Assembly: GCA_963770835.1 (NCBI GenBank)
Contig: CAVYRH010000026.1
Coordinates: 78,811-142,810, forward strand
Length of the DNA stretch: 64,000 nt
Reading direction: 5' to 3'
Origin: an uncultured Pseudomonadota bacterium
GTDB lineage: Bacteria; Oederibacteriota; Muellerivitia; Muellerivitales; Muellerivitaceae
Every line of letters starts with the position of its first letter. The first letter of the stretch is position 1. The notes under the pieces were generated by a model, which had not been told where the DNA came from, made no database searches, and saw only the letters and a program-made list of their open reading frames with translations. Made by a program: the position numbers and the translations under genes. Shown here in pieces: positions 1 to 64,000 of this stretch.

Positions 1-295
1 TTCACCGTAAAAGTCGCCGAAGTTAAAAATAGGCTGGGTGTGCCAGCCTTGGAGATAGGCGGCTAAAGCATCCTGGTGGTCCAGGGTCGTCCAATCCAGG
101 GCTGTGGCGACGCTTCCCACGGCAAAAGGGGCAATATTGTCACTGGTGAAAAGGTTCGGCAGGTCATCGACGAGCTTGACGGGAAAATGGGCTAGGGAAG
201 TGTCCGAATCCGGCGAGGTCCAGTCCCCACCCCAAGCCGGCGATAAAAAGAGAAAAATCAGTAAGGCCGGAAGAAGGGTTCTGCCGTTCAGCAAA
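1..295 (-). CDS. Partial CDS running off the window start: N-terminal part of a secreted/exported hypothetical protein (signal-peptide-like LLPALLIFLFLSPAWG)
   Basis: Hand translation of the reverse strand gives an open frame from about 295 (TTG candidate start) to position 1 with no stop: ...LNGRTLLPALLIFLFLSPAWGGDWTSPDSDTSLAHFPVKLVDDLPNLFTSDNIAPFAVGSVATALDWTTLDHQDALAAYLQGWHTQPIFNFGDFYGE. Not in the ORF track because it has no stop in the window. Confidence 0.3.
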
Positions 296-788
296 CTTGG
301 TCGTTTTTGGAGGAAATTCCGGGTTTGAATTTCTTATATGCCCAAACGCCCACCCCGATTCCAATAACGGTCGCGAAGGCGATCAGTTTGCCCTCGCCGA
401 TTTGGGTCAGGGAGGTTCCAGGGCAGGTCCCGGCCAAGGCCCATCCGGCCCCGAAAAGGAAGGCTCCCGCCAGGCGGTTGGGATCCCACTTCAGGGGTTC
501 CAAATCCAGCTTTTGGCCGGAATAGTCCTTGTTTCCACCGCGCCGTAGGAGGAAAAGGCCCAGGCTGACCACGGCCACCGCTACCAGGATCACGCCGTAC
601 AACTGGAACTCACGGCAGCGGAACATGGCGACGATGCTGTCGTAATCCGTGGCGCGGGACTTGGAGAGGAAATAACCGAAAAGAATCCCGAAGGCGATGT
701 AGGGAAAGGCGTTTTCGGTGGCCGAAACCTTGGAGGACTTCCGGCGGGTTAATTTAGGTGCCGCTTTACGGGATTTACGAAGGGCCAT
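288..788 (-). CDS. YeeE/YedE family membrane protein (sulfur-containing compound transporter-like), half-size unit
   Basis: Multi-TM 166 aa with the family's GTCPGT-type motif (AGTCPGTSL); immediately downstream of a second YeeE/YedE-like half gene, stop/start overlapping at 788. Confidence 0.6.
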   Translation of the reverse strand: MALRKSRKAAPKLTRRKSSKVSATENAFPYIAFGILFGYFLSKSRATDYDSIVAMFRCREFQLYGVILVAVAVVSLGLFLLRRGGNKDYSGQKLDLEPLKWDPNRLAGAFLFGAGWALAGTCPGTSLTQIGEGKLIAFATVIGIGVGVWAYKKFKPGISSKNDQVC

Positions 789-1318
789 TAGAACACCGCC
801 TTATAAAGGATATTGGTCACCAGGATTCCCGCCGCCAGGAAGGCGAGGGTGGCCAGGATGGACATCTTACTGCCCAGGGAAACCCCCATGATGGTGTTGC
901 CGCTGGTGCAGCCACCCGCCCACCGGGCACCGAAACCGATCAGGAACCCACTCACCAACAGCCAAAGGATCTTGTAAATCAAGCTTCCAAAAGTGATTCC
1001 GTCCAATTGGCCGTAAAGCCAGGTCCAGCTCCAATGGCCGATATTGGCCAGGAGGCCGCCCAAGGGGAGGCCCAGGATGAACCAAAGCTTCCAGTTGGAA
1101 GGGGAAAGCTGGAAAGCGGAGTCCTTCGTGACGATGGAACAGGCGTCCTCAAATCCGCCGGTCACCCCTAGGCGTTTTCCCGTGAACCAAGCCAGCCCCA
1201 CCGCCGTCAACCCCAGCCCCAAGCCGGCGGCCCACCAGGACCAGGTTTGGGAGAAAAGCAGATGGGACAAATTTTCCAGGAAAACCTGGAAATGAGAGGG
1301 TTGTGCCGCTGGGTTCAA
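788..1318 (-). CDS. YeeE/YedE family membrane protein, partner half-size unit
   Basis: 176 aa hydrophobic protein with a GGCTSG motif (WAGGCTSGNT) typical of YeeE/YedE repeat units; start overlaps the stop of the downstream paralog. Confidence 0.6.
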   Translation of the reverse strand: MNPAAQPSHFQVFLENLSHLLFSQTWSWWAAGLGLGLTAVGLAWFTGKRLGVTGGFEDACSIVTKDSAFQLSPSNWKLWFILGLPLGGLLANIGHWSWTWLYGQLDGITFGSLIYKILWLLVSGFLIGFGARWAGGCTSGNTIMGVSLGSKMSILATLAFLAAGILVTNILYKAVF

Positions 1319-1434
1319 TTGAGACCTCCTTCAAGAGATTGCGCCCATTGTACCGCGATTTCAAAAACGTCCAACAAAAAGGCTTTCACCATGGACTGGT
1401 TGCGCCAAGGGGGACCAATTTTAGATTAGAATCT

Positions 1435-2356
1435 TCAGAAATTGAAATCCCCAAATTTGTGGCCCGTGACGCGCTCGTAGGCTTCCACGTATTTTTCACG
1501 GGTTTTAACGACAATTTCCTCGGGCAAGACCGGACCGGGCGGGGTCTTGTTCCAATCCTTCAGGGTCTCCAAGTAGTCCCGCACGAACTGCTTATCGAAG
1601 CTCTTTTGGGAGACGCCTTCTTTGTATTCATCCTTGGGCCAGAAACGGGAGGAGTCGGGGGTCATTACCTCGTCGATGAGGATGAGATGGCCGTTCAAAA
1701 GGCCGAATTCAAACTTGGTATCGGCGATGATGATGCCCTTGGCGTCCGCCAGATCCCGGCCCCGTTTGTAGACATCCAAGCTCACTTCCCTCACCTTTTC
1801 GGCCAGGCCGTCATCCTTCAGGATCTTTTTCATCTCCTCGAAGGAAATATTGACGTCGTGCCCCTGCTCCGCCTTAGTGGAGGGTGTAAAGATGGGTTCG
1901 GGAATGCGGGAGGATTCCACCAGGCCCTGGGGCAGGTCGATGCCGCAGACTTTGCCTGTCTTCTGGTATTCCTTCAGGCCCGAGCCGGTCAAGTATCCCC
2001 GTACAATGCATTCGGCGGGAAGGGGCTTGGCTTTTTTGACGATCATGGAGCGGTGGATGAGCTGGTCCTTGGCTTTCTGGAAGGGTTCGGGCAGGGTGGA
2101 TATGTCGGTGGAAAGGACGTGGTTGGGGATGACGCCCTCCACCATGTTTGAACCAATAGCTGGAAATCTGGTTCAACACCACCCCTTTGTCGGGGATGCC
2201 GTTGGGCATGATCACGTCGAAGGCCGAAATGCGGTCGGTGACCACGATCAACAGCTTGTCGCCCAGGTCGTAAATGTCCCGCACCTTGCCGCGTTTGGGC
2301 GCGGGCACGCCGGGTATGTTCGTCTGCAAAACAACAGGGGATTGGGTCACGGACAT
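1435..2356 (-). pseudogene. purC: purC, phosphoribosylaminoimidazole-succinocarboxamide (SAICAR) synthase, long actinobacterial-type, interrupted by a single-nucleotide frameshift near 2143-2146
   Basis: N-terminal 70 aa ([48 protein letters not shown]) lie in ORF 1874..2356. The remainder ([13 protein letters not shown]...[16 protein letters not shown]...[11 protein letters not shown]...[13 protein letters not shown]) lies in ORF 1435..2145 in another frame. The two join cleanly if one G is removed from catGgtgg at about 2143. Confidence 0.8.
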
Positions 2357-2357
2357 T

Positions 2358-3323
2358 TCACTTCTCCTGTTTTTGAGTTTGTAACCATTTCACGTACTTC
2401 GCCACGCCTTCCTCCACCGGAAGGAAGGATTCGGAATAACCCGCTTTCTTCATCTTCCCCATCTCCGCTTGGGTGAAATACTGGTAACCGGCGCGGAACT
2501 TCTCCGGTGTATCCACCCATTCAATTTTAGGTTCCTTACCCACGGCCTTGAACAGGGCTTTGGAAACATCCACGAAAGTCCGGGCCTGTCCCGTGCCGCA
2601 GTTGTAGATGCCGGAGGGCGGGTTCTTTTCCAGGCAGAAGAGGCAGAGCTTCACGATGTCGTCCACGAAGATAAAATCCCGTTTTTGCTCGCCGTCCTTG
2701 ATCCCTTCCTTATGGGAACGGAAAAGGGTCTGTTTCCCCGTTTTCAAGATCTCACAGAAGCCGTGGAACACCGGCGAGGCCATGCGACCCTTGTGGTTCT
2801 CATCCATGCCGTAAACGTTGAAAAACTTGAGCCCATACCAGCGGGGCGGGGCGGCTTTCTGCGCCAAGGCCCAAAGATCAAATTCATGCTTGCTCTTGCC
2901 GTAAACGTTCAGGGGTTTGTATTGGGAGGTCTCCTTATGGTCGTCCGAATAGCCTTCCTCACCTTTTCCATAGGTGGCGCCGCTGGAGGCGTAGATGAGA
3001 GGGATTTTCCTCTCCGCGCACCACTGCCAGAGAACCTTGGTGTAGTCGGTGTTCATCTTCCACATATAGGCCTGATCGTGGTTGCCCGTGTCGGTGCAGG
3101 CGCCCAGGTGAATGACCGCGGTAATGTTTTGGAGGCGGGGTAATTCCACTAGCAGGTTCTCACGGTCAATAAAGGGAAGGGATTCTAGCCCTTTCACGCA
3201 AGAACGGTTATCGCGGTATTCAGGCTTGTCGACGAGAAGAAGGTCCTTTTGCCCTTTTTCCAAAAGGGTATGGGCCAAGCGGGCGCCGATGAAGCCATAG
3301 GCGCCGGTTAAAAGTAGGGTCAT
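2358..3323 (-). CDS. hldD: ADP-L-glycero-D-manno-heptose 6-epimerase (NAD-dependent epimerase/dehydratase)
   Basis: N-terminal Rossmann motif [22 protein letters not shown], and the HldD-like block [28 protein letters not shown]; 321 aa. Confidence 0.8.
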
Positions 3324-3487
3324 GCAACATCCTTGAAAACCTTGGAATTAAAGGAGGCATTATAAACAGCCAGTTTTGAATTATGAATTCTTAATTATGA
3401 ATTATGGATTTTTTCAGCCGAAGTTCGGCTGAAAAACGACCACAATTTAAAATTCAACATTCCAAATTTATAATTCCGGGATTGATT

Positions 3488-4642
3488 TTAAATCCCGGCA
3501 ACCGGGTGGGGGGAACGGTCCAAGGCGAAGGGGGTTAAATCCAGCGAAGGCCTTTCGCCCAAGAGCGCCTGGGACATTAATTCACCCGTCACCGCCGAAA
3601 GCAGGATGCCGTGCGTGAAATGTCCTGTGGCTAAAAACAGCCATTCCATTCCGGGCACCTGTCCCAAATAAGGCCAGCCGTCCACCGAGCCGGGCCGCAG
3701 TCCCGCCCAAGTGTCCTCGATCAGCTGTTGGGAGAGGCCCGGCAGCAGCTTCGCCGCGCCGGTCTTTAATTTTTCCATGCCCTCCGGCGTGGTGGCTTTG
3801 TCAAAGCCCGCGTCCTCCAGGGTGCTTCCCACGTATATATGGCCGTCCCGCCGGGGGACGATGTAGATAAAGGTCTTTTGGATTCCGGTGAAAAGGATAT
3901 GACGGAGGGTTTGGGGAGCCGCCCGGAACATGACCACTTGGCCCCGGAAAGGTTTCGTCGCCAAGCGGAGGCCCAGTTTTTCGGCGAGAAGGCCGGACCA
4001 GGCGCCGGAAGCCACCACGACGGCGTCTCCCTCCAGAACCCCCTTGGAAGTCCTGACGCCGGTGACCTGGCGGCCCTTGACCAGGAAATCCTCCACCGCC
4101 TCCAATTCCCTCAATTCCACTTTTCCTTTTTGGAGAACTTGCAGCAAGGCCCGGGTCAATCGGGGTGAACGGACTTGCCGGGTTTCCTTGAGGTAAAAGG
4201 CCGATTGGATTTTGGGAGAAAGACCGGGTTCCCTTTGGGCGGCCTGGGAGGGAGTGATCCATTCTCCCGAAAGGCCGAAGGTTTTAAGGTTACCCTCCAT
4301 CCGGTGGATCGCGGTCTCTTCTTCCCCGTTGAAGGCCAGGTCCAGGCTGCCCGAATCCAGCAGTTCGGGGTCCACACCGCTTTCCTTCTTGAGCCGCGCG
4401 GCCCATTCGGGGAAAAGGTCGTAGGATTTTTTGCAAAGGCTGAAAAAGGCGCCGCCCACGCCGGAGGCGCTTCGCAGGTCCAGGTAACCGGCGCCCGCCC
4501 AGGAAGCCTCCCGCGCGAAGGGGCCCTTCTCCACCACCACGGGCTCCAGGCCCCGGCGCAGGCAATGTTCGGCGATGGAAAGGCCGATCACACCCCCGCC
4601 CACGATGATGACTCGACGGCCCAAGGCTTGTCTCCCTGGCAA
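3488..4642 (-). CDS. FAD-dependent oxidoreductase, glycine oxidase (ThiO)/D-amino-acid oxidase family
   Basis: N-terminal dinucleotide fold VIIVGGGVIGLSIAEHC, DAO-family length (384 aa), C-terminal GHFTHGILLSAVTGELMS typical of ThiO-like enzymes. Confidence 0.6.
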   Translation of the reverse strand: MPGRQALGRRVIIVGGGVIGLSIAEHCLRRGLEPVVVEKGPFAREASWAGAGYLDLRSASGVGGAFFSLCKKSYDLFPEWAARLKKESGVDPELLDSGSLDLAFNGEEETAIHRMEGNLKTFGLSGEWITPSQAAQREPGLSPKIQSAFYLKETRQVRSPRLTRALLQVLQKGKVELRELEAVEDFLVKGRQVTGVRTSKGVLEGDAVVVASGAWSGLLAEKLGLRLATKPFRGQVVMFRAAPQTLRHILFTGIQKTFIYIVPRRDGHIYVGSTLEDAGFDKATTPEGMEKLKTGAAKLLPGLSQQLIEDTWAGLRPGSVDGWPYLGQVPGMEWLFLATGHFTHGILLSAVTGELMSQALLGERPSLDLTPFALDRSPHPVAGI

Positions 4643-4755
4643 GGATTTTGGAAAAAGATATTATAACGGTCCTGTTTAAAGAGGCCGTCTTTCATCCCAA
4701 TAAAAAAGCCTTCCCCCGGATGGAGGAAGGCTTTAAGAAATCCGGAAACGGCTGG

Positions 4756-5385
4756 TTAGTTACCGGTCGTAGTCGCCGCGCCGCCTGCCGGGGGAGTATC
4801 CCCACCGGTGGTGCCGCCGGGCGTTTTCCCGCCTCCGGTGGCGGAGGGAGGTTGCAGGAAAGCGTAAGCGCGGATGGCCCGGGCTTTCCAGCCCTTGCCG
4901 CCACGGTTCACCATAACGCTGTAAACGTGGATGTTCATGGGGCCTGCGGCGTTTCCATCGGGATTCTTCATGCCGGTCACGGTGGAGGTGCAATCCACCA
5001 AGGCAAGGTTGTTCATCACCCAGACGAAGCTGAAATCACTGAAAGCCTGAGTGGTCCCACTCATCGGGCCAGCCAAGTCGGCGGCGATGACCTTTTGGAC
5101 TCCCGCCATGCCCTGGCCTTCCGTTCCCATGGGGTTGATCAAGGTAGCGTCTGAAGTAAAGAAAGAGGCAATGGTCGTGGCATCGCCGGAAGCCCAGGCC
5201 GTGGCAAAGTCCGAAAAGGCCTGTTGGATGCCCGCTTCATCGCCGCCAGCCATGTGGACCTTGGCCTTCTTCGCCGGCGCGGAAGCGGGGGCGTCCCCAG
5301 CAGCGGGGGTTGAGGCTTGGTCCTGGGCTAAAAGCGGGGTGGAGAACAACAACAAGATTGCGGCAACAGCCAAAATTTTCTTCAT
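4756..5385 (-). CDS. Secreted hypothetical protein with SnoaL/NTF2-like (DUF4440-like) domain and Gly/Thr/Pro-rich tail
   Basis: Signal peptide MKKILAVAAILLLFSTPLLAQ; central domain with FSDFATAWASGDATTIASFFTSDATLINPMG... resembling NTF2-like folds; low-complexity C-terminus. Confidence 0.45.
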   Translation of the reverse strand: MKKILAVAAILLLFSTPLLAQDQASTPAAGDAPASAPAKKAKVHMAGGDEAGIQQAFSDFATAWASGDATTIASFFTSDATLINPMGTEGQGMAGVQKVIAADLAGPMSGTTQAFSDFSFVWVMNNLALVDCTSTVTGMKNPDGNAAGPMNIHVYSVMVNRGGKGWKARAIRAYAFLQPPSATGGGKTPGGTTGGDTPPAGGAATTTGN

Positions 5386-5545
5386 AAAATACGTCTCCTT
5401 CGTTCCCTAAGGATGAAAACGGGCACATTATCCCTGCCCTTTCCGGCATCGTCAACTTTTCTCAAGGGTGATCATAGGGGTATTGATCCTCCCGGCCCGC
5501 CGATATACTAACAACCCCAGGTCATGGATTAACTCGGAGGCTTTC

Positions 5546-7456
5546 ATGCGGAAACTTTTAACCATCCTTTTACTTCTTTCGTCCTTTTCGGCGGTTCCCC
5601 GGCCGTCCCAGGCCGCTTCCTCCGATTTCTTCACGGTGAAGTGGAAGGACGGCAAAGCCTGGTTCATCTCCCCCCTCCACAAACCCTTCCTCTCCATGGG
5701 GGTCAACGCCATCGCCGACCAGTCCTACCGGGCCCCCAACGACGATTATTACAACCCGGTGAAAAACCAATACGGCGGCAATAAGAAAGCCTGGATGAAA
5801 GGCGTCTTTATCCGGTTGAAGCGGTGGCATTTCAACACCCTCGGCTGCTGGTCGGACGACGACTTGACGGGTCAGAAGTTTCCCTACACCCCCATGCTTT
5901 ACCTCGCCCGCGGGAACAAGTGGGACGACGTGCTGCTTTCGGTTTTCACCGCCGACTTCGAGGCACGCGTCCGGGAGAACGCCAAACAAGCCGTGAAACT
6001 CAAGGAGGATCCCTACCTCTTGGGCTATTTCCTGGACAACGAAATGCCCTGGTGGGGCGATTACGGCTGGCACGCGGAAGGACAGCAAACCCTGCTGGAA
6101 AAATACGCCTTGGGCGGCGTGGACAACGCGAATAAGGAGGCACTCGAGAAATTTTTCGTGGAACGGTACAACAACGATATCGAGGCCTTCGACACGGCCT
6201 GGGGACTCGACTTGAAGTCCTTTGAGGAGATGGAGGGGCCCGTGACCCTGGCGGTGAAGACCCGGAAACAAAAGGAGGAAGCCAACGCCTGGGCGGGCAT
6301 GGTGGCCGAGCGTTATTTCTCCGTAACCACCAAGGCCCTGCGGGATGCGGACCCGAACCACCTCATCTTAGGCGTCCGTTTCGCGGGGGAGACGCCCTGG
6401 GAGGTCGTGGAAGCCTGCGGCCGCTACTGCGACGTGGTCTCGGTCAACCATTACGCGAAATCCGGCGACATTGACCAGGCGCTCCTGGATAACTTCTACG
6501 CCAAAACCGGAAAACCCATCCTCATCACCGAGTATTCCTTCAGCGCCGCGGAAAACCAAAGCGCCGACCCCAACACTCACGGGGCGGACGTGGCTGTTCC
6601 CACCCAGAAGGACCGCGTGGACCATTTCAACCGTTACGCCCACGGGGCCCTGGGCCTTCCCTATATCGTGGGCCTGCACTGGTATGAGTGGTCCGATGAG
6701 TCCCCCGAGGGGCGCTTCGACGGCGAGAATTGCGACTACGGCCTGGTGGACATCCACGACCACGAATACACCCTCCTGACCCAGGCCCACGCGAAGATGA
6801 ACCTGATCGCGACCTCCCTCCACAAGAAATCGGACATCCCGCTTCCCCAGGGTTTCCAGGAGCCAAAAAGGGTGGATTACCGCAGGGCCGAGGCCGGAAC
6901 AGCCGTGGCGTCGTCGCGGGATTTCCTCAAGATCGACAAGACCACCCATGTGGATACTTGGGGGGACGGCCCCAACGAGGGCAAGGCGGTGGCCGACACC
7001 ACTTCGGGGGTCATCGTCCTGGATTACCAGACGGGCACGGGCTGGGGATGCGGGGCTTCCACCTACCCCAACATTCCGCCCCTGGTGTCGGGGGGGGGCG
7101 CGGATCTTCGCGGCTACAACTTCCTCGACTTCAAGGCCTTTGTGCCGAAGGGGACCAACTTCACCGTGTACATGAGCGAGTCCGGGACGGCCGCGCCGGG
7201 AATGCCCCAGTCCCAGTACGCCGGCCAGAACGGCGCGGACGGCGAATCCTATTCCTTTCCCCCCATGACCGGCACGGGAAAGTGGGAGGACTACCGCGTG
7301 GATCTTTCCGAACTGGAACGCCGCACCACCTGGGGCAACCAGCACGGCAACAACATCCTGGACCTGCAGGCCCTCTCGGACGTGGATTTTTACCTGCCCG
7401 GCAACCAAGGCGCGGGCCGAATGCTGGTGAAGGACCTGGTGTTCCGGGAGAAATAA
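5546..7456 (+). CDS. Secreted glycoside hydrolase, clan GH-A (beta/alpha)8 catalytic domain plus C-terminal beta-sandwich-like domain; family not assignable by eye
   Basis: Signal peptide MRKLLTILLLLSSFSAVPRPSQA (internal Met of ORF 5468..7456); candidate acid/base FLDNEMPWWGD and nucleophile ILITEYSF motifs spaced as in clan GH-A enzymes. Confidence 0.5.
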   Translation: MRKLLTILLLLSSFSAVPRPSQAASSDFFTVKWKDGKAWFISPLHKPFLSMGVNAIADQSYRAPNDDYYNPVKNQYGGNKKAWMKGVFIRLKRWHFNTLGCWSDDDLTGQKFPYTPMLYLARGNKWDDVLLSVFTADFEARVRENAKQAVKLKEDPYLLGYFLDNEMPWWGDYGWHAEGQQTLLEKYALGGVDNANKEALEKFFVERYNNDIEAFDTAWGLDLKSFEEMEGPVTLAVKTRKQKEEANAWAGMVAERYFSVTTKALRDADPNHLILGVRFAGETPWEVVEACGRYCDVVSVNHYAKSGDIDQALLDNFYAKTGKPILITEYSFSAAENQSADPNTHGADVAVPTQKDRVDHFNRYAHGALGLPYIVGLHWYEWSDESPEGRFDGENCDYGLVDIHDHEYTLLTQAHAKMNLIATSLHKKSDIPLPQGFQEPKRVDYRRAEAGTAVASSRDFLKIDKTTHVDTWGDGPNEGKAVADTTSGVIVLDYQTGTGWGCGASTYPNIPPLVSGGGADLRGYNFLDFKAFVPKGTNFTVYMSESGTAAPGMPQSQYAGQNGADGESYSFPPMTGTGKWEDYRVDLSELERRTTWGNQHGNNILDLQALSDVDFYLPGNQGAGRMLVKDLVFREK

Positions 7457-7462
7457 TCTTCC

Positions 7463-8053
7463 ATGGAAATTACCCAAACCCTTTATGTCCATCAGGTGTC
7501 CTATTGGCGCAGGTGGCTCAAGAAAAACCATAATGCCACCCGGGAAATCTGGCTCGTCTATTACAAGAAGGCCAGCGGGAAACCGCGCATCGCCTACAAC
7601 GACGCGGTGGACGAGGCCCTTTGCTTCGGGTGGATCGACTCGACGGTCAAGAAGCTGGACCAAGACCGCTTTTGCCAGAGGTTCACGCCCCGAAAACCCG
7701 GTTCGCCTTGCTCGGAAATGAACAAGGCCCGGGCTCACCGTATGATCAAGGAGGGAAGAATGACCCCGGCGGGCCTGGAGGCATTGAAGGGGGTCCTGGG
7801 CCACGGGGCGAAGATCACGAAGCGGGGAATCCACCATCCCCAAGGCTGGACCGTCCCGCCCGACATCCGGACGGCGATCCAGAAGGACAAGCTGGCGTGG
7901 AAGCACTTCCAAAAATTTTCGGATACCTACCAGCGCATCCGCATCGCCTTTATCGAAGGCGCCCGGAAGCGGCCCGAGGAATTCAGACGCCGTTTAAACA
8001 ATTTCTTGAAAAGGACGGCCAAAAACCAGAGGTTTGGAATGATCCAGGAATAA
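7463..8053 (+). CDS. YdeI/OmpD-associated (bacteriocin-protection-like) family protein
   Basis: 196 aa; N-terminal W..WL..NH...EIWLVYYKK and CFGWIDS motifs typical of the YdeI family (PF13376-like). Confidence 0.5.
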   Translation: MEITQTLYVHQVSYWRRWLKKNHNATREIWLVYYKKASGKPRIAYNDAVDEALCFGWIDSTVKKLDQDRFCQRFTPRKPGSPCSEMNKARAHRMIKEGRMTPAGLEALKGVLGHGAKITKRGIHHPQGWTVPPDIRTAIQKDKLAWKHFQKFSDTYQRIRIAFIEGARKRPEEFRRRLNNFLKRTAKNQRFGMIQE

Positions 8054-8344
8054 GCCGGAGCCTAAACCGTCCGCCCCTTTGGGGTAAAAAAAGTTCCGAG
8101 GGTAGACCCCAAGAGAACCGGAAGTTGGTATTCTTATAAACTCAGGGTTGGGCGGTTTTTCGCCGGCCCTTTATGCTGGATTAAATCTTAAACAGATTGA
8201 TGAAAAAGTCCAAAATATGGACTATTTCATATTTGTGTCGCGAATCACTCCTTGTAAATCAAGGAGTTAAAAACGATTCGCTTTTAGCCCGTGGCTGTTG
8301 ACAGTGTGTAAATGTATTTTTTGAGCACCCTGTAAAGGAATCCT

Positions 8345-11300
8345 ATGGCGATCCAACGAATCTTCCGGGCACTTGCATTCATTCTTTCAGCGTTCCTTTT
8401 GATCTCCGGCCTTGCGAGCAGACCTCTCTTCGCCCAAACAGTCGTCACCACTAATGCCGGGGATGAAAGCGTCAATTCGCTGGGCTGGGCGGTCACCAAC
8501 CTGAACAACCCGGGGGCCGGGGCCATCAGCATTGAGAATTCCGTGGGCCTCATCACCCTGTCGTCATCCCTGTCCGCGTTTCCCGTGGCTTCCCGGGCCG
8601 TAACCTTCCAGGGAACGGCCCCGGGTGTCATCGCCCAAAACGATGCCCAGGCCCAGTTCCTTTTCCAACAGTCTTTTACGCTGGATAATTCCGCCGCCCT
8701 CACGCTGACCAACAACGGGGCTTTGTCCTCGGGGCTGGACGCGGCCATGACCGCGGCTTCCTTCAACCTCTCCTCCAATTCCTCCTTTTCCATTACCGGC
8801 GGTGTTGGTGCCATCAATGCCATCAGCGGAAGCGCCTTTGTCACCCTGGGCACGGCCTCAGCCGCGAGCGGGTCGGCTTTTCAAATCCAGGGCGGAGCGG
8901 GCGCCACCGGCACGGGCGTCGGGGGTGGGAATGGGGGTTCCGCGGCGGTTTCCGCCTCCACCCTGTCCCTTTCGGGCGCGACCGGCATCATCGCCGGCGG
9001 AGCCGGCGGGGCGGATTCCTACACAAACGGCTTTGGGGGGGCCGCCACCCTTTCCGTGGGCTCCCTGAGCCTGGACACCGCGGCCCAATTAACCCTGGCC
9101 GGCGGCAACGGCGGGGCGAACACCGGGGCCGTGGGCAACGGTGGGAACGTTTTTTTGGGCGCCAATTCCGTTTCCTTGACGGGCACGAACACCCAATTAA
9201 CAGTCGCGGGCGGTACCGGGGCCGACACCAATGTGACGAATAACGGGCCCGTCAACGCGGGGAATGGTGGGTCGGTTTCCATCGGGGCGGCTTCCTTGAC
9301 CGTGGACTCCCAGGCCCTCCTCAGCGTGACCGGTGGGTCGGCGGGGACCGTTTTGCCCCCGGGTACAGGCCAGGGTGGAATAGCCGGCGGAGTGACGGTC
9401 GGCCTGGGCACCCTGGCGCTGACCAACGAGGGTTCCATGGGCGTCACCGCGGGGGAAGGCGGCCAGGGAAGCAAGGGGACGGCGGGAGGAAACGCCGAGG
9501 TGACGGCGAACGCCGTGACCCAGGGGACGGGTTCCACCCTCAGCCTCATCACCGGCGCGGGGGGCGGAAACCAAAGCGGCGGCAATTTGTACTTCTACGT
9601 GGGCAGCCAAACCCTGGCCTCAGGGGCCACCTTTATCGCCGCCAGCGGATCGGGCGGCTCGGGAACGGCTATTGGCGGCAGCGGGGGAATGGTTCAAGTG
9701 GATGTGCATGCGGTGAGCCTGGCCTCGGGCTCCCTCTGGGAAATTACGGGCGGCGCGGGGGGAACGGGCACCTCTTCCAACGGCTCGGGCGGGGGCGTTG
9801 ACGCGAACTTGGCCGACCTGGAAGGCCTGGGCGGCACCGTCACCATGGGGGGCTCGGGCCCCCTCACCCTGCAGCTGACGGGCGGTAATTTCGCGGGCGT
9901 GATTGCCGGCGCGGAAGGCCTGCTGGTCAACTCCTATGGCGTGGTGAACCTGTCGGGCAACAACACCTATAGCGGTGGCACCACGCTTTCCAACGGAACC
10001 GTCATCGTCAGTTCGGATGCCAACCTGGGGACGGGGAATATCACTTTGGATGATGGGACGCTGCAAATGGAGGGTCCGCCCGGCATGGGCTTGGTCACCT
10101 CCAAGGCCGTCAGCTTGACCGCGAATGGAGGGACGTTCTACGCGGGTAATACTTCGAGCTTTAATACCTTCTCCGGCGTCATTTCGGGGCCCGGAGGCTT
10201 GGAGATAAACGGGGGCGGGTTGGTTAACTTCGATGCCGTCAACACCTACACCGGTCCGACGACGGTTTTAAACGGAGGACTTTACCTTAACAGCGGCGCC
10301 CAGATCGCCGGGCCCGTGACAGTGGATACCGCGGGGACCCTAATGGGCAATGGGACCGTGTTGGGGGCCGTTTCCAACAACGGAGTAGTGCAAGGAGGGA
10401 CGTCCAATTTCCCCGCGACCCTCACGGTGGCCAGCTACACTCAAACTTCCAACGGCTTTTTGCAGGCCAATCTGTCGCCCACCCAGTCCAGCCTCCTGGC
10501 CGTCAACGGCGTGGCAAACCTGGGCGGCGCGGTGACCGTGGACCAACTGGCGGGGACCTATGACAATTTCCGCTACCGCTACTCGATCCTTTCGGCTGGC
10601 TCCATTTCCAACTCCTTCAACGGTACTTCCGGCACCTATCTGCCGGACTGGGACTCGACTCTCTCCTATAGTTCGGGCCTGGTCAGCCTCATCCTCTACC
10701 GCACCAACGTGGATTACATCCCCTGGGCGGTTGGCGCCAACCAGCTGGCGGTGGCCAAGGCCTTGAACGCGGCCGTTTCCACGGGAAGCGACAGCCTGGC
10801 GGTCAAGCTGAACGAGATCTACGCCCTGCCCTCAGGCCAAGGCGCGGTCCTGGGCCAATTGACGGGCAACCTCTACACGGCCCTTCCCAACGTCCTACTG
10901 GACAACCTCCAGTTCGAGGACAGCCTGCTCTTCGACCGCCTGGACGGCGGGGTGGGAAGCGCGATGGGGGGCGCCCAAGCGGGCCTGGTGCGCGATATCG
11001 TTTCAGCGGAAGTCTCCGGTCCGGCGGGTAACGCGGCGGGGCTGGCCAACCCGGGCGTCGGGGGCTTGTGGGTGGAGAACACCGACAGCGCGGGAACGGT
11101 CAACGGCGATTCCAACAACGGCAGCTTCAACAAGTCCAACTACGGTTTCCTGGCGGGGTATGACACGGAACTTTCAAAGGGTTTCACCGGCGGCATCATG
11201 GGCGGTTATGTGCACACGGACATCACTTCCTCCGACTCCAGCCAAACGGCGGGGATAAACGGTACCCAGTTCGGCCTCTATGGCCGCAAGCAATTCGGCG

Positions 11301-11890
11301 CGTTGGGGGTCGGCCTGGTGGCGGGTTACAGCCTGGACCACTTCACGGCCAACCGCGGCGTTTCCATCGGCAGCGACGTAACCCAGTTAGCGGGGGCCTA
11401 CGACGGCGGCCAGATCCAGGCGGCTCTGCAGGGGGATTACGCCCTGGATTTTTCGGGCTTCACCTTGAAGCCCCTGGTGGGCCTGCAATACGCGCACTTG
11501 AGCGAAAACGCCTTTACCGAAACGGGCTCGGACAGCCTGGCGCTTTCGGTGCCGGCCCAAAGCTACGATTCCTTGAGGCCTTACCTGGGCGTCGAGGGGT
11601 TTCAGTATCTCGCCCTGGACCAGGACCTGGGCCTCCTGCCCCGGGTGAACGTTTCGGTCAGCGAGGAGATGATGGACTCGGCGGCGGGTTTCGCCACGGC
11701 CCTCAACGGAGCTCCCGGCAATTCTTTCACGGTGACCGGCATCACGCCCTCGGCCACCACCATCAGCCTGGAAGCGGGGACAAAGCTGGTTTTCGGCAAG
11801 CAGTTCAACCTCTTCGCCAATTACCAGGGCCACTTCAGCGGGACCGAAAACCTCAATACCTTCAACGGCGGGCTGGACATCGCTTTTTAA
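8345..11890 (+). CDS. Autotransporter (type Va) adhesin-like protein: signal peptide, Gly-rich passenger with autotransporter-associated beta-strand (PATR-like) repeats, C-terminal beta-barrel translocator
   Basis: Signal peptide MAIQRIFRALAFILSAFLLISGLASRPLFAQ. Repeated GGxGG/NGG blocks and PATR-like units (VNLSGNNTYSGGTTLSNGTVIVSSDANLGTGNITLDDGTLQ). C-terminus alternating-hydrophobic, ending ...NTFNGGLDIAF with a terminal aromatic, the beta-barrel signature. Confidence 0.75.
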   Translation: MAIQRIFRALAFILSAFLLISGLASRPLFAQTVVTTNAGDESVNSLGWAVTNLNNPGAGAISIENSVGLITLSSSLSAFPVASRAVTFQGTAPGVIAQNDAQAQFLFQQSFTLDNSAALTLTNNGALSSGLDAAMTAASFNLSSNSSFSITGGVGAINAISGSAFVTLGTASAASGSAFQIQGGAGATGTGVGGGNGGSAAVSASTLSLSGATGIIAGGAGGADSYTNGFGGAATLSVGSLSLDTAAQLTLAGGNGGANTGAVGNGGNVFLGANSVSLTGTNTQLTVAGGTGADTNVTNNGPVNAGNGGSVSIGAASLTVDSQALLSVTGGSAGTVLPPGTGQGGIAGGVTVGLGTLALTNEGSMGVTAGEGGQGSKGTAGGNAEVTANAVTQGTGSTLSLITGAGGGNQSGGNLYFYVGSQTLASGATFIAASGSGGSGTAIGGSGGMVQVDVHAVSLASGSLWEITGGAGGTGTSSNGSGGGVDANLADLEGLGGTVTMGGSGPLTLQLTGGNFAGVIAGAEGLLVNSYGVVNLSGNNTYSGGTTLSNGTVIVSSDANLGTGNITLDDGTLQMEGPPGMGLVTSKAVSLTANGGTFYAGNTSSFNTFSGVISGPGGLEINGGGLVNFDAVNTYTGPTTVLNGGLYLNSGAQIAGPVTVDTAGTLMGNGTVLGAVSNNGVVQGGTSNFPATLTVASYTQTSNGFLQANLSPTQSSLLAVNGVANLGGAVTVDQLAGTYDNFRYRYSILSAGSISNSFNGTSGTYLPDWDSTLSYSSGLVSLILYRTNVDYIPWAVGANQLAVAKALNAAVSTGSDSLAVKLNEIYALPSGQGAVLGQLTGNLYTALPNVLLDNLQFEDSLLFDRLDGGVGSAMGGAQAGLVRDIVSAEVSGPAGNAAGLANPGVGGLWVENTDSAGTVNGDSNNGSFNKSNYGFLAGYDTELSKGFTGGIMGGYVHTDITSSDSSQTAGINGTQFGLYGRKQFGALGVGLVAGYSLDHFTANRGVSIGSDVTQLAGAYDGGQIQAALQGDYALDFSGFTLKPLVGLQYAHLSENAFTETGSDSLALSVPAQSYDSLRPYLGVEGFQYLALDQDLGLLPRVNVSVSEEMMDSAAGFATALNGAPGNSFTVTGITPSATTISLEAGTKLVFGKQFNLFANYQGHFSGTENLNTFNGGLDIAF

Positions 11891-12318
11891 GTCTCCACCT
11901 AAACGTCTATTGGCCGCAAATTTTCGCGAATTTAAAAAACCTCAAGAAAAGAAATTTCATTTTTTTAAGAAATGAGGTGTCGAAGTTTCCTGTAAAAATC
12001 AGCGTCAATCCGTGCAAATTTGCGGCTAATGCCTTTTTTGCTTCAACCGCCGTTTTTAGGCCTCCAGCTTCCGTTTTCGTTCCCCCTTCAAGGGCCTCCA
12101 ACCCGGCATACGACGTCTAAAAGAGGTAACCTCTGAAAGACCCACTTCCGACGCCTAATGTCATCGGAGCGGACCGAAGGGCCCCCGTTTTGATTGAAAA
12201 CTTAGGTTCTTCGTCCGAAAGGGCCTCTGGATGGCAACGACAAGGATAGTTTTTCAGAGGTTATCCATTTATCCAACTCAACCGGTTCGGGGAAGGACCG
12301 GGTCGAAAGGAAAATCCC

Positions 12319-12588
12319 ATGATCTGCAGCGAAAAAGTCGTCGTGAGGCAGCCTTACGGCCTTCATTTGAGGGCCGCCGTGAAGTTGATCCTGGTCAGCC
12401 GGAAATTCAAAAGCCGCATTACGTTCAAGAAAGGCCGGGCCGAGGCAAGCGCCCAAAGCATCCTGGGGATCATGAACCTGGCGGCTGCCCATGGGACGGA
12501 GTTAGAAGTTATTTCGGAAGGGGAAGACGCGGGGGAAGCCCTGGAGCAAATCCGGGATCTATTCGAACATCCCCAGAGTTGGTCTTAA
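12319..12588 (+). CDS. ptsH: HPr-family phosphocarrier protein
   Basis: 89 aa; GLHLRAAVKL (HPr active-site His region, GLHARPA-like) and KSILGIMNL...G.ELEVISEGEDAGEAL matching HPr architecture. No enzyme I or EII genes nearby. Confidence 0.65.
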   Translation: MICSEKVVVRQPYGLHLRAAVKLILVSRKFKSRITFKKGRAEASAQSILGIMNLAAAHGTELEVISEGEDAGEALEQIRDLFEHPQSWS

Positions 12589-12609
12589 TTCGACGGGTTG
12601 CCGCGGAGT

Positions 12610-13452
12610 TCAGGCCGGAATGAGCGAGTCGTAGGTCCGGATCTTGGCGATGACTTCTTCGATCAGGTAATCGGGGGTCGAGGCGCCGGCGGTAATGCCC
12701 ACCTTGTTCTTACCCTCAAACCACTTCGGGTCCAACTCCTGGGCCGTTTCCACGTGATGGGTGGCGTCGGGCAGGTTCATCATGCAAGTATCCGCCAGCT
12801 TGTGGGTGTTGCTTGAGTTCCGTCCCCCGATGACGATCATGATGTCCACGTTCTTCGAGAGCGCGGCGGCGGCGGTTTGGCGGTCCTTGGTGGGCTTGCA
12901 GATGGTATTGATGGGCACCACCTCGGCGCAGCGGGCCCTCAAGAGGCCCACGAACAGGTCGAATTTTTCCATTAAAAGTGTGCTCTGGCAGACCACCCCG
13001 ATCTTGGAACCCTCGGGGACCGTTTGGATATCCTCCTCGTGGTACACGATCAAGGGGTTCTTCATGCGGCTGGCGATGCCCTTCACTTCCACGTGGTGGG
13101 GATCGCCGATGATGACGATCTGCAAACCCTGGTTCTGGAGCTTGATGCCCTCGTTGTAGATCTTGGTCACCAGGGGGCAAGTCGTATCGATGATCTCCAG
13201 GTTCCGGTCTTTCATCTGGCCGATCACGTTGATATCCAGGCCGTGGGCAGTGATGACCACCTTGTTGTCCTCCACCTCTTCCAGCTTGTGCACGATCTTC
13301 TTGTTGAGGGAGGCCAGGCGGGCCACTTCCTGCGGGTTGTGGATGAGGGAACCGAAGATGAAGGCGCGGTCCATGGTTTCGGCCTTCTGAATAGCCTTCT
13401 TCACGCCGAAGCAGAACCCGGCGGCGTTGGCGATTTGGATTTCCCTAGGCAT
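12610..13452 (-). CDS. ispH: 4-hydroxy-3-methylbut-2-enyl diphosphate reductase (IspH/LytB)
   Basis: AGFCFGVKKAI, ITAHGL, IDTTCPLV, VIIGDPHHVEV and GASTP motifs of IspH. Start taken at the internal Met (MPREIQI); the upstream part of ORF 12610..13539 translates an inverted-repeat-rich intergenic region. Confidence 0.85.
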   Translation of the reverse strand: MPREIQIANAAGFCFGVKKAIQKAETMDRAFIFGSLIHNPQEVARLASLNKKIVHKLEEVEDNKVVITAHGLDINVIGQMKDRNLEIIDTTCPLVTKIYNEGIKLQNQGLQIVIIGDPHHVEVKGIASRMKNPLIVYHEEDIQTVPEGSKIGVVCQSTLLMEKFDLFVGLLRARCAEVVPINTICKPTKDRQTAAAALSKNVDIMIVIGGRNSSNTHKLADTCMMNLPDATHHVETAQELDPKWFEGKNKVGITAGASTPDYLIEEVIAKIRTYDSLIPA

Positions 13453-13665
13453 ATTTTCTTCCTTCGGAAGAGTTTTGAGTTCTAAATTTTGAGTTTTAAG
13501 TTTTGGAGGTTTTTCAATCAAAGATTGAAAAACATTCATTAACTTCGAACTAAGAACTCAGAACTTAAAACTGAAAGTCCTTGGCGAGGCCAATTCAAAC
13601 AGTGAAGGGATTATATATAATGCCCGAGCTGAAATGTATCCCCCGAGCAAGCCAAGGACTTTCAC

Positions 13666-16600
13666 ATGCCGGTTTCCCTCTATTTAGGCCCCTACCAGCC
13701 TTTCCTGGAAGACGAACTAGCCTCAGCGGTTAAAACCTTCCGTCAATCCGACCCTTTGTCGCCTTTGGTTGTCCTGGTTCCCAACCGGGCCCTGGTGCGC
13801 CACCTGGGCCAGGCCCTGGCCCGGGCCAACGGATCGGCCGTGAACGTCCGGGTGCTGACCCTGCACCAATACCTCCTCGAATTCACCGAAGAAAAATGGA
13901 TCAAGGAAGAAACCCGGTTCTTGCCGGAGTCCATCGTTCCCTGGGTACTGCGCGAGAACACCAAAAAAATCCGGCCCAAGGGGGACGGGCCTTTCGCGGC
14001 GGTGGACAAGACACCCGGGTTCCCCAAGACCCTGCGGGCCACCCTTTCGGAACTGCGCCAAGGGGGGTTCACGGCCAAGGAACTCGCGGAATCCGCCAAG
14101 GCCATCGGCAAAGCCCGCGACCGCAAGCGCCTGTCCGATAAATTGGCCGAATTCGCCGCTCTTTTGGACGAGAACCAGCAATGGAAAGCCAAGAACCGTT
14201 GGAAGGACCGGGAAGATCTCTATGAGGAAGCGTTGGCGCTTAAGCCCCCCGCCGCCCGGTTTTGGACCTATGGCTTCTATGACGCCTCGTCCCTCCAGAA
14301 GAAGGTCCTTCAGCATCTTTGCGGGAGCCAGGACTCCCAATGGTTCATTCCTTATGAAGGGGACCATCCGGCTTTTGAGTACGCGAAGCCATTCGTGGAA
14401 TGGGCGGGCAAGCTTGGGGAAGTGAAAAAAGAAGGAAAGTTTAAAAGCGGGAAGGGAACGGCGCTGGGAAGACTGCAGGACAACTTATTCAGGCCCGAAA
14501 ATACCCCTCACCCTGCCCCTCTCCCGCAAGGGGCGAGGGAATCTAGTTCTCCTTCTCCCTCGAGGGGAGAAGGAAGGGATGAGGGTGACTTTGATTCTTC
14601 TGACGTAAAGATCCTGCTTTGCCCCGGTGAACCGCGGGAGATGCGGGAGGTGGTGCGGGCCGCCACCGAAGAGGCCGAAAGACGAAAGACCCATTTTTCC
14701 AAATGTGGATTGATTCTTCGCCAATTCGAGACCTACCGGCGCATGATCGTCCCCGCCTTTGACGGCCAGGGCGTCCCCCTGGCCAAGAAGCCTCCGGTAT
14801 TCCTGATGGAGACCCCGGAGGCCAAGGCCTTCCTGCTCCTGCTCGAATGTTTCCAGGCGGAGTTCCCCCGGGAAACGCTGATGGATTTCCTGGCCTGCCC
14901 AAACCTGGACCCCGGGGGGTTCGGGGTGGGGGAAGAGGATTGGAACCCCCACCTTTGGGACCAAGCCTCCAAGGAAGCGGGTGTTGTGGAGGGGGAGGGG
15001 GCTTGGATCGACCGCCTGAAAGAATACGAAAGGCCCAGGTCCGGCAAGAGCTCGTTCGAAGAGGAGGGGATTTCCACGGGAGAATCCATGTCCCTTTCCG
15101 CCTTCCGGGTGAAAGTGCTTCAAACGCTTTTCGACGCAAGGCACAGGTTCGACAAGGAAAAGAATTGGGTCGGGAAGACCGGAATCCTTTTCGACCTGGC
15201 CGAGATGCTTTTTATTAAGTCCGACGCGAAAGAAGAGTTGAAAACCCTGCGGCGGGGAGTGGAGATCCTATCCAAAGAATCCTTCAAGGTGGAAAATGAT
15301 GAAATCAAAGCCCTTCTCTCCGGCCTGATGGAAGAGGTGAAGATTCCATGGAAGACGCCCGAGGCGGGCGGGGTCGAGGTGTCGGACCTCATGCAGGCCC
15401 GGGGCGTGCCCTTCGACGTGCTGGTCCTGCCCGGCTTGGTGGAACAGGGTTTCCCCCGGGTACCCCGTCCCGACCCGCTGCTCTTGGATGAGGAAAGGCG
15501 CATCCTCAATGAACGCTTTTCCGGCAAGGCCAAGGTGCCGGAAAAGGCCGAGGGGCGGCTGGAAGAGAAACTGCTTTTCCTCCTCGCGGTGCGAAGCGCC
15601 CGGGAATGCGTCATCCTCACCGCGTCCCACCTGCATCCCGGCACGGGCGCCCCCCGGGTCCCTTCCAGTTATCTCCATGAAACCCTGCGGGCGGTCACGG
15701 GCGAGCGCCAGGCCCAGTGGGGCGGGGATTCCCCCTATGTCCGAAAGGTCGCGGTGTCCGATTGGGTGCGCGACGGGGGCGAGGTGCGCGTGGACGACCT
15801 GGAAGAAGTCTTGAGCCGTTTCCAGGAAGCCCGGGAGGGGAACCCCCTGCCCGCCCAAGCCTATGCCGCCCGGAAACCCTTCTTCGACGAGGCGCGCAAG
15901 ATGCTCAAAGAGCGCCAGGGAACCCGCAAGTTCACGCCCTATGACGGGGTCTTCCAGGACGCCGCCGCCGTGGAAAAGCTGCGCCAGGACCATTCCCTCA
16001 AGGCCAAGACCCTCTCGGCCTCGCGGCTGGAGACCTACGCCGCCTGCCCGCTGCGGTATTTCTACCGTTATGTGCTGGGGCTCAAGGTCCATCCTGAACC
16101 GGAGCGGGTCTTCCAATTAGACCCGGCGGAAAAGGGCAATCTCATGCATTCGATATTGGAAGAGACCCTGGCCCGGGGCAAGAAGGACGGCTGGCTGAGG
16201 GACCGGGACGGCGAAAAGGCCGCTCGGGCCCTCGAGGAAGAGACCCAAAAGGCCTTCCAAAATTTCGAGAAAGAGGGGGTGACGGGTTCCCAGGCCCTCT
16301 GGCAATGGAGCCAATTCAGCCTGCGGAAGGACCTGCAACGGGCCCTGCGGAAGGTGCTGGCGGATAAGGATTGGACCCCGGTGGATTTCGAGAAGGCCTT
16401 CGGGCGCGAGGGCCAGCCCGAGGTAATTTTTGAGACCCCGGCAGGAACCTTCCGGCTGGAAGGCTTCATGGACCGGGTGGACCTTTCCCCGGACGGCAAA
16501 CGGTTAAGGGTGCTGGATTACAAGTCGGGGAGCAAGACGGGTTTCGCCAATGACAGCGTGAAGGAAGGCACCAAAATACAGATGCCGCTTTACCTTTGGG

Positions 16601-16905
16601 CCTGCCGGACCCTTTATCCGGGAGTTGTTCCTGAGGAAGCGGTCTATGAGTTCCTTACCGCTAAAGGGGACTATGGGTCGGTTTATTTCGAAGCCACCGA
16701 TTGGAAAAAGGTGGAAGAACCTTTGAAAGCACTCCTGACCACGGCGGCGGAAGCGGTGGACCAAGGTCTTTTCCCCGCGGCTGCCAAGGCTTGCGATAAC
16801 TGCGATTACCGGATTTTGTGCGGACCAGGAGCGGAAAAGCGGGGTGCGCGGAAGAAGGAAGATATGAGAGTTGAGAATTATTTCAAGTTGGAGGAATTAT
16901 CATGA
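13666..16905 (+). CDS. addB: AddB/RexB-like helicase-nuclease subunit (inactivated-helicase N-terminus, C-terminal PD-(D/E)XK nuclease with Fe-S cysteines)
   Basis: 1079 aa directly upstream of addA. C-terminal nuclease motif VLDYKSGSK and Cys cluster ...AKACDNCDYRILCG. Carries an in-frame 86-bp palindromic element (14504..14589). The last ~15 codons are low-GC. Confidence 0.75.
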   Translation: MPVSLYLGPYQPFLEDELASAVKTFRQSDPLSPLVVLVPNRALVRHLGQALARANGSAVNVRVLTLHQYLLEFTEEKWIKEETRFLPESIVPWVLRENTKKIRPKGDGPFAAVDKTPGFPKTLRATLSELRQGGFTAKELAESAKAIGKARDRKRLSDKLAEFAALLDENQQWKAKNRWKDREDLYEEALALKPPAARFWTYGFYDASSLQKKVLQHLCGSQDSQWFIPYEGDHPAFEYAKPFVEWAGKLGEVKKEGKFKSGKGTALGRLQDNLFRPENTPHPAPLPQGARESSSPSPSRGEGRDEGDFDSSDVKILLCPGEPREMREVVRAATEEAERRKTHFSKCGLILRQFETYRRMIVPAFDGQGVPLAKKPPVFLMETPEAKAFLLLLECFQAEFPRETLMDFLACPNLDPGGFGVGEEDWNPHLWDQASKEAGVVEGEGAWIDRLKEYERPRSGKSSFEEEGISTGESMSLSAFRVKVLQTLFDARHRFDKEKNWVGKTGILFDLAEMLFIKSDAKEELKTLRRGVEILSKESFKVENDEIKALLSGLMEEVKIPWKTPEAGGVEVSDLMQARGVPFDVLVLPGLVEQGFPRVPRPDPLLLDEERRILNERFSGKAKVPEKAEGRLEEKLLFLLAVRSARECVILTASHLHPGTGAPRVPSSYLHETLRAVTGERQAQWGGDSPYVRKVAVSDWVRDGGEVRVDDLEEVLSRFQEAREGNPLPAQAYAARKPFFDEARKMLKERQGTRKFTPYDGVFQDAAAVEKLRQDHSLKAKTLSASRLETYAACPLRYFYRYVLGLKVHPEPERVFQLDPAEKGNLMHSILEETLARGKKDGWLRDRDGEKAARALEEETQKAFQNFEKEGVTGSQALWQWSQFSLRKDLQRALRKVLADKDWTPVDFEKAFGREGQPEVIFETPAGTFRLEGFMDRVDLSPDGKRLRVLDYKSGSKTGFANDSVKEGTKIQMPLYLWACRTLYPGVVPEEAVYEFLTAKGDYGSVYFEATDWKKVEEPLKALLTTAAEAVDQGLFPAAAKACDNCDYRILCGPGAEKRGARKKEDMRVENYFKLEELS
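14504..14589 (+). mobile_element. Miniature TIR-bounded double-hairpin element inserted in-frame in addB
   Basis: cccctcaccctgcccctctcccgcaaggggcgagggaatctagttctccttctccctcgaggggagaaggaagggatgagggtgact: termini cctcaccct / agggtgac are inverted. Two internal hairpins (ccctctccc-gcaa-ggggcgaggg and ccttctccc-tcga-gggagaagg). No stop codons; encodes PHPAPLPQGARESSSPSPSRGEGRDEGD. Near-identical copy in addA. Confidence 0.7.
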
Positions 16906-17531
16906 GACGAGTGGATAAAAAGTTTATTTTTCTTTATTTTTTTATCGGATTTTCTCCAATCCTTTTCGCGCAAAATGAGTCAAACCAAAATCCTAATCCT
17001 CGGATACCAGAATTACATTCGGACAGTGACGGTGCAATAACACCCACAGCTGTGGAAACTCATCCATATGGAATAGGTATATCTTCAAATCCAATTTGGA
17101 AAACTCGAAACGACGAAGAAATCGTAAGTAAATCCAATGAATTTCTTAAAAATCTGTTCGGCGATAAGTGGTTTGATCACTATTCCGTTTTCAGAATTAA
17201 AAAGAACAATATTCTTAGTCCTGATTATTTTAAAAATTCGAAGGAACATTTAAGCCATGCTTTCGTTGTATTTGTGGAATACAGCTTTTCCGGGCCAAAA
17301 AATTTAAAATCAATAAGTGACGATAAAATCATAAATGGCGTAAGACATGCATGGGTTGGTCCATGGATGATCTTTCATTTGGATTGTACGGAAGCAAATG
17401 ATTCTGGAACTCTGAAGTTCGAATACGGTTCAAATATTGTTCCGCCCTATGATGTCGCTAAGTTGATATCGGCACAAACGCGACAGACACTGCGAAAAAA
17501 GCCGGTTATGACGTTCAATTCAGCTCTTTAA
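16902..17531 (+). CDS. Hypothetical secreted protein encoded in a low-GC island
   Basis: 209 aa with hydrophobic N-terminus FIFLYFFIGFSPILFAQ. Local GC far below the flanking genes; ATGA overlap with the addB stop. Confidence 0.45.
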   Translation: MRRVDKKFIFLYFFIGFSPILFAQNESNQNPNPRIPELHSDSDGAITPTAVETHPYGIGISSNPIWKTRNDEEIVSKSNEFLKNLFGDKWFDHYSVFRIKKNNILSPDYFKNSKEHLSHAFVVFVEYSFSGPKNLKSISDDKIINGVRHAWVGPWMIFHLDCTEANDSGTLKFEYGSNIVPPYDVAKLISAQTRQTLRKKPVMTFNSAL

Positions 17532-17749
17532 GCTTAATAACTACCCCAAAGATGTTGGGAAAAATTTCATTACTTGTTCCCGGCTATTCCTCAGTCTTTA
17601 AAAATTCCGGTATGGTCGAAGTAAATGCGGAAGATTCATCGATTTTATACAGGGGTTTTCCAACGGGGGGACCGATATTAGTTCCTATTACGAGTCAGTT
17701 CAAAAAGAAGTAAGGTCCAAGAAGAAGGAGTTCTTATTGATCTTTGATC

Positions 17750-17883
17750 AACTAATACGGGACCGGGTCACCCACGACCATGAAACCCTTTTCGCGGTGG
17801 ACGCGGGGGCGGGAACGGGGAAGACCACGCTCCTGGTTTCCCGGCTCATCGCGCTCTTGGTCGAAAACAGGATTGCGGCCTAA
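17750..17883 (+). pseudogene. Diverged duplicate of the addA 5' end (Walker A region), truncated by a stop
   Basis: Translates DRVTHDHETLFAVDAGAGTGKTTLLVSRLIALLVENRIAA*. Includes a 32-nt exact match to addA 18830-18861 (accacgctcctggtttcccggctcatcgcgct), but flanks are diverged. Confidence 0.65.
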
Positions 17884-17904
17884 TGACTGTTCTTTTGAAT
17901 CCGC

Positions 17905-17953
17905 TTGATTTTCATTGGTCGCTATGAGAATATGACCATGATATATAGTCATA
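17905..17953 (+). promoter_or_regulatory. Putative sigma70 promoter (TTGATT-17-GAATAT) with overlapping inverted repeat tatgac-N11-gtcata, upstream of the antitoxin gene
   Basis: Read directly: ttgattttcattggtcgctatgagaatatgaccatgatatatagtcata, followed by RBS aaggaga and ATG at 17964. Confidence 0.35.
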
Positions 17954-17963
17954 AGGAGAAACC

Positions 17964-18191
17964 ATGAAAACCATCGCCGCCGGTGAATTTAAGGCCAAGT
18001 GCCTTTCCCTATTGGATGAGGTCAGCCGCGCCCATGAAACCATCGTGGTGACCAAACGGGGGATTCCCGTGGCAAAGGTGGCCCCGGTACTTAAAGAAAA
18101 GGGCGGCCGCCATGCTTCCCTTCGCGGGAGCATTTTGGCAGAGAAAAACCTTATCCATCCGATCGGGGATAGCTGGGAAGCCGAGCAATGA
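17964..18191 (+). CDS. Type II antitoxin, Phd/YefM/VapB-like
   Basis: 75 aa; MKTIAAGEFKAKCLSLLDEVSRAHETIVVTKRGIPVAKVAPV matches the Phd/YefM fold. 4-nt overlap with the downstream PIN gene. Confidence 0.7.
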   Translation: MKTIAAGEFKAKCLSLLDEVSRAHETIVVTKRGIPVAKVAPVLKEKGGRHASLRGSILAEKNLIHPIGDSWEAEQ

Positions 18192-18574
18192 TTCTTTTGG
18201 ATACCCATGCCTGGATTTGGTGGTGCACGGGTTCTTCCAAGATTTCCCCGAAGGCCTTAAAGGCCATTAAAGCCGAAGAAACGGTGGGGATTTGCGCCAT
18301 TAGCTGTTGGGAAGTCGGGATGCTGGTGGCGAAAAAGCGGTTGGTCTTGGACCGGGACGTGGAGGTATGGGTAGACCAGGCCTTGAAATTCCCCAAAGTC
18401 CAGTTGATCCCCCTGACACCCCGGGTTGCCGTGAAAAGCACCTTGCTGGGGGAAGGATTCCATGGGGACCCGGTTGATCGGATCTTGGTGGCCACCGCGG
18501 CGGACTATGGTTGTCCCCTCGTCAGCAAGGATGAGCGAATCCATCGTTTCAAGGGCATCAAGGTGATTTGGTAA
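18188..18574 (+). CDS. vapC: Type II toxin, PIN-domain ribonuclease (VapC)
   Basis: 128 aa; ILLDTHAWIWW N-terminus with acidic PIN residues, typical VapC. Confidence 0.75.
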   Translation: MILLDTHAWIWWCTGSSKISPKALKAIKAEETVGICAISCWEVGMLVAKKRLVLDRDVEVWVDQALKFPKVQLIPLTPRVAVKSTLLGEGFHGDPVDRILVATAADYGCPLVSKDERIHRFKGIKVIW

Positions 18575-18748
18575 AAGATATGCGGAACACACCTGAACCG
18601 AAAAAAGCGCCTGCGGCGGATCAAATCGTCGCTATGGAGGATAAACACCGACAAGGCTACCTTTCTCATCCCGCCACAAAAAAGGAATTTGGGGTTTGGG
18701 AAAAGGAACAGGCTTGGGGGGATGAGTGAAGGTTAATAAGGCGATTTA

Positions 18749-21700
18749 ATGATCTCAGACCAGTCCGTTCGGGACCACATTATCCATGAACATGAGACCC
18801 TCTTCGCGGTGGATGCGGGGGCGGGAACTGGTAAGACCACGCTCCTGGTTTCCCGGCTCATCGCGCTTCTCCTGGAAAAGCAGGCGCCCTTAAGCCGCAT
18901 CGCGGCCATCACCTTCACCGAAAAGGCCGCGGCTGAATTGGCAGAGCGGCTCCGATCCAAGCTCGAAGAGGCTCTCAGTAAGCACCCCGACCAAAAAGCC
19001 CTGATTCTCCAAGCCCTCGAAGATATGGAAAGAGCCCCCATTTCCACCATCCATTCCTTCTGCGCGGGGCTTTTGCGGGAATACCCGGTGGAAGCGGGAG
19101 TGGACCCCCAGTTCACCCTCCTCGACGAAGTGCAATCGGGGGCCTTCGAGGACCAGGCCTGGGACTATTGGCTCAAGAAGAACCTGGCCAAGCCCGTCGA
19201 ACCCTTATTCCAGTTCCTTCGTTTGGGCGGCACCTTCGAGCATGTGGATGAACTCAAGCAGTTCCTGAAGCGCAACCGCACCCTTTTGGCCCTGTCATCC
19301 CCCAAACCCTTGCCTTCGGTCCAATCTTTTAAGTATCAATTCAGTTCCTTCGTGGCTTTGACGAAGAAGGAAGCCACCCAATGCGCCAAGCATGAGGATA
19401 CCCTTTATGTGGCTCTTGAAGCCTTTTGGGCCCAGTGCACGGCTATCGAATCTTTAAATACACCCTCGCCCCTTGGCCGTGGTTTTGAGGGTACACAGGG
19501 GCTCTTCCCTGTGAAAGCTGTTGGGGAGATGGGTAGGGTGAGGGGTAAGCAGGAGAGTCACCCTCATCCCGACCTTCTCCCGTCAAGGGAGAAGGGGAAA
19601 CCAATCGATGGTGACTCACTGTCTGAGGATATTGCCTTTGAGTTGGCGAACTTGAAGGTTCCCAAGGTCGGCAACAAGGGCGCCCAAGGCAATTGGGGGA
19701 AAGAGCGGTTGGCCGCCCTGCGGGAGGGGTTCGTGAAGCTGGCGGAGGACCATCAGACGGCATTTGCCTCCTTCAAAGAGGCCGCCGTCCTGAACCTGGT
19801 CCATTGGATCGGGGGATACCTGAAGGAATGGGAAAGCCAAAAGGCCCAGGGCGGCTTCCTCGATTTCGACGACCTACTCCTCAAGACCCGGGACCTTTTG
19901 CGGGACTATCCCGAAGCGCGGGAAGAGATGAAGCAACGGCTCGACTACCTCTTCGTGGACGAGTTCCAGGATACCGATCCCCTGCAAGTCGAGATTGTTT
20001 TCTTTCTCTCGGAGAAATTGGCCCCCCTACGCCATCCCACTACGCCCGATGGGCTTCGAGGGACAGGCGGCTTCGGGGGGCGGCCTCAAGTTATTGATTG
20101 GAAGAAGATTGAACTTGAGGCCGGCAAGCTTTTCCTGGTCGGCGATCCCAAGCAAAGCATCTACCGCTTCCGCCGCGCGGACGTCGCCATCTATGAGGCG
20201 ACGAAGGAACGCATCCTCGCCAACGGAGGCAGGGTCGAGGTTTTGGCCGAAAACTTCCGCACCGTAGGCGGTTTGGTGGAATGGGTCAACGGCTGTTTTC
20301 CTACCCTCTTCGAGGGCACGGGCATCCACTATCACCCCTTGAACGCGAGCCGGGAGAAAGGAAAGACCGAGGGTACATTGCCCATCCTTTGGGGCTTGAG
20401 CATCCAGGCGTCCAAGGAAGAAAAACCGGGCAAGGCCCTCCTTCGGCAGCTCGAGGCCGAAGGGGTGGCGACCTTCCTGAAAGAGCAAGTGTTGGGCGGC
20501 GGGTTCACGGTTTCGGACCCCAAGACCCACGAAAGGCGGCCGGTCAAGAAGGGCGACATCGCCATCCTTTTCCGGGACCTCTCCAACGACAACGAGGAAT
20601 TCTGGGAGGAAGCCCTCCGTAAACGGGACCTTTCCTACCAGATCGTGGGGGGAAAGAGGTTCTACAACCGCCCCGAGATCGTGGCCCTTTCCACCCTCTT
20701 GACCTGCCTTTCCTCGCCCGCCGACGAGGCGGGCTGTGTTGCCGTCCTCCGAGGGCCTTTGTTCGGTTTCAGCGACGAGGAACTGTTCCTTCACCATGCC
20801 GGCGGCGGGAACTTTCAATTCTTAAATCCCTCAAATTCCGGCAAAGACACCCCTCACCCTGACCCTCTCCCTCAAGGGGCGAGGGTAGCTAGTTCCCCTT
20901 CTCCCTTGAGGGGAGAAGGACGGGATGAGGGTGATTCAAAGGATTCTCCTCAAAGATATAGAGAAAAAATAAAGTTGGCATTCTCCTATCTTAGGGAATG
21001 GCATCAAGCCACCCGAACCTTAGGGGTGTCGGATACTCTCGCGAAACTCTATGAAAGCACCAACCTGCTCGCCGTGACGGCGGGCCAGCCCCATGGGGAA
21101 CAGCGGGTGGCGAACCTGATGAAGGTGCTCGACCAGGCACGGGACCTGGAGACCTCCCAACATTTCACCTACCGGGCCTTCACCCATTGGCTGACGACCC
21201 AACAAGAGGAAGGGACCATGGAGGGTGAGGCCCCCGGGCCCGATTCCTCCGAGGACCGCACCGGTGTCTTTAATGACACCGGCACCGTCAAATCCAGCGC
21301 CTCGGCTGGTAGCCTCGGCGCAGACCGCATCACCCTCATGACCATCCACAAGGCCAAAGGGCTCGAATTCCCAATCGTATTTGTGTCGGGCCTGGCCGCC
21401 GACCCCAAGGACTCGGGGAGCCTGGTGGACCGCAAACATTCGATAGGGGCTTTCAAAGTGGGGAAGGCGGACCTGGGTCTAAGGACCCTGAACTACGAGG
21501 CCGTGCGGGATGAGGAGGAGGTCCAACGCAAGGCCGAGGACACCCGCCTGCTTTACGTGGCGGCCACCCGGGCCCGGGATTGCCTTCTTTTGCCGCATTT
21601 CCAATTCTCACCCGAAAGCAAGACCCAGAATGAGAGCCTTTTCGCTGGGCCGCTGCTGAAGGCCCTGGAGGAAAACAGCGCGCTGGTGCTATCTGCGCCG

Positions 21701-22456
21701 AGGCCACCAGCCGAGGCGCAAGATTTGACGGCACGGGCGTCCTTACAGACGCCGGTGCATTGGGTCGAGCCGAAGGAAGATGCCGAACCCTTGGGCGACC
21801 CCCCGGCCTGGGTGGTGCCCTTGGACGAAAAACCGGGAGTGGCTTTGGAAGTTGAGAAGGAAAAGCTCAAGAACGAGCAGGAAGCCCGTAAGAAAAAACT
21901 CGAAACCTTACGCAGCGAGAAGGATTTCAAATCCGTCACATCGGTCCTGAGTGTGGACGCGGATAAAAAGGAGCGGGAAGAACGGGTCTTTGATGAACCG
22001 GAAGCGGTCTCACCCTGGGGTGGGAAGGACCTGGGTTCCTTCGCCCATCTTTTATTGGAAAAGGGCTGGGATTGGGATAGTGCTACTTTGAAAAAAGCAG
22101 CTTCGTTCTACGCGGAGAAGATGGGGATTCCCGGGGAACAAGCGGACATGGCCGTGGGATGGGTGGAGAAAGCTCTCGGAAGCGCACTCATTAAAAGAGC
22201 CAAAGATTCCAAAAAGGCTTATCGGGAATTACCCATCACCGGAAAGCGGAAGGATGGAACCTACTTGAACGCGGTCATCGACCTGGCTTTCTTCGAAAAC
22301 GATGAGTGGGTTATTGTGGATTACAAGAGCGACCAAGACCCCAAGAAACTCGAGGAAAAATACAAAGAGCAATTGGGCTATTACAGGGAAATGTTGGAGA
22401 CCCTGACCCAAAAGAAGGTCAAAGAAACCAAATTATTGTTCCTCCGAAAACTTTGA
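18749..22456 (+). CDS. addA: AddA-like ATP-dependent helicase/nuclease subunit (UvrD/Rep SF1 helicase plus C-terminal PD-(D/E)XK nuclease)
   Basis: Walker A AVDAGAGTGKTTLL; helicase motifs DEFQDTDPLQ, VGDPKQSIYRFRRAD, TIHKAKGLEFP; C-terminal nuclease VIDLAFFENDEWVIVDYKSDQD. Contains two in-frame repeat-element insertions. Confidence 0.85.
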   Translation: MISDQSVRDHIIHEHETLFAVDAGAGTGKTTLLVSRLIALLLEKQAPLSRIAAITFTEKAAAELAERLRSKLEEALSKHPDQKALILQALEDMERAPISTIHSFCAGLLREYPVEAGVDPQFTLLDEVQSGAFEDQAWDYWLKKNLAKPVEPLFQFLRLGGTFEHVDELKQFLKRNRTLLALSSPKPLPSVQSFKYQFSSFVALTKKEATQCAKHEDTLYVALEAFWAQCTAIESLNTPSPLGRGFEGTQGLFPVKAVGEMGRVRGKQESHPHPDLLPSREKGKPIDGDSLSEDIAFELANLKVPKVGNKGAQGNWGKERLAALREGFVKLAEDHQTAFASFKEAAVLNLVHWIGGYLKEWESQKAQGGFLDFDDLLLKTRDLLRDYPEAREEMKQRLDYLFVDEFQDTDPLQVEIVFFLSEKLAPLRHPTTPDGLRGTGGFGGRPQVIDWKKIELEAGKLFLVGDPKQSIYRFRRADVAIYEATKERILANGGRVEVLAENFRTVGGLVEWVNGCFPTLFEGTGIHYHPLNASREKGKTEGTLPILWGLSIQASKEEKPGKALLRQLEAEGVATFLKEQVLGGGFTVSDPKTHERRPVKKGDIAILFRDLSNDNEEFWEEALRKRDLSYQIVGGKRFYNRPEIVALSTLLTCLSSPADEAGCVAVLRGPLFGFSDEELFLHHAGGGNFQFLNPSNSGKDTPHPDPLPQGARVASSPSPLRGEGRDEGDSKDSPQRYREKIKLAFSYLREWHQATRTLGVSDTLAKLYESTNLLAVTAGQPHGEQRVANLMKVLDQARDLETSQHFTYRAFTHWLTTQQEEGTMEGEAPGPDSSEDRTGVFNDTGTVKSSASAGSLGADRITLMTIHKAKGLEFPIVFVSGLAADPKDSGSLVDRKHSIGAFKVGKADLGLRTLNYEAVRDEEEVQRKAEDTRLLYVAATRARDCLLLPHFQFSPESKTQNESLFAGPLLKALEENSALVLSAPRPPAEAQDLTARASLQTPVHWVEPKEDAEPLGDPPAWVVPLDEKPGVALEVEKEKLKNEQEARKKKLETLRSEKDFKSVTSVLSVDADKKEREERVFDEPEAVSPWGGKDLGSFAHLLLEKGWDWDSATLKKAASFYAEKMGIPGEQADMAVGWVEKALGSALIKRAKDSKKAYRELPITGKRKDGTYLNAVIDLAFFENDEWVIVDYKSDQDPKKLEEKYKEQLGYYREMLETLTQKKVKETKLLFLRKL
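19461..19604 (+). mobile_element. Composite in-frame insertion in addA built from the same hairpin-repeat family (inverted partial copies)
   Basis: caccctcgccccttg (= reverse complement of caaggggcgagggtg), then ggttttgagggtacacaggggctcttccctgtgaaagc (near-identical to 57471-57505), then agggtgagggg, then tcaccctcatcccgaccttctcccgtcaagggagaagg. Stop-free; encodes ...TPSPLGRGFEGTQGLFPVKAVGEMGRVRGKQESHPHPDLLPSREKGKP... Confidence 0.6.
20850..20934 (+). mobile_element. Second full copy of the TIR-bounded double-hairpin element, in-frame in addA
   Basis: cccctcaccctgaccctctccctcaaggggcgagggtagctagttccccttctcccttgaggggagaaggacgggatgagggtga, about 90% identical to 14504..14589. Encodes PHPDPLPQGARVASSPSPLRGEGRDEGD. 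Confidence 0.7.
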
Positions 22457-22461
22457 CCCAC

Positions 22462-24582
22462 CTACCGGCAAAGGGCCAGAAATTTTTTCAAGTCGTACTT
22501 CGGATCAAACTTCGCCGTGCGCTGGAAGCATTCCTTAGCCCGGTTGAAGTCCCCTTCCTTGACGAGGGCCAGCCCCAAGCGGTGGTAAACGCCCGCGAAT
22601 TTTCGGTCCAGAAAGGGGAAGGACCGGATCGCTTCCACCGGCTGACCCAGCAACCACTGGGCCGGGGTCATATCCGAACTCACCAGCAGGATGTCCAAAC
22701 CCTTTTCCAGGACCCAGCTTTTTAAAAGCGGGTCACTCCCACAGGAAGGATAAAGGGCCCAAAGTTTTTCCAAGACGGGCGTGAAGTCGGGATTTTCCAC
22801 CACATAGGGCATCCCGCCGTAGGCATCCTGCAAAACCTGGTGGACCTCCTTCCATTTGAGGAATATCTTTTGCTCTCCGGGTGAGGTGATGGGAACAAGG
22901 ACCAGGCAAAGAATGGGGCCGTTGGCGGCGGGATCGGATAAAACCTCGGACCGCGCCCGGGGAAACCTTTCTTGAAGGGTCTGGACGTAGTGAAGGTCGG
23001 TGAGGATCGCGGCCCAAGAGGCTTTTTCCGGCTCGAGCCGGGGATTGCGGGCCGCGTTGAAAGGGTAAGTGGACACCAGGAGGGATTGGTCATAGGCATC
23101 GGAAACGAAATCGCTGAAGACAAAACCCGGCCCCTGGCTTTCCTCCGTTTCCCTCAACAATTGAAACGCCCGGTAACGTTCCGGGGATTTGATGTGGATG
23201 CCTGGAACCATATTGGCGGACCATTGGTGAAACACCCCGAACAAGTGATAACTGTCCAAGCCAAGGGACAGGGCCAAGACCAGAAGAAAAAGGCTTTTTC
23301 GGGCGGAGGGTAGGAGGGTGGACAGCAGGATTCCCAGCCCTCCCGCCACCGGCACGAGGCACAAGGGCATAATGAGATCGGTGCGGAAGCATTCCAGGGT
23401 GTTGAAGAAAAAAGCCGGCAGAAACAAAAGACCCAGCGCCGCCCACCACCAGCTCCTCCAAGTTTTTCCCAGGAATCCGCGCCAGGTTCCCAGCCCGGTG
23501 AAAAACAAGGCATCCCAGACGGGATTGAAAAATCCGCCCCAAAGGGGGGCGAAACTCCAATAGGAACGGTCGATGGGGCCCCAAAAGACGGCGGTGAAAT
23601 AAGACAGGATGGACGCTCCTTGACGGTCCCAGGGGGTTCCCTGGCGGCTGAAGACGGAATAAGTAAAGACATGCCCTCCTGCGATATTCTTTAGGAACGC
23701 GGCGTCCATCGGCAGGGACAAAAGCACCGCGGGGAAGAGATAGGCCAGGAAAACTTTCCAACCCAGTCCCGGTTTTTTCCGGCAAGAAAGGTAAACCCCC
23801 GCCGTGACAAGGGCAGCCGGGGCCACAAAAAGCATGGAAGCGTAAAAACTTCCGCCCACGAGGAGGCCCAAAAGGAACGCCCGCCGTCCCGAAAGCCTGG
23901 AAGGAGCTCCCAGGAAAAGGCCCAAGACGCCCAACAGGAGGAATTCCACCACCCATTGGAGCACTCCCAGGTAGGCGTCGAATTTACCGTAGTAAAGGGG
24001 CCAAAAACCAAGGGCCAACAGCGCGGCGTAAAGGAAGGAAAAGGATGAAGGGAAAAAACGGCGGACAGCCCACCATCCCAAAGGCACGGCCAACAGCGAC
24101 AGCAAGGCGGGATAAAGCCACATGGAATAAAGGGAAGGCGCAAAAACCCTGAAGAATCCCCCTTGCAGCCAGGTGAAAAGCGGCATGGTTTTTTCATGGC
24201 CGATCAAAAGGGGCCAAGACCCTTTTTCGCAAAGGCCGATGGCGAAGTAACTGTAATTAGCGTCATCCCATGTCGGCCAGACGGGAACGGAAACCAGGCC
24301 GTAAAGCCTCAGGAACAGCGCCAGGACGCCCAAGACCAAAACCATTCCCCTACCGTTCATTTCCAAGGAAGGGAATGGCTTCTCCGGGTTCACTTTGGCG
24401 AAGGCGGGTGAGAAAAAAACCAATGCCAGCTGCAGCACCAATCCCAGGGGGAAAAGCCAAAATCTCTGCCAGACGGTCCAGGGACCCCAAGCCAACAATG
24501 CGTTCAAACCCATGAGGATGAAAAACCTGGCCCAAATCCTCAGAGCCTCCGGCCGGCCGGTTTCCGCGAACAAGAGGGGCAT
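22462..24582 (-). CDS. GT-C fold glycosyltransferase, PMT/TMTC-like multi-TM domain with C-terminal TPR repeats (paralog 1 of 6)
   Basis: 706 aa; >10 predicted TM segments; first-loop acidic motif VWPTWDDANYSYF (DD/DE of GT39-like enzymes); C-terminal TPR-like helices (...YHRLGLALVKEGDFNRAKECFQRTAKFDPKY). Confidence 0.6.
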   Translation of the reverse strand: MPLLFAETGRPEALRIWARFFILMGLNALLAWGPWTVWQRFWLFPLGLVLQLALVFFSPAFAKVNPEKPFPSLEMNGRGMVLVLGVLALFLRLYGLVSVPVWPTWDDANYSYFAIGLCEKGSWPLLIGHEKTMPLFTWLQGGFFRVFAPSLYSMWLYPALLSLLAVPLGWWAVRRFFPSSFSFLYAALLALGFWPLYYGKFDAYLGVLQWVVEFLLLGVLGLFLGAPSRLSGRRAFLLGLLVGGSFYASMLFVAPAALVTAGVYLSCRKKPGLGWKVFLAYLFPAVLLSLPMDAAFLKNIAGGHVFTYSVFSRQGTPWDRQGASILSYFTAVFWGPIDRSYWSFAPLWGGFFNPVWDALFFTGLGTWRGFLGKTWRSWWWAALGLLFLPAFFFNTLECFRTDLIMPLCLVPVAGGLGILLSTLLPSARKSLFLLVLALSLGLDSYHLFGVFHQWSANMVPGIHIKSPERYRAFQLLRETEESQGPGFVFSDFVSDAYDQSLLVSTYPFNAARNPRLEPEKASWAAILTDLHYVQTLQERFPRARSEVLSDPAANGPILCLVLVPITSPGEQKIFLKWKEVHQVLQDAYGGMPYVVENPDFTPVLEKLWALYPSCGSDPLLKSWVLEKGLDILLVSSDMTPAQWLLGQPVEAIRSFPFLDRKFAGVYHRLGLALVKEGDFNRAKECFQRTAKFDPKYDLKKFLALCR

Positions 24583-24665
24583 GAAGCTATTATTTGAAGG
24601 GGGATTGGGTTTTGCCAGTTAATTTTATTCCAATGGAAGAAATGTGAAGAAGGTAAAATAACCTT

Positions 24666-25619
24666 ATGCCCCATTCCCACGAGCATATGCACAGCCGGGC
24701 CGGCTTTCCCCACGACCATGAACACTCCGAGGGGCATGACCATTCCCACGGCCCCAGCCGCCGCGGCCAGATGCTTTGGGCCATTGGCATCACCGGCTCC
24801 ATCCTGGTCCTGGAAGTCATCGGGGGTTTCCTGTCCCATTCCTTGGCCCTCTTGTCCGACGCGGGCCACATGCTGACCGACCTGGCGGCGCTGCTCATTT
24901 CCTTGGCCGCCATGGTTATGGCCGAAAGGCCGGTCAGCGACCGCCATACATACGGTTTCGCGCGCCTGGAAGTGCTGGCGGCTTTCGGCAACGCCATCAC
25001 CTTCTTCGTCATGGTGGGGGCGGTGGGTTGGGAAGCCTTCCAGCGGCTTTCCACGCCCTCCCTGCCCGAATGTAAAACCATGGGCCTGATCGCCGCCATC
25101 GGGCTTTTGGCCAACATCCTCTCGGCCTGGTTTCTCCACGGGGCCCATGAGGACGATCTGAACATGAAGAGCGCCTGGATCCATGTCATGGGGGACCTGG
25201 CTTCCTCGGTGGGGGTGCTGGTGGGTGTGGCGGTCATCGCCAAGACCGGCTGGACCTGGGTGGACCCGGTCCTCAGTTTGGGAATCGCCGCCTTGATCGC
25301 CCTGAGCGCTTTCAAGCTTTTCTGGAAGGCCCTGCATATTCTTTTAGAGTCGGCCCCAAGGGGGCTGACGCCGGAGAGGATTAGTTCCTGCCTGACATCC
25401 CATATTCCCCAGGTCAAGGAAGTCCACCACGTGCATCTTTGGGAAGTGGGGTCCGGGGAAATCCACCTGACCGCCCATGTGGTGGTGGAGGACCAACCCT
25501 TGAGCCGGGCCCAGGACATCCTGGAACGGGCGGTGAAGGACCTGGAAAGGGAATGCGGCATCCACCACGCTACCCTCCAGCTGGAATCCTCAGGGCGGGA
25601 ACTCAAGGGCAATTCTTGA
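24666..25619 (+). CDS. czcD: Cation diffusion facilitator (CzcD/ZitB-like) metal efflux transporter with His-rich N-terminus
   Basis: HSHEHMH...HDHEHSEGHDHSH tail, 6 TM, CDF signature SLALLSDAGHMLTDL and HVMGDL, C-terminal cytoplasmic domain. Confidence 0.8.
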   Translation: MPHSHEHMHSRAGFPHDHEHSEGHDHSHGPSRRGQMLWAIGITGSILVLEVIGGFLSHSLALLSDAGHMLTDLAALLISLAAMVMAERPVSDRHTYGFARLEVLAAFGNAITFFVMVGAVGWEAFQRLSTPSLPECKTMGLIAAIGLLANILSAWFLHGAHEDDLNMKSAWIHVMGDLASSVGVLVGVAVIAKTGWTWVDPVLSLGIAALIALSAFKLFWKALHILLESAPRGLTPERISSCLTSHIPQVKEVHHVHLWEVGSGEIHLTAHVVVEDQPLSRAQDILERAVKDLERECGIHHATLQLESSGRELKGNS

Positions 25620-25739
25620 CCGACCAACCGAATCTTCGCAGGGTTACAACGTCATCGTTCCGGCAGTCGTTTGACAAAACAATGAACCGGGCGATAATGA
25701 ACAACTAATGAGCCGGCTAATTCATCTTCCATCCTCATT

Positions 25740-26960
25740 TTGAAACTCCGTCTGAAAGGCCCCAAGCCGGTTATGCGAAGAATCCAAATCGTCGACATAA
25801 TCCGGTCCATCAGCATCATCCTTGTTATGGGACAACATTTGTTCCTCGTGATGGGTCAACACTTGCTCCCATCGGGTAGATTCCCCGTCGATAAAATCAG
25901 TTTTTCATTAACCCACTTTTCCATCAATTTTTCCAACGGCCGTTTCGGAGTTGCACTTTTTTTTGTCGTCTCAGGATATTTGATCACTGAAATCATTGTT
26001 GGCCGAAGATTTGAAAACTATAAAGTCAACTTTAAGGATTTTTACACGAAGCGGGTCGCCAGAATTTTCCCGCTTTTTTTTGTGATTATTTTCACCGGAT
26101 GGCTGATGCTTCATTTTTTTAACATCCATACCCCGCTTTTCGAGGATTTTTTTAACCACCGGGATTACAAGTGTGATTCCAAATTTTGGTTTTCCTTGTT
26201 TTTGCTTCTTTTCAACTGGACCGTTTGCCTCAAGGGAGAAGGACTGGGCTGGTTTTGGACCGTTTTGTGGTCGTTGGCGGTTGAAGAACAGTTTTATTTG
26301 TCCTATCCGTGGGTTTTGAAGAAAATAAAAAAACTCAATAATTTGCTGCTTTTTCTTGGTGCCGTCATTTTGGGAGGTTTAATCTATCGGATCGTCCTGA
26401 CCTTATTGGGCTGGGGGGATTATGCTCACGCCGTCGTCACTTCCTTTGGATCCTTCGATCAAATCGCCATAGGTTCCTTGCTTTACTTCGTGTCGGAAAA
26501 ATGGAAAGACGAGTTTGCGGGGAAAAAAAGCCAATGTGCAGTGCTTTGCGCGATCGGGTTGGCCGTCATGTTAACGGCTTACATTAATATGACTTCCTCT
26601 TTCCCGACTTACCTAAATTACGGGGTCATTTTCGGCCCCTTTTTCATTTCGGCAGGATGTTTTTTGTTCCTATTGGGCGGGTTTCACTTGAGATTTTTTG
26701 AGTCGAGATATTTGCGATGGCTTACGATTCCGGGACAATTAAGTTATGGCTGTTATCTTTGGCATTTCTTGGTAATTTTTATGCTGTTTCCTTTTTTAAA
26801 AAATTTAGGCCCCTTTACGGCTTTCATGCTAATAGTCTTGGGGACGGTTCTATTCGCTTATGTGAGTTATGCCATCATTGAAAGGCCCGCGAATCATCTC
26901 ATCCGGAAACGATTCGGCCTTGGAAAAGGAAAATCATTATCGATTCCTGGATTAGGTTAG
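25740..26960 (+). CDS. Acyltransferase family 3 (OafA/YrhL-like) integral membrane O-acyltransferase, low-GC
   Basis: RIQIVDIIRSISIILVMGQH... N-terminus and about 10 TM segments typical of PF01757. GC much lower than neighbours. Internal tandem duplication VMGQHLFLVMGQHLL. Confidence 0.65.
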   Translation: MKLRLKGPKPVMRRIQIVDIIRSISIILVMGQHLFLVMGQHLLPSGRFPVDKISFSLTHFSINFSNGRFGVALFFVVSGYLITEIIVGRRFENYKVNFKDFYTKRVARIFPLFFVIIFTGWLMLHFFNIHTPLFEDFFNHRDYKCDSKFWFSLFLLLFNWTVCLKGEGLGWFWTVLWSLAVEEQFYLSYPWVLKKIKKLNNLLLFLGAVILGGLIYRIVLTLLGWGDYAHAVVTSFGSFDQIAIGSLLYFVSEKWKDEFAGKKSQCAVLCAIGLAVMLTAYINMTSSFPTYLNYGVIFGPFFISAGCFLFLLGGFHLRFFESRYLRWLTIPGQLSYGCYLWHFLVIFMLFPFLKNLGPFTAFMLIVLGTVLFAYVSYAIIERPANHLIRKRFGLGKGKSLSIPGLG

Positions 26961-26999
26961 ACTCGCTTCAATCCGCTTTGTTTTCATGAAGGATCAAAA

Positions 27000-28565
27000 T
27001 TGACCCATTCCTCCCAACAAAGCCGCTTTTGGGCCCTGGCCGTCCTGGGTTTGGCCGGCCTCTTGATCGTTTTGGAACGCTGTCACACCTACTCCGAGCC
27101 CCTCGAAAGGGACATCACCACCTACGCGGTCATTGGCGAGGAACTCCTCAAGGGCCGGTCCCTTTACTCCGACCTTTGGGACCACAAGCCCCCTGCCATC
27201 CACCTGACCTTCGCCCTTGCCGAGGCCGTTGCGGGGGAGGGGCCCCTTTCCATCTATCTCTTAAACGTATTGGCGGCTTTGGCTACCTTGGCGGGGTTAT
27301 ACCGGGCCGGAAAAAGCCTGGGCGGTTTGGCTGGGGGCCTTTGGACGGCGCTGATTTGGGCGGCCGTTTCCGGGGACCTTTACCTGCAGGCCAACCAACC
27401 CAACGAGGAAGTTTTTCTCAATGCTTTTCAAACCTGGGTATTCGTGTTGTGGCTTTCGGCTTCCGTGAAAACTTTCGAACCTCGCCGGTGGGTCCTTATC
27501 GGCATCTTTTCCGCCATCGCTTCCATTTACAAACCCTTCGCGGTTTTGGAAATCCTGTTTCTTGGCGCGGTTTACCTGGTTCTCAACCCCAAATCTTCCC
27601 CAAGAAAAACCGCTTTGCGCCAAGTGGGAACCGCCTTTGCCTGCGTCCTAGCCGCTTGGGTAGTTCTCTTCGGCTGGTTTTCCCTCCAAGGAAGATGGAA
27701 CGACTTCAAGAACGCAGTCTTTACCTACAACGTTTATTACAGCGGTTACCATGACGCCAGTTTCCTGGAGATAGTGCAAAACATCGGAGGCCAGGCGCTG
27801 AATTTCCAAACCCTTGCCTGGCTCTTCCTACTCTTCGCGCTGGGGTGCCTGGGGGCTTTGCTTGGAAAAAGTAAAAAAGAGGAGCGGGAGCCCCGGCTTT
27901 TTTGGGGCGCCTTTTTGGTGGCGGCCGAATTGGAAGTCCTTCTTCCCGGCTGGTTCTTCGCCCATTACGATCAGCTTCTGCTGCCGCCGCTCGTCTTGGG
28001 GGCGTCTTGGGGCATTACCTATTGGGGGGAGTTAATTAAAGATAAAAGATGGAAATGCCTGCCCGGCACCCTCTTGATGGCCTTCCTTATTTTCCATGAG
28101 GCGCCTTTCTACCGGCTCACACCCGAGGAATGGGCGAATAAAAAATATTCGGACGGTCCGCTGTTCATTCAATCCTACCAACTGGGCCGCGAATTGGACG
28201 GGATACTCCAGCCAGGCGAAACCTTCTATGAATGGGGAAATGAATCCGAACTTTATTTCGCCGCCCGCCGTTCCCCGCCCAGCGGGGTTTTTTACAGCTA
28301 CCCTCTCCTGAATAATCCCCTGGCTGGTGAGCTTTCCCAGCGGGTCGTGCGAGATTTGGAAAAGCAAAGGCCCGAGGTCATCGTCTTAGACACGGCTTTT
28401 TACTTCAACGGTAGTTTTATCCAGCACCACCCCATCCTTCAATGGGTCCGGGGGGTCCAGGACCGCTACAAGCCCTTCCCCCAAAACCCCTACCGGAAGC
28501 CTTTCCTCCTGCTGATGCTCAAGGGGGGCAACCTGGAAAAACGGCTGGGGATGAAACAGACCTGA
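27000..28565 (+). CDS. Polytopic membrane protein with C-terminal soluble domain; possibly a GT-C-like glycosyltransferase (uncertain)
   Basis: 521 aa, TTG start, about 9 TM segments in the first 330 aa, YSDLWDHKPP loop motif, hydrophilic C-terminal domain. Embedded in the GT-C array. Confidence 0.35.
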   Translation: MTHSSQQSRFWALAVLGLAGLLIVLERCHTYSEPLERDITTYAVIGEELLKGRSLYSDLWDHKPPAIHLTFALAEAVAGEGPLSIYLLNVLAALATLAGLYRAGKSLGGLAGGLWTALIWAAVSGDLYLQANQPNEEVFLNAFQTWVFVLWLSASVKTFEPRRWVLIGIFSAIASIYKPFAVLEILFLGAVYLVLNPKSSPRKTALRQVGTAFACVLAAWVVLFGWFSLQGRWNDFKNAVFTYNVYYSGYHDASFLEIVQNIGGQALNFQTLAWLFLLFALGCLGALLGKSKKEEREPRLFWGAFLVAAELEVLLPGWFFAHYDQLLLPPLVLGASWGITYWGELIKDKRWKCLPGTLLMAFLIFHEAPFYRLTPEEWANKKYSDGPLFIQSYQLGRELDGILQPGETFYEWGNESELYFAARRSPPSGVFYSYPLLNNPLAGELSQRVVRDLEKQRPEVIVLDTAFYFNGSFIQHHPILQWVRGVQDRYKPFPQNPYRKPFLLLMLKGGNLEKRLGMKQT

Positions 28566-28567
28566 GG

Positions 28568-30730
28568 CTATTTCCCGCCCGCCGGGGACCGGCCCATCGC
28601 ACCGAGGGCCCTCAAGTTTTCCGCGGCGGGGGTGAGGTTCACGGGACAGAGGAGGGCCGCCTCGAAAGCCTTCCGGGCGCCCGGGATATCCCCTTGAAAG
28701 GCCAGGAAAGCCCCCCATTCGTTATAAAAAAAGGCGGTGGGGTACCCTTGCTTCAGCCCTTCGCGCAGGGCCCGCAAGGCGGCGGGGTTATGCCAGGAAC
28801 GGTTCCGGTCGCCATAGGCGTTTTCCCAAACGTGGAACTTGAAGGCCCATTCCCAATAGAGGGATTCCAAGAAGGGGTCGCCCCGGAAAAGGGGCTTCAT
28901 CCCCTCCAATTGAGCGAAGACTTCCCGGCGGTCCCCGTCTTCCGGCACGTTGGCCTCGGTCCAAACCGCATCCCGCAGGGCCGCGTCGGCTCGCCTCCAA
29001 CTTTCCACGGGTTCCCTCCCGCCTTCCCCGGGGGGAAGGATTCCCAAAACCAGGTTTGAGCCCGGGGGTCCCGGATGGGCCGGGTCATACAGATCAACCC
29101 ATCGGCTCGCCACGAAGCGCCGTTCCAAAAAAGGCCGGTAATCGGCGTCCACCACGATCCCCATCCAATGCACCTGTTCCGGCGAAATCTTGGGATTGGC
29201 GGTGGCGTTGAAGACGTAGGTGGCCACCGAAAGATCCGGATTGGGTTCGTGGGGCCGCAGTTCAAAGAGGACGACTCCCGGTCCCTTTTCCCCGGCTTCC
29301 GCTTTCAAGTAAGGGAAGGCCTTTGCGGAGGGGGAGGCGGAAGAGGGGAAAGTCAAAAGAACATGGCGCAGGTCCAACAAAAGGACGATGGGAAGGGCCA
29401 GCCCCAAGGCCCACCAACGGCTCCGGGAAGGCAGGGAGAGCAACAGGCGGCCCGCCCCCATCACCGTCACCAGCAAAAGGACCGGAAGCAACTGCATGTT
29501 CCGGAAAAGGTCGAAATTTTTCGTCAGCATCCCCGGAGTCAAGAGTACCAAAAAAATAACGGCCAAAAGACGGGTCCAGGCCTGGTGCCGGAAGCGCCAG
29601 CATTCCAAGGCCCCTAAAAAAAAACAGGCGCCTTCCAAGGGGTTGAGAACGCCGCCCCAAACCGGCCCGTAGGAATTTTGCAGGTCGCAGCCCCAGAAAA
29701 GCGAGGTGAGGTTGGAAGCGGAATCCGTCCATCGGCGAAGGAGGCTGTCCTGTCCGCCGAAGGTCCATAGCCGGCCCAAATGGGCGCTGTTCCGGAAATG
29801 AAGGGAGGCCCATCCGAACAGGAAGAGGAAGACCAGGACCGGAACCCCATAGGCGATGAGGGGGCCGGCCCAGGGCTTTTTTCCCCGGCTCAATCGAACG
29901 GCCACGATGAAGCTCACCACCAGGGCCAGCACCGGCCAGGAAGTGGAAACCCAAAAACCCAATCCCACGGCCAGGCCCAAAAGGAAAGGCATCCTTCCGC
30001 CCCCTTGGGGTGGATTGGATTTTATCCAAAAGGCGAGGAGAGCCAGGACCAAGAATTCCCAAAAAACCAGTAAGGACATATAGCCGCAGAATTTGCCGGC
30101 ATAAAGGGGCCAAAAACTGAAGGCCATCAGAAGGACGAAGAGGAAGCCGAAGGAAGGGGAAAGGAGCCGGCGTACGAGGACCCAGGATAGCAAAAGGCTC
30201 CCCAAAGAAAAAAGCGCGGGGAAAAGCCAAAGGGAAGTGACGGACGGCGGGACCAGGTGGAAATAAGCCGCCATGATCCAGTTCAACAAGGCGGGGTATT
30301 GGGAATTGCTCAGAAAAAAAACCCAATGCCAATGGTTTAAGAGTTCCACCGAATAGTAAGCCACCCGGCTGTCGTCGAAGGTGGGCCAGTTGCCCGGCAT
30401 CCAGACCATCCCCAGGCGCACCGCGCAGCCCAAGGCCAGGATCAGGAACCAGAGGAATCCTGGAGGGCGATGGAAAATTTCCGGGAAGGGAAGAGACTTT
30501 TCTTTTTTGTCCGTTCCAGGCATGGAATGGAGGGCCAGGACGAAAGGCAAGAGCACCCCCATCAGGAAAATCCATAATCGAAGGGCGAGGCCCATGGGCA
30601 CCCAGGAAAGGACGGCGTTGACGCCTGTGAATACCAGAAAATAAACCCAGGCCTTGGCGGGATAGGATGGATTGAAGAAACCAGTCTTTGGGGTCACTGA
30701 TGGGCGCCTTTTTTTAATTCCCCGGGACAT
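28568..30730 (-). CDS. GT-C fold glycosyltransferase, PMT/TMTC-like with C-terminal TPR (paralog 2 of 6)
   Basis: 720 aa; GNWPTFDDSRVAYYSVELL motif; N-terminal 150 aa about 85% identical to paralog 3 (KTGFFNPSYPAKAWVYFLVFTGVNAVLSWVPMGLALRLW...). Confidence 0.6.
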   Translation of the reverse strand: MSRGIKKRRPSVTPKTGFFNPSYPAKAWVYFLVFTGVNAVLSWVPMGLALRLWIFLMGVLLPFVLALHSMPGTDKKEKSLPFPEIFHRPPGFLWFLILALGCAVRLGMVWMPGNWPTFDDSRVAYYSVELLNHWHWVFFLSNSQYPALLNWIMAAYFHLVPPSVTSLWLFPALFSLGSLLLSWVLVRRLLSPSFGFLFVLLMAFSFWPLYAGKFCGYMSLLVFWEFLVLALLAFWIKSNPPQGGGRMPFLLGLAVGLGFWVSTSWPVLALVVSFIVAVRLSRGKKPWAGPLIAYGVPVLVFLFLFGWASLHFRNSAHLGRLWTFGGQDSLLRRWTDSASNLTSLFWGCDLQNSYGPVWGGVLNPLEGACFFLGALECWRFRHQAWTRLLAVIFLVLLTPGMLTKNFDLFRNMQLLPVLLLVTVMGAGRLLLSLPSRSRWWALGLALPIVLLLDLRHVLLTFPSSASPSAKAFPYLKAEAGEKGPGVVLFELRPHEPNPDLSVATYVFNATANPKISPEQVHWMGIVVDADYRPFLERRFVASRWVDLYDPAHPGPPGSNLVLGILPPGEGGREPVESWRRADAALRDAVWTEANVPEDGDRREVFAQLEGMKPLFRGDPFLESLYWEWAFKFHVWENAYGDRNRSWHNPAALRALREGLKQGYPTAFFYNEWGAFLAFQGDIPGARKAFEAALLCPVNLTPAAENLRALGAMGRSPAGGK

Positions 30731-32874
30731 TCCGGGAAGGGAAATTTTTTTTCCATGGCCTCCAGGGCCTTCAAGTTGTCCGCGGTGGGAGTGAGGTTCA
30801 CGGGACAGCGGAGGGCCTTTTCAAAGGCTTCCCGGGCGCCCGGATAATCCCTTTCCAGGATTAAAAAGTTTCCGAGCTCGTTGTAGAAAATCGCCGCCGG
30901 ATATCCCAGCCTCAATTCATTCCGCACGGCTTGCAGGGCCGCCGGAAAATGGACGGCCGTGTCCCGGTCCCCGTAAGAGAGTTCCCACCCTTGAAAATTG
31001 AAGACCCATTCCCAATAGAGGGATTCCAATAAAGGGTCGCCCTTGAACAAGGGATAAACCCGCGACAATTCCTCGAAGACCCCCTTCCGGTCGCCATCCT
31101 CCGGCAGGTTGGCCGCCGCCCAAGTGATGTTCCGCAAGGCCCCGTCGGCCCGCCTCCAGTTTTCCAGCGCCGCCTGGTTTTCGGCCCCGACCGGGATCAC
31201 CCCCAAGGCCAGGTTGGCGTTTTGAAGGTCCGGGTTCACCCTGTCAAAAAGATCAAACCACTTCCCGCCGGCAAAGCGGCGCTCCAAATAGGGCTGAAAA
31301 TCCACGTCCACGATCACCGCCAACCACTTCACCTTTTCCCCGGGGATTTGGGGGTTGACCGTCGCGTTGAACGCATAGGTGGCCATGGCCAGGGTCAGGT
31401 CCGATTCATGGGGCCGCAACTCGAACAACAAAGCGCCTGGCCCTTCCTGGCGGGCTTCCTCCCTTAAAAGGGGGAAGGCCTGGGCGGAAGCGAAGGAAGA
31501 GGGACGGTTGGCGCCCGGGGCCTTTGGCTGGTAAGTCAGCAGGGTTTGGCCGAGGTCGAGGAAAAAGACGCAGGGGAGGGCCAGGCCCAGGGCCCAGACC
31601 CGAGACCGCGGGGAAATAGACAGGAGCGCCCGTCCAGCGCCCAAGGCCGTCACCAGCAAAAGAAGGGGCAGGACCTGGGTGTTGCGGAACAGGTCGAAGT
31701 TTTTGGTGGTCAAACCCGGCGCCAAGAGGAGAAGGAAGGCCGAAGCCAGCAGGACCGCCCAGGGTTTGCGCCGGAAGCGCCAGCATTCGAGAGCCCCGAG
31801 GAAAAAACAGGCGCCTTCCAAGGGGTTGAGGACGCCCCCGGCCACGGGCCCGTAGGCGTTTTGGAGGTCACAACCCCAGAAAAGCACGGTGAGGTTGGAG
31901 GCCGAATCCATCAGCTGGCGCGGGACGTCCATGGGCCTTCTAAAGGCCCAGAGCTGGCCGATATGCACCCCGTTGCGGAAGCGCAGGGACAGCCAGCCGA
32001 ACAACAGGGCGGAGACCAGGACTGGAACCAGGTAGACAACCAGGGACTCCCAAACCGCCTTTTTCCTTTGCCTCAGCAGGAGGGCCACCGTGGCGCTCAG
32101 CGCCAGGGCCGCCACCGGCCAGGAAATGGAAACCCAAAATCCCCCGGCCACGAAGAGGCCCAGGGCCAAAGGCACCACCCAAAGGCGGCGGGAGGGGCTG
32201 GAGGAGGCCCAAAAGGCCAGGGCCGCGAGGGTCAGGCATTCCCAGAAAACCAGGGAGGTCATGTACATGCAGAACCGCCCGGCGTAAAGCGGCCAAAAGT
32301 TGAAAGCCATGAGGAAAACCAGGAGGAAAGCGAAAGAGCGGGAAAAGAGGCGCCGGGCCGCAGCCCCCACGAGAAGAAGCGCCCCGATGGAATAAAGCGC
32401 CGGGTAAAGCCTCAGGGCGGTCAGGGATGGCGGGACGAGCTTGTAAAAGAAAGGCATGACCCAATTGAATAAAGGGGGATGCTGGGTGGGGCTGAAGAGG
32501 AAGACCCAACGCCACCGGTTCAAAAGTTCCACCGAGTAATAAGCGAAGCGGCCGTCGTCCCAGGTGGGCCAGTTGCCCGGAAGAAAGGCCAGCCCCAGGC
32601 GCACTGCCACCCCCAGAACCAGGATCCACCAGAGCCGGGAAGGAGCCTTGAGGAATTCCGCCCTGGGGAGGGGGACTTCCTTTTTACCGGCTTCTTCCAT
32701 GGAAAGGGCGGCCAGGACGAGGGGCAAAAGAACCCCCATCAGGAAAACCCATAATCGAAGGGCGAGGCCCATGGGCGCCCAGGAAAGGACGGCGTTGGCG
32801 CCTGTGAATAGCAGGAAATAAACCCAGGCTTTGGCGGGATAGGATCGGTCGAAGAAGCCGGTTTTGGAGATCAT
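30694..32874 (-). CDS. GT-C fold glycosyltransferase, PMT/TMTC-like with C-terminal TPR (paralog 3 of 6)
   Basis: 726 aa; GNWPTWDDGRFAYYSVELL; same architecture as paralog 2; overlaps paralog 2 start by 37 nt. Confidence 0.6.
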   Translation of the reverse strand: MISKTGFFDRSYPAKAWVYFLLFTGANAVLSWAPMGLALRLWVFLMGVLLPLVLAALSMEEAGKKEVPLPRAEFLKAPSRLWWILVLGVAVRLGLAFLPGNWPTWDDGRFAYYSVELLNRWRWVFLFSPTQHPPLFNWVMPFFYKLVPPSLTALRLYPALYSIGALLLVGAAARRLFSRSFAFLLVFLMAFNFWPLYAGRFCMYMTSLVFWECLTLAALAFWASSSPSRRLWVVPLALGLFVAGGFWVSISWPVAALALSATVALLLRQRKKAVWESLVVYLVPVLVSALLFGWLSLRFRNGVHIGQLWAFRRPMDVPRQLMDSASNLTVLFWGCDLQNAYGPVAGGVLNPLEGACFFLGALECWRFRRKPWAVLLASAFLLLLAPGLTTKNFDLFRNTQVLPLLLLVTALGAGRALLSISPRSRVWALGLALPCVFFLDLGQTLLTYQPKAPGANRPSSFASAQAFPLLREEARQEGPGALLFELRPHESDLTLAMATYAFNATVNPQIPGEKVKWLAVIVDVDFQPYLERRFAGGKWFDLFDRVNPDLQNANLALGVIPVGAENQAALENWRRADGALRNITWAAANLPEDGDRKGVFEELSRVYPLFKGDPLLESLYWEWVFNFQGWELSYGDRDTAVHFPAALQAVRNELRLGYPAAIFYNELGNFLILERDYPGAREAFEKALRCPVNLTPTADNLKALEAMEKKFPFPECPGELKKGAHQ

Positions 32875-33147
32875 CGGTCAGGGGCCCTAACCGGAGTATC
32901 CCGACTCGGACGGAAAACGGCAACAAAAATCATTTGAACCGACGTTTGGACGGGCTCCGGCCCGTGGAAATTCCGGTTCTTTTCCGAGGCAAAGTTTTCC
33001 AGGCCACGCCTCCAATGTTAGAATACACCGTCGTTCAGCTTGCGGGTCCCCGGGCTTTAACCCCTTGTTCCCCGCGTTCAAAATGTATCGGGCGAGGCCG
33101 CCATTTCCCCCACGACAAAGTCCAAGCTCTTTCCCGCAGGCCCCGCC

Positions 33148-34809
33148 TTGGCCGTGGGAGGACTGCTCCTTTTCCTCGCCCTGCAACTGTATTTCTTCAC
33201 CCCTTATTATGAACTGAACGACGACACCTTCAAAACCTTCTTCACCCAGGGCCTGGGGACGGAACTCGCGCCCAGCGAGTTCGCCGGCTACTCCAACCCC
33301 CTTTGGGGCCTGCTGATAAAGTCCCTTTTCGCCCTTTTCCCCCACGTGCCCTGCTACGGCATCGCCCTTGTTACCATCCAGGCCCTGTCCTTCGGGGCCC
33401 TTTTATGGGCTTTTGGCCTCAGCCCCCACCCCGGCTTCAAGGCCCTCCTCTTCGCGGTTACCTTCCTGGGGGCGGGGGTTCATTTTTTCGCCCAAATCCA
33501 ATTCACCGTAACCGCCCTGCTGGCCGTCCAATCCGCCCTTTTCCTCCTCCTCAGCCTTTGGCAAAACAAGCGTTTGGCCGGCTCGCCGGCGGCCCTGGGG
33601 CTTTCTGGATTCCTGCTTTTCGCGGGGTCCCTCATCCGGTTCGAGGCTTTCCTGCTGGCGATCCTCGCCTTCCTTCCCCTTTCGGCCCCCCTTTGGCCCG
33701 GAAAAAATAAAAATTTCCGTGAAACAGTTTCATCGCGGAAAGGTTATTTTTTGGCCCTGGGATTATTGGTCTTGGGCGCCGCCGCCTTCAGCCACTATTG
33801 GTACGCAAAAACCCCGGGCTGGAGCGACTTCAACCGGTTCGACCACGAGCGATTGGACCTCATGGATTACCGCATCGATCCCTACAACGCGGCCACCCAG
33901 CCCTATTTCGACCAGGCGGGATGGACCGAAAACGACTATCAGATGTTCAAGGACTGGTATTTCATGGACAAGGATATCTACGATCCGGACAACATGCGCC
34001 GCCTGGCCGGGCATTTCCCGCGGGTGGGAGCGGAGGGCAAACCCTTCGCCTATCATTCCCTCCCGGAAACCCTCGCGTCCTTTTGGGGCCAAACCTTTTT
34101 GATGTACGTCTTCGCCTTCTTCCTCTGGGTCCCGTTGAAGCCCCTCCGCTTATTGGCCCTTCAATTCCTGTGGATCCTCGCCCTTTTCGCCTTTCTCGTT
34201 TATTTTTGGGGCGCGCGGGACAGGGTGACCCTTCCGCTGCTTTTTATGCTGGTGAACGCGGCCATTTACTTTTCCAATCCCGCCTTGGGGGAAAATCCGG
34301 GCTCCGGGGGGAGGTTCCGGAAGCTCCTCCTCAAGGCCGCCGCTATCTTCCTGGCGGTTTTGTTCCTGCTGGGGATGAATCTTTACTACTACTCCTACCT
34401 GGGGAACCGGGACTTGCGGATCAGGGAAAAGGCCCTGGAAACCTGCCTCGCGGAATGGAAGCCCCGGGAGGACCATCTTTACGTGGTCTGGGACTCCAGC
34501 TTCCCCTACGAAGACCTCAACGTCTTCGACAACTTCGACGCCTTCCGGAAGCTCCATATCTTCCCGCTGGCCGTCTACCAGCGCAGCCCCAACGCCCAAA
34601 AAATGCTGGACCGCTTCGGGATCAAGAACCTCCTGCGGGACCTGGTGGACAATCCAAACGTTTCGCTGATCTGCTGGCCCCAGGAAGGCGCCCTTTACCA
34701 CCAGTACATGCTGGAAAAATACCGGATGGAAATCACCGCTGAAAAAACCTATGACTGCCCTTTCTTCAAGGTGTACCGGATCCATTCAAAACCTTCCCCG
34801 AAGGGCTGA
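33148..34809 (+). CDS. Polytopic hypothetical membrane protein (TTG start) within the GT-C array
   Basis: 553 aa, about 12 hydrophobic segments, aromatic-rich loops (DYRIDPYNAATQPYFDQAGWTENDYQMFKDWYF); no recognisable catalytic motif. Confidence 0.4.
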   Translation: MAVGGLLLFLALQLYFFTPYYELNDDTFKTFFTQGLGTELAPSEFAGYSNPLWGLLIKSLFALFPHVPCYGIALVTIQALSFGALLWAFGLSPHPGFKALLFAVTFLGAGVHFFAQIQFTVTALLAVQSALFLLLSLWQNKRLAGSPAALGLSGFLLFAGSLIRFEAFLLAILAFLPLSAPLWPGKNKNFRETVSSRKGYFLALGLLVLGAAAFSHYWYAKTPGWSDFNRFDHERLDLMDYRIDPYNAATQPYFDQAGWTENDYQMFKDWYFMDKDIYDPDNMRRLAGHFPRVGAEGKPFAYHSLPETLASFWGQTFLMYVFAFFLWVPLKPLRLLALQFLWILALFAFLVYFWGARDRVTLPLLFMLVNAAIYFSNPALGENPGSGGRFRKLLLKAAAIFLAVLFLLGMNLYYYSYLGNRDLRIREKALETCLAEWKPREDHLYVVWDSSFPYEDLNVFDNFDAFRKLHIFPLAVYQRSPNAQKMLDRFGIKNLLRDLVDNPNVSLICWPQEGALYHQYMLEKYRMEITAEKTYDCPFFKVYRIHSKPSPKG

Positions 34810-37024
34810 GGTGCCCCTGAAGCCATTGAAGGAGGGCGGCGGGGGGCGGATTTTGCGGTTCCAACCTGCGGCATTGCTGGAAGTCCCAAAGAGCCTGCCG
34901 GTAATTTTTTTGGTCCATTTCCAATTGGGCCAGGTAGCGGTAAAACTTCGGCGACTCATAACCCGTTTGGAGGGCGGAATGAAACAAGAGGAGGGCCTGC
35001 CGCTCATCGTGTTTAAGGTCCCTTTCGTCCTCCCCCAGCCTTTCCAAAAAATAACCCTTCCGCCACCGCAGGGCCGGGTCCAAACCACAAACCCGGATTT
35101 CCTCCCTCAGGCATTGCATGGCTTCCTCTTGGGGGATCTTGTCCATTAAATCCGCTAATTTTTCCCAATAACAAGACTCCAGGAAAGTGTCACCTTGAAA
35201 AGAGCCCCGGCATGACTTCAAGCTTTCCACGGCCGGCCCGTAGTCCGGGTTCGCGATGTGGTAAGGCATCAAGCCGAAAAGGCCCTGGATTTGGCGGTGG
35301 GCTTCCAGCCATTTTTGGAGCACCGGAGCGGCTTGGCTGTCCAAAGGTAAGAGGAACAAAACCAGGTTGCCTTCCAATGCCGGCAATCCATCGAAGAGCG
35401 GGTAGTTTTGGGAACGGGGGAAGCGGCGGGCGAAGTAGGACCGGAAGGAATCATCGGCCAGGACCGCGGCCCAATGGGCTTTTTGCGGGTCGAGAGCCGG
35501 GTTTCTCGCGGCGTTAAAGGGATAGGTTGAAATCAGGAGGGATTGGTCAAAAATATTGGGCACGAACTCGGTGAGGATCAATCCGGGACCTTCCCTGGCC
35601 TGGACCAGGTCCAGGATCTGGAAAGCGCGGTACCTTTCGGGTGATTTCGAATCGTTGGAATGGGCGCCCGGAACGGCCCACTGATGGTAGGGAAAACCCA
35701 AGTGGCAAAGGTCCAGGCCGGCGGAAAAGCTGGCGGAAAGGACCAGTGCCATGATTCGGCGGCGCTTGGGAAACGCCAGGAGCCATCTCCTCCATCCTAC
35801 GGCGGCCACCACCACCGCCAGGGGCAGGAGGGGTAGGATGCGCATGACCTCGACGTTGGCGGAAAGAACGCCGGGCAGTAGCCCCAACGCCAGGAGCCCT
35901 ACCGTCCCGAAAAAGAAAAATTTCCGGCGATTCCCGAAAATCTCCACGATCCCCAATAAAAAGGCCGCGCCGAGGATGGGATTGAAAAAGCCACCCCAAA
36001 GTGGCCCAAAATTAAAATAGGATTTGTCGACCGTTCCCCACAGCAAGGCCGTGACATAAGAGAAAGAGACCGACAGTTGATGGAGGGAAAGGGGCTGGGA
36101 GAAAATGAGGTAATGCTGTACGTGACCCGCCAGGACATTCCGGAAAATCCCAAGGGAAATCGGCAGGGCCAGGAGAAGAACCGGCAGGGCAAAAGCCAAA
36201 ACCGGCCCCCATCGTCCTGGCTTTTCCCGCAAGGTCTTCCGCAAAGCCCCAACACTTAACACGAAGATAACCGGAATGGACAGTATCCAAACATATAAAC
36301 CTGAACCGAGCCCCAAGCCCAATCCCAAGGCGGTAAAAATCCGGTTTTTTCCGGGGCGGCTTTGAAGGAAAAGCGCGAAGAGGCCCAGACAAAGGCATTC
36401 CCAAGCCGTGAACAATACCATGATTTGACAGAAGGTGCCCAGGAAGAGGGGCCAAAAGCTGAAAGCCAGGATCAAGGCGCAAAAAAAAGAAAGGGATTTG
36501 GAAAAATACCTCCGACAGGCCCAGTAGCCCGCCAACAAGACCAGGATGGACAATAAGCCGGGAAAAAACCAAAGGGAAAAAAGCGAGGGGGGAAACAGCC
36601 TGTAAAACAACGCCAACATCCAAAAAAAGAGGGGCGGATCGGATTCAGAGGAATAAAAGAGCTGCCAGTGCCAATGTTGCGCTTGGCCAATGGAATAATA
36701 GCTGCTGAGGGCGTCGTCCCACATGGGCCAAACCAAGAGGGGGCGCGAGAAACACAACCTCAGCGCGGCCGCGCCCCCCCAAAACACGACCCAAAACCAA
36801 GCCGGGAAGGAAGCGGGGAAATCCCGCCCCTTCCATGGTCCGGCTGTTTTGAAAGCTAAAGCCAAAGGAAGCAGGATTCCCAAGACGCCCACACAGCATT
36901 TCGTGGGAAGACCCGATGGGAGGTAAGCCAGGAAAAAATTGACTGCCAGGAAAATCCCCAAATAGGCACGGGGGTCGTAGGGACGTCGAAGCAGCTGTTG
37001 AATCCTATTTTCGGGGGAGTTCAC
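34766..37024 (-). CDS. GT-C fold glycosyltransferase, PMT/TMTC-like with C-terminal TPR (paralog 4 of 6)
   Basis: 752 aa; VWPMWDDALSSYYSIGQ motif; C-terminal TPR-like region (NYRQALWDFQQCRRLEPQNP). Confidence 0.6.
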   Translation of the reverse strand: MNSPENRIQQLLRRPYDPRAYLGIFLAVNFFLAYLPSGLPTKCCVGVLGILLPLALAFKTAGPWKGRDFPASFPAWFWVVFWGGAAALRLCFSRPLLVWPMWDDALSSYYSIGQAQHWHWQLFYSSESDPPLFFWMLALFYRLFPPSLFSLWFFPGLLSILVLLAGYWACRRYFSKSLSFFCALILAFSFWPLFLGTFCQIMVLFTAWECLCLGLFALFLQSRPGKNRIFTALGLGLGLGSGLYVWILSIPVIFVLSVGALRKTLREKPGRWGPVLAFALPVLLLALPISLGIFRNVLAGHVQHYLIFSQPLSLHQLSVSFSYVTALLWGTVDKSYFNFGPLWGGFFNPILGAAFLLGIVEIFGNRRKFFFFGTVGLLALGLLPGVLSANVEVMRILPLLPLAVVVAAVGWRRWLLAFPKRRRIMALVLSASFSAGLDLCHLGFPYHQWAVPGAHSNDSKSPERYRAFQILDLVQAREGPGLILTEFVPNIFDQSLLISTYPFNAARNPALDPQKAHWAAVLADDSFRSYFARRFPRSQNYPLFDGLPALEGNLVLFLLPLDSQAAPVLQKWLEAHRQIQGLFGLMPYHIANPDYGPAVESLKSCRGSFQGDTFLESCYWEKLADLMDKIPQEEAMQCLREEIRVCGLDPALRWRKGYFLERLGEDERDLKHDERQALLLFHSALQTGYESPKFYRYLAQLEMDQKNYRQALWDFQQCRRLEPQNPPPAALLQWLQGHLSPSGKVLNGSGTP

Positions 37025-37065
37025 CCGGGGATTTTACCTAAAAAAACAAGCCCCCATGGTGGATT

Positions 37066-37425
37066 TCAGGCCGAACAGGCCTCAAGCCATTGGGAAAGGT
37101 GCCGGTCGATGCCGCTCAAGCGCTTAGCCCAGCGGTCATGGAGCTCGGTCGAGAGCAGGTTTTTCCTCAGGCAAAGGCTCATCAAGGGGACGCACTCGTG
37201 GGTCATAGCCAGGGCCTGCTCCAGGAATTTCCCGGTGCGGGCCGGGCTCTTCGAATCCTTTGCTTTTTGGACGGCCTGGGAAAGTTCGTGGACCTGGCGT
37301 TTCAGGCGCGAGACAGCCTCGTGCTTCAAGGCCCAGGGGAGGTTCTGGTAGGTCTTGTTGATCTCCCCGGCCAGGTCGTCGCAGAGGGCGGGAATGTTCA
37401 CATTCAAGTAATCCGATGACGCCAT
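37066..37425 (-). CDS. Small hypothetical all-helical protein between GT-C paralogs
   Basis: 119 aa, predicted helical, no TM segment; position conserved inside the co-oriented array. Confidence 0.35.
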   Translation of the reverse strand: MASSDYLNVNIPALCDDLAGEINKTYQNLPWALKHEAVSRLKRQVHELSQAVQKAKDSKSPARTGKFLEQALAMTHECVPLMSLCLRKNLLSTELHDRWAKRLSGIDRHLSQWLEACSA

Positions 37426-37450
37426 AGGCTTTCCTCCCCTTCTGGGATGG

Positions 37451-39565
37451 TTACGGCGAAAGATAACCAGCGGCTTGGGTCAGGTTCAAGGGAGCCCGCA
37501 TGGCCTTTTCGAAGGCCCGCCGGGCCTCCTGGGGGTGCTGTTCCATCAGTTCCAGCGCACCCAAATGGAAATAAAGATGGGCCGATGGCACCTCCCCCCG
37601 AACCGCCTGTTCCAAGGCTTCCCGGGCCTCTTCCAAGAGCTTTCCACGGTCTTCCACCCGGGCTTCGAACGAGAACTTCAGGTAAAGATCCGACATTTTC
37701 TCCCAATAAAAGGAATTTAAAAAGGGATCGGTTTTGAAAAAGGGATAGGCTTCCCGCAAGGCCTGAAGGGTTTCCTCCCCGTCCTCACCGGAGAGGCGGC
37801 CCAGGCTTTTATCAATAAACGGTTTCAACGAAGCTGAGGCCTTTCCATATTGCTCCAGGAGTTTCGGGCCGAAAGAGTCCGTGGGACAAACCCAGAGCAT
37901 CCATCCCCCGTCAGGGGGAAGGGGCGCGGGGGAAAGGACGTAAGCCTTGGCTTGGGGAAACCGCCGGGCCAGGAAAGGGCGGTCGTTGACGTTGGCTAGG
38001 AAGGCCACCCAATGGGCATCGGAGGCGTGAAGCGCGGGGTTCTGGGCCGCGTTATAGGAATAGGACGCCACCGTCAGCGTCTGGTCGGGGAGGCCCGGCA
38101 CGAAATCAGAAAAGATCACACCGGGGCCTTGTTCCTCTTTTATTTTTTCCAGCAGGCCGTAGGCCCGGTAACGCTCGATGGATTTGGCCCAACCCCTCCA
38201 ATTGTCCACATCGTTCCACAAGCGGCCGTAGATCCCGTACAAGTGAAAGGAATCCAGGGACCCTGAAAGGAGGAGGAGGCCCAAAACAACCGCCATCGCC
38301 CTATTCTTGGGGAAGCGGCCCAGCCAGGCGGCCATCCCAAGGGAAGCCATCCCGAAGAGGATGGGGATGACCGGCACCATGCGGAAAGTTTCCCGGTCCG
38401 AGGTGGCCATGGCTGGCAGCACAAAAAAAATCAGGCACGCCAAGAGCCAACGGTAAAGCCCCTCTTTTCGCCTTTTCCAGGATTCCAGCAGTCCGAGGAG
38501 AAAAAGACTCCCCAATAGGGGGTTCAGCAGTCCCCCCCAGACCGGTTGGTAGGTATGAAAGCGGGGGTCCATGCCCCAAAAGAGGGACGAAAGATAAGAA
38601 AGGGAAACGGCCCATTGATTGGAAGCCGAAAAGTCCCCATGGGAAACGAGGCCTAGGACAAAGCGGCCATATCCATCGAGAAAAACCCCGATCACTATCG
38701 GCAAGCCTAAGAGGGCGCAGGGTCCCAGGAACCAAAAAAAAGCCGCTCTTTCATCCGGCCCAGCCCGCGGCTTCAACCAAGCCAGAACCAGGGTTAAAAA
38801 TACCACCGCCGCCACGATCGGCCAATGGATATGAATCCAAAAACCCAGGCCCGTGGCCGCTCCCAGCATGGCCCCCGCCCGCTTGCGATCCTCCGCATGG
38901 CGGCTCTTCAAGGCGAGGCCCAAAAGCCAGAGGACCAGCGCTTCCCATGTCAGGACCAGGCCGGTCATAAAAGAAAAACGCCCCAGCAACGCGGGCCAAA
39001 AGCCCAGGGCGGTAAAAGCGGTAACGCAGAAGGCAAGGGAACGGGAAAAATACTGGCGTGAAGCGCCATAGGCCAGGGGAATGGCGGCCAGGGAAATGAA
39101 AGCAGGGAAAATCCAAAGGGATAACAGGGAAGAACCGAAGATTTTTAAAAAAAGGGCCAAGCCCCAGATGTAAAAGGGCGGCACCCGGCTGCCACCGTAA
39201 AAAAGACGCCAGGTCCAATGCTCGTCGAGGTTCAAGGCGTAATAACCGTAAACCCCTTCATCATAATGGGGCCAAACCGAGAGGGTGGTGAGCTGGAAAA
39301 ACCGGAGGAAGACAGCCCCTAAAGCCAGAAAAATCCAAACCCAAAAGGGTACCGGCGGAAGAAATTCCTTTTGAAGCAGGTCTTTCGAATCGGATTGAGA
39401 GGGTAAGTAAAAAAAGGCAAACCCGAAAGGCAGGAGGATGCCGAAAAGGCCGATCCAGAGTTTCGCTTCCAAGGAAAAGGAGAAATAGGAAAGAAGGGTA
39501 TTGGCGGCCAGGAATATCCCGAAATAAATCCAAGGGCGGAAGCGGGGAAGCCGCTGGGGGTTCAA
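37451..39565 (-). CDS. GT-C fold glycosyltransferase, PMT/TMTC-like with C-terminal TPR (paralog 5 of 6)
   Basis: 704 aa; VWPHYDEGVYGYYALNL (DE motif); TPR-like C-terminus (HLYFHLGALELMEQHPQEARRAFEKAMRAP); ATGA overlap with upstream paralog 6. Confidence 0.6.
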   Translation of the reverse strand: MNPQRLPRFRPWIYFGIFLAANTLLSYFSFSLEAKLWIGLFGILLPFGFAFFYLPSQSDSKDLLQKEFLPPVPFWVWIFLALGAVFLRFFQLTTLSVWPHYDEGVYGYYALNLDEHWTWRLFYGGSRVPPFYIWGLALFLKIFGSSLLSLWIFPAFISLAAIPLAYGASRQYFSRSLAFCVTAFTALGFWPALLGRFSFMTGLVLTWEALVLWLLGLALKSRHAEDRKRAGAMLGAATGLGFWIHIHWPIVAAVVFLTLVLAWLKPRAGPDERAAFFWFLGPCALLGLPIVIGVFLDGYGRFVLGLVSHGDFSASNQWAVSLSYLSSLFWGMDPRFHTYQPVWGGLLNPLLGSLFLLGLLESWKRRKEGLYRWLLACLIFFVLPAMATSDRETFRMVPVIPILFGMASLGMAAWLGRFPKNRAMAVVLGLLLLSGSLDSFHLYGIYGRLWNDVDNWRGWAKSIERYRAYGLLEKIKEEQGPGVIFSDFVPGLPDQTLTVASYSYNAAQNPALHASDAHWVAFLANVNDRPFLARRFPQAKAYVLSPAPLPPDGGWMLWVCPTDSFGPKLLEQYGKASASLKPFIDKSLGRLSGEDGEETLQALREAYPFFKTDPFLNSFYWEKMSDLYLKFSFEARVEDRGKLLEEAREALEQAVRGEVPSAHLYFHLGALELMEQHPQEARRAFEKAMRAPLNLTQAAGYLSP

Positions 39566-41703
39566 GGCTTCCGCTCCATAGGGGCGGCGGGTGAAAGCTG
39601 GGCCAAAAGCAATCGGGATTCGGTGAAATCCAAGGGAGCCCGGACCGCTTCCTGGAAGAATTGATGGGCCTTGGGAGGATCGTTTAAGGCCAGTTGGAGA
39701 ACCCCCAACCGGTAAAACAAGTGGGCGGCGGGATAACCCGAATGGACCGCCTGTTCCAGGGCTTCCACGGCATCGTTCATTTTACCGGCCTTGACCGAAA
39801 GGTCCGCCATTTTTTCCCAATAGCAGGTCTCCAGGAAGGAATCCTTTTGAAAAAGGCCATGCACCGCGAGAAGGAAAGGACGGACTTTCTCCAGGGGGTC
39901 GCCGCTGTTGTAGTTCAAATTTTGAAGGTAGGCGTCGATGAAGCCGTCCAGGGTCTGGTCCGCCTCCCGCCATTCCAAAAAGACGGGACGGTTGGCCGGG
40001 GAAAGGGGAACCAGCCATAGCATCAAACCGCCGTCCGGGGGATGGAGGTCCTTCGAGAGCCAGTAACTTTTGCCGGGGCCGAAACGCTTGACCAGGAAGG
40101 GCTGCTCGTTCACGTTGGCCAAAACGGCGGCCCACCGGGCCGATCCGGGGTCCAACTTCGGATTAGAAACGGCGTTGAATCCGTAGTCGGCGATATCCAA
40201 TGTCTGGTCACAGCTGCCCGCCGGGAAATCGGAAAAAACCAAACCGGGGCCCTCGGCCCGGGCTTGGGCCTTGAGGACGCCAAATGCGCGGTAATAATTA
40301 ATGGATTTTGTGAATTTCAACCAATAAGCCGGATCATCCCAGACCCGATGGAGGGGTCCGGCCAAGTGGAAAAAATCCAGTCCAAAGGATAATGCCAAGA
40401 GCGCGCCTAAAAGGAGCAAGGGATGCCGGTAGGGGGGCAGGGAAACCACTAAACGGGCCAGGCCCAGGGCCGCCAGCGGCACGGTGATGACGGCGGCGGC
40501 GGCGATGCGGAAAGTTTCGGAGTCATGGCTTAACATCCCCGGAAGCAACAAGAAGAGGAACGCCGCCACCAGCCAACGTCCCAGTGGAGTTCCGGACCGG
40601 ATTGCCTCCAGGAAACCGCAAAAAACGCAGGATCCTAAAACCGGATTTAAGAACCCTCCCCAAATTGGCTGGAAAGTGTAGTACGAAAGCGGCAGTCCCC
40701 AAAAAACGGCGCTCCAATACGAAAGGGAGACTTCCATCCGGTGCCACGAGAGGGGGGACCCTTGATGGGTCCAAAGCATTTGAAGGTAGGGCGGCAATCC
40801 AGCGCGTCCTAGGTGGACCAGAAACGGCAGGATGACCGCGGCTAAAGACAGGCCGAAAGCCAGCGGCACCCAAGGTGACCGCCGGAAAGCCCACGCGACG
40901 GTCAGCCCTACCAGCAGCGCCACCGCCATCCACTGGAAATAAACGGCGTAAAAAGTCAGGCCGACAGCCAATCCCAAAAGAAGGGCCGCAGCCATCCTTG
41001 GGCGGGGCCGGGCCGCGCGGAACAAGAGGGCCAGCGGGATCAAGACAGCTGTTTCCACAAGGGGGATGAGGCATACGAAGCTGGCGAAGCGCCCGATGTA
41101 CCAAAACCAAAAGCCCAAAGCCCCTAGAGCCGCGCAAAGAAAGGAAAAGGACCTGGAGAAGTTCCATTGGCGGCAGGCAAGGTAAGCCAGGGGCGGGAAG
41201 CCCAGGGAAAAAATCAGGGGCGAGGACCACAAGCTCCCAATGGAAGGCCCCTCCAGCCTAAAGCAAAGGCTGAGCCACCATTGGTAAAAAGGAGGATGCT
41301 GGGCGCCGCTGTACAAAAGCCGGTCAATTCCCATCCGCATGATCCGCAGGGCGTAGAAGCCCACGATGCCCTCGTCCGAATGGGGCCACACGAAAAGGCC
41401 CATCAGTTTATAACCGCGAACGAAAATGGCCAGAGCTGCGACAAGGACCCAAACCCAAGGAGGCACCGCCGGCAGGAATTCCTGGAAGTAGAGCGGTTTT
41501 CCGGAGGGGCCTGGAACATAGGTTTTCCATGCCACGAAAAAAAGCAATAGGAGGCCGGGCAGGCCGGTCCAAAGTTTGGTTTCCAAGGGCAGGGGGGCGT
41601 AAGAAAGAAGGAGATTGGCGGCAAAGGTAATGAAGAAGTAAGCCCAGGGATGGTAGGAAAAGAAAAAGGCCTTAAAGGGGGGAAGTTTCAACATCGGAAC
41701 CAT
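39562..41703 (-). CDS. GT-C fold glycosyltransferase, PMT/TMTC-like with C-terminal TPR (paralog 6 of 6)
   Basis: Start taken at internal Met (MVPMLKLPPF...) one nucleotide downstream of the hpnE stop. The ORF-track start at 41841 would overlap hpnE by 137 nt. VWPHSDEGIVGFYALRI motif; TPR-like C-terminus. Confidence 0.55.
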   Translation of the reverse strand: MVPMLKLPPFKAFFFSYHPWAYFFITFAANLLLSYAPLPLETKLWTGLPGLLLLFFVAWKTYVPGPSGKPLYFQEFLPAVPPWVWVLVAALAIFVRGYKLMGLFVWPHSDEGIVGFYALRIMRMGIDRLLYSGAQHPPFYQWWLSLCFRLEGPSIGSLWSSPLIFSLGFPPLAYLACRQWNFSRSFSFLCAALGALGFWFWYIGRFASFVCLIPLVETAVLIPLALLFRAARPRPRMAAALLLGLAVGLTFYAVYFQWMAVALLVGLTVAWAFRRSPWVPLAFGLSLAAVILPFLVHLGRAGLPPYLQMLWTHQGSPLSWHRMEVSLSYWSAVFWGLPLSYYTFQPIWGGFLNPVLGSCVFCGFLEAIRSGTPLGRWLVAAFLFLLLPGMLSHDSETFRIAAAAVITVPLAALGLARLVVSLPPYRHPLLLLGALLALSFGLDFFHLAGPLHRVWDDPAYWLKFTKSINYYRAFGVLKAQARAEGPGLVFSDFPAGSCDQTLDIADYGFNAVSNPKLDPGSARWAAVLANVNEQPFLVKRFGPGKSYWLSKDLHPPDGGLMLWLVPLSPANRPVFLEWREADQTLDGFIDAYLQNLNYNSGDPLEKVRPFLLAVHGLFQKDSFLETCYWEKMADLSVKAGKMNDAVEALEQAVHSGYPAAHLFYRLGVLQLALNDPPKAHQFFQEAVRAPLDFTESRLLLAQLSPAAPMERKP

Positions 41704-41704
41704 T

Positions 41705-43072
41705 TTAGGGTCTTCGCGAAAGATATTCCCGAACTTTTTCCGCGGCGCGGTGGCCCGAAAGGCAGGCGCCTTCCAGGGTGGCGGGAAGGCCCGTGTTGGT
41801 CCAGTCCCCGGCCAGGAAGACATTGGGGTAGGGCGTTTCACAAGGCGGGCGGAGCCTGTCCGTTTCCTTGTTCCAAACGAAAGTGGCGGCCATTTCCCGC
41901 GTGGCCTTGGAATAAAGCACGGAAGCCCCAGCGGCCGCGGGACACTTCGCCCGCAATTCCACCAAGGCCAAGTCCACCAGTTCAGGGTCCTTCAAGCGGC
42001 CCAGGTCTTCCGCTGCGCTGGCCGTAAAGCTCAAGTATTGGCCTTGCCCCTTCCAAGACCAATTGGCGTTGCGGTTGAAAACCCACTCGAACCTGGCGCC
42101 CGAAAGCCCGACGAGATGGCCTTCCATGACCGGCTTGGAAAGGATGACGTGGACGGAAACAATGGGGGATTTTCCCATTTTGGAGAAATGGGAGGTTGTT
42201 TCCCAAGTCCCGGCGGGCCAAAGGGCGGAGAGGGAAGTGGGCGGCACGGCGAAAACGAGGGCATCGCCGGGATAAACGGCACCAGAACGGGTTTTAATTT
42301 CAAATACTCCCTCTTTAACAGTGAATTCCTGGACCCCCTCATGAAAAAGAACCCGCCCCCCTTTTGCTTCCAGGCACTTCCGGGCTTTTTCCGAAACCAG
42401 GTCGCCCAGGGGGAACCGAGCGATCCCTAAGGCGCTGTCCCGGCGGTTCCCGAAGAAGACCCGGTGAAGCACCTCGCCCAGGCCCAGGAGGGGCGCGACG
42501 GCGGGGGGAACGTTCATGACACTATCGCAAAGGGGCACCCAAAAGCGCTCGCGGGAGTGCGGGCCCTGGCCGGTGGTATCGAGGAACTGCGCCACGGTTT
42601 CCGCGCCCGACGGAATCCGAAAAGGTTTTTTCGAGAAAGCCGAAAGGGCCTTCGACATGGAAATTTTTTCCTTCCATGGAAAAGCGTTGGAAGTGAGGAG
42701 ACCCCAAACCAGATGGAAAGGAGCGGGCAGGGGGGCGCATTTCAGCGAGACTTTTTTCCCGCCAGAAGTGAGCCAGGAAAGGGCCAGGGGATCAATCCAA
42801 TGGAAGGCGCCGTTCATCCCGATTCGCTCCAGCATCCGGAGGGTTTCGGCGTAGCAACCCATGAAAAGATGGGGGCCGTTGTCCATGGGCGCGGGGAAGG
42901 TTTCGGAGGCCGGGATGGAATAGGCCCGGCCGCCCAGGGAGCCGCGGGACTCCAGGAGGTCCACGGAAATACCCTCTTCGGCCAGGGCCGTGGCGGCGGC
43001 GATCCCGGCATATCCCCCTCCCACGACGATCACTTTTCCCATCAACGAACTATCCCTTTCCAAAGCCAGCAA
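41705..43072 (-). CDS. hpnE: Hydroxysqualene dehydroxylase (amine-oxidase/phytoene-desaturase family)
   Basis: GKVIVVGGGYAGIAAATALAEEG FAD fold, C-terminal FLAGDWTNTGLPATLEGACLSG; third gene of a canonical hpnC-D-E triad. Confidence 0.75.
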   Translation of the reverse strand: MLALERDSSLMGKVIVVGGGYAGIAAATALAEEGISVDLLESRGSLGGRAYSIPASETFPAPMDNGPHLFMGCYAETLRMLERIGMNGAFHWIDPLALSWLTSGGKKVSLKCAPLPAPFHLVWGLLTSNAFPWKEKISMSKALSAFSKKPFRIPSGAETVAQFLDTTGQGPHSRERFWVPLCDSVMNVPPAVAPLLGLGEVLHRVFFGNRRDSALGIARFPLGDLVSEKARKCLEAKGGRVLFHEGVQEFTVKEGVFEIKTRSGAVYPGDALVFAVPPTSLSALWPAGTWETTSHFSKMGKSPIVSVHVILSKPVMEGHLVGLSGARFEWVFNRNANWSWKGQGQYLSFTASAAEDLGRLKDPELVDLALVELRAKCPAAAGASVLYSKATREMAATFVWNKETDRLRPPCETPYPNVFLAGDWTNTGLPATLEGACLSGHRAAEKVREYLSRRP

Positions 43073-43881
43073 CGGCCAACCACTCCCAAAACCGAAAGCA
43101 GCTTGTCGGCCTTGGAGAGGACGGTGCGCCCCTTCAGAATGCGGTAGGGATTGGCCCTCAATTTTTGGTAAAGCTTCACATAAACGGCAGCGATGGCCTC
43201 GGCGGTCACCAGTTGGGAGCGTTGGAAAAGGCTCAAGGACCCCCGCGCTTTTTCAAGGTAAGACCAGGCGCGGTCCAGTTGGAATTCGACGAAGGGTTTC
43301 CAGTGGGAATCGGTCTCCCCGAGTTGGGCTGGATTTAGGTGGAACCGCTTGAAGTCCTCCTGCGGGAAATATTGGCGATTGAGGGCCATGTCCTCCCGGT
43401 AATCCCGGGTGATATTGACCAACTGGAGGAAAACGCCGAGGTTTTCGGCGTAATCGCGGTGGGCCTGGTCCTTGAAGCCGAAGATTTCCATGCAGGCCAA
43501 GCCGGGGCCCCCCGCCACCTTCAGGGCGTATTGGTGGAGCCCAAGGAATTTTTTGAACCGGACGGGCCTCAAATCCTGTTCCACGCCCTGGATAATCCGT
43601 TCCAAGGGTTCGCGGGAAAGGCCGAAGGCGGGGATGAGGCCTTTCAACCTAAGAAAGAGAGGATGGGTTGCCCGGTCTGCAAAAGCGCTATTCAGGTTCC
43701 GTTTGAAGCGGGACAGCTTGCTCTTTTTTTCGGCGGGCGAACCTGGTCCATCGGCGATCTCATCGGCTTCCCAGCAGAAACGGTACAACACTTCCATGGC
43801 CCGTCTTTGGGAACGGGGTAGGAGAAGGAGGGCATAGTAAAAGCTGGTTTTGTTTTCGAGCGAGCCTTTTTGGGGGTTCAC
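43042..43881 (-). CDS. hpnD: Presqualene diphosphate synthase (squalene/phytoene synthase family)
   Basis: SFYYALLLLP, YRFCWEADEIAD (first Asp-rich motif), NITRDYREDMALNRQYFPQED (second motif). Confidence 0.75.
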   Translation of the reverse strand: MNPQKGSLENKTSFYYALLLLPRSQRRAMEVLYRFCWEADEIADGPGSPAEKKSKLSRFKRNLNSAFADRATHPLFLRLKGLIPAFGLSREPLERIIQGVEQDLRPVRFKKFLGLHQYALKVAGGPGLACMEIFGFKDQAHRDYAENLGVFLQLVNITRDYREDMALNRQYFPQEDFKRFHLNPAQLGETDSHWKPFVEFQLDRAWSYLEKARGSLSLFQRSQLVTAEAIAAVYVKLYQKLRANPYRILKGRTVLSKADKLLSVLGVVGRCWLWKGIVR

Positions 43882-43902
43882 AGGACCTCTTGCTAGTTAT
43901 TT

Positions 43903-44772
43903 TTAAGGATGAACCGCGCCAAATAGGGACCGGAGAGCCAGCGAAAGCTTATCGAATGCGTTCCAGGAGGGCCGGGTTTGGAGCACATTGTAGTCCATGT
44001 CCCTGATTTTATTGAGGATTCCCTGGCCGCCCAAGTAGGTCGCCTTCAATTCCAGTTTCAAGCGGCCGGACACCGATTCCAAGAGGGGGTGGCCTTTTTT
44101 AAAGTAACCTTCGGTGTAATCCACGGCGCTTTTCACCAGGACCCGGACCGCCGCGGAAGCCTTCAAGCCCAGCAGATCTTTTTCACCCACACCCGCCTTT
44201 TTCAATTCCAGCCGGGGGTAATAAATCCGGTTCCGTTTCAGATCCATCGCCGTGTCCTGCCAAAAGTTGATGAGCTGGAGGCCGCTGCAGATGAAATCCG
44301 AGTACCGGTGAAGTTTTTCCTCCCGGATGCCGGAGATATAAAGCACCATGCGGCCCACGGGATTGGCGCTATGGCGGCAATAAAAAAGAACCTCCTTCCA
44401 GGAAGCGTAACGCTTGACGGTCAGGTCCATCCGGTAGGCTTTCAACAAATCCAAGGGAAGGGAAAGGGGGATGCGGAAGGTCTTCAACGTGTTCGCGAAG
44501 GCTTGGAGTTCCAGGGGAGCCTTCTTCCTTTTCAGGGCGTCCTTGAGGCTCTTTTCCCAGCGGTTGATTTCCCCCAGGCGCCGGCCCTCGTATTCTTCCT
44601 CATCCGCGAAGTCATCGGCGGTGCGGGCAAAGGCATAGAGGGCCGCCACATGGGGGCGGGATTGCTTGGGCAAGAGCAGGGAGGCCACGGGGAAGTTCTC
44701 ATAGTGGCCAAAAGTCCGCTTCTGGCATAAGGCGTAAGCTTGCTCAAGGCCGGAGGGGATCGATGAGTCCAT
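43903..44772 (-). CDS. hpnC: Hydroxysqualene synthase (squalene/phytoene synthase family)
   Basis: ENFPVASLLLP, YAFARTADDFADE, LINFWQDTAMDLKRNRIYYP motifs; first gene of the triad. Confidence 0.75.
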   Translation of the reverse strand: MDSSIPSGLEQAYALCQKRTFGHYENFPVASLLLPKQSRPHVAALYAFARTADDFADEEEYEGRRLGEINRWEKSLKDALKRKKAPLELQAFANTLKTFRIPLSLPLDLLKAYRMDLTVKRYASWKEVLFYCRHSANPVGRMVLYISGIREEKLHRYSDFICSGLQLINFWQDTAMDLKRNRIYYPRLELKKAGVGEKDLLGLKASAAVRVLVKSAVDYTEGYFKKGHPLLESVSGRLKLELKATYLGGQGILNKIRDMDYNVLQTRPSWNAFDKLSLALRSLFGAVHP

Positions 44773-44824
44773 AGAAAGGTATTATTCAGAAAAGGGCGGA
44801 TGAAAGAACCGAAAAAGTGGGTGT

Positions 44825-45196
44825 TTACAGGACCGTTGCGGTGTAAATGAGGGCCGCGCAGGCGGTTTTTACAAAAGGACAGATTTTGATGGGAAGAATG
44901 GAAGTCCGTGCCCCGGTGAAAAGGGTCCAAAAGGCCATGAGGATCAGCATGGCGGCGCAGAGGCGGAACACCAGGACCGAAGTGGGATTCAAACCTTGCC
45001 GGAGGGCGACGATGGCCACCAATGCCCCGATAAAAGAAAGAGTCAGACCTTCAGCGACCCATTCCATCAGGATGATTTTTTGATTGTCGGAGGAAAGGGG
45101 GCCGAAACCCTTCACCACGGCGCGGGTGGGGACGATATGGGCGATGCCCCAAACCAACAAAACGACAGAAGCTAGATACAAGAGGGTGGCAGGCAT
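44825..45196 (-). CDS. Small hypothetical membrane protein (4 TM)
   Basis: 123 aa, four hydrophobic segments, no recognisable motif. Confidence 0.4.
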   Translation of the reverse strand: MPATLLYLASVVLLVWGIAHIVPTRAVVKGFGPLSSDNQKIILMEWVAEGLTLSFIGALVAIVALRQGLNPTSVLVFRLCAAMLILMAFWTLFTGARTSILPIKICPFVKTACAALIYTATVL

Positions 45197-45289
45197 CCTT
45201 CATCCTTTAAAACAGATTGAAGGTAACCTACCAAAGCTTGGACCGGGTTCTTATGACACCGCTCATGAACTGGCCCCAAAGAGAGGGTT

Positions 45290-45640
45290 TTATTTTTCTC
45301 CAGATGGGAGGCGGAGGTAGTTGTACAACAACGCGGCGCAAACCGCACCGATCACCGGTCCCAGGACGTAAATCCACATTTGTCCCAACTGTCCCTGGAA
45401 CAGGGCCGGGGCCAGGGAGCGGGCCGGGTTCATGGAAGCCCCGGTCACGGGCCCGCCCACGAAAGCCGCCAGCATGACCGTGGCGCCGATGGCGGCCCCG
45501 GCCATGGTGCCTTCCGCCCGGGTATCGGTGGCCACCGCCATGATGACGAACATGAGGAAAAAAGTGAGGATTCCTTCCCAAGCCAGGGCCTGTGGGTGAT
45601 GGACCGAGGGGAAGGTGGTCCCGAAGGCCCCGCCCGGGGG
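45290..45640 (-). pseudogene. Aquaporin/aquaglyceroporin (MIP family) remnant: C-terminal half only
   Basis: ORF 45290..45808 contains helices 4-6 and the second NPA box (ASMNPARSLAPALF...WIYVLGPVIGAVCAALLY), but its first about 60 codons are unrelated. No first NPA half anywhere upstream; only 218 bp separate it from the next gene. Confidence 0.65.
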
Positions 45641-45713
45641 AAGAAGGCCACCTGGCCGATTTGCAGGGCCGCCGCTTTGGGTTCTACGGTTCCTCCCGGA
45701 GAGAATGTTACAA

Positions 45714-45731
45714 TCTAGAGCATACTCTAGA
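45714..45731 (+). promoter_or_regulatory. Perfect 18-bp palindrome tctagagcatactctaga upstream of the AhpD-like/arsS pair (operator-like)
   Basis: Read directly; 7-bp arms, 4-bp centre, about 125 bp upstream of the ATG at 45858. Confidence 0.4.
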
Positions 45732-45857
45732 GTCAAGGGCCTTTGTTTGTTTCCCCGAAAAACAAGGAAACCTTTTGGAGCGGGGGAGCGTAATAGGGTT
45801 GGAAGCACATCCTCCCCCCATTAAGCTTGCAGGATCAACTTTCGGAAAGGAACTGAC

Positions 45858-46190
45858 ATGAATTATTACGAATCCAAGGACCTGGGCAAGTTCGCCGGCA
45901 TCGGCAAGTTCAAGCCCGAGCTGGCGAAGAAGTTTTTCGATTATTACACCGCGGCCACGGGCACGGACGGCGCGCTGACCAAGCGGGAGAAGGCGCTCAT
46001 CGGCCTGGCCCTGGCCCACGCCAAGCAATGCCCCTATTGCATCGACCAGTACACCACCCAATGCCTGGAGAACGGCTCCAACCCGGACGAGATGACCGAG
46101 GCCCTGCACGTGGCCGGGGCCCTGGAAGCGGGCATGACCTTAGTTCACGGCGTGCAGATGCACAACGTCATGGACCGCACAGGAGCCTGA
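45858..46190 (+). CDS. Carboxymuconolactone decarboxylase/AhpD-like protein of the type paired with ArsS (arsenosugar biosynthesis-associated peroxidase-like protein)
   Basis: 110 aa, AhpD-core motif LALAHAKQCPYCIDQYT (CxxC); immediately upstream of and co-oriented with a radical SAM gene with a Cys-rich C-terminus, the conserved pair architecture. Confidence 0.6.
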   Translation: MNYYESKDLGKFAGIGKFKPELAKKFFDYYTAATGTDGALTKREKALIGLALAHAKQCPYCIDQYTTQCLENGSNPDEMTEALHVAGALEAGMTLVHGVQMHNVMDRTGA

Positions 46191-46191
46191 T

Positions 46192-47214
46192 TTGTCCATC
46201 GACGTCCAAACCTTTGTTTCCAAGGCCGATTACGACCCGCGGTACGACTTCCAGGGAACGCTGGAAAAACACCGGCTGGATTTAAAGCCCGTCTCCATTG
46301 AGACCCTGCAGGTGAACGTCACCAAGCTTTGCAACCAGGCCTGCCGGCACTGCCATGTGGACGCCTCCCCCAAGCGCACGGAGCAAATGGACAAAGCCAC
46401 CGTGGACAAGTGCCTGGAAATCCTGGAGCGGTATCCTGCCATCAAGAACCTGGATATCACAGGCGGGGCACCCGAGTTGAACCCACACTTTGATTATTTC
46501 GTCGAGGAGGCCCGCAAGCTGGGAAAGCACGTCATGGTACGGCACAACCTGACGGTTACGCTGGACGGCAATCCCCAGACCGGGGAATCCAAGGAATACC
46601 TGCCGGGATTTTACGCCCGCAATAAAGTGGAGGTCATTTCCTCACTCCCTTATTTCCAGGAGTATTTCACCGACAAGCAAAGGGGAAAGGGAGTTTTTCA
46701 AAAAAGCCTGGAAAGCATGAAACGGTTGAATGAGGTTGGATACGGAATAGAAGGAAGCGGCCTGGCGTTGAACCTAGTTTACAACCCGGTGGGAGCTTTC
46801 CTGCCGGCCCCCCAGGCGGATTTGGAAAAGCAATTCCGGCAGGAATTGAAATCCAAATACGGCCTCGTTTTCAACCGGCTTTATACCATCACCAACATGC
46901 CCATCCACCGGTTCAAAACCCAACTCCAGCAGATCGACGGCTATGAGGCTTACATGGAAAAACTGGTGAACTCCTTCAACCCCCAGGCGGCGCAAGGCGT
47001 CATGTGCCGGTCCCTCCTGAGCGTGGGTTACGACGGGCGGATTTACGACTGTGATTTCAACCAGATGCTGGAGATGTCCCTCGGCGGCCAAGAACCGTGG
47101 ACGGTCTTCAACTTCGACTTCGAAAAACTGATGGATCGGCGCATCCTTTTCGCCTCCCATTGTTTCGGCTGTACGGCCGGGGCGGGCTCCAGTTGCGGCG
47201 GGGCGACCGCTTGA
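46192..47214 (+). CDS. arsS: Radical SAM protein with C-terminal Cys-rich tail, ArsS-like (arsenosugar biosynthesis radical SAM)
   Basis: CNQACRHCHV (CxxxCxxC) radical SAM cluster motif near the N-terminus; C-terminal CFGCTAGAGSSCGG tail characteristic of this subfamily; 340 aa. Confidence 0.65.
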   Translation: MSIDVQTFVSKADYDPRYDFQGTLEKHRLDLKPVSIETLQVNVTKLCNQACRHCHVDASPKRTEQMDKATVDKCLEILERYPAIKNLDITGGAPELNPHFDYFVEEARKLGKHVMVRHNLTVTLDGNPQTGESKEYLPGFYARNKVEVISSLPYFQEYFTDKQRGKGVFQKSLESMKRLNEVGYGIEGSGLALNLVYNPVGAFLPAPQADLEKQFRQELKSKYGLVFNRLYTITNMPIHRFKTQLQQIDGYEAYMEKLVNSFNPQAAQGVMCRSLLSVGYDGRIYDCDFNQMLEMSLGGQEPWTVFNFDFEKLMDRRILFASHCFGCTAGAGSSCGGATA

Positions 47215-47605
47215 TTTCAACAACATCCAGGGTTCTCCGGCGGCGGTTGGTGGAGCTGGGATCGATGATCTTTTTTGACTTTTCCTAGCCCTATCCTGTT
47301 ACCCGAAGTGGTAAACCGCCTTTAATTTTTCGAGCAGTCCATGTCATCGGACCTTTTTATCCTATGACTTTGAACAAAATCGGTCTCGAACCCTCTTCAT
47401 TACGGTGAAACTGCAGTAAAGATAATCATTTTCGATTTTTTATTTCATTCATGTAAAACATGCCGGTTTCCACCCTCCCGGCTGATATTTAATTCCCAAA
47501 GGACCGGTGATAATTCCTTAGGTTAAAGGAACGTCATGAGGTTGCCCCCGGATCTTTGAAGTCGGACTGCTCCCCCATTGAATCAAGTTGCCAAGGAGAA
47601 TTTTT

Positions 47606-48766
47606 ATGAAATTTAGGATTGCCGCTCTTTTTTCGTTTTTGGTTTTGACATCCGTGCTGATCATCGGCTGTCCCGGTAAGAACAGCCCTTCCTCTCCCTC
47701 GGCGTCCGCACCCACGGATACCTTTACCGCAACCAACACGGCTTGCACGGATGGATCGGGCCATACCTGCACTTTCACCGTGACCCCCACGGCCACTGAA
47801 ACCGCCACCTCCTCGCCCACCGGTACCCCGACCAATACTGCCACTGTCACGGATACCAGGACCCCCACAGCTACAACCACCAATACGGGTACCCCCACCC
47901 TTACCGGGACGCCCTCCAGCACCGCCACGATCACCAACACACCGACCAATAGTGGCACACCCACCCAAACCGGAACGCCCACCAACACTATACCCACGAC
48001 ACCCACCTCTACGGCCACCAACAGCCCCACGGGAACGCCAAGCCCGACCTATTCCCCCACGCCGGATTGCACTGGAACTTATTCCATTTCCGGTAACATT
48101 ACTTATACCGGCCCCACTTCCGGTGGAAGTAGTGCTTATGTATATGCAATACAAAACCCGGGCGGTGGCGGTAACAATTCGTGCAACCCCCCGGGCACAG
48201 GTCTTTCTGGAGGAACATCGGGATCCTACAGCCTCACCTACCTACCATCGGGTTCCTACTATGTGATCGCCTTCTATGGGGCGCTGCCAGGCAACAGTGG
48301 GCCTCCCCTGGGCTCCAATGCCGCCATTTACAATGCCGGAAATCCCGCTTGTTCCTTCAGCCCTTCCGAGAAAGTTAACGCTTCAACCAATCCGACAGGG
48401 ATCAACCTGACCTTTTCGAACACCTACCAGCTTTGGGGCGTCAACGCAGCTGTGACTTATACAGGGTCAAATTCAAACGGAGGCCTTCAGGTTGGGCTCT
48501 TCTCAGGCGTGAACACCTCCACGGGCGCTTATACCTTAATCACGGAAAATGGCGGGAATGGGGGCTCAAATTTCACTACCGGCCTTATTGACACGACCAC
48601 CGTCTGCGGCGGCGGGGGGAACGTTGAAGTCCTGGCTTGGTACGGCAACAGCTCCAACGGGCCAAACGCTGGCGACAGCTATGGCTATTACGGCACGACA
48701 TCGGAAGTGAATAATTCTACTTCAACGATTAGTATTATATTCAGCGACTCGACTACTTGGCATTGA
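47606..48766 (+). CDS. Lipoprotein with long Thr/Pro-rich linker and C-terminal beta-rich domain, hypothetical
   Basis: Lipobox LIIGC after [17 protein letters not shown]; about 100 aa of TPT/TGT repeats; followed by a terminator at 48798..48832. Confidence 0.5.
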
Positions 48767-48797
48767 GTCAAACTTAAATTAGGTTAAAAAAGTAAAC

Positions 48798-48832
48798 GAA
48801 GCCTGGGCCATTCGGCCCGGGCTTTTTTTTGT
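48798..48832 (+). terminator. Rho-independent terminator
   Basis: gcctgggcc-attc-ggcccgggc hairpin followed by an 8-T run. Confidence 0.6.
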
Positions 48833-48990
48833 TTTCTCCCATGTATTGCGAAACCATTCCTCCAAAAAGTCGATTTAGGCTGGTTTTCAGCTAGCTTTGG
48901 GATAAATATCTAACAAATAATCAACAAATGCCAAGGTTAAACGGATATAATTCCACCAACATCGATAGGTCAACCCCTTCAGGAGGATGT

Positions 48991-49821
48991 ATGAAAAAGT
49001 TTTTAGCAGTGATTTCGATATTTTGCGCGACGGCGTTGTTCATGGCCGGCACCCGGGTTTTCGCGGACGACTCGACCCCCGCAGCTTCCACCACGCCCAG
49101 TACCACCTCAACGGGGTCCAAGCATCATGGGAAAAAGAAAGCCTCATTAACTCCCACCCCCCAACCAACGGTTCAAGCGATTCCGCAATCCACAGCGACT
49201 TCCACCGCAACACCGAAAACCGCCACTGCGACGCCCACTCCGATGGCCTTTTTCACCTCCACGCTTTTCTCGGGGAACGTAAGGCTTTACGACCGGATGG
49301 GAGTCCCGGGCGATTTGCAAAAAGCCATTGCCGCTGCGGCAAAGACCACGGGTTCCTCCGTGGCGAAACACGACCGGTCCGTTTTCTTGTGGTTAGGCAA
49401 GGTTACTTCCGGCAGCGACAGTGACCGCGCAAACGCCTATATCCGTTTCAGCCTGGATGGAGTCGCGTTCGATGGGCCGAAGAAACCGTCGTTGGTCCTG
49501 ACCGGCACGGTTTACGACCAATCGGGGAACGTCTGCAAGGCGGGGGATTTCGTCGAAGTGGCAGTGGATTTCCGGAGCATCAAAGTGGATTACGAGGGGA
49601 CCAAGCTGGGGGAGGTCAACAAGGGGAACGACATCGCCGACCAGGTTTTCGACATCCTCAATGGACACTCCTCCTACCAATGGGTCTTAATCGCCCAAGA
49701 TCAGGTCCGGGACCCCCAGGAATCCATGGGCATGCCGACCTTTGTGGTCAAAGCCCAGGATGGTTACGCTTTCCTCCAAGCCCTGGATAGCCATTCCCAT
49801 TCCAGCGCCTCCGATCGCTGA
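48991..49821 (+). CDS. Secreted hypothetical protein (Thr/Ser/Pro-rich N-terminal region)
   Basis: Signal peptide MKKFLAVISIFCATALFMAGTRVFA (internal Met of ORF 48928..49821). Confidence 0.45.
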   Translation: MKKFLAVISIFCATALFMAGTRVFADDSTPAASTTPSTTSTGSKHHGKKKASLTPTPQPTVQAIPQSTATSTATPKTATATPTPMAFFTSTLFSGNVRLYDRMGVPGDLQKAIAAAAKTTGSSVAKHDRSVFLWLGKVTSGSDSDRANAYIRFSLDGVAFDGPKKPSLVLTGTVYDQSGNVCKAGDFVEVAVDFRSIKVDYEGTKLGEVNKGNDIADQVFDILNGHSSYQWVLIAQDQVRDPQESMGMPTFVVKAQDGYAFLQALDSHSHSSASDR

Positions 49822-49828
49822 GGCGGGC

Positions 49829-51340
49829 ATGAAAACAAAATTCGGAAAATTCCTCAGCCGGTGGCTGGCCTTAGCACTTTTGGCTTGCCCCGGATGGGCC
49901 TCCGCCCTGGGGCTTCCTTTTGCCTCGCCCCCTTTGGTCATCGAAGCCAAGGGAATGGGTAACGCGGTGGTCGCGGATGGCACTCTCTTTAACGCCACCG
50001 CTTACAACCCCGCCCTCCTTCAAAATTACAGCGATTTCGGCGAAGTGCACCTGGAACTTAATCTGGGCAACGACGTCTTCGGAATGGCTAATTATCTGAC
50101 TAATTCCGATAACACCAATAACCTCCAGAATTCCTTACAGAACGTGAACCAGTCCTTTCAAGATATCAACAACGGCTTAACTGCCTTCGCCAACGGTAAC
50201 TCAAGTGGGGTCACAACCTTTAACCAGGGCGTCACCGGACTTCAAACCGCCGTCAACAACATCCAAACGGCCATATCTCACTTCACCGACAAGACTATCC
50301 AGTTGGGAGCGGGCCTTGATATCGCCTTCAAAATTGACGACAACTGGGGTTTCCAGGCCTACAACACCAGCCAGGCGGCTTTCCAGGTTTCCCGTGGAAG
50401 CCTAGTCCAAGCCCTCCTGGCCCTTCAAACTCTTCCCACACTACAAACCAACTCCAATCAGGCGGTGACGCAAGCGGCGGTCTCCCTTTATGGGAACGCC
50501 CAGTCGATTTTCAACGCCTTCCTGACCCCCACCCAACAGCAACAGTTGAGTACGGCTGTCTCGACTTTAAAGTCTTCAAATGGAGACAACGCGGCCCTAT
50601 TGGCTTTCGCCAATAGCGTTAACAGTGTCCTATCCAGCGTATCCTCCCAACTCTCGCAACAGGCCCTTTTCAACGACATCGCCCCCATTACGGCCTTCGT
50701 TTACTCCGACACGGTATTGATGGCCACCTATTGCACGAGACCCTTGGAGAGCGACGGAAACCTTACGACTGGGATCAACCTCAAGGCCGTCAACCGGCGC
50801 ATCGCCTCCATCAATTCGATCTACCTGGCCGCCCAAAATACGAGCCAGTTCTCGGATATCGGAAACGACCTCAAGAACGACATTCAGCAATCCACTTGGC
50901 GTTGGGGTGTGGACTTGGGGGTCTTGTATAACTTTGACGATCCAAGGATAGCGGTGGGGGCCTGTGCCACCGACCTGCTACATTCCACGGCCACGCTCAA
51001 AACCCAGTCCAACGACCCGCTTTATGGGCTGGTGACGGACTCGGCACCGACGGTGGTGCGGGTGGGGGCTTCCTATAAACCCCTCAAGGAATTGACTGTC
51101 AACGCAGACATCGACGACCTCTTAGGCAACACCTCTTATTACCAGGGCCTGGATGCCTTCTCTCACGTGGATTTCGGGTTCAACTATAACCTCGGGGGGA
51201 TTCTTCAACTGCGGGGAGGTATCACCAACGACAACCTCTGTGGCGGAGTGGGGCTTCCCTTGGGCATCCAGTATGCCTTTGCCGTGGACAACCTCACCCA
51301 AAGCTACAACCATTACTTGCAGTTCGACGTGGCTTTCTAG
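49829..51340 (+). CDS. Putative outer-membrane beta-barrel protein, hypothetical
   Basis: Signal peptide MKTKFGKFLSRWLALALLACPGWASA; Asn/Gln-rich; amphipathic C-terminus ending ...HYLQFDVAF (terminal Phe, OMP signature). Terminator at 51376..51402. Confidence 0.45.
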   Translation: MKTKFGKFLSRWLALALLACPGWASALGLPFASPPLVIEAKGMGNAVVADGTLFNATAYNPALLQNYSDFGEVHLELNLGNDVFGMANYLTNSDNTNNLQNSLQNVNQSFQDINNGLTAFANGNSSGVTTFNQGVTGLQTAVNNIQTAISHFTDKTIQLGAGLDIAFKIDDNWGFQAYNTSQAAFQVSRGSLVQALLALQTLPTLQTNSNQAVTQAAVSLYGNAQSIFNAFLTPTQQQQLSTAVSTLKSSNGDNAALLAFANSVNSVLSSVSSQLSQQALFNDIAPITAFVYSDTVLMATYCTRPLESDGNLTTGINLKAVNRRIASINSIYLAAQNTSQFSDIGNDLKNDIQQSTWRWGVDLGVLYNFDDPRIAVGACATDLLHSTATLKTQSNDPLYGLVTDSAPTVVRVGASYKPLKELTVNADIDDLLGNTSYYQGLDAFSHVDFGFNYNLGGILQLRGGITNDNLCGGVGLPLGIQYAFAVDNLTQSYNHYLQFDVAF

Positions 51341-51375
51341 ACCGTCCTAGTTCTGGAAAATTTCGGATTTCATCA

Positions 51376-51402
51376 AAGCCCGGCTAAAAGCCGGGTTTTT
51401 TG
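51376..51402 (+). terminator. Rho-independent terminator
   Basis: aaagcccggc-taaaa-gccgggtttttt. Confidence 0.6.
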
Positions 51403-51545
51403 TTTCTTGAAAGAGGTTTTGTTTCCGAATAAACTACGTCCCCCGCAAAAGACCTTGGACATTTACCCGTTGGATCTTTGCCCCAAGGGTGGAATGCCAA
51501 GTCTGTTTTTAGATCAGGCCCCTGGCCCGATTGTTTATTGATTTT

Positions 51546-51621
51546 GGACATTTAGCTCAGCTGGTTAGAGCGTCGCGTTCACATCGCGAAGGTCACTGGT
51601 TCAAATCCAGTAATGTCCACC
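51546..51621 (+). tRNA. tRNA-Val (anticodon CAC)
   Basis: Hand-folded cloverleaf: acceptor ggacatt/aatgtcc, D-arm gctc-agctggttag-agc, anticodon stem tcgcg/cgcga with loop ttCACat, T-arm actgg-ttcaaat-ccagt, encoded CCA. Confidence 0.85.
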
Positions 51622-51630
51622 AACCGCAAA

Positions 51631-51664
51631 AGCCCGTCCCCTTTTGGGTGACGGGCTTTTTTAT
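51631..51664 (+). terminator. Rho-independent terminator after the tRNA
   Basis: gcccgtcccc-ttttg-ggtgacgggc followed by ttttttat. Confidence 0.55.
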
Positions 51665-51731
51665 GCAAAGCCAATGAAAATTCCATGATTCATCTCATTG
51701 TCCAAGGTTAACCCTTTGTTACAATATCCGC

Positions 51732-52421
51732 ATGTGCTCTCGCTTCGTCCTCAAAAGCCCGCCGAAAGCCATCGCCAACATGTTCAAGTTGGAAAAAGCC
51801 GTCGATTGGAAGCCCCGATACAACGTGGCGCCGTCCCAGAAAATCCCCACTATCATCCGCCCCCTCGGGAATAAGACCCGCGAAATGAAGCTGTTGCAGT
51901 GGGGGTTCGTGGCTTCCTGGACCCAGGGGGGAAGGCTTTTAGTGAACGTCCAAAGCGAGAACATCGGCGATAAGCCGATCCTTCAGGAGTCCTTCGAGAA
52001 GTGGCGGTGCCTCATCCCCGTGGACGGCTTTTACGAGTGGCGGCACCAGGCCAAGGAAACCCATCCCTATTACATCCAAATGAAGGACAAAAAAACTTTC
52101 GCCCTGGCGGGGCTTTGGGCCCCGCAAAAGCTGGAGAACCAGACGCTGGAAGTCTGCGCCATCCTGACCACGACCCCCAATGAGGTGGTACGCGTGGTGC
52201 ACGACCGGATGCCGGTGATCGTGGACCCAAAGTATTATGACCTATGGCTGAACTCGGACGACGTCCGGGATTTCAAGGAGATCGAAAAGCTCTTCCGCCC
52301 CTATCCGGGGGAAGAAATGGAAGCCTACCAGGTTGGCGCCTGGGTGAACAACGTCATCCACGACGACGGGAAGTGCATCGAGCCTTCCAACGAACCAGAG
52401 ACGCTGGCCTTCGAGTTCTAA
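51732..52421 (+). CDS. SOS response-associated peptidase (SRAP; YedK/HMCES family, abasic-site processing)
   Basis: N-terminal MCSRF (catalytic Cys2), NVAPSQ, FYEW, ILTT and DRMPVI motifs of the SRAP family; 229 aa. Confidence 0.8.
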   Translation: MCSRFVLKSPPKAIANMFKLEKAVDWKPRYNVAPSQKIPTIIRPLGNKTREMKLLQWGFVASWTQGGRLLVNVQSENIGDKPILQESFEKWRCLIPVDGFYEWRHQAKETHPYYIQMKDKKTFALAGLWAPQKLENQTLEVCAILTTTPNEVVRVVHDRMPVIVDPKYYDLWLNSDDVRDFKEIEKLFRPYPGEEMEAYQVGAWVNNVIHDDGKCIEPSNEPETLAFEF

Positions 52422-52554
52422 CCTAAAACCTCTATTGAACCACCAAGGCACCAAGGGCACCAAGAACAACGAATGACAAAGAAGTGGACCCCCAAAGCAA
52501 AATTCTCTTTTGCTTTCCTTGGTGTCTATGTGTCTTCGCGGTTAAGCATTTTTG

Positions 52555-53034
52555 TTAAAAGTTCCTAAGTTCTTTTCCGCCGCGGAAAACCGCCGAGCTG
52601 TCCGGTGTTTCCCAAAGCGCCACTTCCACCTGCCGCACCTTTTCCTTTTTTAAAAAGGGCTCCAAGCGTTTCCAGATCACCTGGGCCATGTTCTCGGCAG
52701 TGGGCTGGAAGAAGGGGTCGCCCTTGAACGGTTCCACTTCCTTGTTGATGAAGCGGTGGTCGAAGCGGGCGTAAACTTCCCTCTTTAAAATCTCCTTTAA
52801 CACCCGGAAGTCCATGACGAAGCCCGTGACGGGGTCGACGGGGCCTTGGACGGTGACTTTCAACCGGTAGGAATGGCCATGGGGGTAAAAAACGGCCTTG
52901 GGATCATCCTTCCGATACCCCGCGCATTTGCGGAACACCTCCAGGTTCTTGGCCCGGTCCCACTTGGGGTTGTGCAGGTAATGCGCCGCCTCAAAGGTGA
53001 TCTCTTTTGAGATTTCGGCGATGGTCTTTTTCAT
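52555..53034 (-). CDS. queD: 6-carboxy-5,6,7,8-tetrahydropterin synthase (QueD/PTPS family)
   Basis: Starts at internal Met MKKTIAEISKEITFEAAH; contains YPHGHSYRLKVTVQG and FINKEVEPF motifs (CxxHGH/PTPS fold). Upstream part of ORF 52555..53442 overlaps nadE and is non-coding. Confidence 0.75.
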   Translation of the reverse strand: MKKTIAEISKEITFEAAHYLHNPKWDRAKNLEVFRKCAGYRKDDPKAVFYPHGHSYRLKVTVQGPVDPVTGFVMDFRVLKEILKREVYARFDHRFINKEVEPFKGDPFFQPTAENMAQVIWKRLEPFLKKEKVRQVEVALWETPDSSAVFRGGKELRNF

Positions 53035-54674
53035 GCATCTTCCTTGAATTTTTGCGCGATGGGCACCCGTCGGCCCATGCCGAAGGCCTTGGTGGTGACC
53101 TTCAGGCCCGGCGCCATCTGGCGGCGCTTGTACTCGTTGCGGTTGATCTTTCCCAGTACTTCCTCGACCAACTTGGCGTCGAAGCCGGCCTTTACGATCT
53201 TGAAGGGCGGCTGGTTCTCCTCGATATAAAGGCGGAGGATGGCGTCCAAGGTTTCGTATGGGGGGAGGCTGTCCTGGTCGGTCTGGTTGGGCCTCAGTTC
53301 CGCCGAGGGCGGTTTGGCGAAGACCGCCTCGGGGATAAGGTGTTCCTTGCGGTTCACGTGCAGGGACAGCCGATACACCATCCCCTTGGGTACGTCCGAA
53401 ATCACCGCCAACCCGCCGCACATGTCCCCGTAAAGGGTGCAATAGCCCACCGCCAGTTCGCTCTTGTTGCCGGTGGAGAGCACCAATCGGTTGAACTTAT
53501 TGGAAAGAGCCATGAGGATCAGCCCTCGCAGGCGGGCCTGGATGTTTTCTTCCGTCGCGTCCTTCGGCAAGTCCTTAAAAACCGGCTTAAGGGTCCCCAG
53601 TGACTCCTCCAATAACGGCGTAATGGGGACTTCCTTAAACTCCATGCCCAAAGTTTGGGCCAACTGGCGGGAATCCTCAATGGAACCCTTCGAGGAAAAG
53701 GGCGAGGGCATGGTGACCCCCATGACGTTTTCGGGCCCCAGGGCCTGGCAGGCGATGGCCGCCACCAGGGAGGAATCGATCCCACCGGAGAGGCCGATCA
53801 GGACCTTCTCAAACCCGCATTTATGGACGTAATCCCGGGTACCCAAGACCAAAGCCCGGTAAATGTTATCGATCTCAACCGCCGGGGGCACAGCGGGCTG
53901 CAGCGACGGGTTTTCCGTGTCGTAGACGAAGAAGTCCTCCTCGAAAGCCTTTCCCAACCGGAAAAGGTTGCCGGCCGCGTCCATCACCATGCTGCAGCCG
54001 TCGAAGACCAGCTCATCGTTGCCGCCCACCAGGTTGCAGTAAAGCACCGGAGCCTTGGTTTTCTTGCTTACGTCCTTGAGCAGCGTCTGGCGCACGGAGA
54101 GTTTGGCGTAATGGAAAGGGGAGGCCGAAAGATTCAAAACCAGGTCGGGCCTGGCCTTGGCCAATTCCTCCACCGGGTCCTTAGCATAAAGCCGGTGGGT
54201 AAAGACACCCTCGACGTTCCAGATGTCCTCGCAAATGGTGACGGCGATCTTTAATCCCTTATAAGAGAAGGGCGGCTCGGGCTTGGAAGCCGGGGCGAAA
54301 TAGCGGGCCTCGTCGAAAACGTCGTAGTTGGGCAAGAGAACTTTTTTATAAACATACAGGATGGCGCCATCGGCCACCGCCACAGCGGCATTGAAAAGGG
54401 GGTTCCCCGGGTCCTTGTTCTCCTGGATAGTGCCCACCACGGCCAGGATGCCTTGGGCCGCCTGGGCCACTTTCTCCAAGGCCTTCCGGGACTTTTCGAA
54501 AAACGAGAAGCGGTCCAAAAGGTCCCGGGGAGGGTATCCGGTGATGGTCAATTCGGGGAAAAGGGCCAGCCCGCAGCCGGCCTTCCGGGCCTTTTCCAGG
54601 TATAGGCTTATTTTTTCGACGTTGCCGTCGAAGTCGCCCACGGTTGTGTTGATCTGGCAAACGGCGATTTTCAT
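53031..54674 (-). CDS. nadE: Glutamine-dependent NAD+ synthetase (N-terminal CN-hydrolase domain, C-terminal NAD synthetase domain)
   Basis: 547 aa; nitrilase-type N-terminal domain (MKIAVCQIN...LALFPEL...ICEDIW) and PP-loop GLSGGIDSSLVAAIA. Confidence 0.85.
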   Translation of the reverse strand: MKIAVCQINTTVGDFDGNVEKISLYLEKARKAGCGLALFPELTITGYPPRDLLDRFSFFEKSRKALEKVAQAAQGILAVVGTIQENKDPGNPLFNAAVAVADGAILYVYKKVLLPNYDVFDEARYFAPASKPEPPFSYKGLKIAVTICEDIWNVEGVFTHRLYAKDPVEELAKARPDLVLNLSASPFHYAKLSVRQTLLKDVSKKTKAPVLYCNLVGGNDELVFDGCSMVMDAAGNLFRLGKAFEEDFFVYDTENPSLQPAVPPAVEIDNIYRALVLGTRDYVHKCGFEKVLIGLSGGIDSSLVAAIACQALGPENVMGVTMPSPFSSKGSIEDSRQLAQTLGMEFKEVPITPLLEESLGTLKPVFKDLPKDATEENIQARLRGLILMALSNKFNRLVLSTGNKSELAVGYCTLYGDMCGGLAVISDVPKGMVYRLSLHVNRKEHLIPEAVFAKPPSAELRPNQTDQDSLPPYETLDAILRLYIEENQPPFKIVKAGFDAKLVEEVLGKINRNEYKRRQMAPGLKVTTKAFGMGRRVPIAQKFKEDA

Positions 54675-54708
54675 CTAAAACCTTTTGAACCGCGGAGTAC
54701 ACGGAGAA

Positions 54709-54768
54709 CACAGGGTAAAACAACTTTCAATCTTTTGTTTTACCCTGTGAACCCTGTGTCCCCTGTGG
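54709..54768 (+). repeat. 13-bp perfect inverted repeat (cacagggtaaaacaa-N11-ttgttttaccctgtg) followed by three direct ccctgtg repeats, in the nadE / metallophosphoesterase divergent region
   Basis: Read directly; the stem motif cacaggg...ccctgtg resembles the hairpin module of the repeat family near lpd and in addA. Confidence 0.5.
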
Positions 54769-54837
54769 CTAAGATGTTTTTTATTTGAGCGCTTAGTGTA
54801 AGGTGAACGCCGTGTTAAGTCAAAAAGAGGAGCATCC

Positions 54838-55350
54838 TTGATTTTCGGGGTTTTGGCGGACACCCACGGCGTCCTGACGGCGGCCCAAGAGGCGGTTTTG
54901 AAAAAAGCCTTCAAGGGCGTGGACTATATCCTTCACGCGGGGCCCGTGGGGGACTTGCGGGTGCTGGAGCAACTATCCAAGATCGCGCCCACGCGGGGGG
55001 TCTGCGGCAACGCGGAAAATTCCATCATCCGGTCCGAGCTTTACGTGCGGCAGGCCTGGCGGGCGGGCGTCGTCACCCTGGGGCTCGTCCACGGCTACGG
55101 CAAGCCCCACGGCCTGAAAGCCTGGCTCATGAAGCAGTTTGAGGAAGACCCGGTGCAGGTCATCGTCTATGGCCGGAACTTCGAGCCCACGGCCCGTCAA
55201 ATCGGCGGCGTTTATTTTTTCAGCCCCGGCTCCTTTTCCGGCAACCTACCCGAAGGCCAGCATGGCAAAAAAGGCCCGGCCCGCGTAGGATTGTTGTTTA
55301 TCCACGGAAAAAAAGTGGACGGGCAGGCCGGCCTACCGGCCAGCCACTAA
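54838..55350 (+). CDS. Metallophosphoesterase, YfcE/MJ0936-like phosphodiesterase family (TTG start)
   Basis: 170 aa; GVLADTHG, ILHAGPVGD and GNAEN blocks corresponding to calcineurin-like phosphoesterase motifs. Confidence 0.55.
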   Translation: MIFGVLADTHGVLTAAQEAVLKKAFKGVDYILHAGPVGDLRVLEQLSKIAPTRGVCGNAENSIIRSELYVRQAWRAGVVTLGLVHGYGKPHGLKAWLMKQFEEDPVQVIVYGRNFEPTARQIGGVYFFSPGSFSGNLPEGQHGKKGPARVGLLFIHGKKVDGQAGLPASH

Positions 55351-55374
55351 TTCAAGGCATCCGATTGGATCATT

Positions 55375-56061
55375 ATGAATTGGCGCTTGATACCTTCCAC
55401 CTGCTTGCCGAGCCCCGGCCAAATGGCCTATGACGCCGAACTTTTCAAGGGCTTCCAAGCGGGCCAGCCGCCCATCCTCCGGTTCTTTTTCTTTGAGCAA
55501 CCAACCCTGACCCTTGGAAGATTGGAGGCCCGCAGACTGAATTTGGAGACCCTGCCTTACCCCCACCAAATCCGTCCCACCGGCGGCCGGGCGGTTTTGC
55601 ACGGCGGGGGGGACCTCTGTTATTCCATCGTGGCCGCCACCGATGACCCCCTGGTGGGAGGCGCCCTTTTGGAAAGCTACCGCAAGGTCAGCGGGGTCCT
55701 GGCCTACGCCCTTCGCGGACTCGACCGGGAAGTCAGGCTTTCCGACGAAAAACACCCAGGTCTTGAAGCCGGCCATTGTTTTTCCGCGCCGTCCTTCGCC
55801 GAACTCACGCTTCACGGGAAAAAAGTGGCAGGAGGGGCCCAGGCCCGGGAAGGCGGGATTTTCCTGCAACAAGGGGTTATTCTTCTGTCCGTGGCCGAGG
55901 GTTGGAAATCCCTGTTTTCGAATGAGGCCGCTGGGGTCATGGCGGGCTTGAACGATGACAAAACCCTCCCCGCGGTAAGCCGGCTGGACGTGGAGCGGGC
56001 CGTGACGGGGGCCTTTGAGGAAACGGGCGTTGTTTTTGAGAAACATTTTGCGCCAGTATGA
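55375..56061 (+). CDS. Biotin/lipoate A/B protein ligase family protein (lipoate-protein ligase or octanoyltransferase-like)
   Basis: 228 aa; BPL/LPL catalytic-domain-like core (RPTGGRAVLHGGGDLCYSIV...GKKVAGGAQ); adjacent to an lpd-like gene. Confidence 0.55.
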   Translation: MNWRLIPSTCLPSPGQMAYDAELFKGFQAGQPPILRFFFFEQPTLTLGRLEARRLNLETLPYPHQIRPTGGRAVLHGGGDLCYSIVAATDDPLVGGALLESYRKVSGVLAYALRGLDREVRLSDEKHPGLEAGHCFSAPSFAELTLHGKKVAGGAQAREGGIFLQQGVILLSVAEGWKSLFSNEAAGVMAGLNDDKTLPAVSRLDVERAVTGAFEETGVVFEKHFAPV

Positions 56062-56142
56062 TTTTCCTTAGGCCAGGGACGACGCTCACTGGATACAATC
56101 GAGCGTCTTCCAAACTATTGTTTTTTTAGAAAGGCTTTTCCC

Positions 56143-57426
56143 GTGAAAAAATTCGATGCCCTCGTCGTGGGCGGCGGGCCGGGCGGCTATACGGCGGCCC
56201 TGATGCTTTCCCAGCAGGGAAAGACCGTCGCGCTTTTTGAGAAAAGAAAAATCGGCGGCTCTTGCCTGCATGTGGGCTGCATTCCCACCAAGCTTTTGCA
56301 ATCCGCCGCCCACCGCTATTACACGCTTTCCAAGGAAGGCGCGGCCTGGGGCATCGAGGCCGACAACATCCGGTTCAATTTCCAGACCTTGGTGGACCGC
56401 ACCCAAAAGACCATTTCGATCCTCGAACGGGGCATCGTGGCCCAGCTTTCCGCCGCCAAGGTGGAAGTGGTGCAGGGCGAGGCCCAAGTCAAGGGCAAGG
56501 ACTTGGTGCAATGCAACGGCGGGGAATACCAGGGCAGATCCCTCATCCTGGCCATGGGCTCGAGGCCGCGGCGCCTTCCGGCCTTCCCGGTGGGGGGCAA
56601 CGTCGTCACCAGCGACGAACTCCTGGGCCAACCCCAATTTCCCAAGTCCCTTTTGATCGTGGGCGCGGGCGTCATCGGCCTGGAATTCGCCTGCCTTTAC
56701 GCGCAGCTGGGGGTGAAAGTGCGGATAGGCGACGTCCTGCCCAAGCTCCTTCCCAATATGGATGAGGAAATGGGGCAGGTGATCCTGAACTCGGTGCGCA
56801 AACTGGGCGTGGAAGTGGAGCTGGGCCTCCTGGAAGTGGCGCACAAGAATGAGGAGTTGATCCTGGTTTCCGCCGGACGCATGGCCAATTCCGACAACTC
56901 CGGCGTGGGTAACCTGGGCTTGAGGGCGCCGGGGGGCAAGATCGAAACCAACGGCTTCCTGGAAACATCGGTGCCGGGCGTTTTCGCCATCGGCGACCTG
57001 ACGGGGAAATATCCCTACGCCCACACGGCTTATGAGCACGCCCGAATCGTGGCGGCGCGTTTGGCGGGCGGGAAAGAGGAAATGGACGACGCCAAGGTGC
57101 CCCACGTGGTCTTTACCTCGCCGGAGATCGCCTCAGTGGGTTATACCGAAACCGAAGCCAAGATGCGGTTTAAGAACGCGAAAGCCTTGAAGCACAACTT
57201 CGCGGCCAACAGCAAGGCCCGCATCCTTGGGGAAATCGGCGGATGGTCCAAGACGGTTTATGACGGCGACACGGGCGTCATTTTAGGCGTCCACGTGACC
57301 GGCCCGGAGGCCACCGACCTGATCGGTGAGGCATGCGTTCTCGTGAGCCAAAAGATCACCCTTGATGCCCTGGACAAAGTGGTCCATCCCCACCCTACCT
57401 TGAATGAGATATTCGGTACTCATTGA
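56143..57426 (+). CDS. lpdA: Pyridine nucleotide-disulfide oxidoreductase, dihydrolipoyl dehydrogenase-like
   Basis: FAD fold DALVVGGGPGGYTAA, redox-active disulfide GGSCLHVGCIPTK, NAD fold LLIVGAGVIGLEFA, C-terminal dimerisation domain with HPHPTLNE; 427 aa (short for a canonical Lpd). Confidence 0.65.
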   Translation: MKKFDALVVGGGPGGYTAALMLSQQGKTVALFEKRKIGGSCLHVGCIPTKLLQSAAHRYYTLSKEGAAWGIEADNIRFNFQTLVDRTQKTISILERGIVAQLSAAKVEVVQGEAQVKGKDLVQCNGGEYQGRSLILAMGSRPRRLPAFPVGGNVVTSDELLGQPQFPKSLLIVGAGVIGLEFACLYAQLGVKVRIGDVLPKLLPNMDEEMGQVILNSVRKLGVEVELGLLEVAHKNEELILVSAGRMANSDNSGVGNLGLRAPGGKIETNGFLETSVPGVFAIGDLTGKYPYAHTAYEHARIVAARLAGGKEEMDDAKVPHVVFTSPEIASVGYTETEAKMRFKNAKALKHNFAANSKARILGEIGGWSKTVYDGDTGVILGVHVTGPEATDLIGEACVLVSQKITLDALDKVVHPHPTLNEIFGTH

Positions 57427-57639
57427 AGGTGGGGATGGAGGGGGCATGGGGGGGTTACCCCCATGGTTTTGGAAGGGTACACAGGGGAGCTTCCCTGTGA
57501 GCGCGAAGCGCCCATCCTCATCCAACTTTAAATGAGATATTCGGAACACATTAAGGATGTGAGTGAACGGGGAGTGGGGCGCAGCCCCACTGATTCGAGA
57601 CGGGGTATCATTAGGGGGACTTTCCCCTATGAGCGAAGC
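57401..57639 (+). repeat. Two tandem ~115-bp units, each starting with a copy of the last 30 nt of the lpd-like gene and containing two G/C-stem hairpins, ending ...tgagcg(cg)aagc
   Basis: Unit 1 57401-57509 (hairpins catggggggg-tta-cccccatg and cacagggg-agc-ttccctgtg). Unit 2 57530-57639 (gtggggc-gc-agccccac and taggggga-ctt-tcccctat). Unit-1 module matches addA 19481-19511 nearly exactly. Confidence 0.65.
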
Positions 57640-57647
57640 TGGAGGCT

Positions 57648-58058
57648 CTAGGTCCGGTTTTTCTGGACCGAATCCAACAAATCCTTTTGCCGGGGGGTAA
57701 GGGAGGACCAGTGCCTTTGCAGATATCCGGCGTTCTCCACGATTTGATGGAGGTAGAACTGGATGCCGGCTTGTTCATTGTTGATACGTTCCTGGAAGAC
57801 CTGTATTTCATCCGAAGAGAGCTGCCCCGCGGGCATGGCCGCCAAATTTTGCTGAAGGCGGGATAGGTCGACCTGAAGGAAATCCAAATCCGATTCGGCT
57901 TTTTGAAGGTGAGCCGCACGCGAAGGAATGTCCCCTTGAAGCCCGCCCTTTTTCACGTGATAGGCTGCTCCCGCGCTTCCAACGAGGAGTCCGGCACCAA
58001 TCAAAGCTAAAATGAATTTATTGGGTAGGTTCATTAAATGACTATTTGTAAATTCCAT
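57648..58058 (-). CDS. Hypothetical membrane-anchored protein
   Basis: 136 aa with N-terminal TM helix FILALIGAGLLVGSAGAAY and coiled-coil-like remainder. Confidence 0.4.
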   Translation of the reverse strand: MEFTNSHLMNLPNKFILALIGAGLLVGSAGAAYHVKKGGLQGDIPSRAAHLQKAESDLDFLQVDLSRLQQNLAAMPAGQLSSDEIQVFQERINNEQAGIQFYLHQIVENAGYLQRHWSSLTPRQKDLLDSVQKNRT

Positions 58059-58120
58059 GTAAATTAATATACCGCGAAAGAAACAATAAAACCAGGCCTA
58101 TTGATTGTTTTGCCCGAATT

Positions 58121-58645
58121 TTGGCTAAGTATGTCGTTGCTTGGGGAAGCTTACGAATCAGGCGCGGTTGCAGGGAGCCCGCGCAAGAAGCGAGTCCGAT
58201 AGGAAACGAAGGTTGTCCACGACGGGGAGGCGTTTTGTTGGATTCTTTAAAATGGGTGAAATTCCAGCATAAAGAGATTCTATCCGTAACATTCCTTAAA
58301 TGTTCAGAGGAAGAGTCCCTTATCCAACTGAAAAGCGTTGTCCATGAACTTTCCAGCCGGGAAAAGGGCGAAGTGCTGATGCTGGCCGACCTTACCCAGG
58401 CGAGTTTTTGGCCAAGGGTCGCTTTGGAATGGCAAAGGCAGCAGCAGTTCCTAAATTCCAAATGCTCGAAAGTCGCCGTGCTGGGGGCGATGGGTGTCAT
58501 TTCCATCGCGGTGCAGACCTTCCTCAATGTGGCCCAAGCCGGGGGACTCCGGGTCGGGGAAAAGGCCCGGTTCTTTGAGAATCCCGATCTGGCCAAAGAA
58601 TGGCTGGTGAGTGAGGATGGACAATGGCCAAGGATGGTTGGGTGA
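58121..58645 (+). CDS. Hypothetical protein, possibly STAS/anti-sigma-antagonist-like; true start probably downstream of 58121
   Basis: Core EILSVTFLKCSEEESLIQLKSVVHELS...VLMLADLTQASFWP...KVAVLGAMGVISIAVQTFLNVAQAGGLRVGEKARFFENPDLAKEWL is reminiscent of STAS-type folds; weak. Confidence 0.3.
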   Translation: MAKYVVAWGSLRIRRGCREPAQEASPIGNEGCPRRGGVLLDSLKWVKFQHKEILSVTFLKCSEEESLIQLKSVVHELSSREKGEVLMLADLTQASFWPRVALEWQRQQQFLNSKCSKVAVLGAMGVISIAVQTFLNVAQAGGLRVGEKARFFENPDLAKEWLVSEDGQWPRMVG

Positions 58646-58657
58646 GGAGGGTGATGG

Positions 58658-59944
58658 GTGGCACGAAAGACACGAAGCCTCTTAACGTTTCTGGCGGCGG
58701 TTTTCCTGCTGGGCGGGGCCGGGTGCGGGGCTCCCGAATCCAAACCCATCCTGTTGCGCTGGGCCACTTGGGGGGATGTTTCCGGAACCAATATCCTCCA
58801 GGCGGCGGTGGATGGATTCAAGAAAGCCCATCCCGGAGTGGAGGTCCGGTTGGAACGCACCCCCTTCGGCGAATATACCAGCAAACTCTTGGTTCAATAT
58901 TCGGCGGGAATGGCCCCCGACGTCATGGCGGTGAATTGCGACATGCTGCCCGCTTTCGCGGCCAAGGGGGTCCTGGCCGACCTCAAGCCTTACGTGGACA
59001 AAGACCCTTCGATCCAATTAAGCGATTATTTTCCCGAGGCGATTGACCACTACACCGTCCATGGGACTTTAACCGCCATCCCCAGCGACATTTCCCCCAT
59101 CTGCGTTATTTATTACAACAAGAAAAAATTCGACGAGGCCCGGTTGCCTTATCCCAAGGACGACTGGGATGTGGATCGGTTCCTTAAGACCGCTCAACAA
59201 TTGATGAAAAAAGATTCCCAGGGGAATGTCACCCAATACGGCTTTGTGGATGAGTGGCCCCTCTGGGACGCCTGGGTTTACACCTTCGGCGGGCAAATGG
59301 TGGATGACGAGAAAAAACCTACCCGGTGCACCCTGGATAGCCCCCAAGCCATCAGCGGGGTCCAGTTCCGGGCGGACCTGATGAACCGCTACAAGGTGAT
59401 GCCGGGCCCGGCCTATATCACAGCCATGGGGGGGCTGGGAAATTCCCAGCTTTTCATCAACGGGACCGTGGCCATGTACCACAGCGGCATCTGGCAATCC
59501 CCGGCTTTCCGGCAGATCAAGGATTTTGACTGGGACGTGGTGGAGTTTCCCAAGGGGCTCCACGGCCACCGGGGCTTTCCCATGGATGCGGCGGGATACG
59601 GGGTCTTGAAAGGCAGCGCCCATCCCGAACTGGCCTATGAGTTGGCAAAGTACCTGACCGGGGAAGACGCGGAAAAGTACATCGGGGCAACGGGGCTGAT
59701 CCAACCCGCCCTCCAAAAAGTGGCCCGATCTAAGGTATTCCTGGACGGGCAAAAGCCCCGCTCCAAGGGTTTCCTGCCGGGGTCGGTGAAGTACGGCCAT
59801 TACCGGTCTTTCGACCCCGATGTGATGGAGTGGACGAACTTGGTGGGTTCCGAATTGGACCGGGTTTGGGATGGTACCGAGACGGCCGCCCAGGCGCTGG
59901 GGAAGGCCGTCCGGGAAGTGAACGGGAAGTTTTTCCGGAAATAA
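58658..59944 (+). CDS. ABC transporter substrate-binding lipoprotein, carbohydrate (family 1 SBP) type
   Basis: Lipobox FLLGGAGC; 428 aa with type-1 extracellular solute-binding layout (WATWGD...GVEVRLERTPFGEYTSKLLVQYSAGMAPDVM...). Confidence 0.65.
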   Translation: MARKTRSLLTFLAAVFLLGGAGCGAPESKPILLRWATWGDVSGTNILQAAVDGFKKAHPGVEVRLERTPFGEYTSKLLVQYSAGMAPDVMAVNCDMLPAFAAKGVLADLKPYVDKDPSIQLSDYFPEAIDHYTVHGTLTAIPSDISPICVIYYNKKKFDEARLPYPKDDWDVDRFLKTAQQLMKKDSQGNVTQYGFVDEWPLWDAWVYTFGGQMVDDEKKPTRCTLDSPQAISGVQFRADLMNRYKVMPGPAYITAMGGLGNSQLFINGTVAMYHSGIWQSPAFRQIKDFDWDVVEFPKGLHGHRGFPMDAAGYGVLKGSAHPELAYELAKYLTGEDAEKYIGATGLIQPALQKVARSKVFLDGQKPRSKGFLPGSVKYGHYRSFDPDVMEWTNLVGSELDRVWDGTETAAQALGKAVREVNGKFFRK

Positions 59945-60105
59945 GATTCCAGGTGAAAATTGATTTTAGGCCTTATTAAAAGTCAAAAGGACTCACAAAA
60001 CCAACTAGCCACCGCTTGTGCAGTTTTCATTAAAAAAATTATTTAACAGAACTTTTTTTTGATCTTAAGGCAACTTATTGTCATGATCTTCGCGAAGGTC
60101 TTTAG

Positions 60106-62712
60106 TTGAAAGGATTGAATTTGCTAAAGCGACTATCCGTTATTTTTATCTTCTTATCGATCAGCTTTTTCATTTCAATTCCGGCGTCTACACAGACAAA
60201 AGATGTAAAGTTGGAATCCGAGCCTGAGGCCTTAAGCCAAAGATCTCTCCAAGTCTTTAACCACGATGTGACACTGACGAAGTCCGCGCCCGTAAGCTAT
60301 TCGTCCTCCTTCCAAACTTTGTTAAACCGCGTCAAACTTCACCAAGTAATAATAAATTTTAAAAGCATCGCCTCAAATCCCAGTCCGAAAAGCATCCAGC
60401 CTTTTAAATTCAAGATAAACCGCATCAAACCAACCGTCTTATCGGCTGCCCGAAATGGGAGCGGTGTGGCAAAAACCTTCCGGGACAGCCTCATCAAAAA
60501 ATCGGAGCCCGTCCTATTGACCTCCAAAGGCTACGTGCTTAAAAAAATACCTTACCAACTGACGACCTCCGGACTGGCATGGTGGGCGGGCCTGAAGTGG
60601 CATGGGCCGATTACTTGTTATACCTGTGGAAATCCCATCCCCCTCATCGGAACCACCATCTGCCCCTCAACGACTTCCGCGGTTACGGCCGATGATGGCA
60701 TCGACCATCCTTTTTCCGACGATATAAATCAAATGCTTTTGGCGGATAACAATCCCCAGGCGAATCGTTCCTTCGCGTTCCCCTTTGTGACGGAAACCCC
60801 CAATATCACCTTCTGCCTGCCCGCCTATCTTGTCTTTGTTCAACCCGATGGATACCAAAGCATCCAGGCCGATCCAGTCGCCGTCGAAGTTCAATCCTTG
60901 GTTCTTGACGCAGGTGGAAGCTCCATACCCGATTCCAAGGACCCGTCCGGTTTGGAATGGCAGCAGTACCCCGGCTCTTCAATCGCGGTAAGCCCAGGCG
61001 CGGGCGGGTTACCGATCAATTACGCGATTAATACTTTTGGGGATTTATGGGAAGTCAATCTGGGGTTTAATTCAGTCTCCACATCGCCTTTTGCTTTCCT
61101 GGAAGGGAACGCCACTTCCCAACCCGCCAACAATTTGCTCAATCTTTCAATTAACTTAACTAATGTCGCTACGGTCATTAGGTTCGTCATTTCGGATTGC
61201 AGCAAGGGAAATAACTGTTCGGATCCGGCCTCGGCTTCCCCGATTTTGACAACCTCCCCCATTGTCCTGGTGGATGAGCCAACGGCTTTTGCCCAGTTAA
61301 AAGTACAGCCGCTTTTTATCGTTTACGCCCCACCGGGGACTCAAAGCAGTTGTTCCTACCAGTTGGGGCAGTCCATCGTCTCAAGTTTCACCTTGGGGGC
61401 CTCCTCTACTTCTTCCCAGACCGATACCCAGGTCACTCAATCCAGCATCGGTTTTACGGCTTCCGCGGGGGGGGGCGGACAGGATCCCAACTCGGTCGAC
61501 CCAAGCGGAGGCGGGGGTGGCAATCCGGATTCCTTCCCCCTGTCCCCCGGCTTTAATTTCAGCACCTCCAACGGCTGGGACAACTCGACCCAAACGGTCT
61601 CCAGTTCTACTTTGACCAATGGTAATAGCATCCAGTTCGCGACATCCTCAACCCAGCAAATCAGTACCCAGCCGGTTACTTTGGATTCTTCCCATCAGGC
61701 CCCGTTTTGGAACGACCAATATTTTCTTTTGGTCCATCCCCAATATGTTTTATGGAATTTGTTGAACCCAACGGAAGGGCAGACCAGTTATATCCAATAC
61801 AACTTAATAGCCGCGAGCGATACGACCGTCCAGATTTCGGTGTATACATTGGACCAATGCGCCCAGGGGAATTGCGAACAAGCCTCCTTTGCCACGAATG
61901 GTTCGACGGAAACTTTAACACCCCAAGATTGCCAACAGCTTTTGACACTTGACCCTTTTTATGTCAATGGCCAGCACTTCCTCACCAACAACGCGCCGCC
62001 CAACAACACCAGCCCCGTCGGGTCGTGGGTGAAAACATTGACCGTGGGCTTGGGGTCGAAGGAAAATTACAGCGCCTTAAAAACATCCGTCACAGGATAC
62101 TCCGGCTCCTATGCAACCACCCTTACTTCCTCGATTACCTCCAGCACCGGGGTCACGACCTCCCTTGGATTCTCGGTTGGTTCAAGCAGCAGCTTGAAAT
62201 TGGGAATAAATGGAACCATCAGTAATTCCACCACCAACTCAACGACCAACAGCAACGCGAATTCCCAGGGAGTATCCATCAATTTAAGCGCCACTCAACA
62301 GGCCGCGGTATCGTTGATTCCGTCTCCGGGGTTTCCAATTTTCACTAAAATATTCACGAACAACAGTTATGGAACCTTGATGTTTCCAGCTTCGCCCCCC
62401 GCCGTAACCGGTTTATGCCCTTCCGCGACCCCCTACGCCACCGGCTGCCAATCGATAAGTTCGACATCGATGGCGGCTTCCGTCACCTGGGCCCAAGGAT
62501 CCCAAGAGTACATTGTTGGAAGCGGGTTCACGGACACCCAAAGCGTCCTTTTTGGAAGCCAGCCGGCCACTTTTTTAGTGAATTCCGACGACCTTATTTC
62601 CGTCACGGTGCCGACCGTCAACCCGGCCGCGACCGCGCCTTTCCAGTCGGAACTTTTCATCGCAGGGCTAGGGTTTCAAACATTGGACGTCGGACCCCTT
62701 TTCCTTCAATAA
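60106..62712 (+). CDS. Large secreted hypothetical protein (868 aa) with C-terminal IPT/TIG-like domain; lower-GC gene, TTG start
   Basis: Signal peptide LSVIFIFLSISFFISIPASTQT; Ser/Thr/Asn-rich beta-type sequence. C-terminal segment YIVGSGFTDTQSVLFGSQPATFLVNSDDLISVTVP resembles IPT/TIG. GC falls to about 42-52%. Confidence 0.5.
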   Translation: MKGLNLLKRLSVIFIFLSISFFISIPASTQTKDVKLESEPEALSQRSLQVFNHDVTLTKSAPVSYSSSFQTLLNRVKLHQVIINFKSIASNPSPKSIQPFKFKINRIKPTVLSAARNGSGVAKTFRDSLIKKSEPVLLTSKGYVLKKIPYQLTTSGLAWWAGLKWHGPITCYTCGNPIPLIGTTICPSTTSAVTADDGIDHPFSDDINQMLLADNNPQANRSFAFPFVTETPNITFCLPAYLVFVQPDGYQSIQADPVAVEVQSLVLDAGGSSIPDSKDPSGLEWQQYPGSSIAVSPGAGGLPINYAINTFGDLWEVNLGFNSVSTSPFAFLEGNATSQPANNLLNLSINLTNVATVIRFVISDCSKGNNCSDPASASPILTTSPIVLVDEPTAFAQLKVQPLFIVYAPPGTQSSCSYQLGQSIVSSFTLGASSTSSQTDTQVTQSSIGFTASAGGGGQDPNSVDPSGGGGGNPDSFPLSPGFNFSTSNGWDNSTQTVSSSTLTNGNSIQFATSSTQQISTQPVTLDSSHQAPFWNDQYFLLVHPQYVLWNLLNPTEGQTSYIQYNLIAASDTTVQISVYTLDQCAQGNCEQASFATNGSTETLTPQDCQQLLTLDPFYVNGQHFLTNNAPPNNTSPVGSWVKTLTVGLGSKENYSALKTSVTGYSGSYATTLTSSITSSTGVTTSLGFSVGSSSSLKLGINGTISNSTTNSTTNSNANSQGVSINLSATQQAAVSLIPSPGFPIFTKIFTNNSYGTLMFPASPPAVTGLCPSATPYATGCQSISSTSMAASVTWAQGSQEYIVGSGFTDTQSVLFGSQPATFLVNSDDLISVTVPTVNPAATAPFQSELFIAGLGFQTLDVGPLFLQ

Positions 62713-63090
62713 ATCCACTCAATATCCAGTGAGGGGTTTTTAAAAACCTCGATTACAACCAAGTTTTATTTTCTGTCCGTGTGGCTAACCAAAAGCGGCC
62801 AGGCTGGGCTTCCCCTTTTTCCTTTTATCGCAAGAATTCCCCCCGCCGCACACCGTCGAAAACTATTTCCAAAGAGCTTTTCATGGACATGACCCTCCCA
62901 ATGGCGACGCGGGGTGTTACTGGCAAAAATCCGCGTAAACGGAAGGGAGGAACCCGTGGAAAAATCCAGCTGCTGGGACAGGTGGCCGGCAAAACGGCGC
63001 AATTACAGGAACTGTTCATCACGGGACTTGCGCCCGGAGAAATCCCAGCGCCAGTTGGCCCCGGGGATTCGGCCCGGCGCGGCCGGGGCA

Positions 63091-63125
63091 TTGACTCAAC
63101 TGGGATAGGCGGTTAGCATCGTTCC
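63091..63125 (+). promoter_or_regulatory. Putative sigma70 promoter TTGACT-17-TAGCAT whose predicted +1 coincides with the ATG of the NHL-repeat gene (leaderless mRNA)
   Basis: ttgactcaactgggataggcggttagcatcgttccATG; -10 hexamer ends 7 nt before the A of the ATG at 63126; no Shine-Dalgarno sequence is possible. Confidence 0.35.
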
Positions 63126-64000
63126 ATGTCTTTTTCCCTGAAATTCATCGCGGGCCTCGGCACCCTTTGCCTGCTTTGGGCGGCCGCGCCCGGCGCCACA
63201 TGGGCTGATAACGGCACTGGGTCCCCCACAGCCACCCCCACCCCTACCGCCCTGCCCGGCCCGACCCCCACGGCCAGTGCCTTGTCCAGTGGTTGGGTCG
63301 GCGCGAAACTTTATACCTTTGACACCGTCTTCGGGAGCAAGGGCTCAGGCCCGGGCGAACTCGACGACCCCGAGGGCATTTGCGTGGGACCCGGCGACAA
63401 CCTTTACATCGCGGACACCAACAACAACCGCATCCAAGTGTGGAATAGCGATGGAAAGCCCGTCAAAACCATCGGCTCCTTCGGCATCTCCGCCACGTGG
63501 CGCAATGACCCCCAATTCGACCACCCCGCGGGGGTGCTGGCGGTCCCCGGCGGCCAGGTCTACGTCGCCGACACCAACAACAACCGCATCGTGTTGCTGG
63601 ACCCGGACGGGCTCGTCGTGCTGGCCTGGGGAAGCCAGGGAAGCCGCCACCGCCAGTTCAACCAGCCTCGGGTCGTGGCCCAGGACCATTTTGGGAACAT
63701 CTGGGTGCTGGATACGGGGAACTCTCGGGTCAGCAACTTCACTAACGACGGGAAACTCAACTTCGTCTGGGGGAAATTCGGCTCGAAGGACGGCTTCTTC
63801 AACTTTCCGATGGGGATGGCATTGAACCAGATCGACCAGGGCGTCATCTCCGATTCGGGAAACTTCCGCATGCAGATCTTCAACGACCGGTCGCCGTCCA
63901 ACGTCAATTATTCCCCGGTCACCGACGCCACGGGCGCCGTCACGCTGGAGCCCACCCCCGTCGACACCAGCCCCGTCACGGTGCAGGGCTGGTTCGGGGA
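63126..64000 (+). CDS. NHL-repeat (six-bladed beta-propeller) secreted protein, partial (runs off window end)
   Basis: Hand translation: MSFSLKFIAGLGTLCLLWAAAPGATWA (signal peptide), Thr/Pro linker, then NHL-like blades YIADTNNNRIQVW, YVADTNNNRIVLL, WVLDTGNSRVSNF, ISDSGNFRMQIF. No stop before position 64000; absent from the ORF track. Confidence 0.7.
   Translation, partial: MSFSLKFIAGLGTLCLLWAAAPGATWADNGTGSPTATPTPTALPGPTPTASALSSGWVGAKLYTFDTVFGSKGSGPGELDDPEGICVGPGDNLYIADTNNNRIQVWNSDGKPVKTIGSFGISATWRNDPQFDHPAGVLAVPGGQVYVADTNNNRIVLLDPDGLVVLAWGSQGSRHRQFNQPRVVAQDHFGNIWVLDTGNSRVSNFTNDGKLNFVWGKFGSKDGFFNFPMGMALNQIDQGVISDSGNFRMQIFNDRSPSNVNYSPVTDATGAVTLEPTPVDTSPVTVQGWFG

Follow-up and report, generated by a model that had tools for sequence, protein, structure and literature searches.

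The three segments previously flagged inside the addB and addA genes of our 64-kb window (the whole stretch of DNA that was analyzed) are copies of the repeat called BoxC, PIT, or "TMECO." The original prediction had proposed a novel miniature-element family, but the repeat has already been described as a triplex motif (Bachellier; Hoyne & Maher 2000; Holder et al. 2015, PMC4666352). What we report is this known family in a rare coding context, translated in frame inside addAB. We consider it likely that these pairs, which are normally intergenic, settled in three flexible surface loops of the AddA and AddB proteins of candidate division FCPU426.

Copies of the repeat in addB and addA

Both host genes encode recognizable subunits of AddAB, an enzyme of DNA repair. 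AddB contains the Pfam domains PDDEXK_1 (6e-42), Exonuc_V_gamma, and ADDB_N and is 73 to 85% identical to its orthologs. AddA, whose best solved relative is the Bacillus subtilis AddA (3u44_A, E=3e-51), exceeds its orthologs (1070 to 1174 aa) by about 100 to 160 aa. The operon is rearranged, the 5' end of addA being duplicated and cassettes separating addB from addA.

A repeat search of the window recovered a direct repeat of 91 nt, 90% identical, between addB (14498-14588) and addA (20844-20934), together with a half copy in inverted orientation (19555-19599), 93% complementary to 20893-20937. This bears out the in-frame palindromic repeats predicted for the two genes, the third of which is rearranged. 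A 20-nt unit pattern has five sites in the 64 kb, where 0.03 would be expected, and all five are inside addB or addA; no intergenic copy of the triplex-motif repeat was found in the window. All six insert sites lie within 11% of the window length, and the genes neighboring addAB carry ordinary small indels only.

Table 1. Host genes, repeat units, and further inserts in the window
Feature	Position	Strand	Description
addB, 1079 aa	13666..16905	+	PD-(D/E)XK nuclease subunit, RecC/AddB-like N terminus; carries copy 1
Copy 1	14504..14589	+	Inverted doublet of triplex-motif units; in frame, AddB aa 278-306
Copy 1, unit A	14505..14539	-	CCCTCGCCC-CTTGC-GGGAGAGGG-GCA-GGGTGAGGG, G-rich strand reading; exact TMECO pattern
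Copy 1, unit B	14551..14585	+	CCTTCTCCC-TCGAG-GGGAGAAGG-AAG-GGATGAGGG; variant motif, perfect hairpin, third block mirrored
addA, 1235 aa	18749..22456	+	UvrD-type helicase and PD-(D/E)XK nuclease (Pfam); carries copies 2 and 3
Copy 3	19461..19604		Rearranged, in frame in addA; A-long plus unit B, head-to-head
Copy 3, A-long unit	19463..19545	+	CCCTCGCCC ... GGGAGATGG-GTA-GGGTGAGGG; loop 1 carries 46-nt insert
Nested mini-hairpin, 26 nt	19489..19514	+	GGGTACACAGGGG-CTC-TTCCCTGTGA; inside A-long; separate small family
Copy 3, unit B	19561..19596	-	Head-to-head with A-long: …GGGTGAGGGGTA-agcaggagag-TCACCCTCATCCC…
GC hairpin insert	20015..20089	+	LAPLRH…GFGGRPQV; broken by further insert; some orthologs only
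Copy 2	20850..20934	+	Inverted doublet; in frame, AddA aa 702-729
Copy 2, unit A	20851..20885	-	CCCTCGCCC-CTTGA-GGGAGAGGG-TCA-GGGTGAGGG
Copy 2, unit B	20896..20931	+	B-type unit of the inverted doublet
69-nt structured repeat	21259..21327	+	23 codons, TGVFNDTGTVKSSASAGSLGADR; direct repeat GACCGCA on both sides
69-nt family, second copy	21684..21757	-	…SAPRPPAEAQDLTARASLQT…; opposite orientation; net insert 69 nt versus empty orthologs

All three copies are pairs of one A and one B unit (Table 1), and it is the inverted pairing of these types that accounts for the 85-nt "palindrome" reported initially. The termini are inverted (CCCTCACCCT…AGGGTGAGGG), and folding of the copies as single-stranded DNA gave -23 to -25 kcal/mol (z-scores of -2.8 to -3.7). 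Each element had been credited with two perfect hairpins; that of unit B is indeed perfect, but that of unit A has one mismatch, of the "mm" type dominant in E. coli. Copies 1 and 2, of 85 to 86 nt, are stop-free in the gene frame and encode PHPAPLPQGARESSSPSPSRGEGRDEGD and PHPDPLPQGARVASSPSPLRGEGRDEG, three of the six frames being open in copy 1 and two of the six in copy 2. The reading as in-frame additions holds, but the estimate of about 28 aa for each of copies 1 and 2 was too low: relative to element-free orthologs, the indel is larger, amounting to about 40 to 47 aa at the two addA sites, because additional A/T-rich flanking codons accompany the element. Copy 3, taken before as composite and inverted, is rearranged, but proved to be a head-to-head pair whose A unit encloses the nested mini-hairpin. 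This A-long variant recurs in unrelated metagenome loci (L138, L165, L172, and L173). There is no clear target-site duplication beside the triplex-motif pairs at the window copies. Signs of mobilization, such as a transposase or target-site duplications of constant length, were not found, so that "mobile" can only be inferred.

The same AddAB loops are shared by at least three further small palindromic repeat families. The mini-hairpin has a second exact-pattern copy, standing alone at 57475-57500 where none is expected by chance, and is also present in L126, L165, L167, and L173. Members of the 69-nt family are bordered by direct repeats of variable length (7 nt and 4-5 nt).

As had been anticipated, the segments fall in loops. 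An AlphaFold2 model with a mean pLDDT of 79.9 contains nine segments at a pLDDT below 50, all of them coil; five are within inserts (residues 242-281, 696-731, 832-856, 978-985, and 995-998), a short one (435-437) is also in an insert, and the remaining three are past residue 1016. In the model, the inserts are floppy surface loops that coincide with low-confidence coils, although the low pLDDT may partly reflect a lack of homologs that align over the inserts.

Triplex-motif anatomy and spread of the family

Each unit is built of three blocks of 9 nt. One is C-rich, the next is its Watson-Crick complement, and the last is G-rich and mirrored. By folding back, this mirrored block is predicted to be able to supply the third strand of a purine-motif triplex, and an intrastrand triplex has been demonstrated by CD and NMR on the E. 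coli sequence. In copies 1 and 2, unit A is an exact fit to the published TMECO pattern CCCTCNCCC-N3-6-GGGNGAGGG-N3-GGGNGAGGG, at two sites against 0.00 expected, while the A unit of copy 3 has an interruption in loop 1. Taken literally, the pattern leaves out unit B, a variant whose three 9-nt blocks all change in concert. In 253 units, this co-variation took the form (T,A,A) in 170 and (C,G,G) in 79, with 4 mixed; 240 units fall into the three commonest combinations of blocks, for which the triads (G·G, A·A, or T·A) are 9/9. As an unbiased test of the third block, doublets were selected by the first two blocks of unit B alone: all 40 recognizable third blocks were GGATGAGGG; 21 others had none in the 16 nt read.

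In E. coli, 4920 of 5426 genomes contain a stretch of 39 nt that is 92.3% identical to unit A, and none of the best matches listed coincides with an annotated feature. The whole doublet is present on Enterobacter plasmids at 76 to 78% identity. In E. coli K-12, BoxC/TMECO forms five inverted pairs, type A always with type B, and is reported as "always located intergenically"; the 2015 survey listed 262 proteobacterial genomes with the pattern and detected no association with mobile elements (Holder et al. 2015, PMC4666352). Intergenic location describes the family and is not a structural criterion, so the coding position of our copies does not exclude their membership.

That the element belongs to a dispersed palindromic family, as first proposed, is confirmed by its presence at more than 170 loci in other genomes. 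Exact matches to the 22-base unit-B pattern occur in at least 118 stretches, those listed including Chloroflexota, Planctomycetota, Pseudomonadota, Atribacterota, FCPU426, and others, and the doublet is carried by 59 metagenome contigs. A bias towards tolerated in-frame sites, which had been suggested, is not supported, because nearly all copies of the family lie between genes: of 61 doublets from metagenomes, 60 are noncoding and the sole coding one is in an AddA, and the E. coli copies have no feature beneath the match. Coding copies are rare exceptions concentrated in AddA and AddB of FCPU426 plus a few disordered linkers; those found outside AddAB are in one Phycisphaerae protein tail and one Sphingomonas E2 linker.

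Origin and persistence of the coding copies

Triplex-motif pairs occupy the same three loops in orthologous AddA and AddB proteins of FCPU426, the AddB site in L125, L111, and L030 and the AddA sites in P0002, P0003, P0008, P0009, P0012, P0034, L111, and L181. The expectation of lineage-specific insertions was borne out by the alignment of orthologs, as the peptides are absent from AddA homologs outside this clade and occur in 15 of 121 AddA-family sequences (including the window's own AddA and a near-identical cluster mate), all among the 34 best-scoring homologs. The distribution is patchy. Most orthologs, close relatives included, lack any given insert, the minimum number of changes on a neighbor-joining tree is about the number of carriers, and presence or absence per site does not track the gene tree. 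Inside the insert block, the codons that flank the element are shared but diverged (NPSxSxxD at the copy-2 site), suggesting for some carriers at least a single old insertion passed on by descent and not acquired independently.

The motif blocks are near-invariant at silent positions while the surrounding gene is saturated. Third-codon-position identity is 47 to 64% across the gene and 70 to 93% inside shared units; in one example, 26 of 29 third positions are identical versus 47% expected (P=1.6e-6). Across 29 AddAB units, only 2 of 522 positions in blocks 2 and 3 deviate, and the loops vary freely. In the ±40 codons around shared inserts, third-position identity stays within about 10 points of the gene average in nearly all cases, the single clear flank excess being at the first 69-nt insert of L126, and no recombination tract was found in the flanks of the sites.

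Discordance with the gene tree and the lack of a flanking recombination tract indicate that the copies were repeatedly gained, lost, or homogenized at a few fragile permissive sites. Judging from the anatomy of the element, a coding copy would survive where the insert preserves the frame, using one of only two to three stop-free frames of six, and where the encoded peptide, rich in Pro, Gly, Ser, Arg, and Glu, leaves the fold undisturbed. The coding copies are also subject to whatever preserves all three blocks in copies between genes. As for the mechanism of spread, we infer that the likely routes are replication slippage and template switching promoted by the hairpins or triplexes, or else a trans-acting single-strand transposase.

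A different scenario is exaptation, in which one ancient insertion per site in the FCPU426 ancestor was kept by selection and the absences are secondary losses; selection might act on structure in addAB DNA or mRNA, or on variable surface loops, for example in evading phage AddAB inhibitors. Sites, orientation, and frame are common to orthologs down to 45 to 50% protein identity, and the convincing coding copies of unbiased scans are nearly all in AddA or AddB; the shared yet diverged flanking codons and the invariance of the blocks at silent sites of a saturated gene point in the same direction. Intergenic copies across phyla, however, show equal block invariance, so an AddAB-specific function is not needed to explain it, and since most orthologs lack each insert, none can be required. 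Moreover, different repeat families fill the same AddB loop in different species, and the left flank in P0034 is not recognizably homologous to that of the window. Exaptation therefore seems unlikely to us.

Similarly doubtful is a broader proposal, that the AddAB loops are discrete sites which repeatedly swap triplex-motif pairs, the 69-nt element, a GAGATTGC…GCAATGAC element, and GC hairpins, and that this turnover is itself selected. If true, loop turnover would diversify the surface of an enzyme that is a hub of double-strand-break and antiphage functions, against phage-encoded AddAB/RecBCD inhibitors; alternatively, DNA or RNA structure within the addAB genes would tune expression under replication stress. 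On that view, a function at the nucleic acid level would underlie the invariance of the blocks at silent sites within a coding gene.

The lodging of intergenic pairs in permissive loops is also to be preferred over three further explanations. An assembly or gene-calling artefact, with repeats misjoined into genes or the genes decaying as pseudogenes, might be suspected in what is probably a metagenome-assembled genome with the operon rearrangement described above. But the same in-frame inserts recur in independent assemblies from NCBI, ENA, JGI, and Logan, both frames are intact (1079 and 1235 codons) with conserved catalytic motifs, and identity at codon positions 1, 2, and 3 (85/91/60%) is far higher at the first two than at the third, indicating purifying selection; an artefact is thus very improbable. 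It is hardly more credible that the segments are original to AddA and AddB and were lost elsewhere, their resemblance to BoxC being coincidental: one segment is at the same place even in the distant P0034, but the segments are absent from AddA homologs below the best 34 (32 to 45% identity, other phyla), have no counterpart in B. subtilis AddA, and share about 85 nt, pair architecture included, with a noncoding repeat of unrelated phyla. A copying event confined to addB and addA, whether local duplication or gene conversion, the reading named beforehand for an element unique to these sites, agrees with every copy in the window being within the two genes but has a negligible chance of being correct, because more than 170 loci in other genomes carry the element; unit B has exact matches in many phyla, the doublet is present in metagenome contigs and Enterobacter, and unit A is present in E. 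coli.

Relation to known repeat systems

The parallel drawn earlier with Rickettsia palindromic elements (RPEs) is apt for behavior, as both are short palindromes that persist in frame in conserved genes, add a peptide at fold-compatible sites, and are patchy among orthologs (Ogata et al. 2000; review PMC10969869). It does not extend to insertion into many unrelated genes, where about half of the RPE copies reside; here, the predominance of noncoding metagenome doublets leaves coding copies as exceptions clustered in one operon. RPEs are about 100 to 150 bp long, A/T-richer, and not known outside Rickettsia, and a sequence relationship to the AddAB repeats is not established.

REP, BIME, and REPIN sequences, mobilized by RAYT, are likewise G+C-rich imperfect palindromes of 20 to 40 nt, mostly extragenic, and occur singly, as inverted doublets, or in mosaic clusters. 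The conserved GTAG-like 5' tetranucleotide that adjoins the REP palindrome has no conserved counterpart here: by reading of the sequence, GTAG is present in the spacer of copy 2 but in neither copy 1 nor copy 3. The AddAB repeats differ further in keeping a mirrored third block, needless for a simple hairpin, and in a consensus common to several phyla, whereas REPs are species specific. Intragenic ERIC and enterobacterial RU MITEs are also usually intergenic, with open frames and occasional in-frame gene fusions, but form another sequence family of 103 to 168 bp with terminal inverted repeats and have not been reported in AddAB (Delihas 2007, PMC2759123).

BoxC/PIT/TMECO itself is the family to which the AddAB copies belong. 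The K-12 copies are intergenic, whereas three pairs are here translated in frame in addA and addB; the host is a member of FCPU426, and the family extends to Chloroflexota, Planctomycetota, Atribacterota, and others. In E. coli, types A and B differ in loop 2 only, while the units described here differ in their blocks, unit B (CCTTCTCCC / GGGAGAAGG / GGATGAGGG) being off pattern but retaining the same logic. Shared by both are the three-block sequence, with unit A agreeing with the E. coli "A mm" consensus everywhere outside the two loops, the same type of hairpin mismatch, inverted pairs of two different types, conserved blocks with variable loops, and a multicopy, dispersed distribution linked to local indels and rearrangement.

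Inverted motif pairs within addB and addA

A repeat search of the window recovered 14498-14588 and 20844-20934 as a direct repeat of 91 nt with 90% identity, together with an inverted half copy at 19555-19599 (93% complementary to 20893-20937). A 20-nt unit pattern had five sites in the window against 0.03 expected, all of them inside addB or addA. The two 85-86-nt copies are stop-free in the gene frame, where they read PHPAPLPQGARESSSPSPSRGEGRDEGD and PHPDPLPQGARVASSPSPLRGEGRDEG; three of the six frames are stop-free in copy 1 and two of the six in copy 2. The repeat described in the original prediction, open in the gene frame in both copies, therefore holds, with some corrections of detail. 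Of the two internal hairpins said to be perfect, one is and the other has a mismatch; the third copy, described as composite and inverted, is a head-to-head pair instead of a simple inversion; and the length ascribed to the added peptide falls short of the indel relative to element-free orthologs, which also takes in extra A/T-rich flanking codons. In-frame inserts of this kind are expected to yield junction-spanning peptides, e.g., …NTPHPAPLPQGAR… and …GEGRDEGDFDSSDVK. The motif encodes peptides such as PLPQGERG and PSPLxGEGxG; a 58-aa tandem query of the encoded peptide retrieved no other protein, an outcome probably due to compositional filtering and uninformative as to absence. Folded as single-stranded DNA, the two copies reach -23 to -25 kcal/mol (z-scores of -2.8 to -3.7). 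Rfam at the gathering threshold returned a single tRNA in the window (51546-51619) and no other match, and below threshold the sole matches overlapping the elements were microRNA-like hairpins. An apparent BLAST homology between the flanks of the addB and addA inserts was rejected as alignment extension only.

Each of these "85-bp elements" consists of two units in inverted orientation. On its G-rich strand, unit A reads CCCTCGCCC-CTTGC-GGGAGAGGG-GCA-GGGTGAGGG, and a full-text literature search for GGGTGAGGG led us to the BoxC/PIT/"TMECO" intrastrand triplex motif, for which the pattern CCCTCNCCC-N3-6-GGGNGAGGG-N3-GGGNGAGGG has been published (Holder et al. 2015, PMC4666352). In copies 1 and 2, unit A agrees with this pattern exactly, with 0.00 chance matches expected, and its differences from the commonest Escherichia coli sequence (CCCTCGCCCCTTTGGGGAGAGGGTTAGGGTGAGGGG) are confined to the two loops. 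BLAST places unit A, at 92% identity across 39 nt, in 4920 of 5426 complete E. coli genomes; the best matches listed overlap no annotated feature. The whole doublet occurs on Enterobacter plasmids at 76-78% identity. Unit B, CCTTCTCCC-N5-GGGAGAAGG-N3-GGATGAGGG, does not match the literal published pattern while keeping its logic, in that block 2 complements block 1 and block 3 mirrors block 2, with a T opposite one A, just as in unit A. The E. coli copies pair in inverted orientation, always combining two types (PMC4666352), which is the architecture of the window copies. Judged by sequence, block logic, and pairing, the window element belongs to the BoxC/PIT/TMECO family, differing from the published members in its coding location, its wider host range, and its co-varying unit B variant. 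To our knowledge, BoxC/triplex motifs have been described as strictly intergenic, and neither a function nor a means of spread has been assigned to them since their description in the 1990s.

Features in the window and at comparison loci (P, AddA orthologs; L, loci fetched from other genomes or metagenomes; pLDDT segments in AddA residues)
Feature	Position	Remarks
addB	13666-16905	contains copy 1
addA	18749-22456	contains copies 2 and 3
Copy 1 (AddB site)	14504-14589	carriers: window, L125, L111, L030
Copy 3 (AddA)	19461-19604	carriers: window, P0002, P0003 (unit B only), P0008, P0009, P0012, L111; pLDDT <50 at 242-281
Copy 2 (AddA)	20850-20934	carriers: window, P0008, L181, distant P0034 (45% identical); unit A alone: P0004, P0014; pLDDT <50 at 696-731
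69-nt structured repeat, first copy	21259-21327	pLDDT <50 at 832-856
69-nt structured repeat, second copy	21684-21757	orientation opposite to first copy, 83% complementary; pLDDT <50 at 978-985 and 995-998
GC-hairpin insert	20015-20089	in addA; interrupted in turn by a further insert
26-nt mini-hairpin GGGTACACAGGGG-NNN-TTCCCTGTGA	19489-19514; 57475-57500	first nested in copy 3 A unit; also at other loci
GAGATTGCCACGTCGC…GCTCCTCGCAATGAC repeat, AddB orthologs	L122 5773-5787; L124 6858-6872; L126 4696-4710; L127 4069-4083	
GAGATTGCCACGTCGC…GCTCCTCGCAATGAC repeat, further loci		L111, L030 (AddB orthologs); L093, L157
Sphingomonas pair	L187 1400-1560	Sphingomonas parapaucimobilis plasmid NZ_CP155755.1; head-to-head, between lipoyl and following domain
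LytB/IspH ORF	12610-13539	309 aa; 280 aa in five relatives
209-aa ORF	16902-17531	G+C 33-40% vs ~57% in window; ATG overlaps addB stop codon
addA-start duplicate	17737-17883	first ~44 addA codons, shortened; between addB and addA; ~80% identical to 18749-18879
PhdYeFM antitoxin	17964-18191	follows duplicate
PIN toxin	18188-18574	follows antitoxin
Duplicate plus toxin-antitoxin, JOPF001	L127 6936-7775	matches window arrangement
~700-aa membrane protein paralogs	22462-24582; 28500-33000; 35400-41200	several, diverged; TPR C terminus
Imperfect hairpin	54677-54781	47-nt arms (72% complementary), 11-nt loop
Palindrome cluster	57384-57640	intergenic, after ORF 56143-57426; includes mini-hairpin

Distribution among AddAB orthologs and across genomes

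We aligned 22 AddA orthologs and the AddB orthologs recovered from neighbouring contigs. The motif pairs occupy three common sites, with unchanged orientation and frame and a patchy presence; the window belongs to the lineage of candidate division FCPU426, from isolates of which two of the AddA carriers come, namely, P0014 on JASHNQ01 (isolate JOPF001) and P0009 on JAHFCG010000019.1 (isolate nzgw216). Insert peptides were found in 15 of 121 AddA-family sequences, counting the window protein and its near-identical cluster mate. All 15 carriers fall among the 34 best-scoring AddA homologs; none of the more distant homologs has the peptides, and Bacillus subtilis AddA has no counterpart, which supports the proposal that the segments are lineage-specific insertions. 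Mapped onto a neighbour-joining tree from gap-free columns, each insert requires at least about as many changes as it has carriers (five carriers and four changes for the copy-2 site). Flanking codons within the insert block are shared yet diverged (NPSNSGKD, NPSISKSD, and NPSISKTG), which suggests that at least part of the insert distribution is inherited.

In an AlphaFold2 model of AddA residues 1 to 1100 (72 aligned sequences; mean pLDDT, 79.9; pTM, 0.76), the motif pairs and 69-nt repeats coincide with low-confidence segments, and there is a pLDDT dip at 435-437 within the GC-hairpin insert, although the scarcity of homologous rows at the inserts may account for part of the low pLDDT there. 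Three more low-confidence segments lie past residue 1016, none of them in an insert, and all low-confidence segments are coil between confidently predicted elements. The model thus agrees with the expected surface-loop location, and the Pro/Gly/Ser/charged composition of the inserts likewise points to loops. The frames of addA and addB are intact, their helicase and nuclease motifs are invariant, and codon positions 1 and 2 are much better conserved than position 3; judged by these features, both genes look functional.

Scanned against one genome per species, a 22-base pattern for unit B matched at least 118 stretches. The matches listed come from Dehalococcoidia and other Chloroflexota, Planctomycetota, Atribacterota, Fermentibacteria, Omnitrophota, and candidate division FCPU426, as well as Gamma-, Beta-, Alpha-, and Deltaproteobacteria. 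Copies are numerous in Chloroflexota casp150-mb.161, Methylophaga GLR1851, and Enterobacter asburiae. The suggestion of a dispersed repeat family is therefore borne out, and its range now extends to many phyla. Unit B usually has an A unit as its partner. Some pairs are head-to-head (…GGGTGAGGGGTA|TCACCCTCATCCC…), like copy 3; in the others, like copies 1 and 2, the two hairpins adjoin and the TCACCCT termini lie on the outside.

Coding calls were made from the longest stop-free stretch spanning each unit, followed by a check of the candidates. Among the genome-scan matches listed, the convincing coding cases were AddB (L030 and L111), AddA (L078 and L111), and a Phycisphaerae protein on two contigs, with a single unit in a low-complexity C-terminal tail. 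In the metagenome scan, the A+B doublet was found 61 times on 59 contigs, and just one of these doublets lay inside a gene, an AddA ortholog (L181) with 74% identity. Long spanning ORFs at five loci (L179, L149, L183, L139, and L175) were not accepted as coding: either the doublet precedes the true start of the gene (that of UvrC at L179 and of a signal-peptide protein at L149), or the ORF is G+C-rich read-through. Since coding cases are few in both scans, the triplex-motif family is overwhelmingly intergenic, its coding copies being rare and located in flexible segments. The predicted bias towards in-frame sites is not supported, 60 of the 61 metagenome doublets being non-coding. A Sphingomonas protein annotated as dihydrolipoamide acetyltransferase carries an in-frame pair in its inter-domain linker (…PSPLVGEGRGEG…TPHPDSLPQGERA…), an independent coding example from a different phylum.

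Repeat turnover in AddAB and conservation of the three blocks

Beyond the triplex-motif pairs, addA of the window contains four further repeat inserts. Each copy of the 69-nt repeat is an exact 23-codon insert relative to empty orthologs and is flanked by short direct repeats (7 nt and 4-5 nt). Either copy occurs in only 3 to 4 of 23 orthologs, and among the fetched loci a strict core pattern detected a single additional copy, in AddA of L126, a diverged copy in L124 AddA escaping it. The "A-long" variant, i.e., an A unit with the nested mini-hairpin, also occurs in unrelated metagenome doublets. The AddB loop that holds copy 1 contains a different palindromic element (GAGATTGC…GCTCCTCGCAATGAC) in L124 and L127 and diverged element variants in L122 and L126, and is empty in L123; a conserved form of the GAGATTGC…GCTCCTCGCAATGAC element occupies a second AddB loop in L122, L126, and L111. 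The GAGATTGCCACGTCGC…GCTCCTCGCAATGAC palindromic repeat of the AddB loops encodes the peptide EIATS…APRNDG and is also found outside AddB. Besides the mini-hairpin, the intergenic palindrome cluster holds a ~68-nt unit repeated 128 nt apart and two short G+C hairpins, and it has no Rfam match.

All six insert sites of the window lie in addAB, which makes up 10.9% of its length (P of ~1.6e-6 for independent, uniform sites, calculated post hoc), and two neighbouring genes in the same genomes show ordinary small indels only. These observations flag FCPU426 AddAB as a hotspot, with turnover of several families of repeats at fixed loops. The economical answer is that AddAB would be favoured through its tolerance of long surface loops; selection for surface variation or for a cis-acting structure would be a more interesting answer.

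The region between addB and addA is itself variable. In other relatives, the gap is filled by other cargo (a protein kinase, LPD22, or unknown ORFs), and this makes the 5' end of addA look like an integration hotspot for small cassettes. The 209-aa ORF has a signal-peptide-like start and no Pfam match, and is probably foreign cargo. Elsewhere in the window, relatives of the ~700-aa membrane protein match PMT_2, and its paralogs generate many direct-repeat families of 60-80%, one with a 2183-nt tandem spacing. The extra 29 N-terminal residues of LytB/IspH probably result from an upstream start codon in the ORF call and not from a true extension.

Coding copies are useful because the silent sites of the host gene serve as a neutral yardstick. 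We compared the window with each ortholog at third codon positions, where identity is 47-64% over the whole gene and 70-93% inside shared units, and in the 40 codons on either side of shared inserts it differs from the gene average by no more than about ten points in nearly all cases. The clearest example is the comparison with the distant ortholog P0034 at copy 2, where 26 of 29 third positions are identical and 47% are expected (P = 1.6e-6). Among 29 AddAB units, blocks 2 and 3 are off-type at 2 of 522 positions, and loop 2 takes at least 12 different forms. Against the silent-site yardstick, all three blocks, the "triplex" block included, are conserved as DNA, and the loops change freely. 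This pattern fits continued constraint at the DNA level or homogenisation of the blocks, or else near-consensus copies inserted anew, and repeatedly, at these sites. The ordinary flank identity argues against a recent joint import of inserts and flanks, with L126 at the first 69-nt insert as a possible exception.

At the diagnostic positions of the three blocks, 253 units from all fetched loci divide into 170 with (T,A,A), 79 with (C,G,G), and 4 mixed. As many of these loci had been chosen on two of the three blocks, we ran a separate, unbiased test, selecting the metagenome doublets on unit B blocks 1 and 2 alone and reading the 16 nt downstream. All 40 recognisable third blocks in the 61 doublets were GGATGAGGG and none was GGGTGAGGG; in the other 21, those 16 nt contained no third block, and an extra small hairpin in loop 2 is present in most of them. 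A plain hairpin has no need of a third block. A G-quadruplex could form from the four G3 runs of unit A; as unit B drops one such run yet keeps the triad register, the three-block structure appears, judging from sequence, to be the better candidate for what is conserved. The silent-site conservation of the blocks and the three-way co-variation between A and B units provide comparative evidence that what is maintained is the three-block structure as such, rather than just a hairpin or a quadruplex. A Chi-like role for GGGTGAGGG may also be considered.

Proposed mechanism and comparison with known systems

We propose that copies may be gained, lost, or homogenised via structure-promoted replication slippage or template switching, an alternative route being a hypothetical single-strand transposase. 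The direct repeats flanking the 69-nt family vary in length, which suits microhomology more than a target-site duplication of fixed size. Holder et al. saw no association of the motif with mobile elements, but did find local deletions and rearrangements in excess near it (PMC4666352). To survive in a gene, a copy would have to preserve the frame by its length, be read in one of the few stop-free frames, and lie in a permissive loop, and such a three-part filter would leave coding copies rare and with a common orientation and frame.

In the literature searched, which is of limited coverage, neither in-frame BoxC/triplex motifs nor a concentration in AddAB is reported. The element differs from the REPs mobilised by RAYT in that it lacks their GTAG hallmark. 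In behaviour, it resembles intragenic ERIC/RU repeats and the Rickettsia palindromic elements, although none of the tests made shows relatedness to either. The AddAB copies present a second, independent case, beyond Rickettsia, of palindromic repeats persisting in frame in a conserved enzyme.

Follow-up and report, generated by a model that had tools for sequence, protein, structure and literature searches.

The window, by which we mean the whole 64-kb stretch of DNA that was analysed, carries the two subunit genes of an AddAB enzyme, addB (13666–16905) and addA (18749–22456), on the forward strand, as are all features described below. AddB (1079 aa) ends in a PD-(D/E)XK nuclease domain (Pfam PDDEXK_1, E=6e-42), and AddA (1235 aa, intact) combines a UvrD-type SF1 helicase (Pfam UvrD-helicase, E=3e-51, and UvrD_C) with a C-terminal nuclease (PDDEXK_1); these domains, together with the side-by-side position of the two genes, identify the pair. 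Both ORFs are full length and share 62–82% identity with those of relatives (62–73% over the full length for addA). The two genes are the conserved left and right flanks of the DNA considered here, and all elements that an earlier note had read between them were found at or near the positions given for them. What that note took for a single mobile island is, however, two nested modules: a low-GC gene for a secreted protein, and a toxin-antitoxin (TA) cassette bracketed by a duplicate of the addA start. Insertion at this junction is borne out by three related loci (L010, L012, and L017) in which addB and addA overlap in the sequence TTGA, but it is not one island, because in relatives the low-GC gene varies independently of the TA cassette and also because the GC content of the cassette is host-like. 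The sharp fall in GC after addB is real (from about 0.58–0.60 to 0.365; addB 0.598, addA 0.573, ORF 16902–17531 0.365), and this ORF is the lowest-GC stretch within the window. Low GC extends up to 17713, whereas the vapBC cassette stands at 0.55–0.56.

The last 15 or so codons of addB (about 16860–16905) are AT-rich, as had been noticed, but this is not due to the insert: the AT-rich tail is native. Its amino-acid and nucleotide sequences are kept in all relatives, those with empty junctions included (five species were compared for the tail), which contradicts the proposal that an island had replaced the C-terminus of AddB.

The low-GC gene, hereafter the cargo gene (16902–17713; GC 0.365, GC3 0.314), starts with an ATG that overlaps the addB stop codon (ATGA). 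It had been described as a 209-aa secreted-protein ORF (16902–17531); the secreted protein stands, but the ORF is a broken allele with a 1-nt deletion after position 17479, a point to be corrected in annotation. Sister strains (99% nucleotide identity) have an intact 270-aa ORF (P0001) equivalent to 16902–17713, while the window allele reads as 209 aa followed by an out-of-frame remnant (17552–17713). As the gene originally extended to 17713, the low GC reaches that far. Both frameshifted and intact alleles are present in independent assemblies, and the cargo of the related locus L096 is likewise frameshifted. Already inactivated in this strain, the window cargo is thus dispensable. A word-indexed protein search with the cargo returned the same species only, and its small uncharacterised family emerged in an exhaustive HMMER search, with 14 remote homologues at 24–42% identity. 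Neither P0001 nor its 13 homologues matched Pfam or NCBIfam in the shared domain, and phage and plasmid collections held no match for the protein. Single-sequence AlphaFold gave an unusable model (pLDDT 31); an AF2 model of pLDDT 76.8 gave weak PepSY/cystatin-like matches, from which the cargo is tentatively taken for a secreted protein with a fold of this kind.

Downstream of the cargo gene lies the left arm of a direct repeat (17725–17883), composed of the former addA ribosome-binding site (AAGGAG, 17725–17730) and a truncated copy of the addA 5′ end. Such a diverged copy had been recognized before at shifted coordinates; it aligns from 17734 to 17867 with the right arm (18746–18879), formed by the 5′ end of the working addA, over 134 nt with 80% identity. 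The exact core shared by the copies also exists, yet measures 35 nt (17821–17855 = 18833–18867) and not 32, and is the most conserved stretch of addA in all species, cassette-free ones included. The left copy forms a 48-codon ORF (17737–17883, TTG start, TAA end) matching the N-terminus of Pfam UvrD-helicase (E=2e-6). It carries a 15-nt deletion and non-conservative changes at codons 3–7, one of them polymorphic between sister strains. This apparent ‘helicase’ ORF is a pseudogene stub, which is a second point for annotation. At nt 29–66 the working addA of the window has 8–9 states absent from eight relatives, and there the stub shows the clade consensus. Gene conversion between the two copies was considered and rejected, the stub being 0.79 identical to its own addA and up to 0.89 to the addA of other species. 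That the window's most recent event was simple homology-facilitated illegitimate recombination fitted poorly, the apparent switch point (nt ~67–119) lying upstream of the left junction (~+160). Short AddA-N-terminus proteins of other phyla (L107–L109) proved to be addA genes that are fragmented or decayed and differ in architecture.

Between the two arms stands a VapBC-type module facing addA, and the Phd/VapB–PIN/VapC pair read there earlier was confirmed by domain matches, a 4-nt gene overlap, and a palindromic operator. The antitoxin (17964–18191, 75 aa) is of the Phd/YefM family (Pfam PF02604, E=2e-7, 31.1 bits at a cut-off of 29.8; NCBIfam phd_fam, E=9e-6; TIGR01552, 24.9 bits at a cut-off of 20.8). 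The VapC-like toxin (18188–18574, 128 aa) matches the PIN domain PF01850 (E=1.5e-15) over 118 of 120 profile positions; its acidic residues D5, E42, D94/D97, and D115 are present, with motifs invariant in the 14 homologues examined (403 homologues were found), and it scores 16.8 bits against the NCBIfam VapC equivalog, below the cut-off of 80. The promoter/operator noted earlier ahead of the pair has a putative counterpart at 17905–17959: a -35-like TTGATT (17905–17910), GAGAAT (17926–17931), the palindrome TATGACCAT-N5-ATAGTCATA with 9-nt arms (17931–17953) as putative vapBC operator, and the Shine-Dalgarno (SD) sequence AAGGAG (17954–17959). Six related cassettes, found in three kinds of context, conserve both the palindrome and the -35-like box. 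A strict sigma-70 scan called neither a vapBC promoter nor any addA promoter, and the search for an own addA promoter downstream of vapC, suggested by the earlier note, found no consensus promoter. From its sequence, the cassette is predicted to be a self-regulated Phd/YefM–PIN (VapBC-type) TA system. The spacer between vapC and addA (18575–18748) holds a non-conserved 53-codon ORF and showed no terminator-like site, no promoter consensus, and no family match; its identity to the L096 spacer is only 45%, and L003 lacks it, with just 16 nt between vapC and addA. Transcription probably reads through the spacer into addA. No Rfam family or tRNA was found in or near the region, phage and plasmid collections gave no match for the TA cassette, and PADLOC gave none for the 209-aa ORF, VapB, or VapC.

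The junction was compared across 16 related loci, whose clade is probably candidate division FCPU426. The synteny ispH-addB-addA is kept in these 16 loci (all of those long enough to show ispH). The expectation that addB and addA would be directly adjacent in relatives held in only three, the loci with the 4-nt TTGA overlap, because the junction is a recurrent hotspot: the other 13 are filled, with about 11 different, mostly low-GC, unrelated cargo sequences at exactly this junction. Cargo GC ranges from 0.28 to 0.49, compared with 0.53–0.63 in the adjoining addB. The same intervening genes at uniform GC, which would have spoken against an insertion, were not seen; relatives hold different genes. 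The cargo proteins of L001–L004 show no similarity to one another or to the window cargo, and the families vary or are absent (Stk2/PD-T4-6-like kinase, PLDc_2 protein, TPR, DUF1573, membrane proteins). The L002/L009 cargo matches the kinases Stk2 and PD-T4-6 over nearly full length (E down to 1e-45), and the L002 kinase was the only cargo scored by PADLOC; the cargo of L014 contains a PLDc_2 domain and shows a weak resemblance to DpdK. Most cargoes, the window’s included, are secreted or membrane proteins without defence matches. Translational coupling of the cargo to addB is seen in several species. Nearest neighbours in the AddB tree, a neighbour-joining tree of 300 aa without support values, differ in junction state, and cargo state is uncorrelated with this tree. 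No two clearly distinct species were seen to share an identical cargo; each of the pairs L002/L009 and L004/L013 appears to represent one species. In more distant outgroup loci the gaps measure 5–544 nt, most near host GC and none as AT-rich as the clade cargo. No integrase, tRNA, or significant target duplication was found at the slot. Right ends of the low-GC inserts that resemble the addB 3′ end (ATTGGAG..ATG) were considered as a target-site duplication and dismissed after a shuffle test (sum p=0.16, not significant); the most plausible reading of the motif is the Shine-Dalgarno sequence of addA lying in AT-rich DNA.

The TA cassette has a distribution of its own. The frame of addA fragment, VapBC, and addA occurs in the window species, L003, and L096/L097, and in L001 the same fragment-addA frame encloses a different two-gene cassette (91 aa and 107 aa). 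No TA family could be assigned to the L001 pair, the second gene giving only weak CcdA/Rv0623-like matches and nothing in the PDB; judged by architecture, it may be called TA-like. Neither an integrase nor another element gene was found between the repeats in the window, L001, L003, L096, and L097, where the inserts measure 0.8–1.1 kb. In addA coordinates the left junctions fall at ~+105 in L001, +117 in L003, and +156–160 in the window and L096, which calls for either separate events or later decay. The fragments are 41, 44, 48, or 66 codons long. That of L001 has a 23-nt frameshifting insertion and a broken Walker A (GKT to VKT), that of L097 an early nonsense codon (TAG), and that of L003 a decayed tail; 10 of the 11 differences of the L003 fragment from the consensus lie at third positions and hence arose while the sequence was still coding. 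A strong SD and an open frame are retained in the window, L096, and L003, and in L096 the repeat homology extends 37 nt past the core. VapBC relatives at 70–80% identity lie in unrelated contexts without the addA fragment and have the same promoter/operator. The addA-linked VapCs are monophyletic, and species without a cassette are scattered among their hosts; the species nearest to that of the window belong to this cassette-free set. Monophyly of this kind also fits a single ancient insertion with later losses. Between the window and L096, third-codon-position differences amount to 0.32 in vapBC and 0.46 in addB (Fisher p=0.002), the only significant contrast, since such differences are near saturation in most species pairs; between the window and L003 the values are 0.41 and 0.37 (not significant). 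The lower divergence of the window and L096 cassettes than of their addB genes indicates horizontal exchange. It probably proceeds by homologous recombination through the addA arms, as far as ~100–160 nt of a very conserved region with few informative sites can tell.

Several other explanations were weighed against these data. Sequence of metagenomic origin, in which repeats can be mis-joined, invites suspicion of an assembly or binning artefact with a false duplication. An identical copy of addA would have pointed that way, but the copies are only 80% identical. The addB-ORF-fragment join recurs in L005 and the fragment-vapBC-addA join in L092 (1821 nt, 100% identical), both from independent short-read assemblies of other samples; the 99% sister strains have these joins as well, and three other species share the architecture. 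Its recurrence in independent assemblies shows that the arrangement is no artefact, and we give that explanation practically no weight. It is rather unlikely that the locus is what remains of a site-specific integrative element (prophage, ICE, or IME) at the addA 5′ end, of which the TA genes and att-like repeats were left; that such an element also brought the replacement addA 5′ end and was then mostly deleted is improbable to the same degree. The direct repeat with its exact core flanks the insert, the first ~66 nt of the working addA are unusual, as if supplied by an element, TA modules typically outlast the decay of mobile elements, and L001 holds another two-gene cassette in the same frame. 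Yet all five species-level examples lack an integrase or other element genes and are short, the left junction is not fixed, the ‘core’ is merely the part of addA most conserved everywhere, and the L096 homology runs beyond it.

Descent from the clade ancestor would explain the equal divergence of vapBC and addB between the window and L003, the monophyly of the addA-linked VapCs, and the mostly synonymous substitutions in fragments that keep an SD and an open frame. Fragment and VapBC would then be an old vertical feature, repeatedly lost by recombination between the repeats, with the first 35 fragment codons under selection. We regard this as unlikely, and equally so the roles it offers the fragment, either a small Walker-A peptide or a leader keeping ribosomes and transcription running into vapBC-addA. 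The window and L096 cassettes are closer than their hosts, the L001 and L097 fragments are disrupted and fragment lengths differ, the window stub has non-conservative changes, and the closest relatives of the window species have no cassette. RecBCD/AddAB is a known target of phage inhibitors and guard systems, and slot genes might accordingly be functional partners of AddAB, for example anti-phage ‘guards’ or effectors, put into the operon to sense such inhibitors, with VapBC as an abortive-infection arm. The kinase-like cargo of L002/L009, the PLDc_2 protein of L014, and the coupling of cargo to addB are in line with this idea. It is nonetheless very unlikely, as most cargoes lack defence matches, those of the window and L096 are frameshifted, three species have an empty slot, and VapBC has no PADLOC match.

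We consider it probable, with some reserve, that the locus results from two independent, nested acquisitions at a clade-wide insertion hotspot. This reading builds on the observed anatomy, the hotspot, the patchy distribution, the discordance of cassettes and hosts, and the decay of the stub. The ancestral junction would have been the 4-nt TTGA overlap, coupling translation of both subunits, and would have become a slot resembling a minimal mobile element, in which unrelated, mostly AT-rich single genes are swapped, to judge from the pattern, through homologous recombination in the flanks. The window cargo would be translationally coupled to addB. The VapBC cassette would have come to lie just upstream of addA, inside a direct repeat of the first ~105–160 nt of that gene, with the left copy decaying as a stub behind the old addA ribosome-binding site and the right copy heading the working gene. 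The cassette may travel with its own addA 5′ segment and enter through RecA-type recombination at the highly conserved 5′ end of addA, no recombinase being needed, either by a single crossover of a circle or by a double crossover in which stub and addA serve as arms. A deletion between the two repeats would restore addA cleanly and remove the antitoxin; toxin addiction would hence stabilise the cassette. In its present place addA would be uncoupled from addB and probably co-transcribed both from the TA promoter and from further upstream.

A bolder version, which we think decidedly unlikely, makes the addA 5′ duplication a ~150-nt ‘portable homology arm’ of a recombinase-free mobile TA cassette and the adjoining slot a dedicated cargo site. 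If it were true, an arm copied from an ultra-conserved gene start would allow a TA system to use host recombination to invade any related genome, after which it would reconstitute the target gene and penalise its own deletion, next to a slot that sometimes holds anti-phage genes with expression tied to the AddAB operon. Relatives hold different foreign genes at the same spot, and the locus therefore clearly illustrates familiar kinds of gene turnover rather than new biology. Its interest is that a repair operon of two strictly coupled subunits, in an uncultured candidate phylum, tolerates and keeps exchanging foreign genes at a single nucleotide-precise junction, and that a TA cassette may have spread without a recombinase because it brings along part of its conserved target. 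Should this be confirmed, systematic searches could use the signature of gene-start duplication plus TA as a marker for cassettes moved by recombination.

Known systems offer partial parallels. In E. coli recC-ptrA-recB-recD, ptrA lies between RecBCD subunit genes, and the locus described here likewise has an unrelated exported-protein gene between subunit genes of the RecBCD/AddAB class; ptrA is fixed and conserved, unlike the variable AT-rich slot of the addB/addA junction. The TA pair resembles type II systems of PIN toxin and Phd/YefM antitoxin in having the antitoxin first, a 4-nt overlap, the PIN acidic residues, a palindrome over the promoter as putative operator, and a patchy, mobile distribution. 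It differs from the usual case in being embedded in the addBA operon between duplicated and intact addA 5′ ends, and is known from sequence. Some integrative elements enter the 5′ end of a gene and either provide it with a new 5′ end or switch it. SXT reportedly does so at prfC (Hochhut and Waldor, 1999). SpyCI does so at mutL (PMC4129442). As far as these descriptions go, both share with the addA insert its position at the 5′ end of a DNA-metabolism gene, with the truncated original 5′ end upstream and a replacement 5′ end heading the working gene; unlike them, the addA insert is ~1 kb long, without an integrase or fixed att core, and has variable junctions. An element that restores its target with its own gene end would leave the pattern found here, with an intact addA downstream, a truncated copy upstream, and atypical nt 29–66.

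The first minimal mobile element (MME) described in Neisseria is said to lie between pheS and pheT. MMEs (Saunders and Snyder, 2002; Snyder et al., 2007) are defined in a passage of PMC3082526, and the addB/addA slot departs from the Neisseria elements in three respects: it is seen across species of an uncultured candidate phylum and not among strains of a naturally transformable pathogen, its ancestral site lacks any intergenic DNA, given the TTGA overlap, and its cargo is consistently AT-rich, with recombination deduced here from the pattern. Within the scope of that definition, however, the likeness extends to the absence of mobility genes and terminal repeats (at the slot, no transposase, integrase, or terminal repeats were found); exchange is ascribed to homologous recombination in the flanks for the Neisseria elements and, from the pattern, presumed for the slot. 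In both, two conserved flanking genes, here the subunits of one enzyme, enclose whole-gene cassettes that differ by strain or species, and the slot described here alternates between varied cassettes and empty sites.

Scanning ORFs, composition and protein families across the addB-addA junction recovered the elements listed in the earlier note: a low-GC ORF, a copy of the addA 5′ end, a toxin-antitoxin (TA) pair and an intact addA. The addB gene (13666-16905, +; PD-(D/E)XK nuclease; GC 0.598, GC3 0.73) is followed by an ORF (16902-17531, +) that starts with an ATG overlapping the addB stop and has a GC of 0.365 (GC3 0.31); a Pfam scan gave no match for it. The lowest GC anywhere in the 64-kb window lies at 16751-17800; the second-lowest stretch is at 25701-27050, with a minimum of 0.37. 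Next come a 48-codon ORF (17737-17883, +) matching the UvrD-helicase N-terminus, a Phd/YefM antitoxin gene (vapB; 17964-18191, +) directly preceded by a palindrome with 9-nt arms (17931-17953), a PIN toxin gene (vapC; 18188-18574, +) overlapping it by 4 nt, a 174-nt spacer (18575-18748, +) and an intact addA (18749-22456, +; UvrD helicase, UvrD_C and PD-(D/E)XK). The duplicate of the addA start is present as a direct repeat (17734-17867 and 18746-18879) of 80% identity, although its longest exact run is 35 nt and not the 32 nt first described. The copies are thus not identical; identity had been named as the sign of an assembly artefact. Such an artefact was ruled out by identical joins in independent assemblies of other samples, with 100% identity across addB, ORF and fragment in L005-L007 and over 1821 nt from the fragment through vapBC to addA in L092, and by sister strains (L088-L090, 99% identity) with the same gene order.

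Fifteen further loci of one clade were collected, one of them via a VapC search and the others by scanning collections of genomes and metagenomes; one relative carries the label candidate division FCPU426. Identity of the AddB C-terminus is 75-88% inside this clade and then falls to 37% or less. In three loci (L010, L012, L017) addB and addA overlap as ...CCTTGATCTCC, with a TGA stop and a TTG start, and all other clade loci have a gene placed exactly between the addB stop and the addA start. These cargo genes encode a 541-aa kinase matching Stk2 and PD-T4-6 (L002, L009), a 399-aa TPR protein (L004, L013), a PLDc_2 protein (L014), a DUF1573 secreted protein (L015), proteins whose N-terminal or multi-pass segments are hydrophobic and membrane-like (L003, L008, L096), unknowns of 176, 179 and 363 aa (L011, L001 and L016, respectively) and the protein of the window itself. 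No similarity was found among the cargo proteins of L001-L004 and the window. The inserts have a GC of 0.28-0.49 vs. 0.53-0.63 in the adjacent addB, and the ispH-addB-addA synteny is otherwise unchanged. Neighbouring tips of the AddB tree have unlike slot states, and the inserts showed no integrase, tRNA or significant target duplication. Farther outgroups have gaps of only 5-544 nt, most of them close to host GC; in no case is the gap as AT-rich as the cargo genes of the clade. The addB-addA junction is a hotspot throughout the clade. The C-terminal tail of addB (…RKKEDMRVENYFKLEELS) is kept in every relative and is equally AT-rich at empty sites; it was therefore not replaced by the insertion, contrary to the earlier proposal. 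Two cargoes resemble anti-phage genes: the kinase of L002 (6359-7984) aligns with PADLOC Stk2 (positions 126-486 of 500) and with PD-T4-6 (E=1e-45), and the PLDc_2 protein of L014 (5693-6241) bears a weak resemblance to DpdK.

The window ORF 16902-17531 is a broken allele. Its only close homologue cluster, P0001, is 97% identical and 270 aa long, and contigs encoding it have one base more than the window, after position 17479. With this base restored the ORF extends to 17713, and a 53-codon ORF at 17552-17713 is the out-of-frame tail of the 270-aa ORF. As both alleles are found in short-read assemblies, the frameshift is a real polymorphism.

Inserted DNA, the addA duplicate and the TA pair were previously read as a single island, a view that is supported in part. 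All three are present, but the cargo and the TA cassette do not travel as one unit, since L003 carries its own unrelated cargo followed by the same order of addA fragment, vapB, vapC and addA. The frame of L096 and L097 is as in the window, with VapC 93% and VapB 89% identical to those of the window while AddB is only 75% and AddA 66% identical. In L001 the fragment precedes another cassette, made of two overlapping genes (91 and 107 aa) of which the second gives weak CcdA/RHH-like matches; L002, L004 and the remaining relatives have neither fragment nor cassette. The TA cassette with the duplicated addA start is a module separate from the low-GC cargo. Relatives of VapC at 70-80% identity occur in unrelated contexts (same-strand cassette arrays, upstream of efp, beside a glycoside hydrolase), and no addA fragment was found at their loci. 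They share with the addA-linked cassettes a -35-like GCTTGAC box and a TGAGAATATGACCAT..GTCAT operator block, which marks the left edge of the VapBC module. In the VapC tree the addA-linked proteins group on a single branch, whose sister is a copy from a cassette array. VapBC relatives at 73-80% identity in L099 and L103 lie in same-strand arrays of small genes with many TA pairs, where a 33-36-nt palindromic repeat, GTTGTCCACGACGGGGACCC.TCGTGGACAAC, recurs every 0.5-1 kb (L099 4641-4673, 5645-5677, 6197-6229; L103 3884-3919, 4616-4651, 5441-5476); this layout is similar to that of integron cassette arrays, but the repeat is shorter than attC sites.

The fragments are preceded by the ancestral addA leader (…ATTGGAG-N8-start) that cassette-free relatives have before addA; the working addA is preceded by another sequence, which derives from the cassette. 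The stubs have decayed in unlike ways, which argues against a conserved peptide: the window copy stops after codon 48 and has a 15-nt deletion as well as non-conservative changes in codons 3-7, the L097 copy is interrupted by an in-frame TAG, that of L001 shows a GKT-to-VKT change and an insertion of 23 nt, and the tail of L003 is barely recognisable. Within codons 8-35 the differences are nearly all at third positions (10 of 11 in L003) and therefore arose inside a working gene. Ongoing gene conversion between stub and addA was excluded, as the window stub is no closer to its own addA (identity 0.79) than to that of other species (up to 0.89). At nt 29-66 the working addA of the window has 8-9 states found in none, or at most 1-2, of 8 relatives, the stub retains the consensus states there, and from about nt 67 on addA is at least 0.9 identical to its closest relatives. 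Such a mosaic would be the pattern expected from a crossover inside a conserved stretch. At third positions the window and L096 diverge by 0.32 in vapBC vs. 0.46 in addB (Fisher p=0.002); between the window and L003 the two values are about equal. Taken together, these data indicate that the cassette originated once in the addA context and that lineages have exchanged it at least once. This would have happened most economically by homologous recombination with addA 5′ segment(s) as arms. Movement by a site-specific integrase is argued against by left junctions that vary (about +105, +117 and +156-160) and by the absence of a recombinase. A role of the duplicated gene start as a portable homology arm, which would define a recombinase-free class of mobile cassette, seems to us quite improbable.

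The first ~210 nt of addA (window 18749-18960 and equivalents in all relatives) show nucleotide conservation of about 0.74-0.95, third positions included, far above the about 0.6-0.7 of the rest of the gene. This conservation is what suits the region to use as a recombination arm; it may stem from codon bias or from a constraint at the RNA or DNA level. A 22-nt stretch at 17766-17787 (addA 5′ codons ~10-17) is 86% identical to 18020-18041 inside vapB, and this similarity is kept in all three VapBC-carrying species (L003 8030/8279, L096 4576/4832). By a rough estimate, such a match would arise by chance about 1% of the time; it may go back to the illegitimate join that founded the cassette, or be a coincidence.

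As the acidic residues of the PIN toxin are retained and antitoxin and operator are intact, VapBC is likely to be an active type II TA system that regulates itself. The pair is oriented toward addA. A promoter of addA's own downstream of vapC had been considered earlier; the 174-nt spacer yielded neither a consensus promoter nor a terminator-like hairpin, and the vapC-addA gap of L003 is 16 nt, which suggests that addA is probably transcribed from upstream and from the TA promoter alike. Translational coupling to addB through the TTGA overlap would be lost. If the repeats recombined, addA would be cleanly restored but the antitoxin gene removed, so that addiction should stabilise the cassette. 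The spacer (18575-18748) holds a 53-codon ORF without family match. Part of the spacer can be aligned with that of L096, which is longer, and L003 lacks it; its folding is slightly better than that of shuffled controls (z = -2.45), and it might be left over from a third cassette gene.

A further palindromic repeat of ~91 nt has three copies in the window (14498-14588, +; 19524-19599, -; 20844-20934, +), all in frame within addB or addA and encoding peptides such as PHPAPLPQGARESSSPSPSRGEGRDEGD and HPHPDLLPSREKGK; it resembles the Rickettsia palindromic elements in coding sequence. L001, L010 and L016 have the addB copy at a roughly matching position. The copies in addA vary, and this accounts in part for an AddA of 1235 aa vs. 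about 1090-1139 aa in relatives. In a marine contig (L109 1843-6268) only a 76-aa ORF of the AddA N-terminus lies after addB, with DUF402 and fpg genes behind it, which looks like addA loss or truncation in that lineage.

Among known systems, the addB-addA slot behaves like a minimal mobile element of Neisseria, and the cassette is an ordinary module of the VapBC type. The truncated old 5′ end with a replacement 5′ end resembles SXT at prfC or SpyCI at mutL, but the addA cassette departs from both in having no integrase and no fixed core. What sets this locus apart from the known kinds is that its hotspot lies within the addBA operon of a candidate phylum and that a duplicated gene start brackets its TA cassette.

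Follow-up and report, generated by a model that had tools for sequence, protein, structure and literature searches.

The window analysed here, a 64-kb stretch of DNA from a soil-dwelling bacterium in candidate phylum FCPU426, carries the squalene-synthesis genes hpnC, hpnD and hpnE, followed by an array of genes for polytopic membrane proteins. Eight genes at this locus have the GT-C fold: six encode mutual paralogs (G1-G6), and the other two are M7 and M8. The features are listed from hpnC downwards; L numbers denote the contigs and loci used for comparison.

43903..44772, minus strand: hpnC, squalene synthase HpnC; NCBIfam TIGR03464, 292 bits against a cut-off of 250
43042..43881, minus strand: hpnD, presqualene diphosphate synthase; best NCBIfam match TIGR03465 (HpnD), 195.6 bits, below the equivalog cut-off of 278.6
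41705..43072, minus strand: hpnE, hydroxysqualene dehydroxylase; NCBIfam TIGR03467, 373 bits against a cut-off of 283; gene call in L001
39562..41703, minus strand: G6, GT-C paralog, 713 aa, motif WPHSDE; TPR_16, 28.6 bits
37451..39565, minus strand: G5, GT-C paralog, 704 aa, motif WPHYDE; PMT_2, 25.6 bits; orthologs in L004, L009 and L013
37066..37425, minus strand: h4, small four-helix-bundle protein, 119 aa; weak matches to 23S_rRNA_IVP (23 bits) and Avd
34766..37024, minus strand: G4, GT-C paralog, 752 aa, motif WPMWDD; PMT_2, 39.3 bits; the protein chosen for modelling
33148..34809, plus strand: M8, polytopic protein with GT-C fold, 553 aa
30694..32874, minus strand: G3, GT-C paralog, 726 aa, motif WPTWDD; PMT_2, 26.9 bits; 60% identity to G2; ortholog in L004
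28568..30730, minus strand: G2, GT-C paralog, 720 aa, motif WPTFDD; PMT_2, 19.3 bits, below the cut-off
27000..28565, plus strand: M7, GT-C protein of a different family (PMT_2), 521 aa; PMT_2, 36.5 bits against 26.1
25740..26960, plus strand: acyltransferase-3 (AT3) of the OafA/OatA type; Acyl_transf_3, 94.4 bits against 31; GC 0.42
24666..25619, plus strand: CDF (ZitB-like) metal-efflux transporter; Cation_efflux, 144 bits; TIGR01297, 273 bits
22462..24582, minus strand: G1, GT-C paralog, 706 aa, motif WPTWDD; sub-threshold TPR_2, 25 bits; ortholog in L007

The squalene-synthesis genes lie in canonical order. HpnC and HpnE exceed their NCBIfam cut-offs, and HpnD alone falls below its own, although HpnD is its best match and its position between hpnC and hpnE is the canonical one. 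hpnC is the first gene of the conserved upstream flank. The likely start of hpnE, at 43042, overlaps the hpnD stop by 1 nt. An initial annotation of this DNA had described a start/stop overlap between hpnE and G6, but the two genes are separated by a 1-nt spacer (hpnE stop TAA at 41707-41705; G6 ATG at 41703-41701, the start in the public gene call), and 41841 is the end of the maximal ORF. The overlap described between G6 and G5 does exist at 39565-39562; however, it reads TTGA rather than ATGA, and G5 starts with TTG. As had been observed, paralogs 6, 5 and 4 follow hpnCDE on the same strand, within a closely packed run of hpnC, hpnD, hpnE, G6, G5, h4 and G4. The first island genes would be co-transcribed, and probably also translationally coupled, with hpnCDE. 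The proposed single long transcription unit would nevertheless reach at most from hpnC to G4 (~10 kb); M8, G3-G2, CDF-AT3-M7 and G1 make up four more units, whose strands alternate.

The genes reported to be interleaved with the paralogs were recovered, namely the two polytopic proteins M7 and M8, the small helical protein and the low-GC acyltransferase-3; the CDF gene is an additional member of the array. M8 converges on G4 with a 3' overlap of 44 nt and carries an invariant N-D-D after TM1 (N24-D25); it matched no Pfam or NCBIfam model. M7 has no BLAST similarity to G4, and its homologs recur in related arrays (L004, L048, L049 and L052). In at least 20 loci a homolog of h4 stands at the equivalent place, and h4 is a conserved frame member in almost all related loci. 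CDF is not a glycosylation gene; it is kept beside AddA in relatives and belongs to the conserved downstream frame. G1 lies between CDF and addA. The window also encodes an autotransporter, which indicates an outer membrane.

The six paralogous reading frames of the initial annotation are all present. Full-length alignments of the six give 29-60% identity (BLASTP, E 1e-60 to 0), a similarity far above chance. In a tree the window paralogs fall into separate clades, each with orthologs elsewhere, and judged by these orthologs of single paralogs in other genomes the paralogy is genuine and old. G2 is a recent duplicate of G3. The first-loop DD/DE motif that had been noticed proved to be widely conserved: its variants in G1-G6 (WPTWDD, WPTFDD, WPMWDD, WPHYDE and WPHSDE) give the consensus W-P-x-x-D-[D/E], in which W99, P100 and D103 (G4 numbering) are invariant in the paralog alignment. 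The motif stands immediately after a TM helix (75-97) and would open the first periplasmic loop with acidic residues. Among 115 family representatives at 25-40% identity, D103 is found in 113 and R395 in 114, while position 104 is acidic in all 115 and position 392 in 106.

An AF2 model of G4 (pLDDT 91.1, pTM 0.90) has ALG12 and ArnT as its nearest folds, with ArnT as the top Foldseek match (E 1.6e-6). Neither the GT-C fold nor the acidic loop was missing, and the polytopic domain of the paralogs has a GT-C fold. In Pfam, the threshold of PMT_2 (PF13231; ArnT/GT39/GT83-type) is 26.1 bits; G4 and G3 exceed it, G5 and G2 score below it, and G1 and G6 gave no match to this model. Each paralog has ~13 predicted TM helices, and every predicted cytoplasmic loop contains Arg/Lys-rich stretches (RR, RPGKNR, RKTLREKPGR, NRRK, KRRR), which would put both the loop with the motif and the C-terminal domains on the periplasmic side and, by positive-inside counting, the N-terminus in the cytoplasm. 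In the G4 model a ~155-residue periplasmic alpha/beta domain, missed by the initial annotation, separates the TPR part from the membrane domain. The C-terminal TPR region it described is present, but short: the model has 2-3 TPR repeats (6-7 helices), profiles resolve ~1.5-2 canonical 34-residue repeats, and the single Pfam TPR matches of G1-G6 all lie below gathering scores. This architecture, in which a GT-C core with two extra TM helices is followed by an alpha/beta domain and a short TPR tail, is the family's own.

The proteins had been called PMT/TMTC-like. They do share the GT-C/PMT clan and the DD/DE pair in the first lumenal/periplasmic loop with TMTC1-4 (GT105) and PMT/POMT (GT39), and with TMTC also a non-cytoplasmic TPR region at the C-terminus (PMC7801869). 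TMTC proteins, however, have a DUF1736 loop between TM7 and TM8, 11 TM helices and 8-10 C-terminal TPRs (PMC7801869), whereas the paralogs have 13 helices, 2-3 TPRs and the additional alpha/beta domain. PF02366, MIR and PMT_4TMC were unmatched in Pfam even at E<=1, and membership of PMT/POMT was rejected; TMTC membership was rejected on the lack of a DUF1736 match, the ~13 TM helices and the ~1.5-2 canonical TPRs. As a statement of family membership the label is not supported.

It is possible, if rather unlikely, that the paralogs form a protein O-glycosylation battery of the TMTC/PMT kind, each passing a sugar from a polyprenyl-phosphate donor to Ser/Thr of different periplasmic or outer-membrane proteins and binding its substrate through the TPR tail. 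The overall layout fits such a role, and PMT_2 is the sole Pfam glycosyltransferase model that the paralogs match. TPR modules, moreover, generally bind proteins, an argument for proteins as acceptors or partners, and across the whole family the TPR tail is the part with the lowest conservation, as expected of a specificity determinant. Six divergent TPR domains might, as the initial annotation suggested, mean six acceptor specificities. Within G1-G6, however, all domains diverge about equally (32-39% identity), the TPR part no more than the catalytic core. The low TPR count and the absent DUF1736, MIR and PF02366 domains also argue against this role, as do the best structural matches, since ALG12 and ArnT act on a lipid-linked glycan and on lipid A, respectively. 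In addition, the companion genes found in the arrays and at related loci are glycan-modifying (AT3, WbqC, DegT, FdtA and Wzy_C).

The paralogs resemble ArnT (undecaprenyl-phosphate-L-Ara4N:lipid A transferase, GT83; PDB 5EZM/5F15) in the number of TM helices, the acidic residue that opens the first periplasmic loop, the C-terminal periplasmic alpha/beta domain and their marginal PMT_2 similarity. Unlike ArnT, they begin with two additional TM helices and end in a TPR tail, belong to a family expanded to many paralogs per genome, and lack an arn operon context. NCBIfam ArnT models found no match and no arnA-, arnB- or arnC-like gene lies in the window, so that ArnT membership was rejected and the likeness is one of fold only. 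We consider it improbable that the paralogs are ArnT-type modifiers of lipid A or the LPS core, each adding a different cationic or neutral sugar and so tuning outer-membrane charge. The 13 helices and alpha/beta domain common to both would fit, as would the DegT aminotransferase and GT2 genes near some arrays, which recall ArnB and ArnC; six to eight enzymes, however, are many for lipid A decoration, and the missing ArnT matches and arn genes and the TPR tail speak against it. ALG12, ALG9 and ALG3 of the ER lumen and the mycobacterial Aft, Emb and PimE enzymes offer a parallel in concept, in which several GT-C enzymes, one for each sugar or linkage, transfer monosaccharides from polyprenyl phosphate to a growing glycan at the non-cytoplasmic face. 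By analogy the paralogs might add sugars sequentially, although their sequence identity to these enzymes is only 11-14% and the latter lack the alpha/beta and TPR tail.

The family is uncharacterised and undescribed. Its profile retrieved 634 representatives (clusters at 50% identity) at E<=1e-30, all of ~700 aa. A genome scan located 42 loci from 20 MAGs; most carry the label FCPU426, the others "uncultured bacterium", "bacterium" or "uncultured proteobacterium", and the family is phyletically restricted. FCPU426, an uncultured and seldom sampled phylum of soil and peat (PMC10434106), has massively expanded this family.

The linkage of hpnCDE and GT-C genes is retained in relatives. In a synteny scan seeded on hpnE, a family member adjoins hpnE in 19 of 24 informative FCPU426-type loci, usually within ~100 nt on the same strand, and this linkage spans hpnE identities of 45-75%. 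Counting family-seeded loci as well, the first copy starts ~-60 to +110 nt from the hpnE stop, on the same strand, in ~20 loci. In the five other FCPU426-type loci there are no family copies, and the next gene after hpnCDE is the four-helix gene, CDF or AddA; the family was also absent from five hpnE loci of other lineages. Copy number thus varies from 0 to 6 within a fixed frame of hpnCDE on one side and h4, CDF and AddAB on the other. CDF and AddAB, which are functionally unrelated, are equally conserved neighbours, so that gene order alone is no proof of a shared pathway. The functional coupling to squalene synthesis suggested by the initial annotation is not borne out by these loci.

A direct form of such coupling would have the GT-C enzymes glycosylate, and AT3 enzymes acylate, squalene-derived lipids (the polyol head groups of hopanoids, or an unknown triterpenoid glycolipid) at the periplasmic face, the fusion with hpnCDE reflecting a single pathway. 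We regard this as very doubtful. The operon-like linkage in 19 of 24 loci is in its favour, as are family genes inserted between hpnD and hpnE (L013 and L081) and AT3 genes between hpnC and hpnD (L052 and L060); a characterised system of this kind was not found in the literature. Against it stand the five loci that have hpnCDE without the family, the equal conservation of CDF and AddAB, and the many family copies elsewhere in genomes with no hpn gene nearby. The 64-kb window contains no shc, hpnH or other hopanoid gene, and no ORF with the SHC motif DxDDTA was found in 1.2 Mb of window and fetched loci. Known hopanoid glycosyltransferases, HpnI and HpnB, are cytoplasmic GT-A enzymes. If true, GT-C enzymes with triterpenoid lipids as their targets would be seen here for the first time; this would explain the genes fused into and interleaved with the hpnCDE operon across FCPU426, and could be a source of the unusual composite bacteriohopanepolyols in peat and soil.

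The slot between hpnCDE and h4-CDF-AddAB also varies in the presence of AT3 and amino-sugar genes. The AT3 gene of the window lies on a 1.4-kb indel (25633-27037) missing from the near-identical contig L001, and is strain-variable cargo. An AT3 at a different position in the L049 array shares 41% identity with it, and AT3 genes occur at differing positions in the window, L049, L052, L055, L057, L060 and L063. The L011 array contains a block of WbqC, DegT, hexapeptide-transferase and methyltransferase genes, while DegT, GT2, FdtA and hexapeptide genes adjoin the L048 array. In addition to the strain-level indel, the slot contains a local divergence tract.

O-antigen clusters are an example of surface-polysaccharide loci whose content varies while the genes on either side are conserved. 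The island resembles them in its fixed slot and its variable glycosyltransferase, acyltransferase and amino-sugar content, and differs in that its cargo consists mainly of GT-C rather than cytoplasmic GT-A/GT-B enzymes and is joined to hpnCDE in a putative transcription unit; wzx, wzy and genes for ABC export are absent from the window. The turnover of content at this hot spot between close relatives points to an elaborate, variable surface glycan assembled in the periplasm, a strategy best known from mycobacteria and the eukaryotic ER. We propose, with a probability of about 0.5, that this is an island of GT-C glycosyltransferases facing the periplasm, lineage-specific and variable in copy number, which serves envelope-glycan decoration in FCPU426. 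By analogy with ArnT and the ALG and Aft/Emb enzymes, the donor would be a polyprenyl-phosphate-sugar flipped to the periplasmic face, and the acceptor a cell-envelope glycan or glycolipid (LPS-like or another surface polysaccharide). The invariant Asp may activate the acceptor hydroxyl, with the conserved R395 and E392 region dealing with phosphate or metal, and the alpha/beta and TPR module might pick the acceptor or a partner protein. The sugars or linkages added would differ from paralog to paralog and for M7 and M8, which are unrelated GT-C proteins, and AT3 enzymes could O-acylate the product. No gene for a polyprenyl-phosphate-sugar synthase (GT2) or flippase was found in the window, and such genes are not enriched beside dispersed family copies.

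Co-transcription of hpnCDE and the island may co-regulate membrane-lipid and surface-glycan synthesis, with squalene not itself a substrate. The tight, recurrent junction between hpnE and the GT-C genes and the insertions inside hpnCDE are closer than a neutral neighbourhood predicts, which counts against the envelope-glycan reading and makes some functional tie to squalene-derived lipids conceivable. It is unusual for such genes to be fused repeatedly with a squalene-synthesis operon, and this gives a handle on possible co-regulation of, or even a chemical link between, triterpenoid lipids and surface glycans.

M8 represents a second GT-C-fold family unseen by Pfam and NCBIfam. Members of the G-type and M8 families are at present annotated as "hypothetical protein", and both deserve profile models of their own. 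The G-type family also recurs at a second conserved locus, where two members accompany a Wzy_C-TPR protein and an OmpA-TPR protein.

The array lies between addA and the squalene-synthesis genes hpnCDE, and comprises six paralogous GT-C proteins (G1-G6), two other polytopic GT-C-type proteins (M7 and M8), a small helical protein (h4), an acyltransferase-3 gene (AT3) and a CDF metal-efflux transporter. The genes, with positions counted from the window start, are as follows.

43903-44772, minus strand: hpnC (NCBIfam HpnC, 292 bits; cut-off 250)
43042-43881, minus strand: hpnD (HpnD is the best NCBIfam match of this middle gene, with a score below the cut-off)
41705-43042/43072, minus strand: hpnE (NCBIfam HpnE, 373 bits; cut-off 283)
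39562-41703, minus strand: G6, GT-C paralog
37451-39565, minus strand: G5, GT-C paralog
37066-37425, minus strand: h4, helical protein of 119 aa
34766-37024, minus strand: G4, GT-C paralog
33148-34809, plus strand: M8, membrane protein
30694-32874, minus strand: G3, GT-C paralog
28568-30730, minus strand: G2, GT-C paralog
27000-28565, plus strand: M7, PMT_2 membrane protein
25740-26960, plus strand: AT3, acyltransferase-3
24666-25619, plus strand: CDF metal transporter
22462-24582, minus strand: G1, GT-C paralog
18749-22456, plus strand: addA

Judged from strand and spacing, hpnC-hpnD-hpnE-G6-G5-h4-G4 can be a single unit of ~10 kb, with one base between the hpnE stop codon (TAA, 41707-41705) and the ATG of G6. 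The overlap of the G6 stop and G5 start, given as ATGA in the initial annotation, reads TTGA, making TTG the start codon of G5. Four further units would follow on alternating strands (M8; G3-G2; CDF-AT3-M7; G1). Because scans of the array for consensus promoters and terminators performed no better than on shuffled sequence, all of these units are drawn from gene orientation and distance. A repeat search of the array found no invertible or phase-variation elements, the only repeats being those due to paralogy. Just upstream of hpnC lies what is probably a truncated MIP/aquaporin gene: the minus-strand ORF at 45290-45808 aligns with no more than the C-terminal half of the MIP model (positions 120-224), and in the public gene call it is just 87 aa long.

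G1-G6 share 29-60% identity and can be aligned end to end (E from 1e-60 to 0), with G2 and G3 forming a recent pair. Pfam PMT_2 (gathering score 26.1 bits) is matched by G4 (39 bits) and G3 (26.9 bits), by G5 and G2 below the gathering score, and not by G1 or G6; none of the eight GT-C proteins had a meaningful NCBIfam match. Sequence searches of PDB chains with G4 and with the family profile returned TPR proteins and no GT-C enzyme, so the catalytic domain could not be placed by sequence alone. An AlphaFold model of G4, built from 40 family sequences, was confident (pLDDT 91.1, pTM 0.90) and its top Foldseek match was the GT-C enzyme ArnT (E 1.6e-6), bearing out the GT-C fold proposed initially; modelled fold and motif together place the six paralogs in the GT-C superfamily. 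The paralogs match none of the ArnT NCBIfam models, and an ArnT-type modification of lipid A is an improbable account of their role. Membership of the PMT or TMTC families was ruled out: compared with the features of TMTC proteins (PMC7801869), the paralogs match none of PF02366, MIR, PMT_4TMC and DUF1736 in Pfam and have only 2-3 TPRs.

In the G4 model the 13 TM helices extend to about residue 443. Two N-terminal TM helices come before the helix that usually opens the GT-C domain (residues 75-97), and the motif W99-P100-x-x-D103-D104 lies where the first loop helix begins. Since every loop predicted to be cytoplasmic is rich in Arg and Lys, we infer that the motif loop and the entire C-terminal part are periplasmic. 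The C-terminal TPR region described initially is real, but short: Pfam TPR matches in G1-G6 are single and all below the gathering score, and consensus TPR proteins align with the family profile over positions 664-728 alone, or ~1.5-2 repeats. A mixed alpha/beta domain (~445-600), overlooked before, precedes the six to seven tail helices (613-739). Mean identity among the six paralogs is 32-39% for every domain, such that divergence is about equal across domains; across the whole family (G1-G6 and their relatives) conservation is lowest in the TPR tail.

Motif conservation was counted in 115 family representatives that are 25-40% identical to G4. D103 is retained in 113/115 and the position after it is Asp or Glu in every one; R395 is present in 114/115, and position 392 is acidic in 106/115. 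The retention of the acidic pair and R395 in nearly all of these diverse members argues for active enzymes, and on this ground a role of the paralogs as inactive scaffolds was rejected.

M7 is a PMT_2 protein (Pfam, 36.5 bits) with no similarity to G4 by BLAST. M8 has no match in Pfam or NCBIfam, carries an invariant N24-D25 just after TM1, and yielded only 15 homologs when 5.8 billion proteins were searched with a word index; comparing its profile with that of the six paralogs gave no detectable homology (probability 4%). These results indicate that, at the level of sequence, the three GT-C types of the cluster are not recent relatives of one another. Thus a 19-kb stretch codes for eight GT-C-fold proteins from three unrelated sequence families.

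A word-indexed protein search found 39 relatives, all unnamed or "hypothetical protein", and with E<=1e-30 an exhaustive profile search gave 634 representatives of 50%-identity clusters, the best 150 of which all match over their full length and are ~700 aa long. Scanning one genome per GTDB species with the six-paralog alignment identified 42 loci in 20 MAGs, most titled "candidate division FCPU426", an uncultured rare-biosphere lineage (PMC10434106), and the others "uncultured bacterium", "bacterium" or "uncultured proteobacterium". The family HMM counted 92 ORFs in the first 45 loci. In a neighbour-joining tree the window paralogs fall into different clades, each with orthologs from other genomes (G5 with L004, L009 and L013; G6 with L013; G4 with L004; G1 with L007; G3 with L004, and G2 as sister), and the paralogy therefore appears to be old and maintained. 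In the literature searched (GT-C with hopanoids, FCPU426 with hopanoids or squalene, PMT_2/TPR bacterial proteins) we found no description of this system, the family or its association with hpnCDE.

The order hpnC-hpnD-hpnE, family copies, h4, CDF(-), AddA(-) recurs in eight loci found by seeding on the family (L007, L009, L010, L011, L013, L041, L044, L049). To remove the bias of this seeding, metagenome contigs were rescanned with an hpnE alignment. A family member lies beside hpnE in 19/24 FCPU426-type loci (hpnE identity >=44%, with at least 1 kb of downstream sequence), in agreement with the proposed synteny; none is present in five hpnE loci of other lineages (identity <40%, downstream sequence present). 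In ~20 loci overall the first family copy starts ~-60 to +110 nt from the hpnE stop on the same strand, and two loci (L013, L081) have a copy inserted between hpnD and hpnE. The remaining five FCPU426-type loci (L052, L065, L068, L070, L071) pass straight from hpnE to AT3, h4, CDF or AddA and lack a family copy; the slot holds 0 to 6 copies, and the functionally unrelated CDF and AddAB are equally constant neighbours. The frame genes are the stable elements; the GT-C genes are variable cargo. Two MAGs with an FCPU426-type locus (L009, MFD09286.bin.2.44; L013, MFD05512.bin.2.30) are titled "uncultured proteobacterium", yet their hpnC is 73-78% identical to that of the window; the label is probably wrong.

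The same genomes carry many more family copies at other sites that have no hpn genes, for example three copies with an ABC transporter (L002) and a further dispersed locus (L046). A second conserved FCPU426 locus carries one or two copies (L012, L014, L016, L021, L022, L028, L032; e.g. L012:6111-17164), flanked on one side by a ~990-aa Wzy_C (O-antigen-ligase-like) and TPR membrane protein and a type II dehydroquinase gene, and on the other by an OmpA/FlgD_ig/TPR protein, with a YfhO-like protein also near. This Wzy_C/OmpA/dehydroquinase locus was the sole pattern when 131 neighbours of dispersed copies were compared with Pfam, which showed no enrichment of GT2, GtrA or flippase genes. The window itself has no GT2 polyprenyl-phosphate-sugar synthase, flippase, shc or hpnH, and no ORF with a squalene-hopene cyclase motif occurs in 1.2 Mb of DNA, a result that covers the window and the related loci. 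The intimate operon fusion would suit a role in decorating squalene-derived lipids; the loci with no copy, the copies dispersed elsewhere and the lack of hopanoid genes make this very unlikely, and the first two, together with the 0-6 copy range and the constancy of CDF and AddAB, count against a functional link to hpnCDE.

The interior of one array (L011) contains a block of WbqC, methyltransferase, hexapeptide-transferase, PhyH and DegT genes, DegT, GT2, FdtA and hexapeptide genes adjoin another (L048), and a third locus (L044) has a sulfatase-family membrane protein gene; such cargo is typical of modified amino-sugar and surface-polysaccharide synthesis. We favour, with a probability of about 0.5, a copy-number-variable island in a fixed slot whose GT-C transferases would face the periplasm, use polyprenyl-phosphate sugars and decorate an envelope glycan or glycolipid, with AT3 enzymes O-acylating the product and the first genes putatively co-transcribed with hpnCDE. 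Synteny and its variability, phyletic range, motif and fold are established here; the donor, acceptor, topology and co-transcription are deduced. Alternatively, the enzymes could O-glycosylate proteins in the manner of TMTC, as the TPR tail might suggest, a reading that we consider rather doubtful given these companion genes and the best structural matches. Elsewhere in the window, a 1181-aa protein (8345-11890, plus strand) carries an autotransporter beta-domain at its C-terminus (163 bits), a sign that this FCPU426 bacterium has a diderm envelope.

The low-GC AT3 gene is carried on a 1.4-kb indel (25633-27037) and is absent from a sister-strain contig (L001) that otherwise matches at 97% identity. 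AT3 genes related at 34-41% identity are found at other positions in L049, L052, L055, L057, L060 and L063, in L052 and L060 between hpnC and hpnD. Protein identity to the sister-strain contig is otherwise 99-100%, but within 23368-32900 it falls to 83-87% for CDF, M7 and G2 and to 96% for G3, a pattern resembling a recombination or exchange tract with the AT3 indel at its centre.

On the addAB flank, a 23-nt palindromic hairpin (CCTTCTCCC-N4/5-GGGAGAAGG) occurs in three copies against 0.01 expected (14551-14573, 19573-19595, 20897-20919), all of them within the coding sequence of addB or addA. In addA, both copies are embedded in 45-nt arms with 93% complementarity and correspond to unusual peptide inserts rich in Pro, Gly and Arg (HPHPDLLPSREKGK; SPSPLRGEGRDEG); the hairpins look like REP/MITE-like elements inserted in frame. 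The addB-addA spacer, within 17000-18900, is low in GC (0.41); within it, 17734-17867 repeats the addA 5' end (18746-18879) over 134 nt at 80% identity, and an unannotated 209-aa ORF (16902-17531) precedes this copy. Beyond hpnC, an ArsS-type radical SAM protein of arsenosugar biosynthesis is encoded at 46192-47214 on the plus strand (TIGR04167, 428 bits), adjoined by a carboxymuconolactone-decarboxylase-family (CMD-domain) gene that is called in the sister-strain contig at 535-867.
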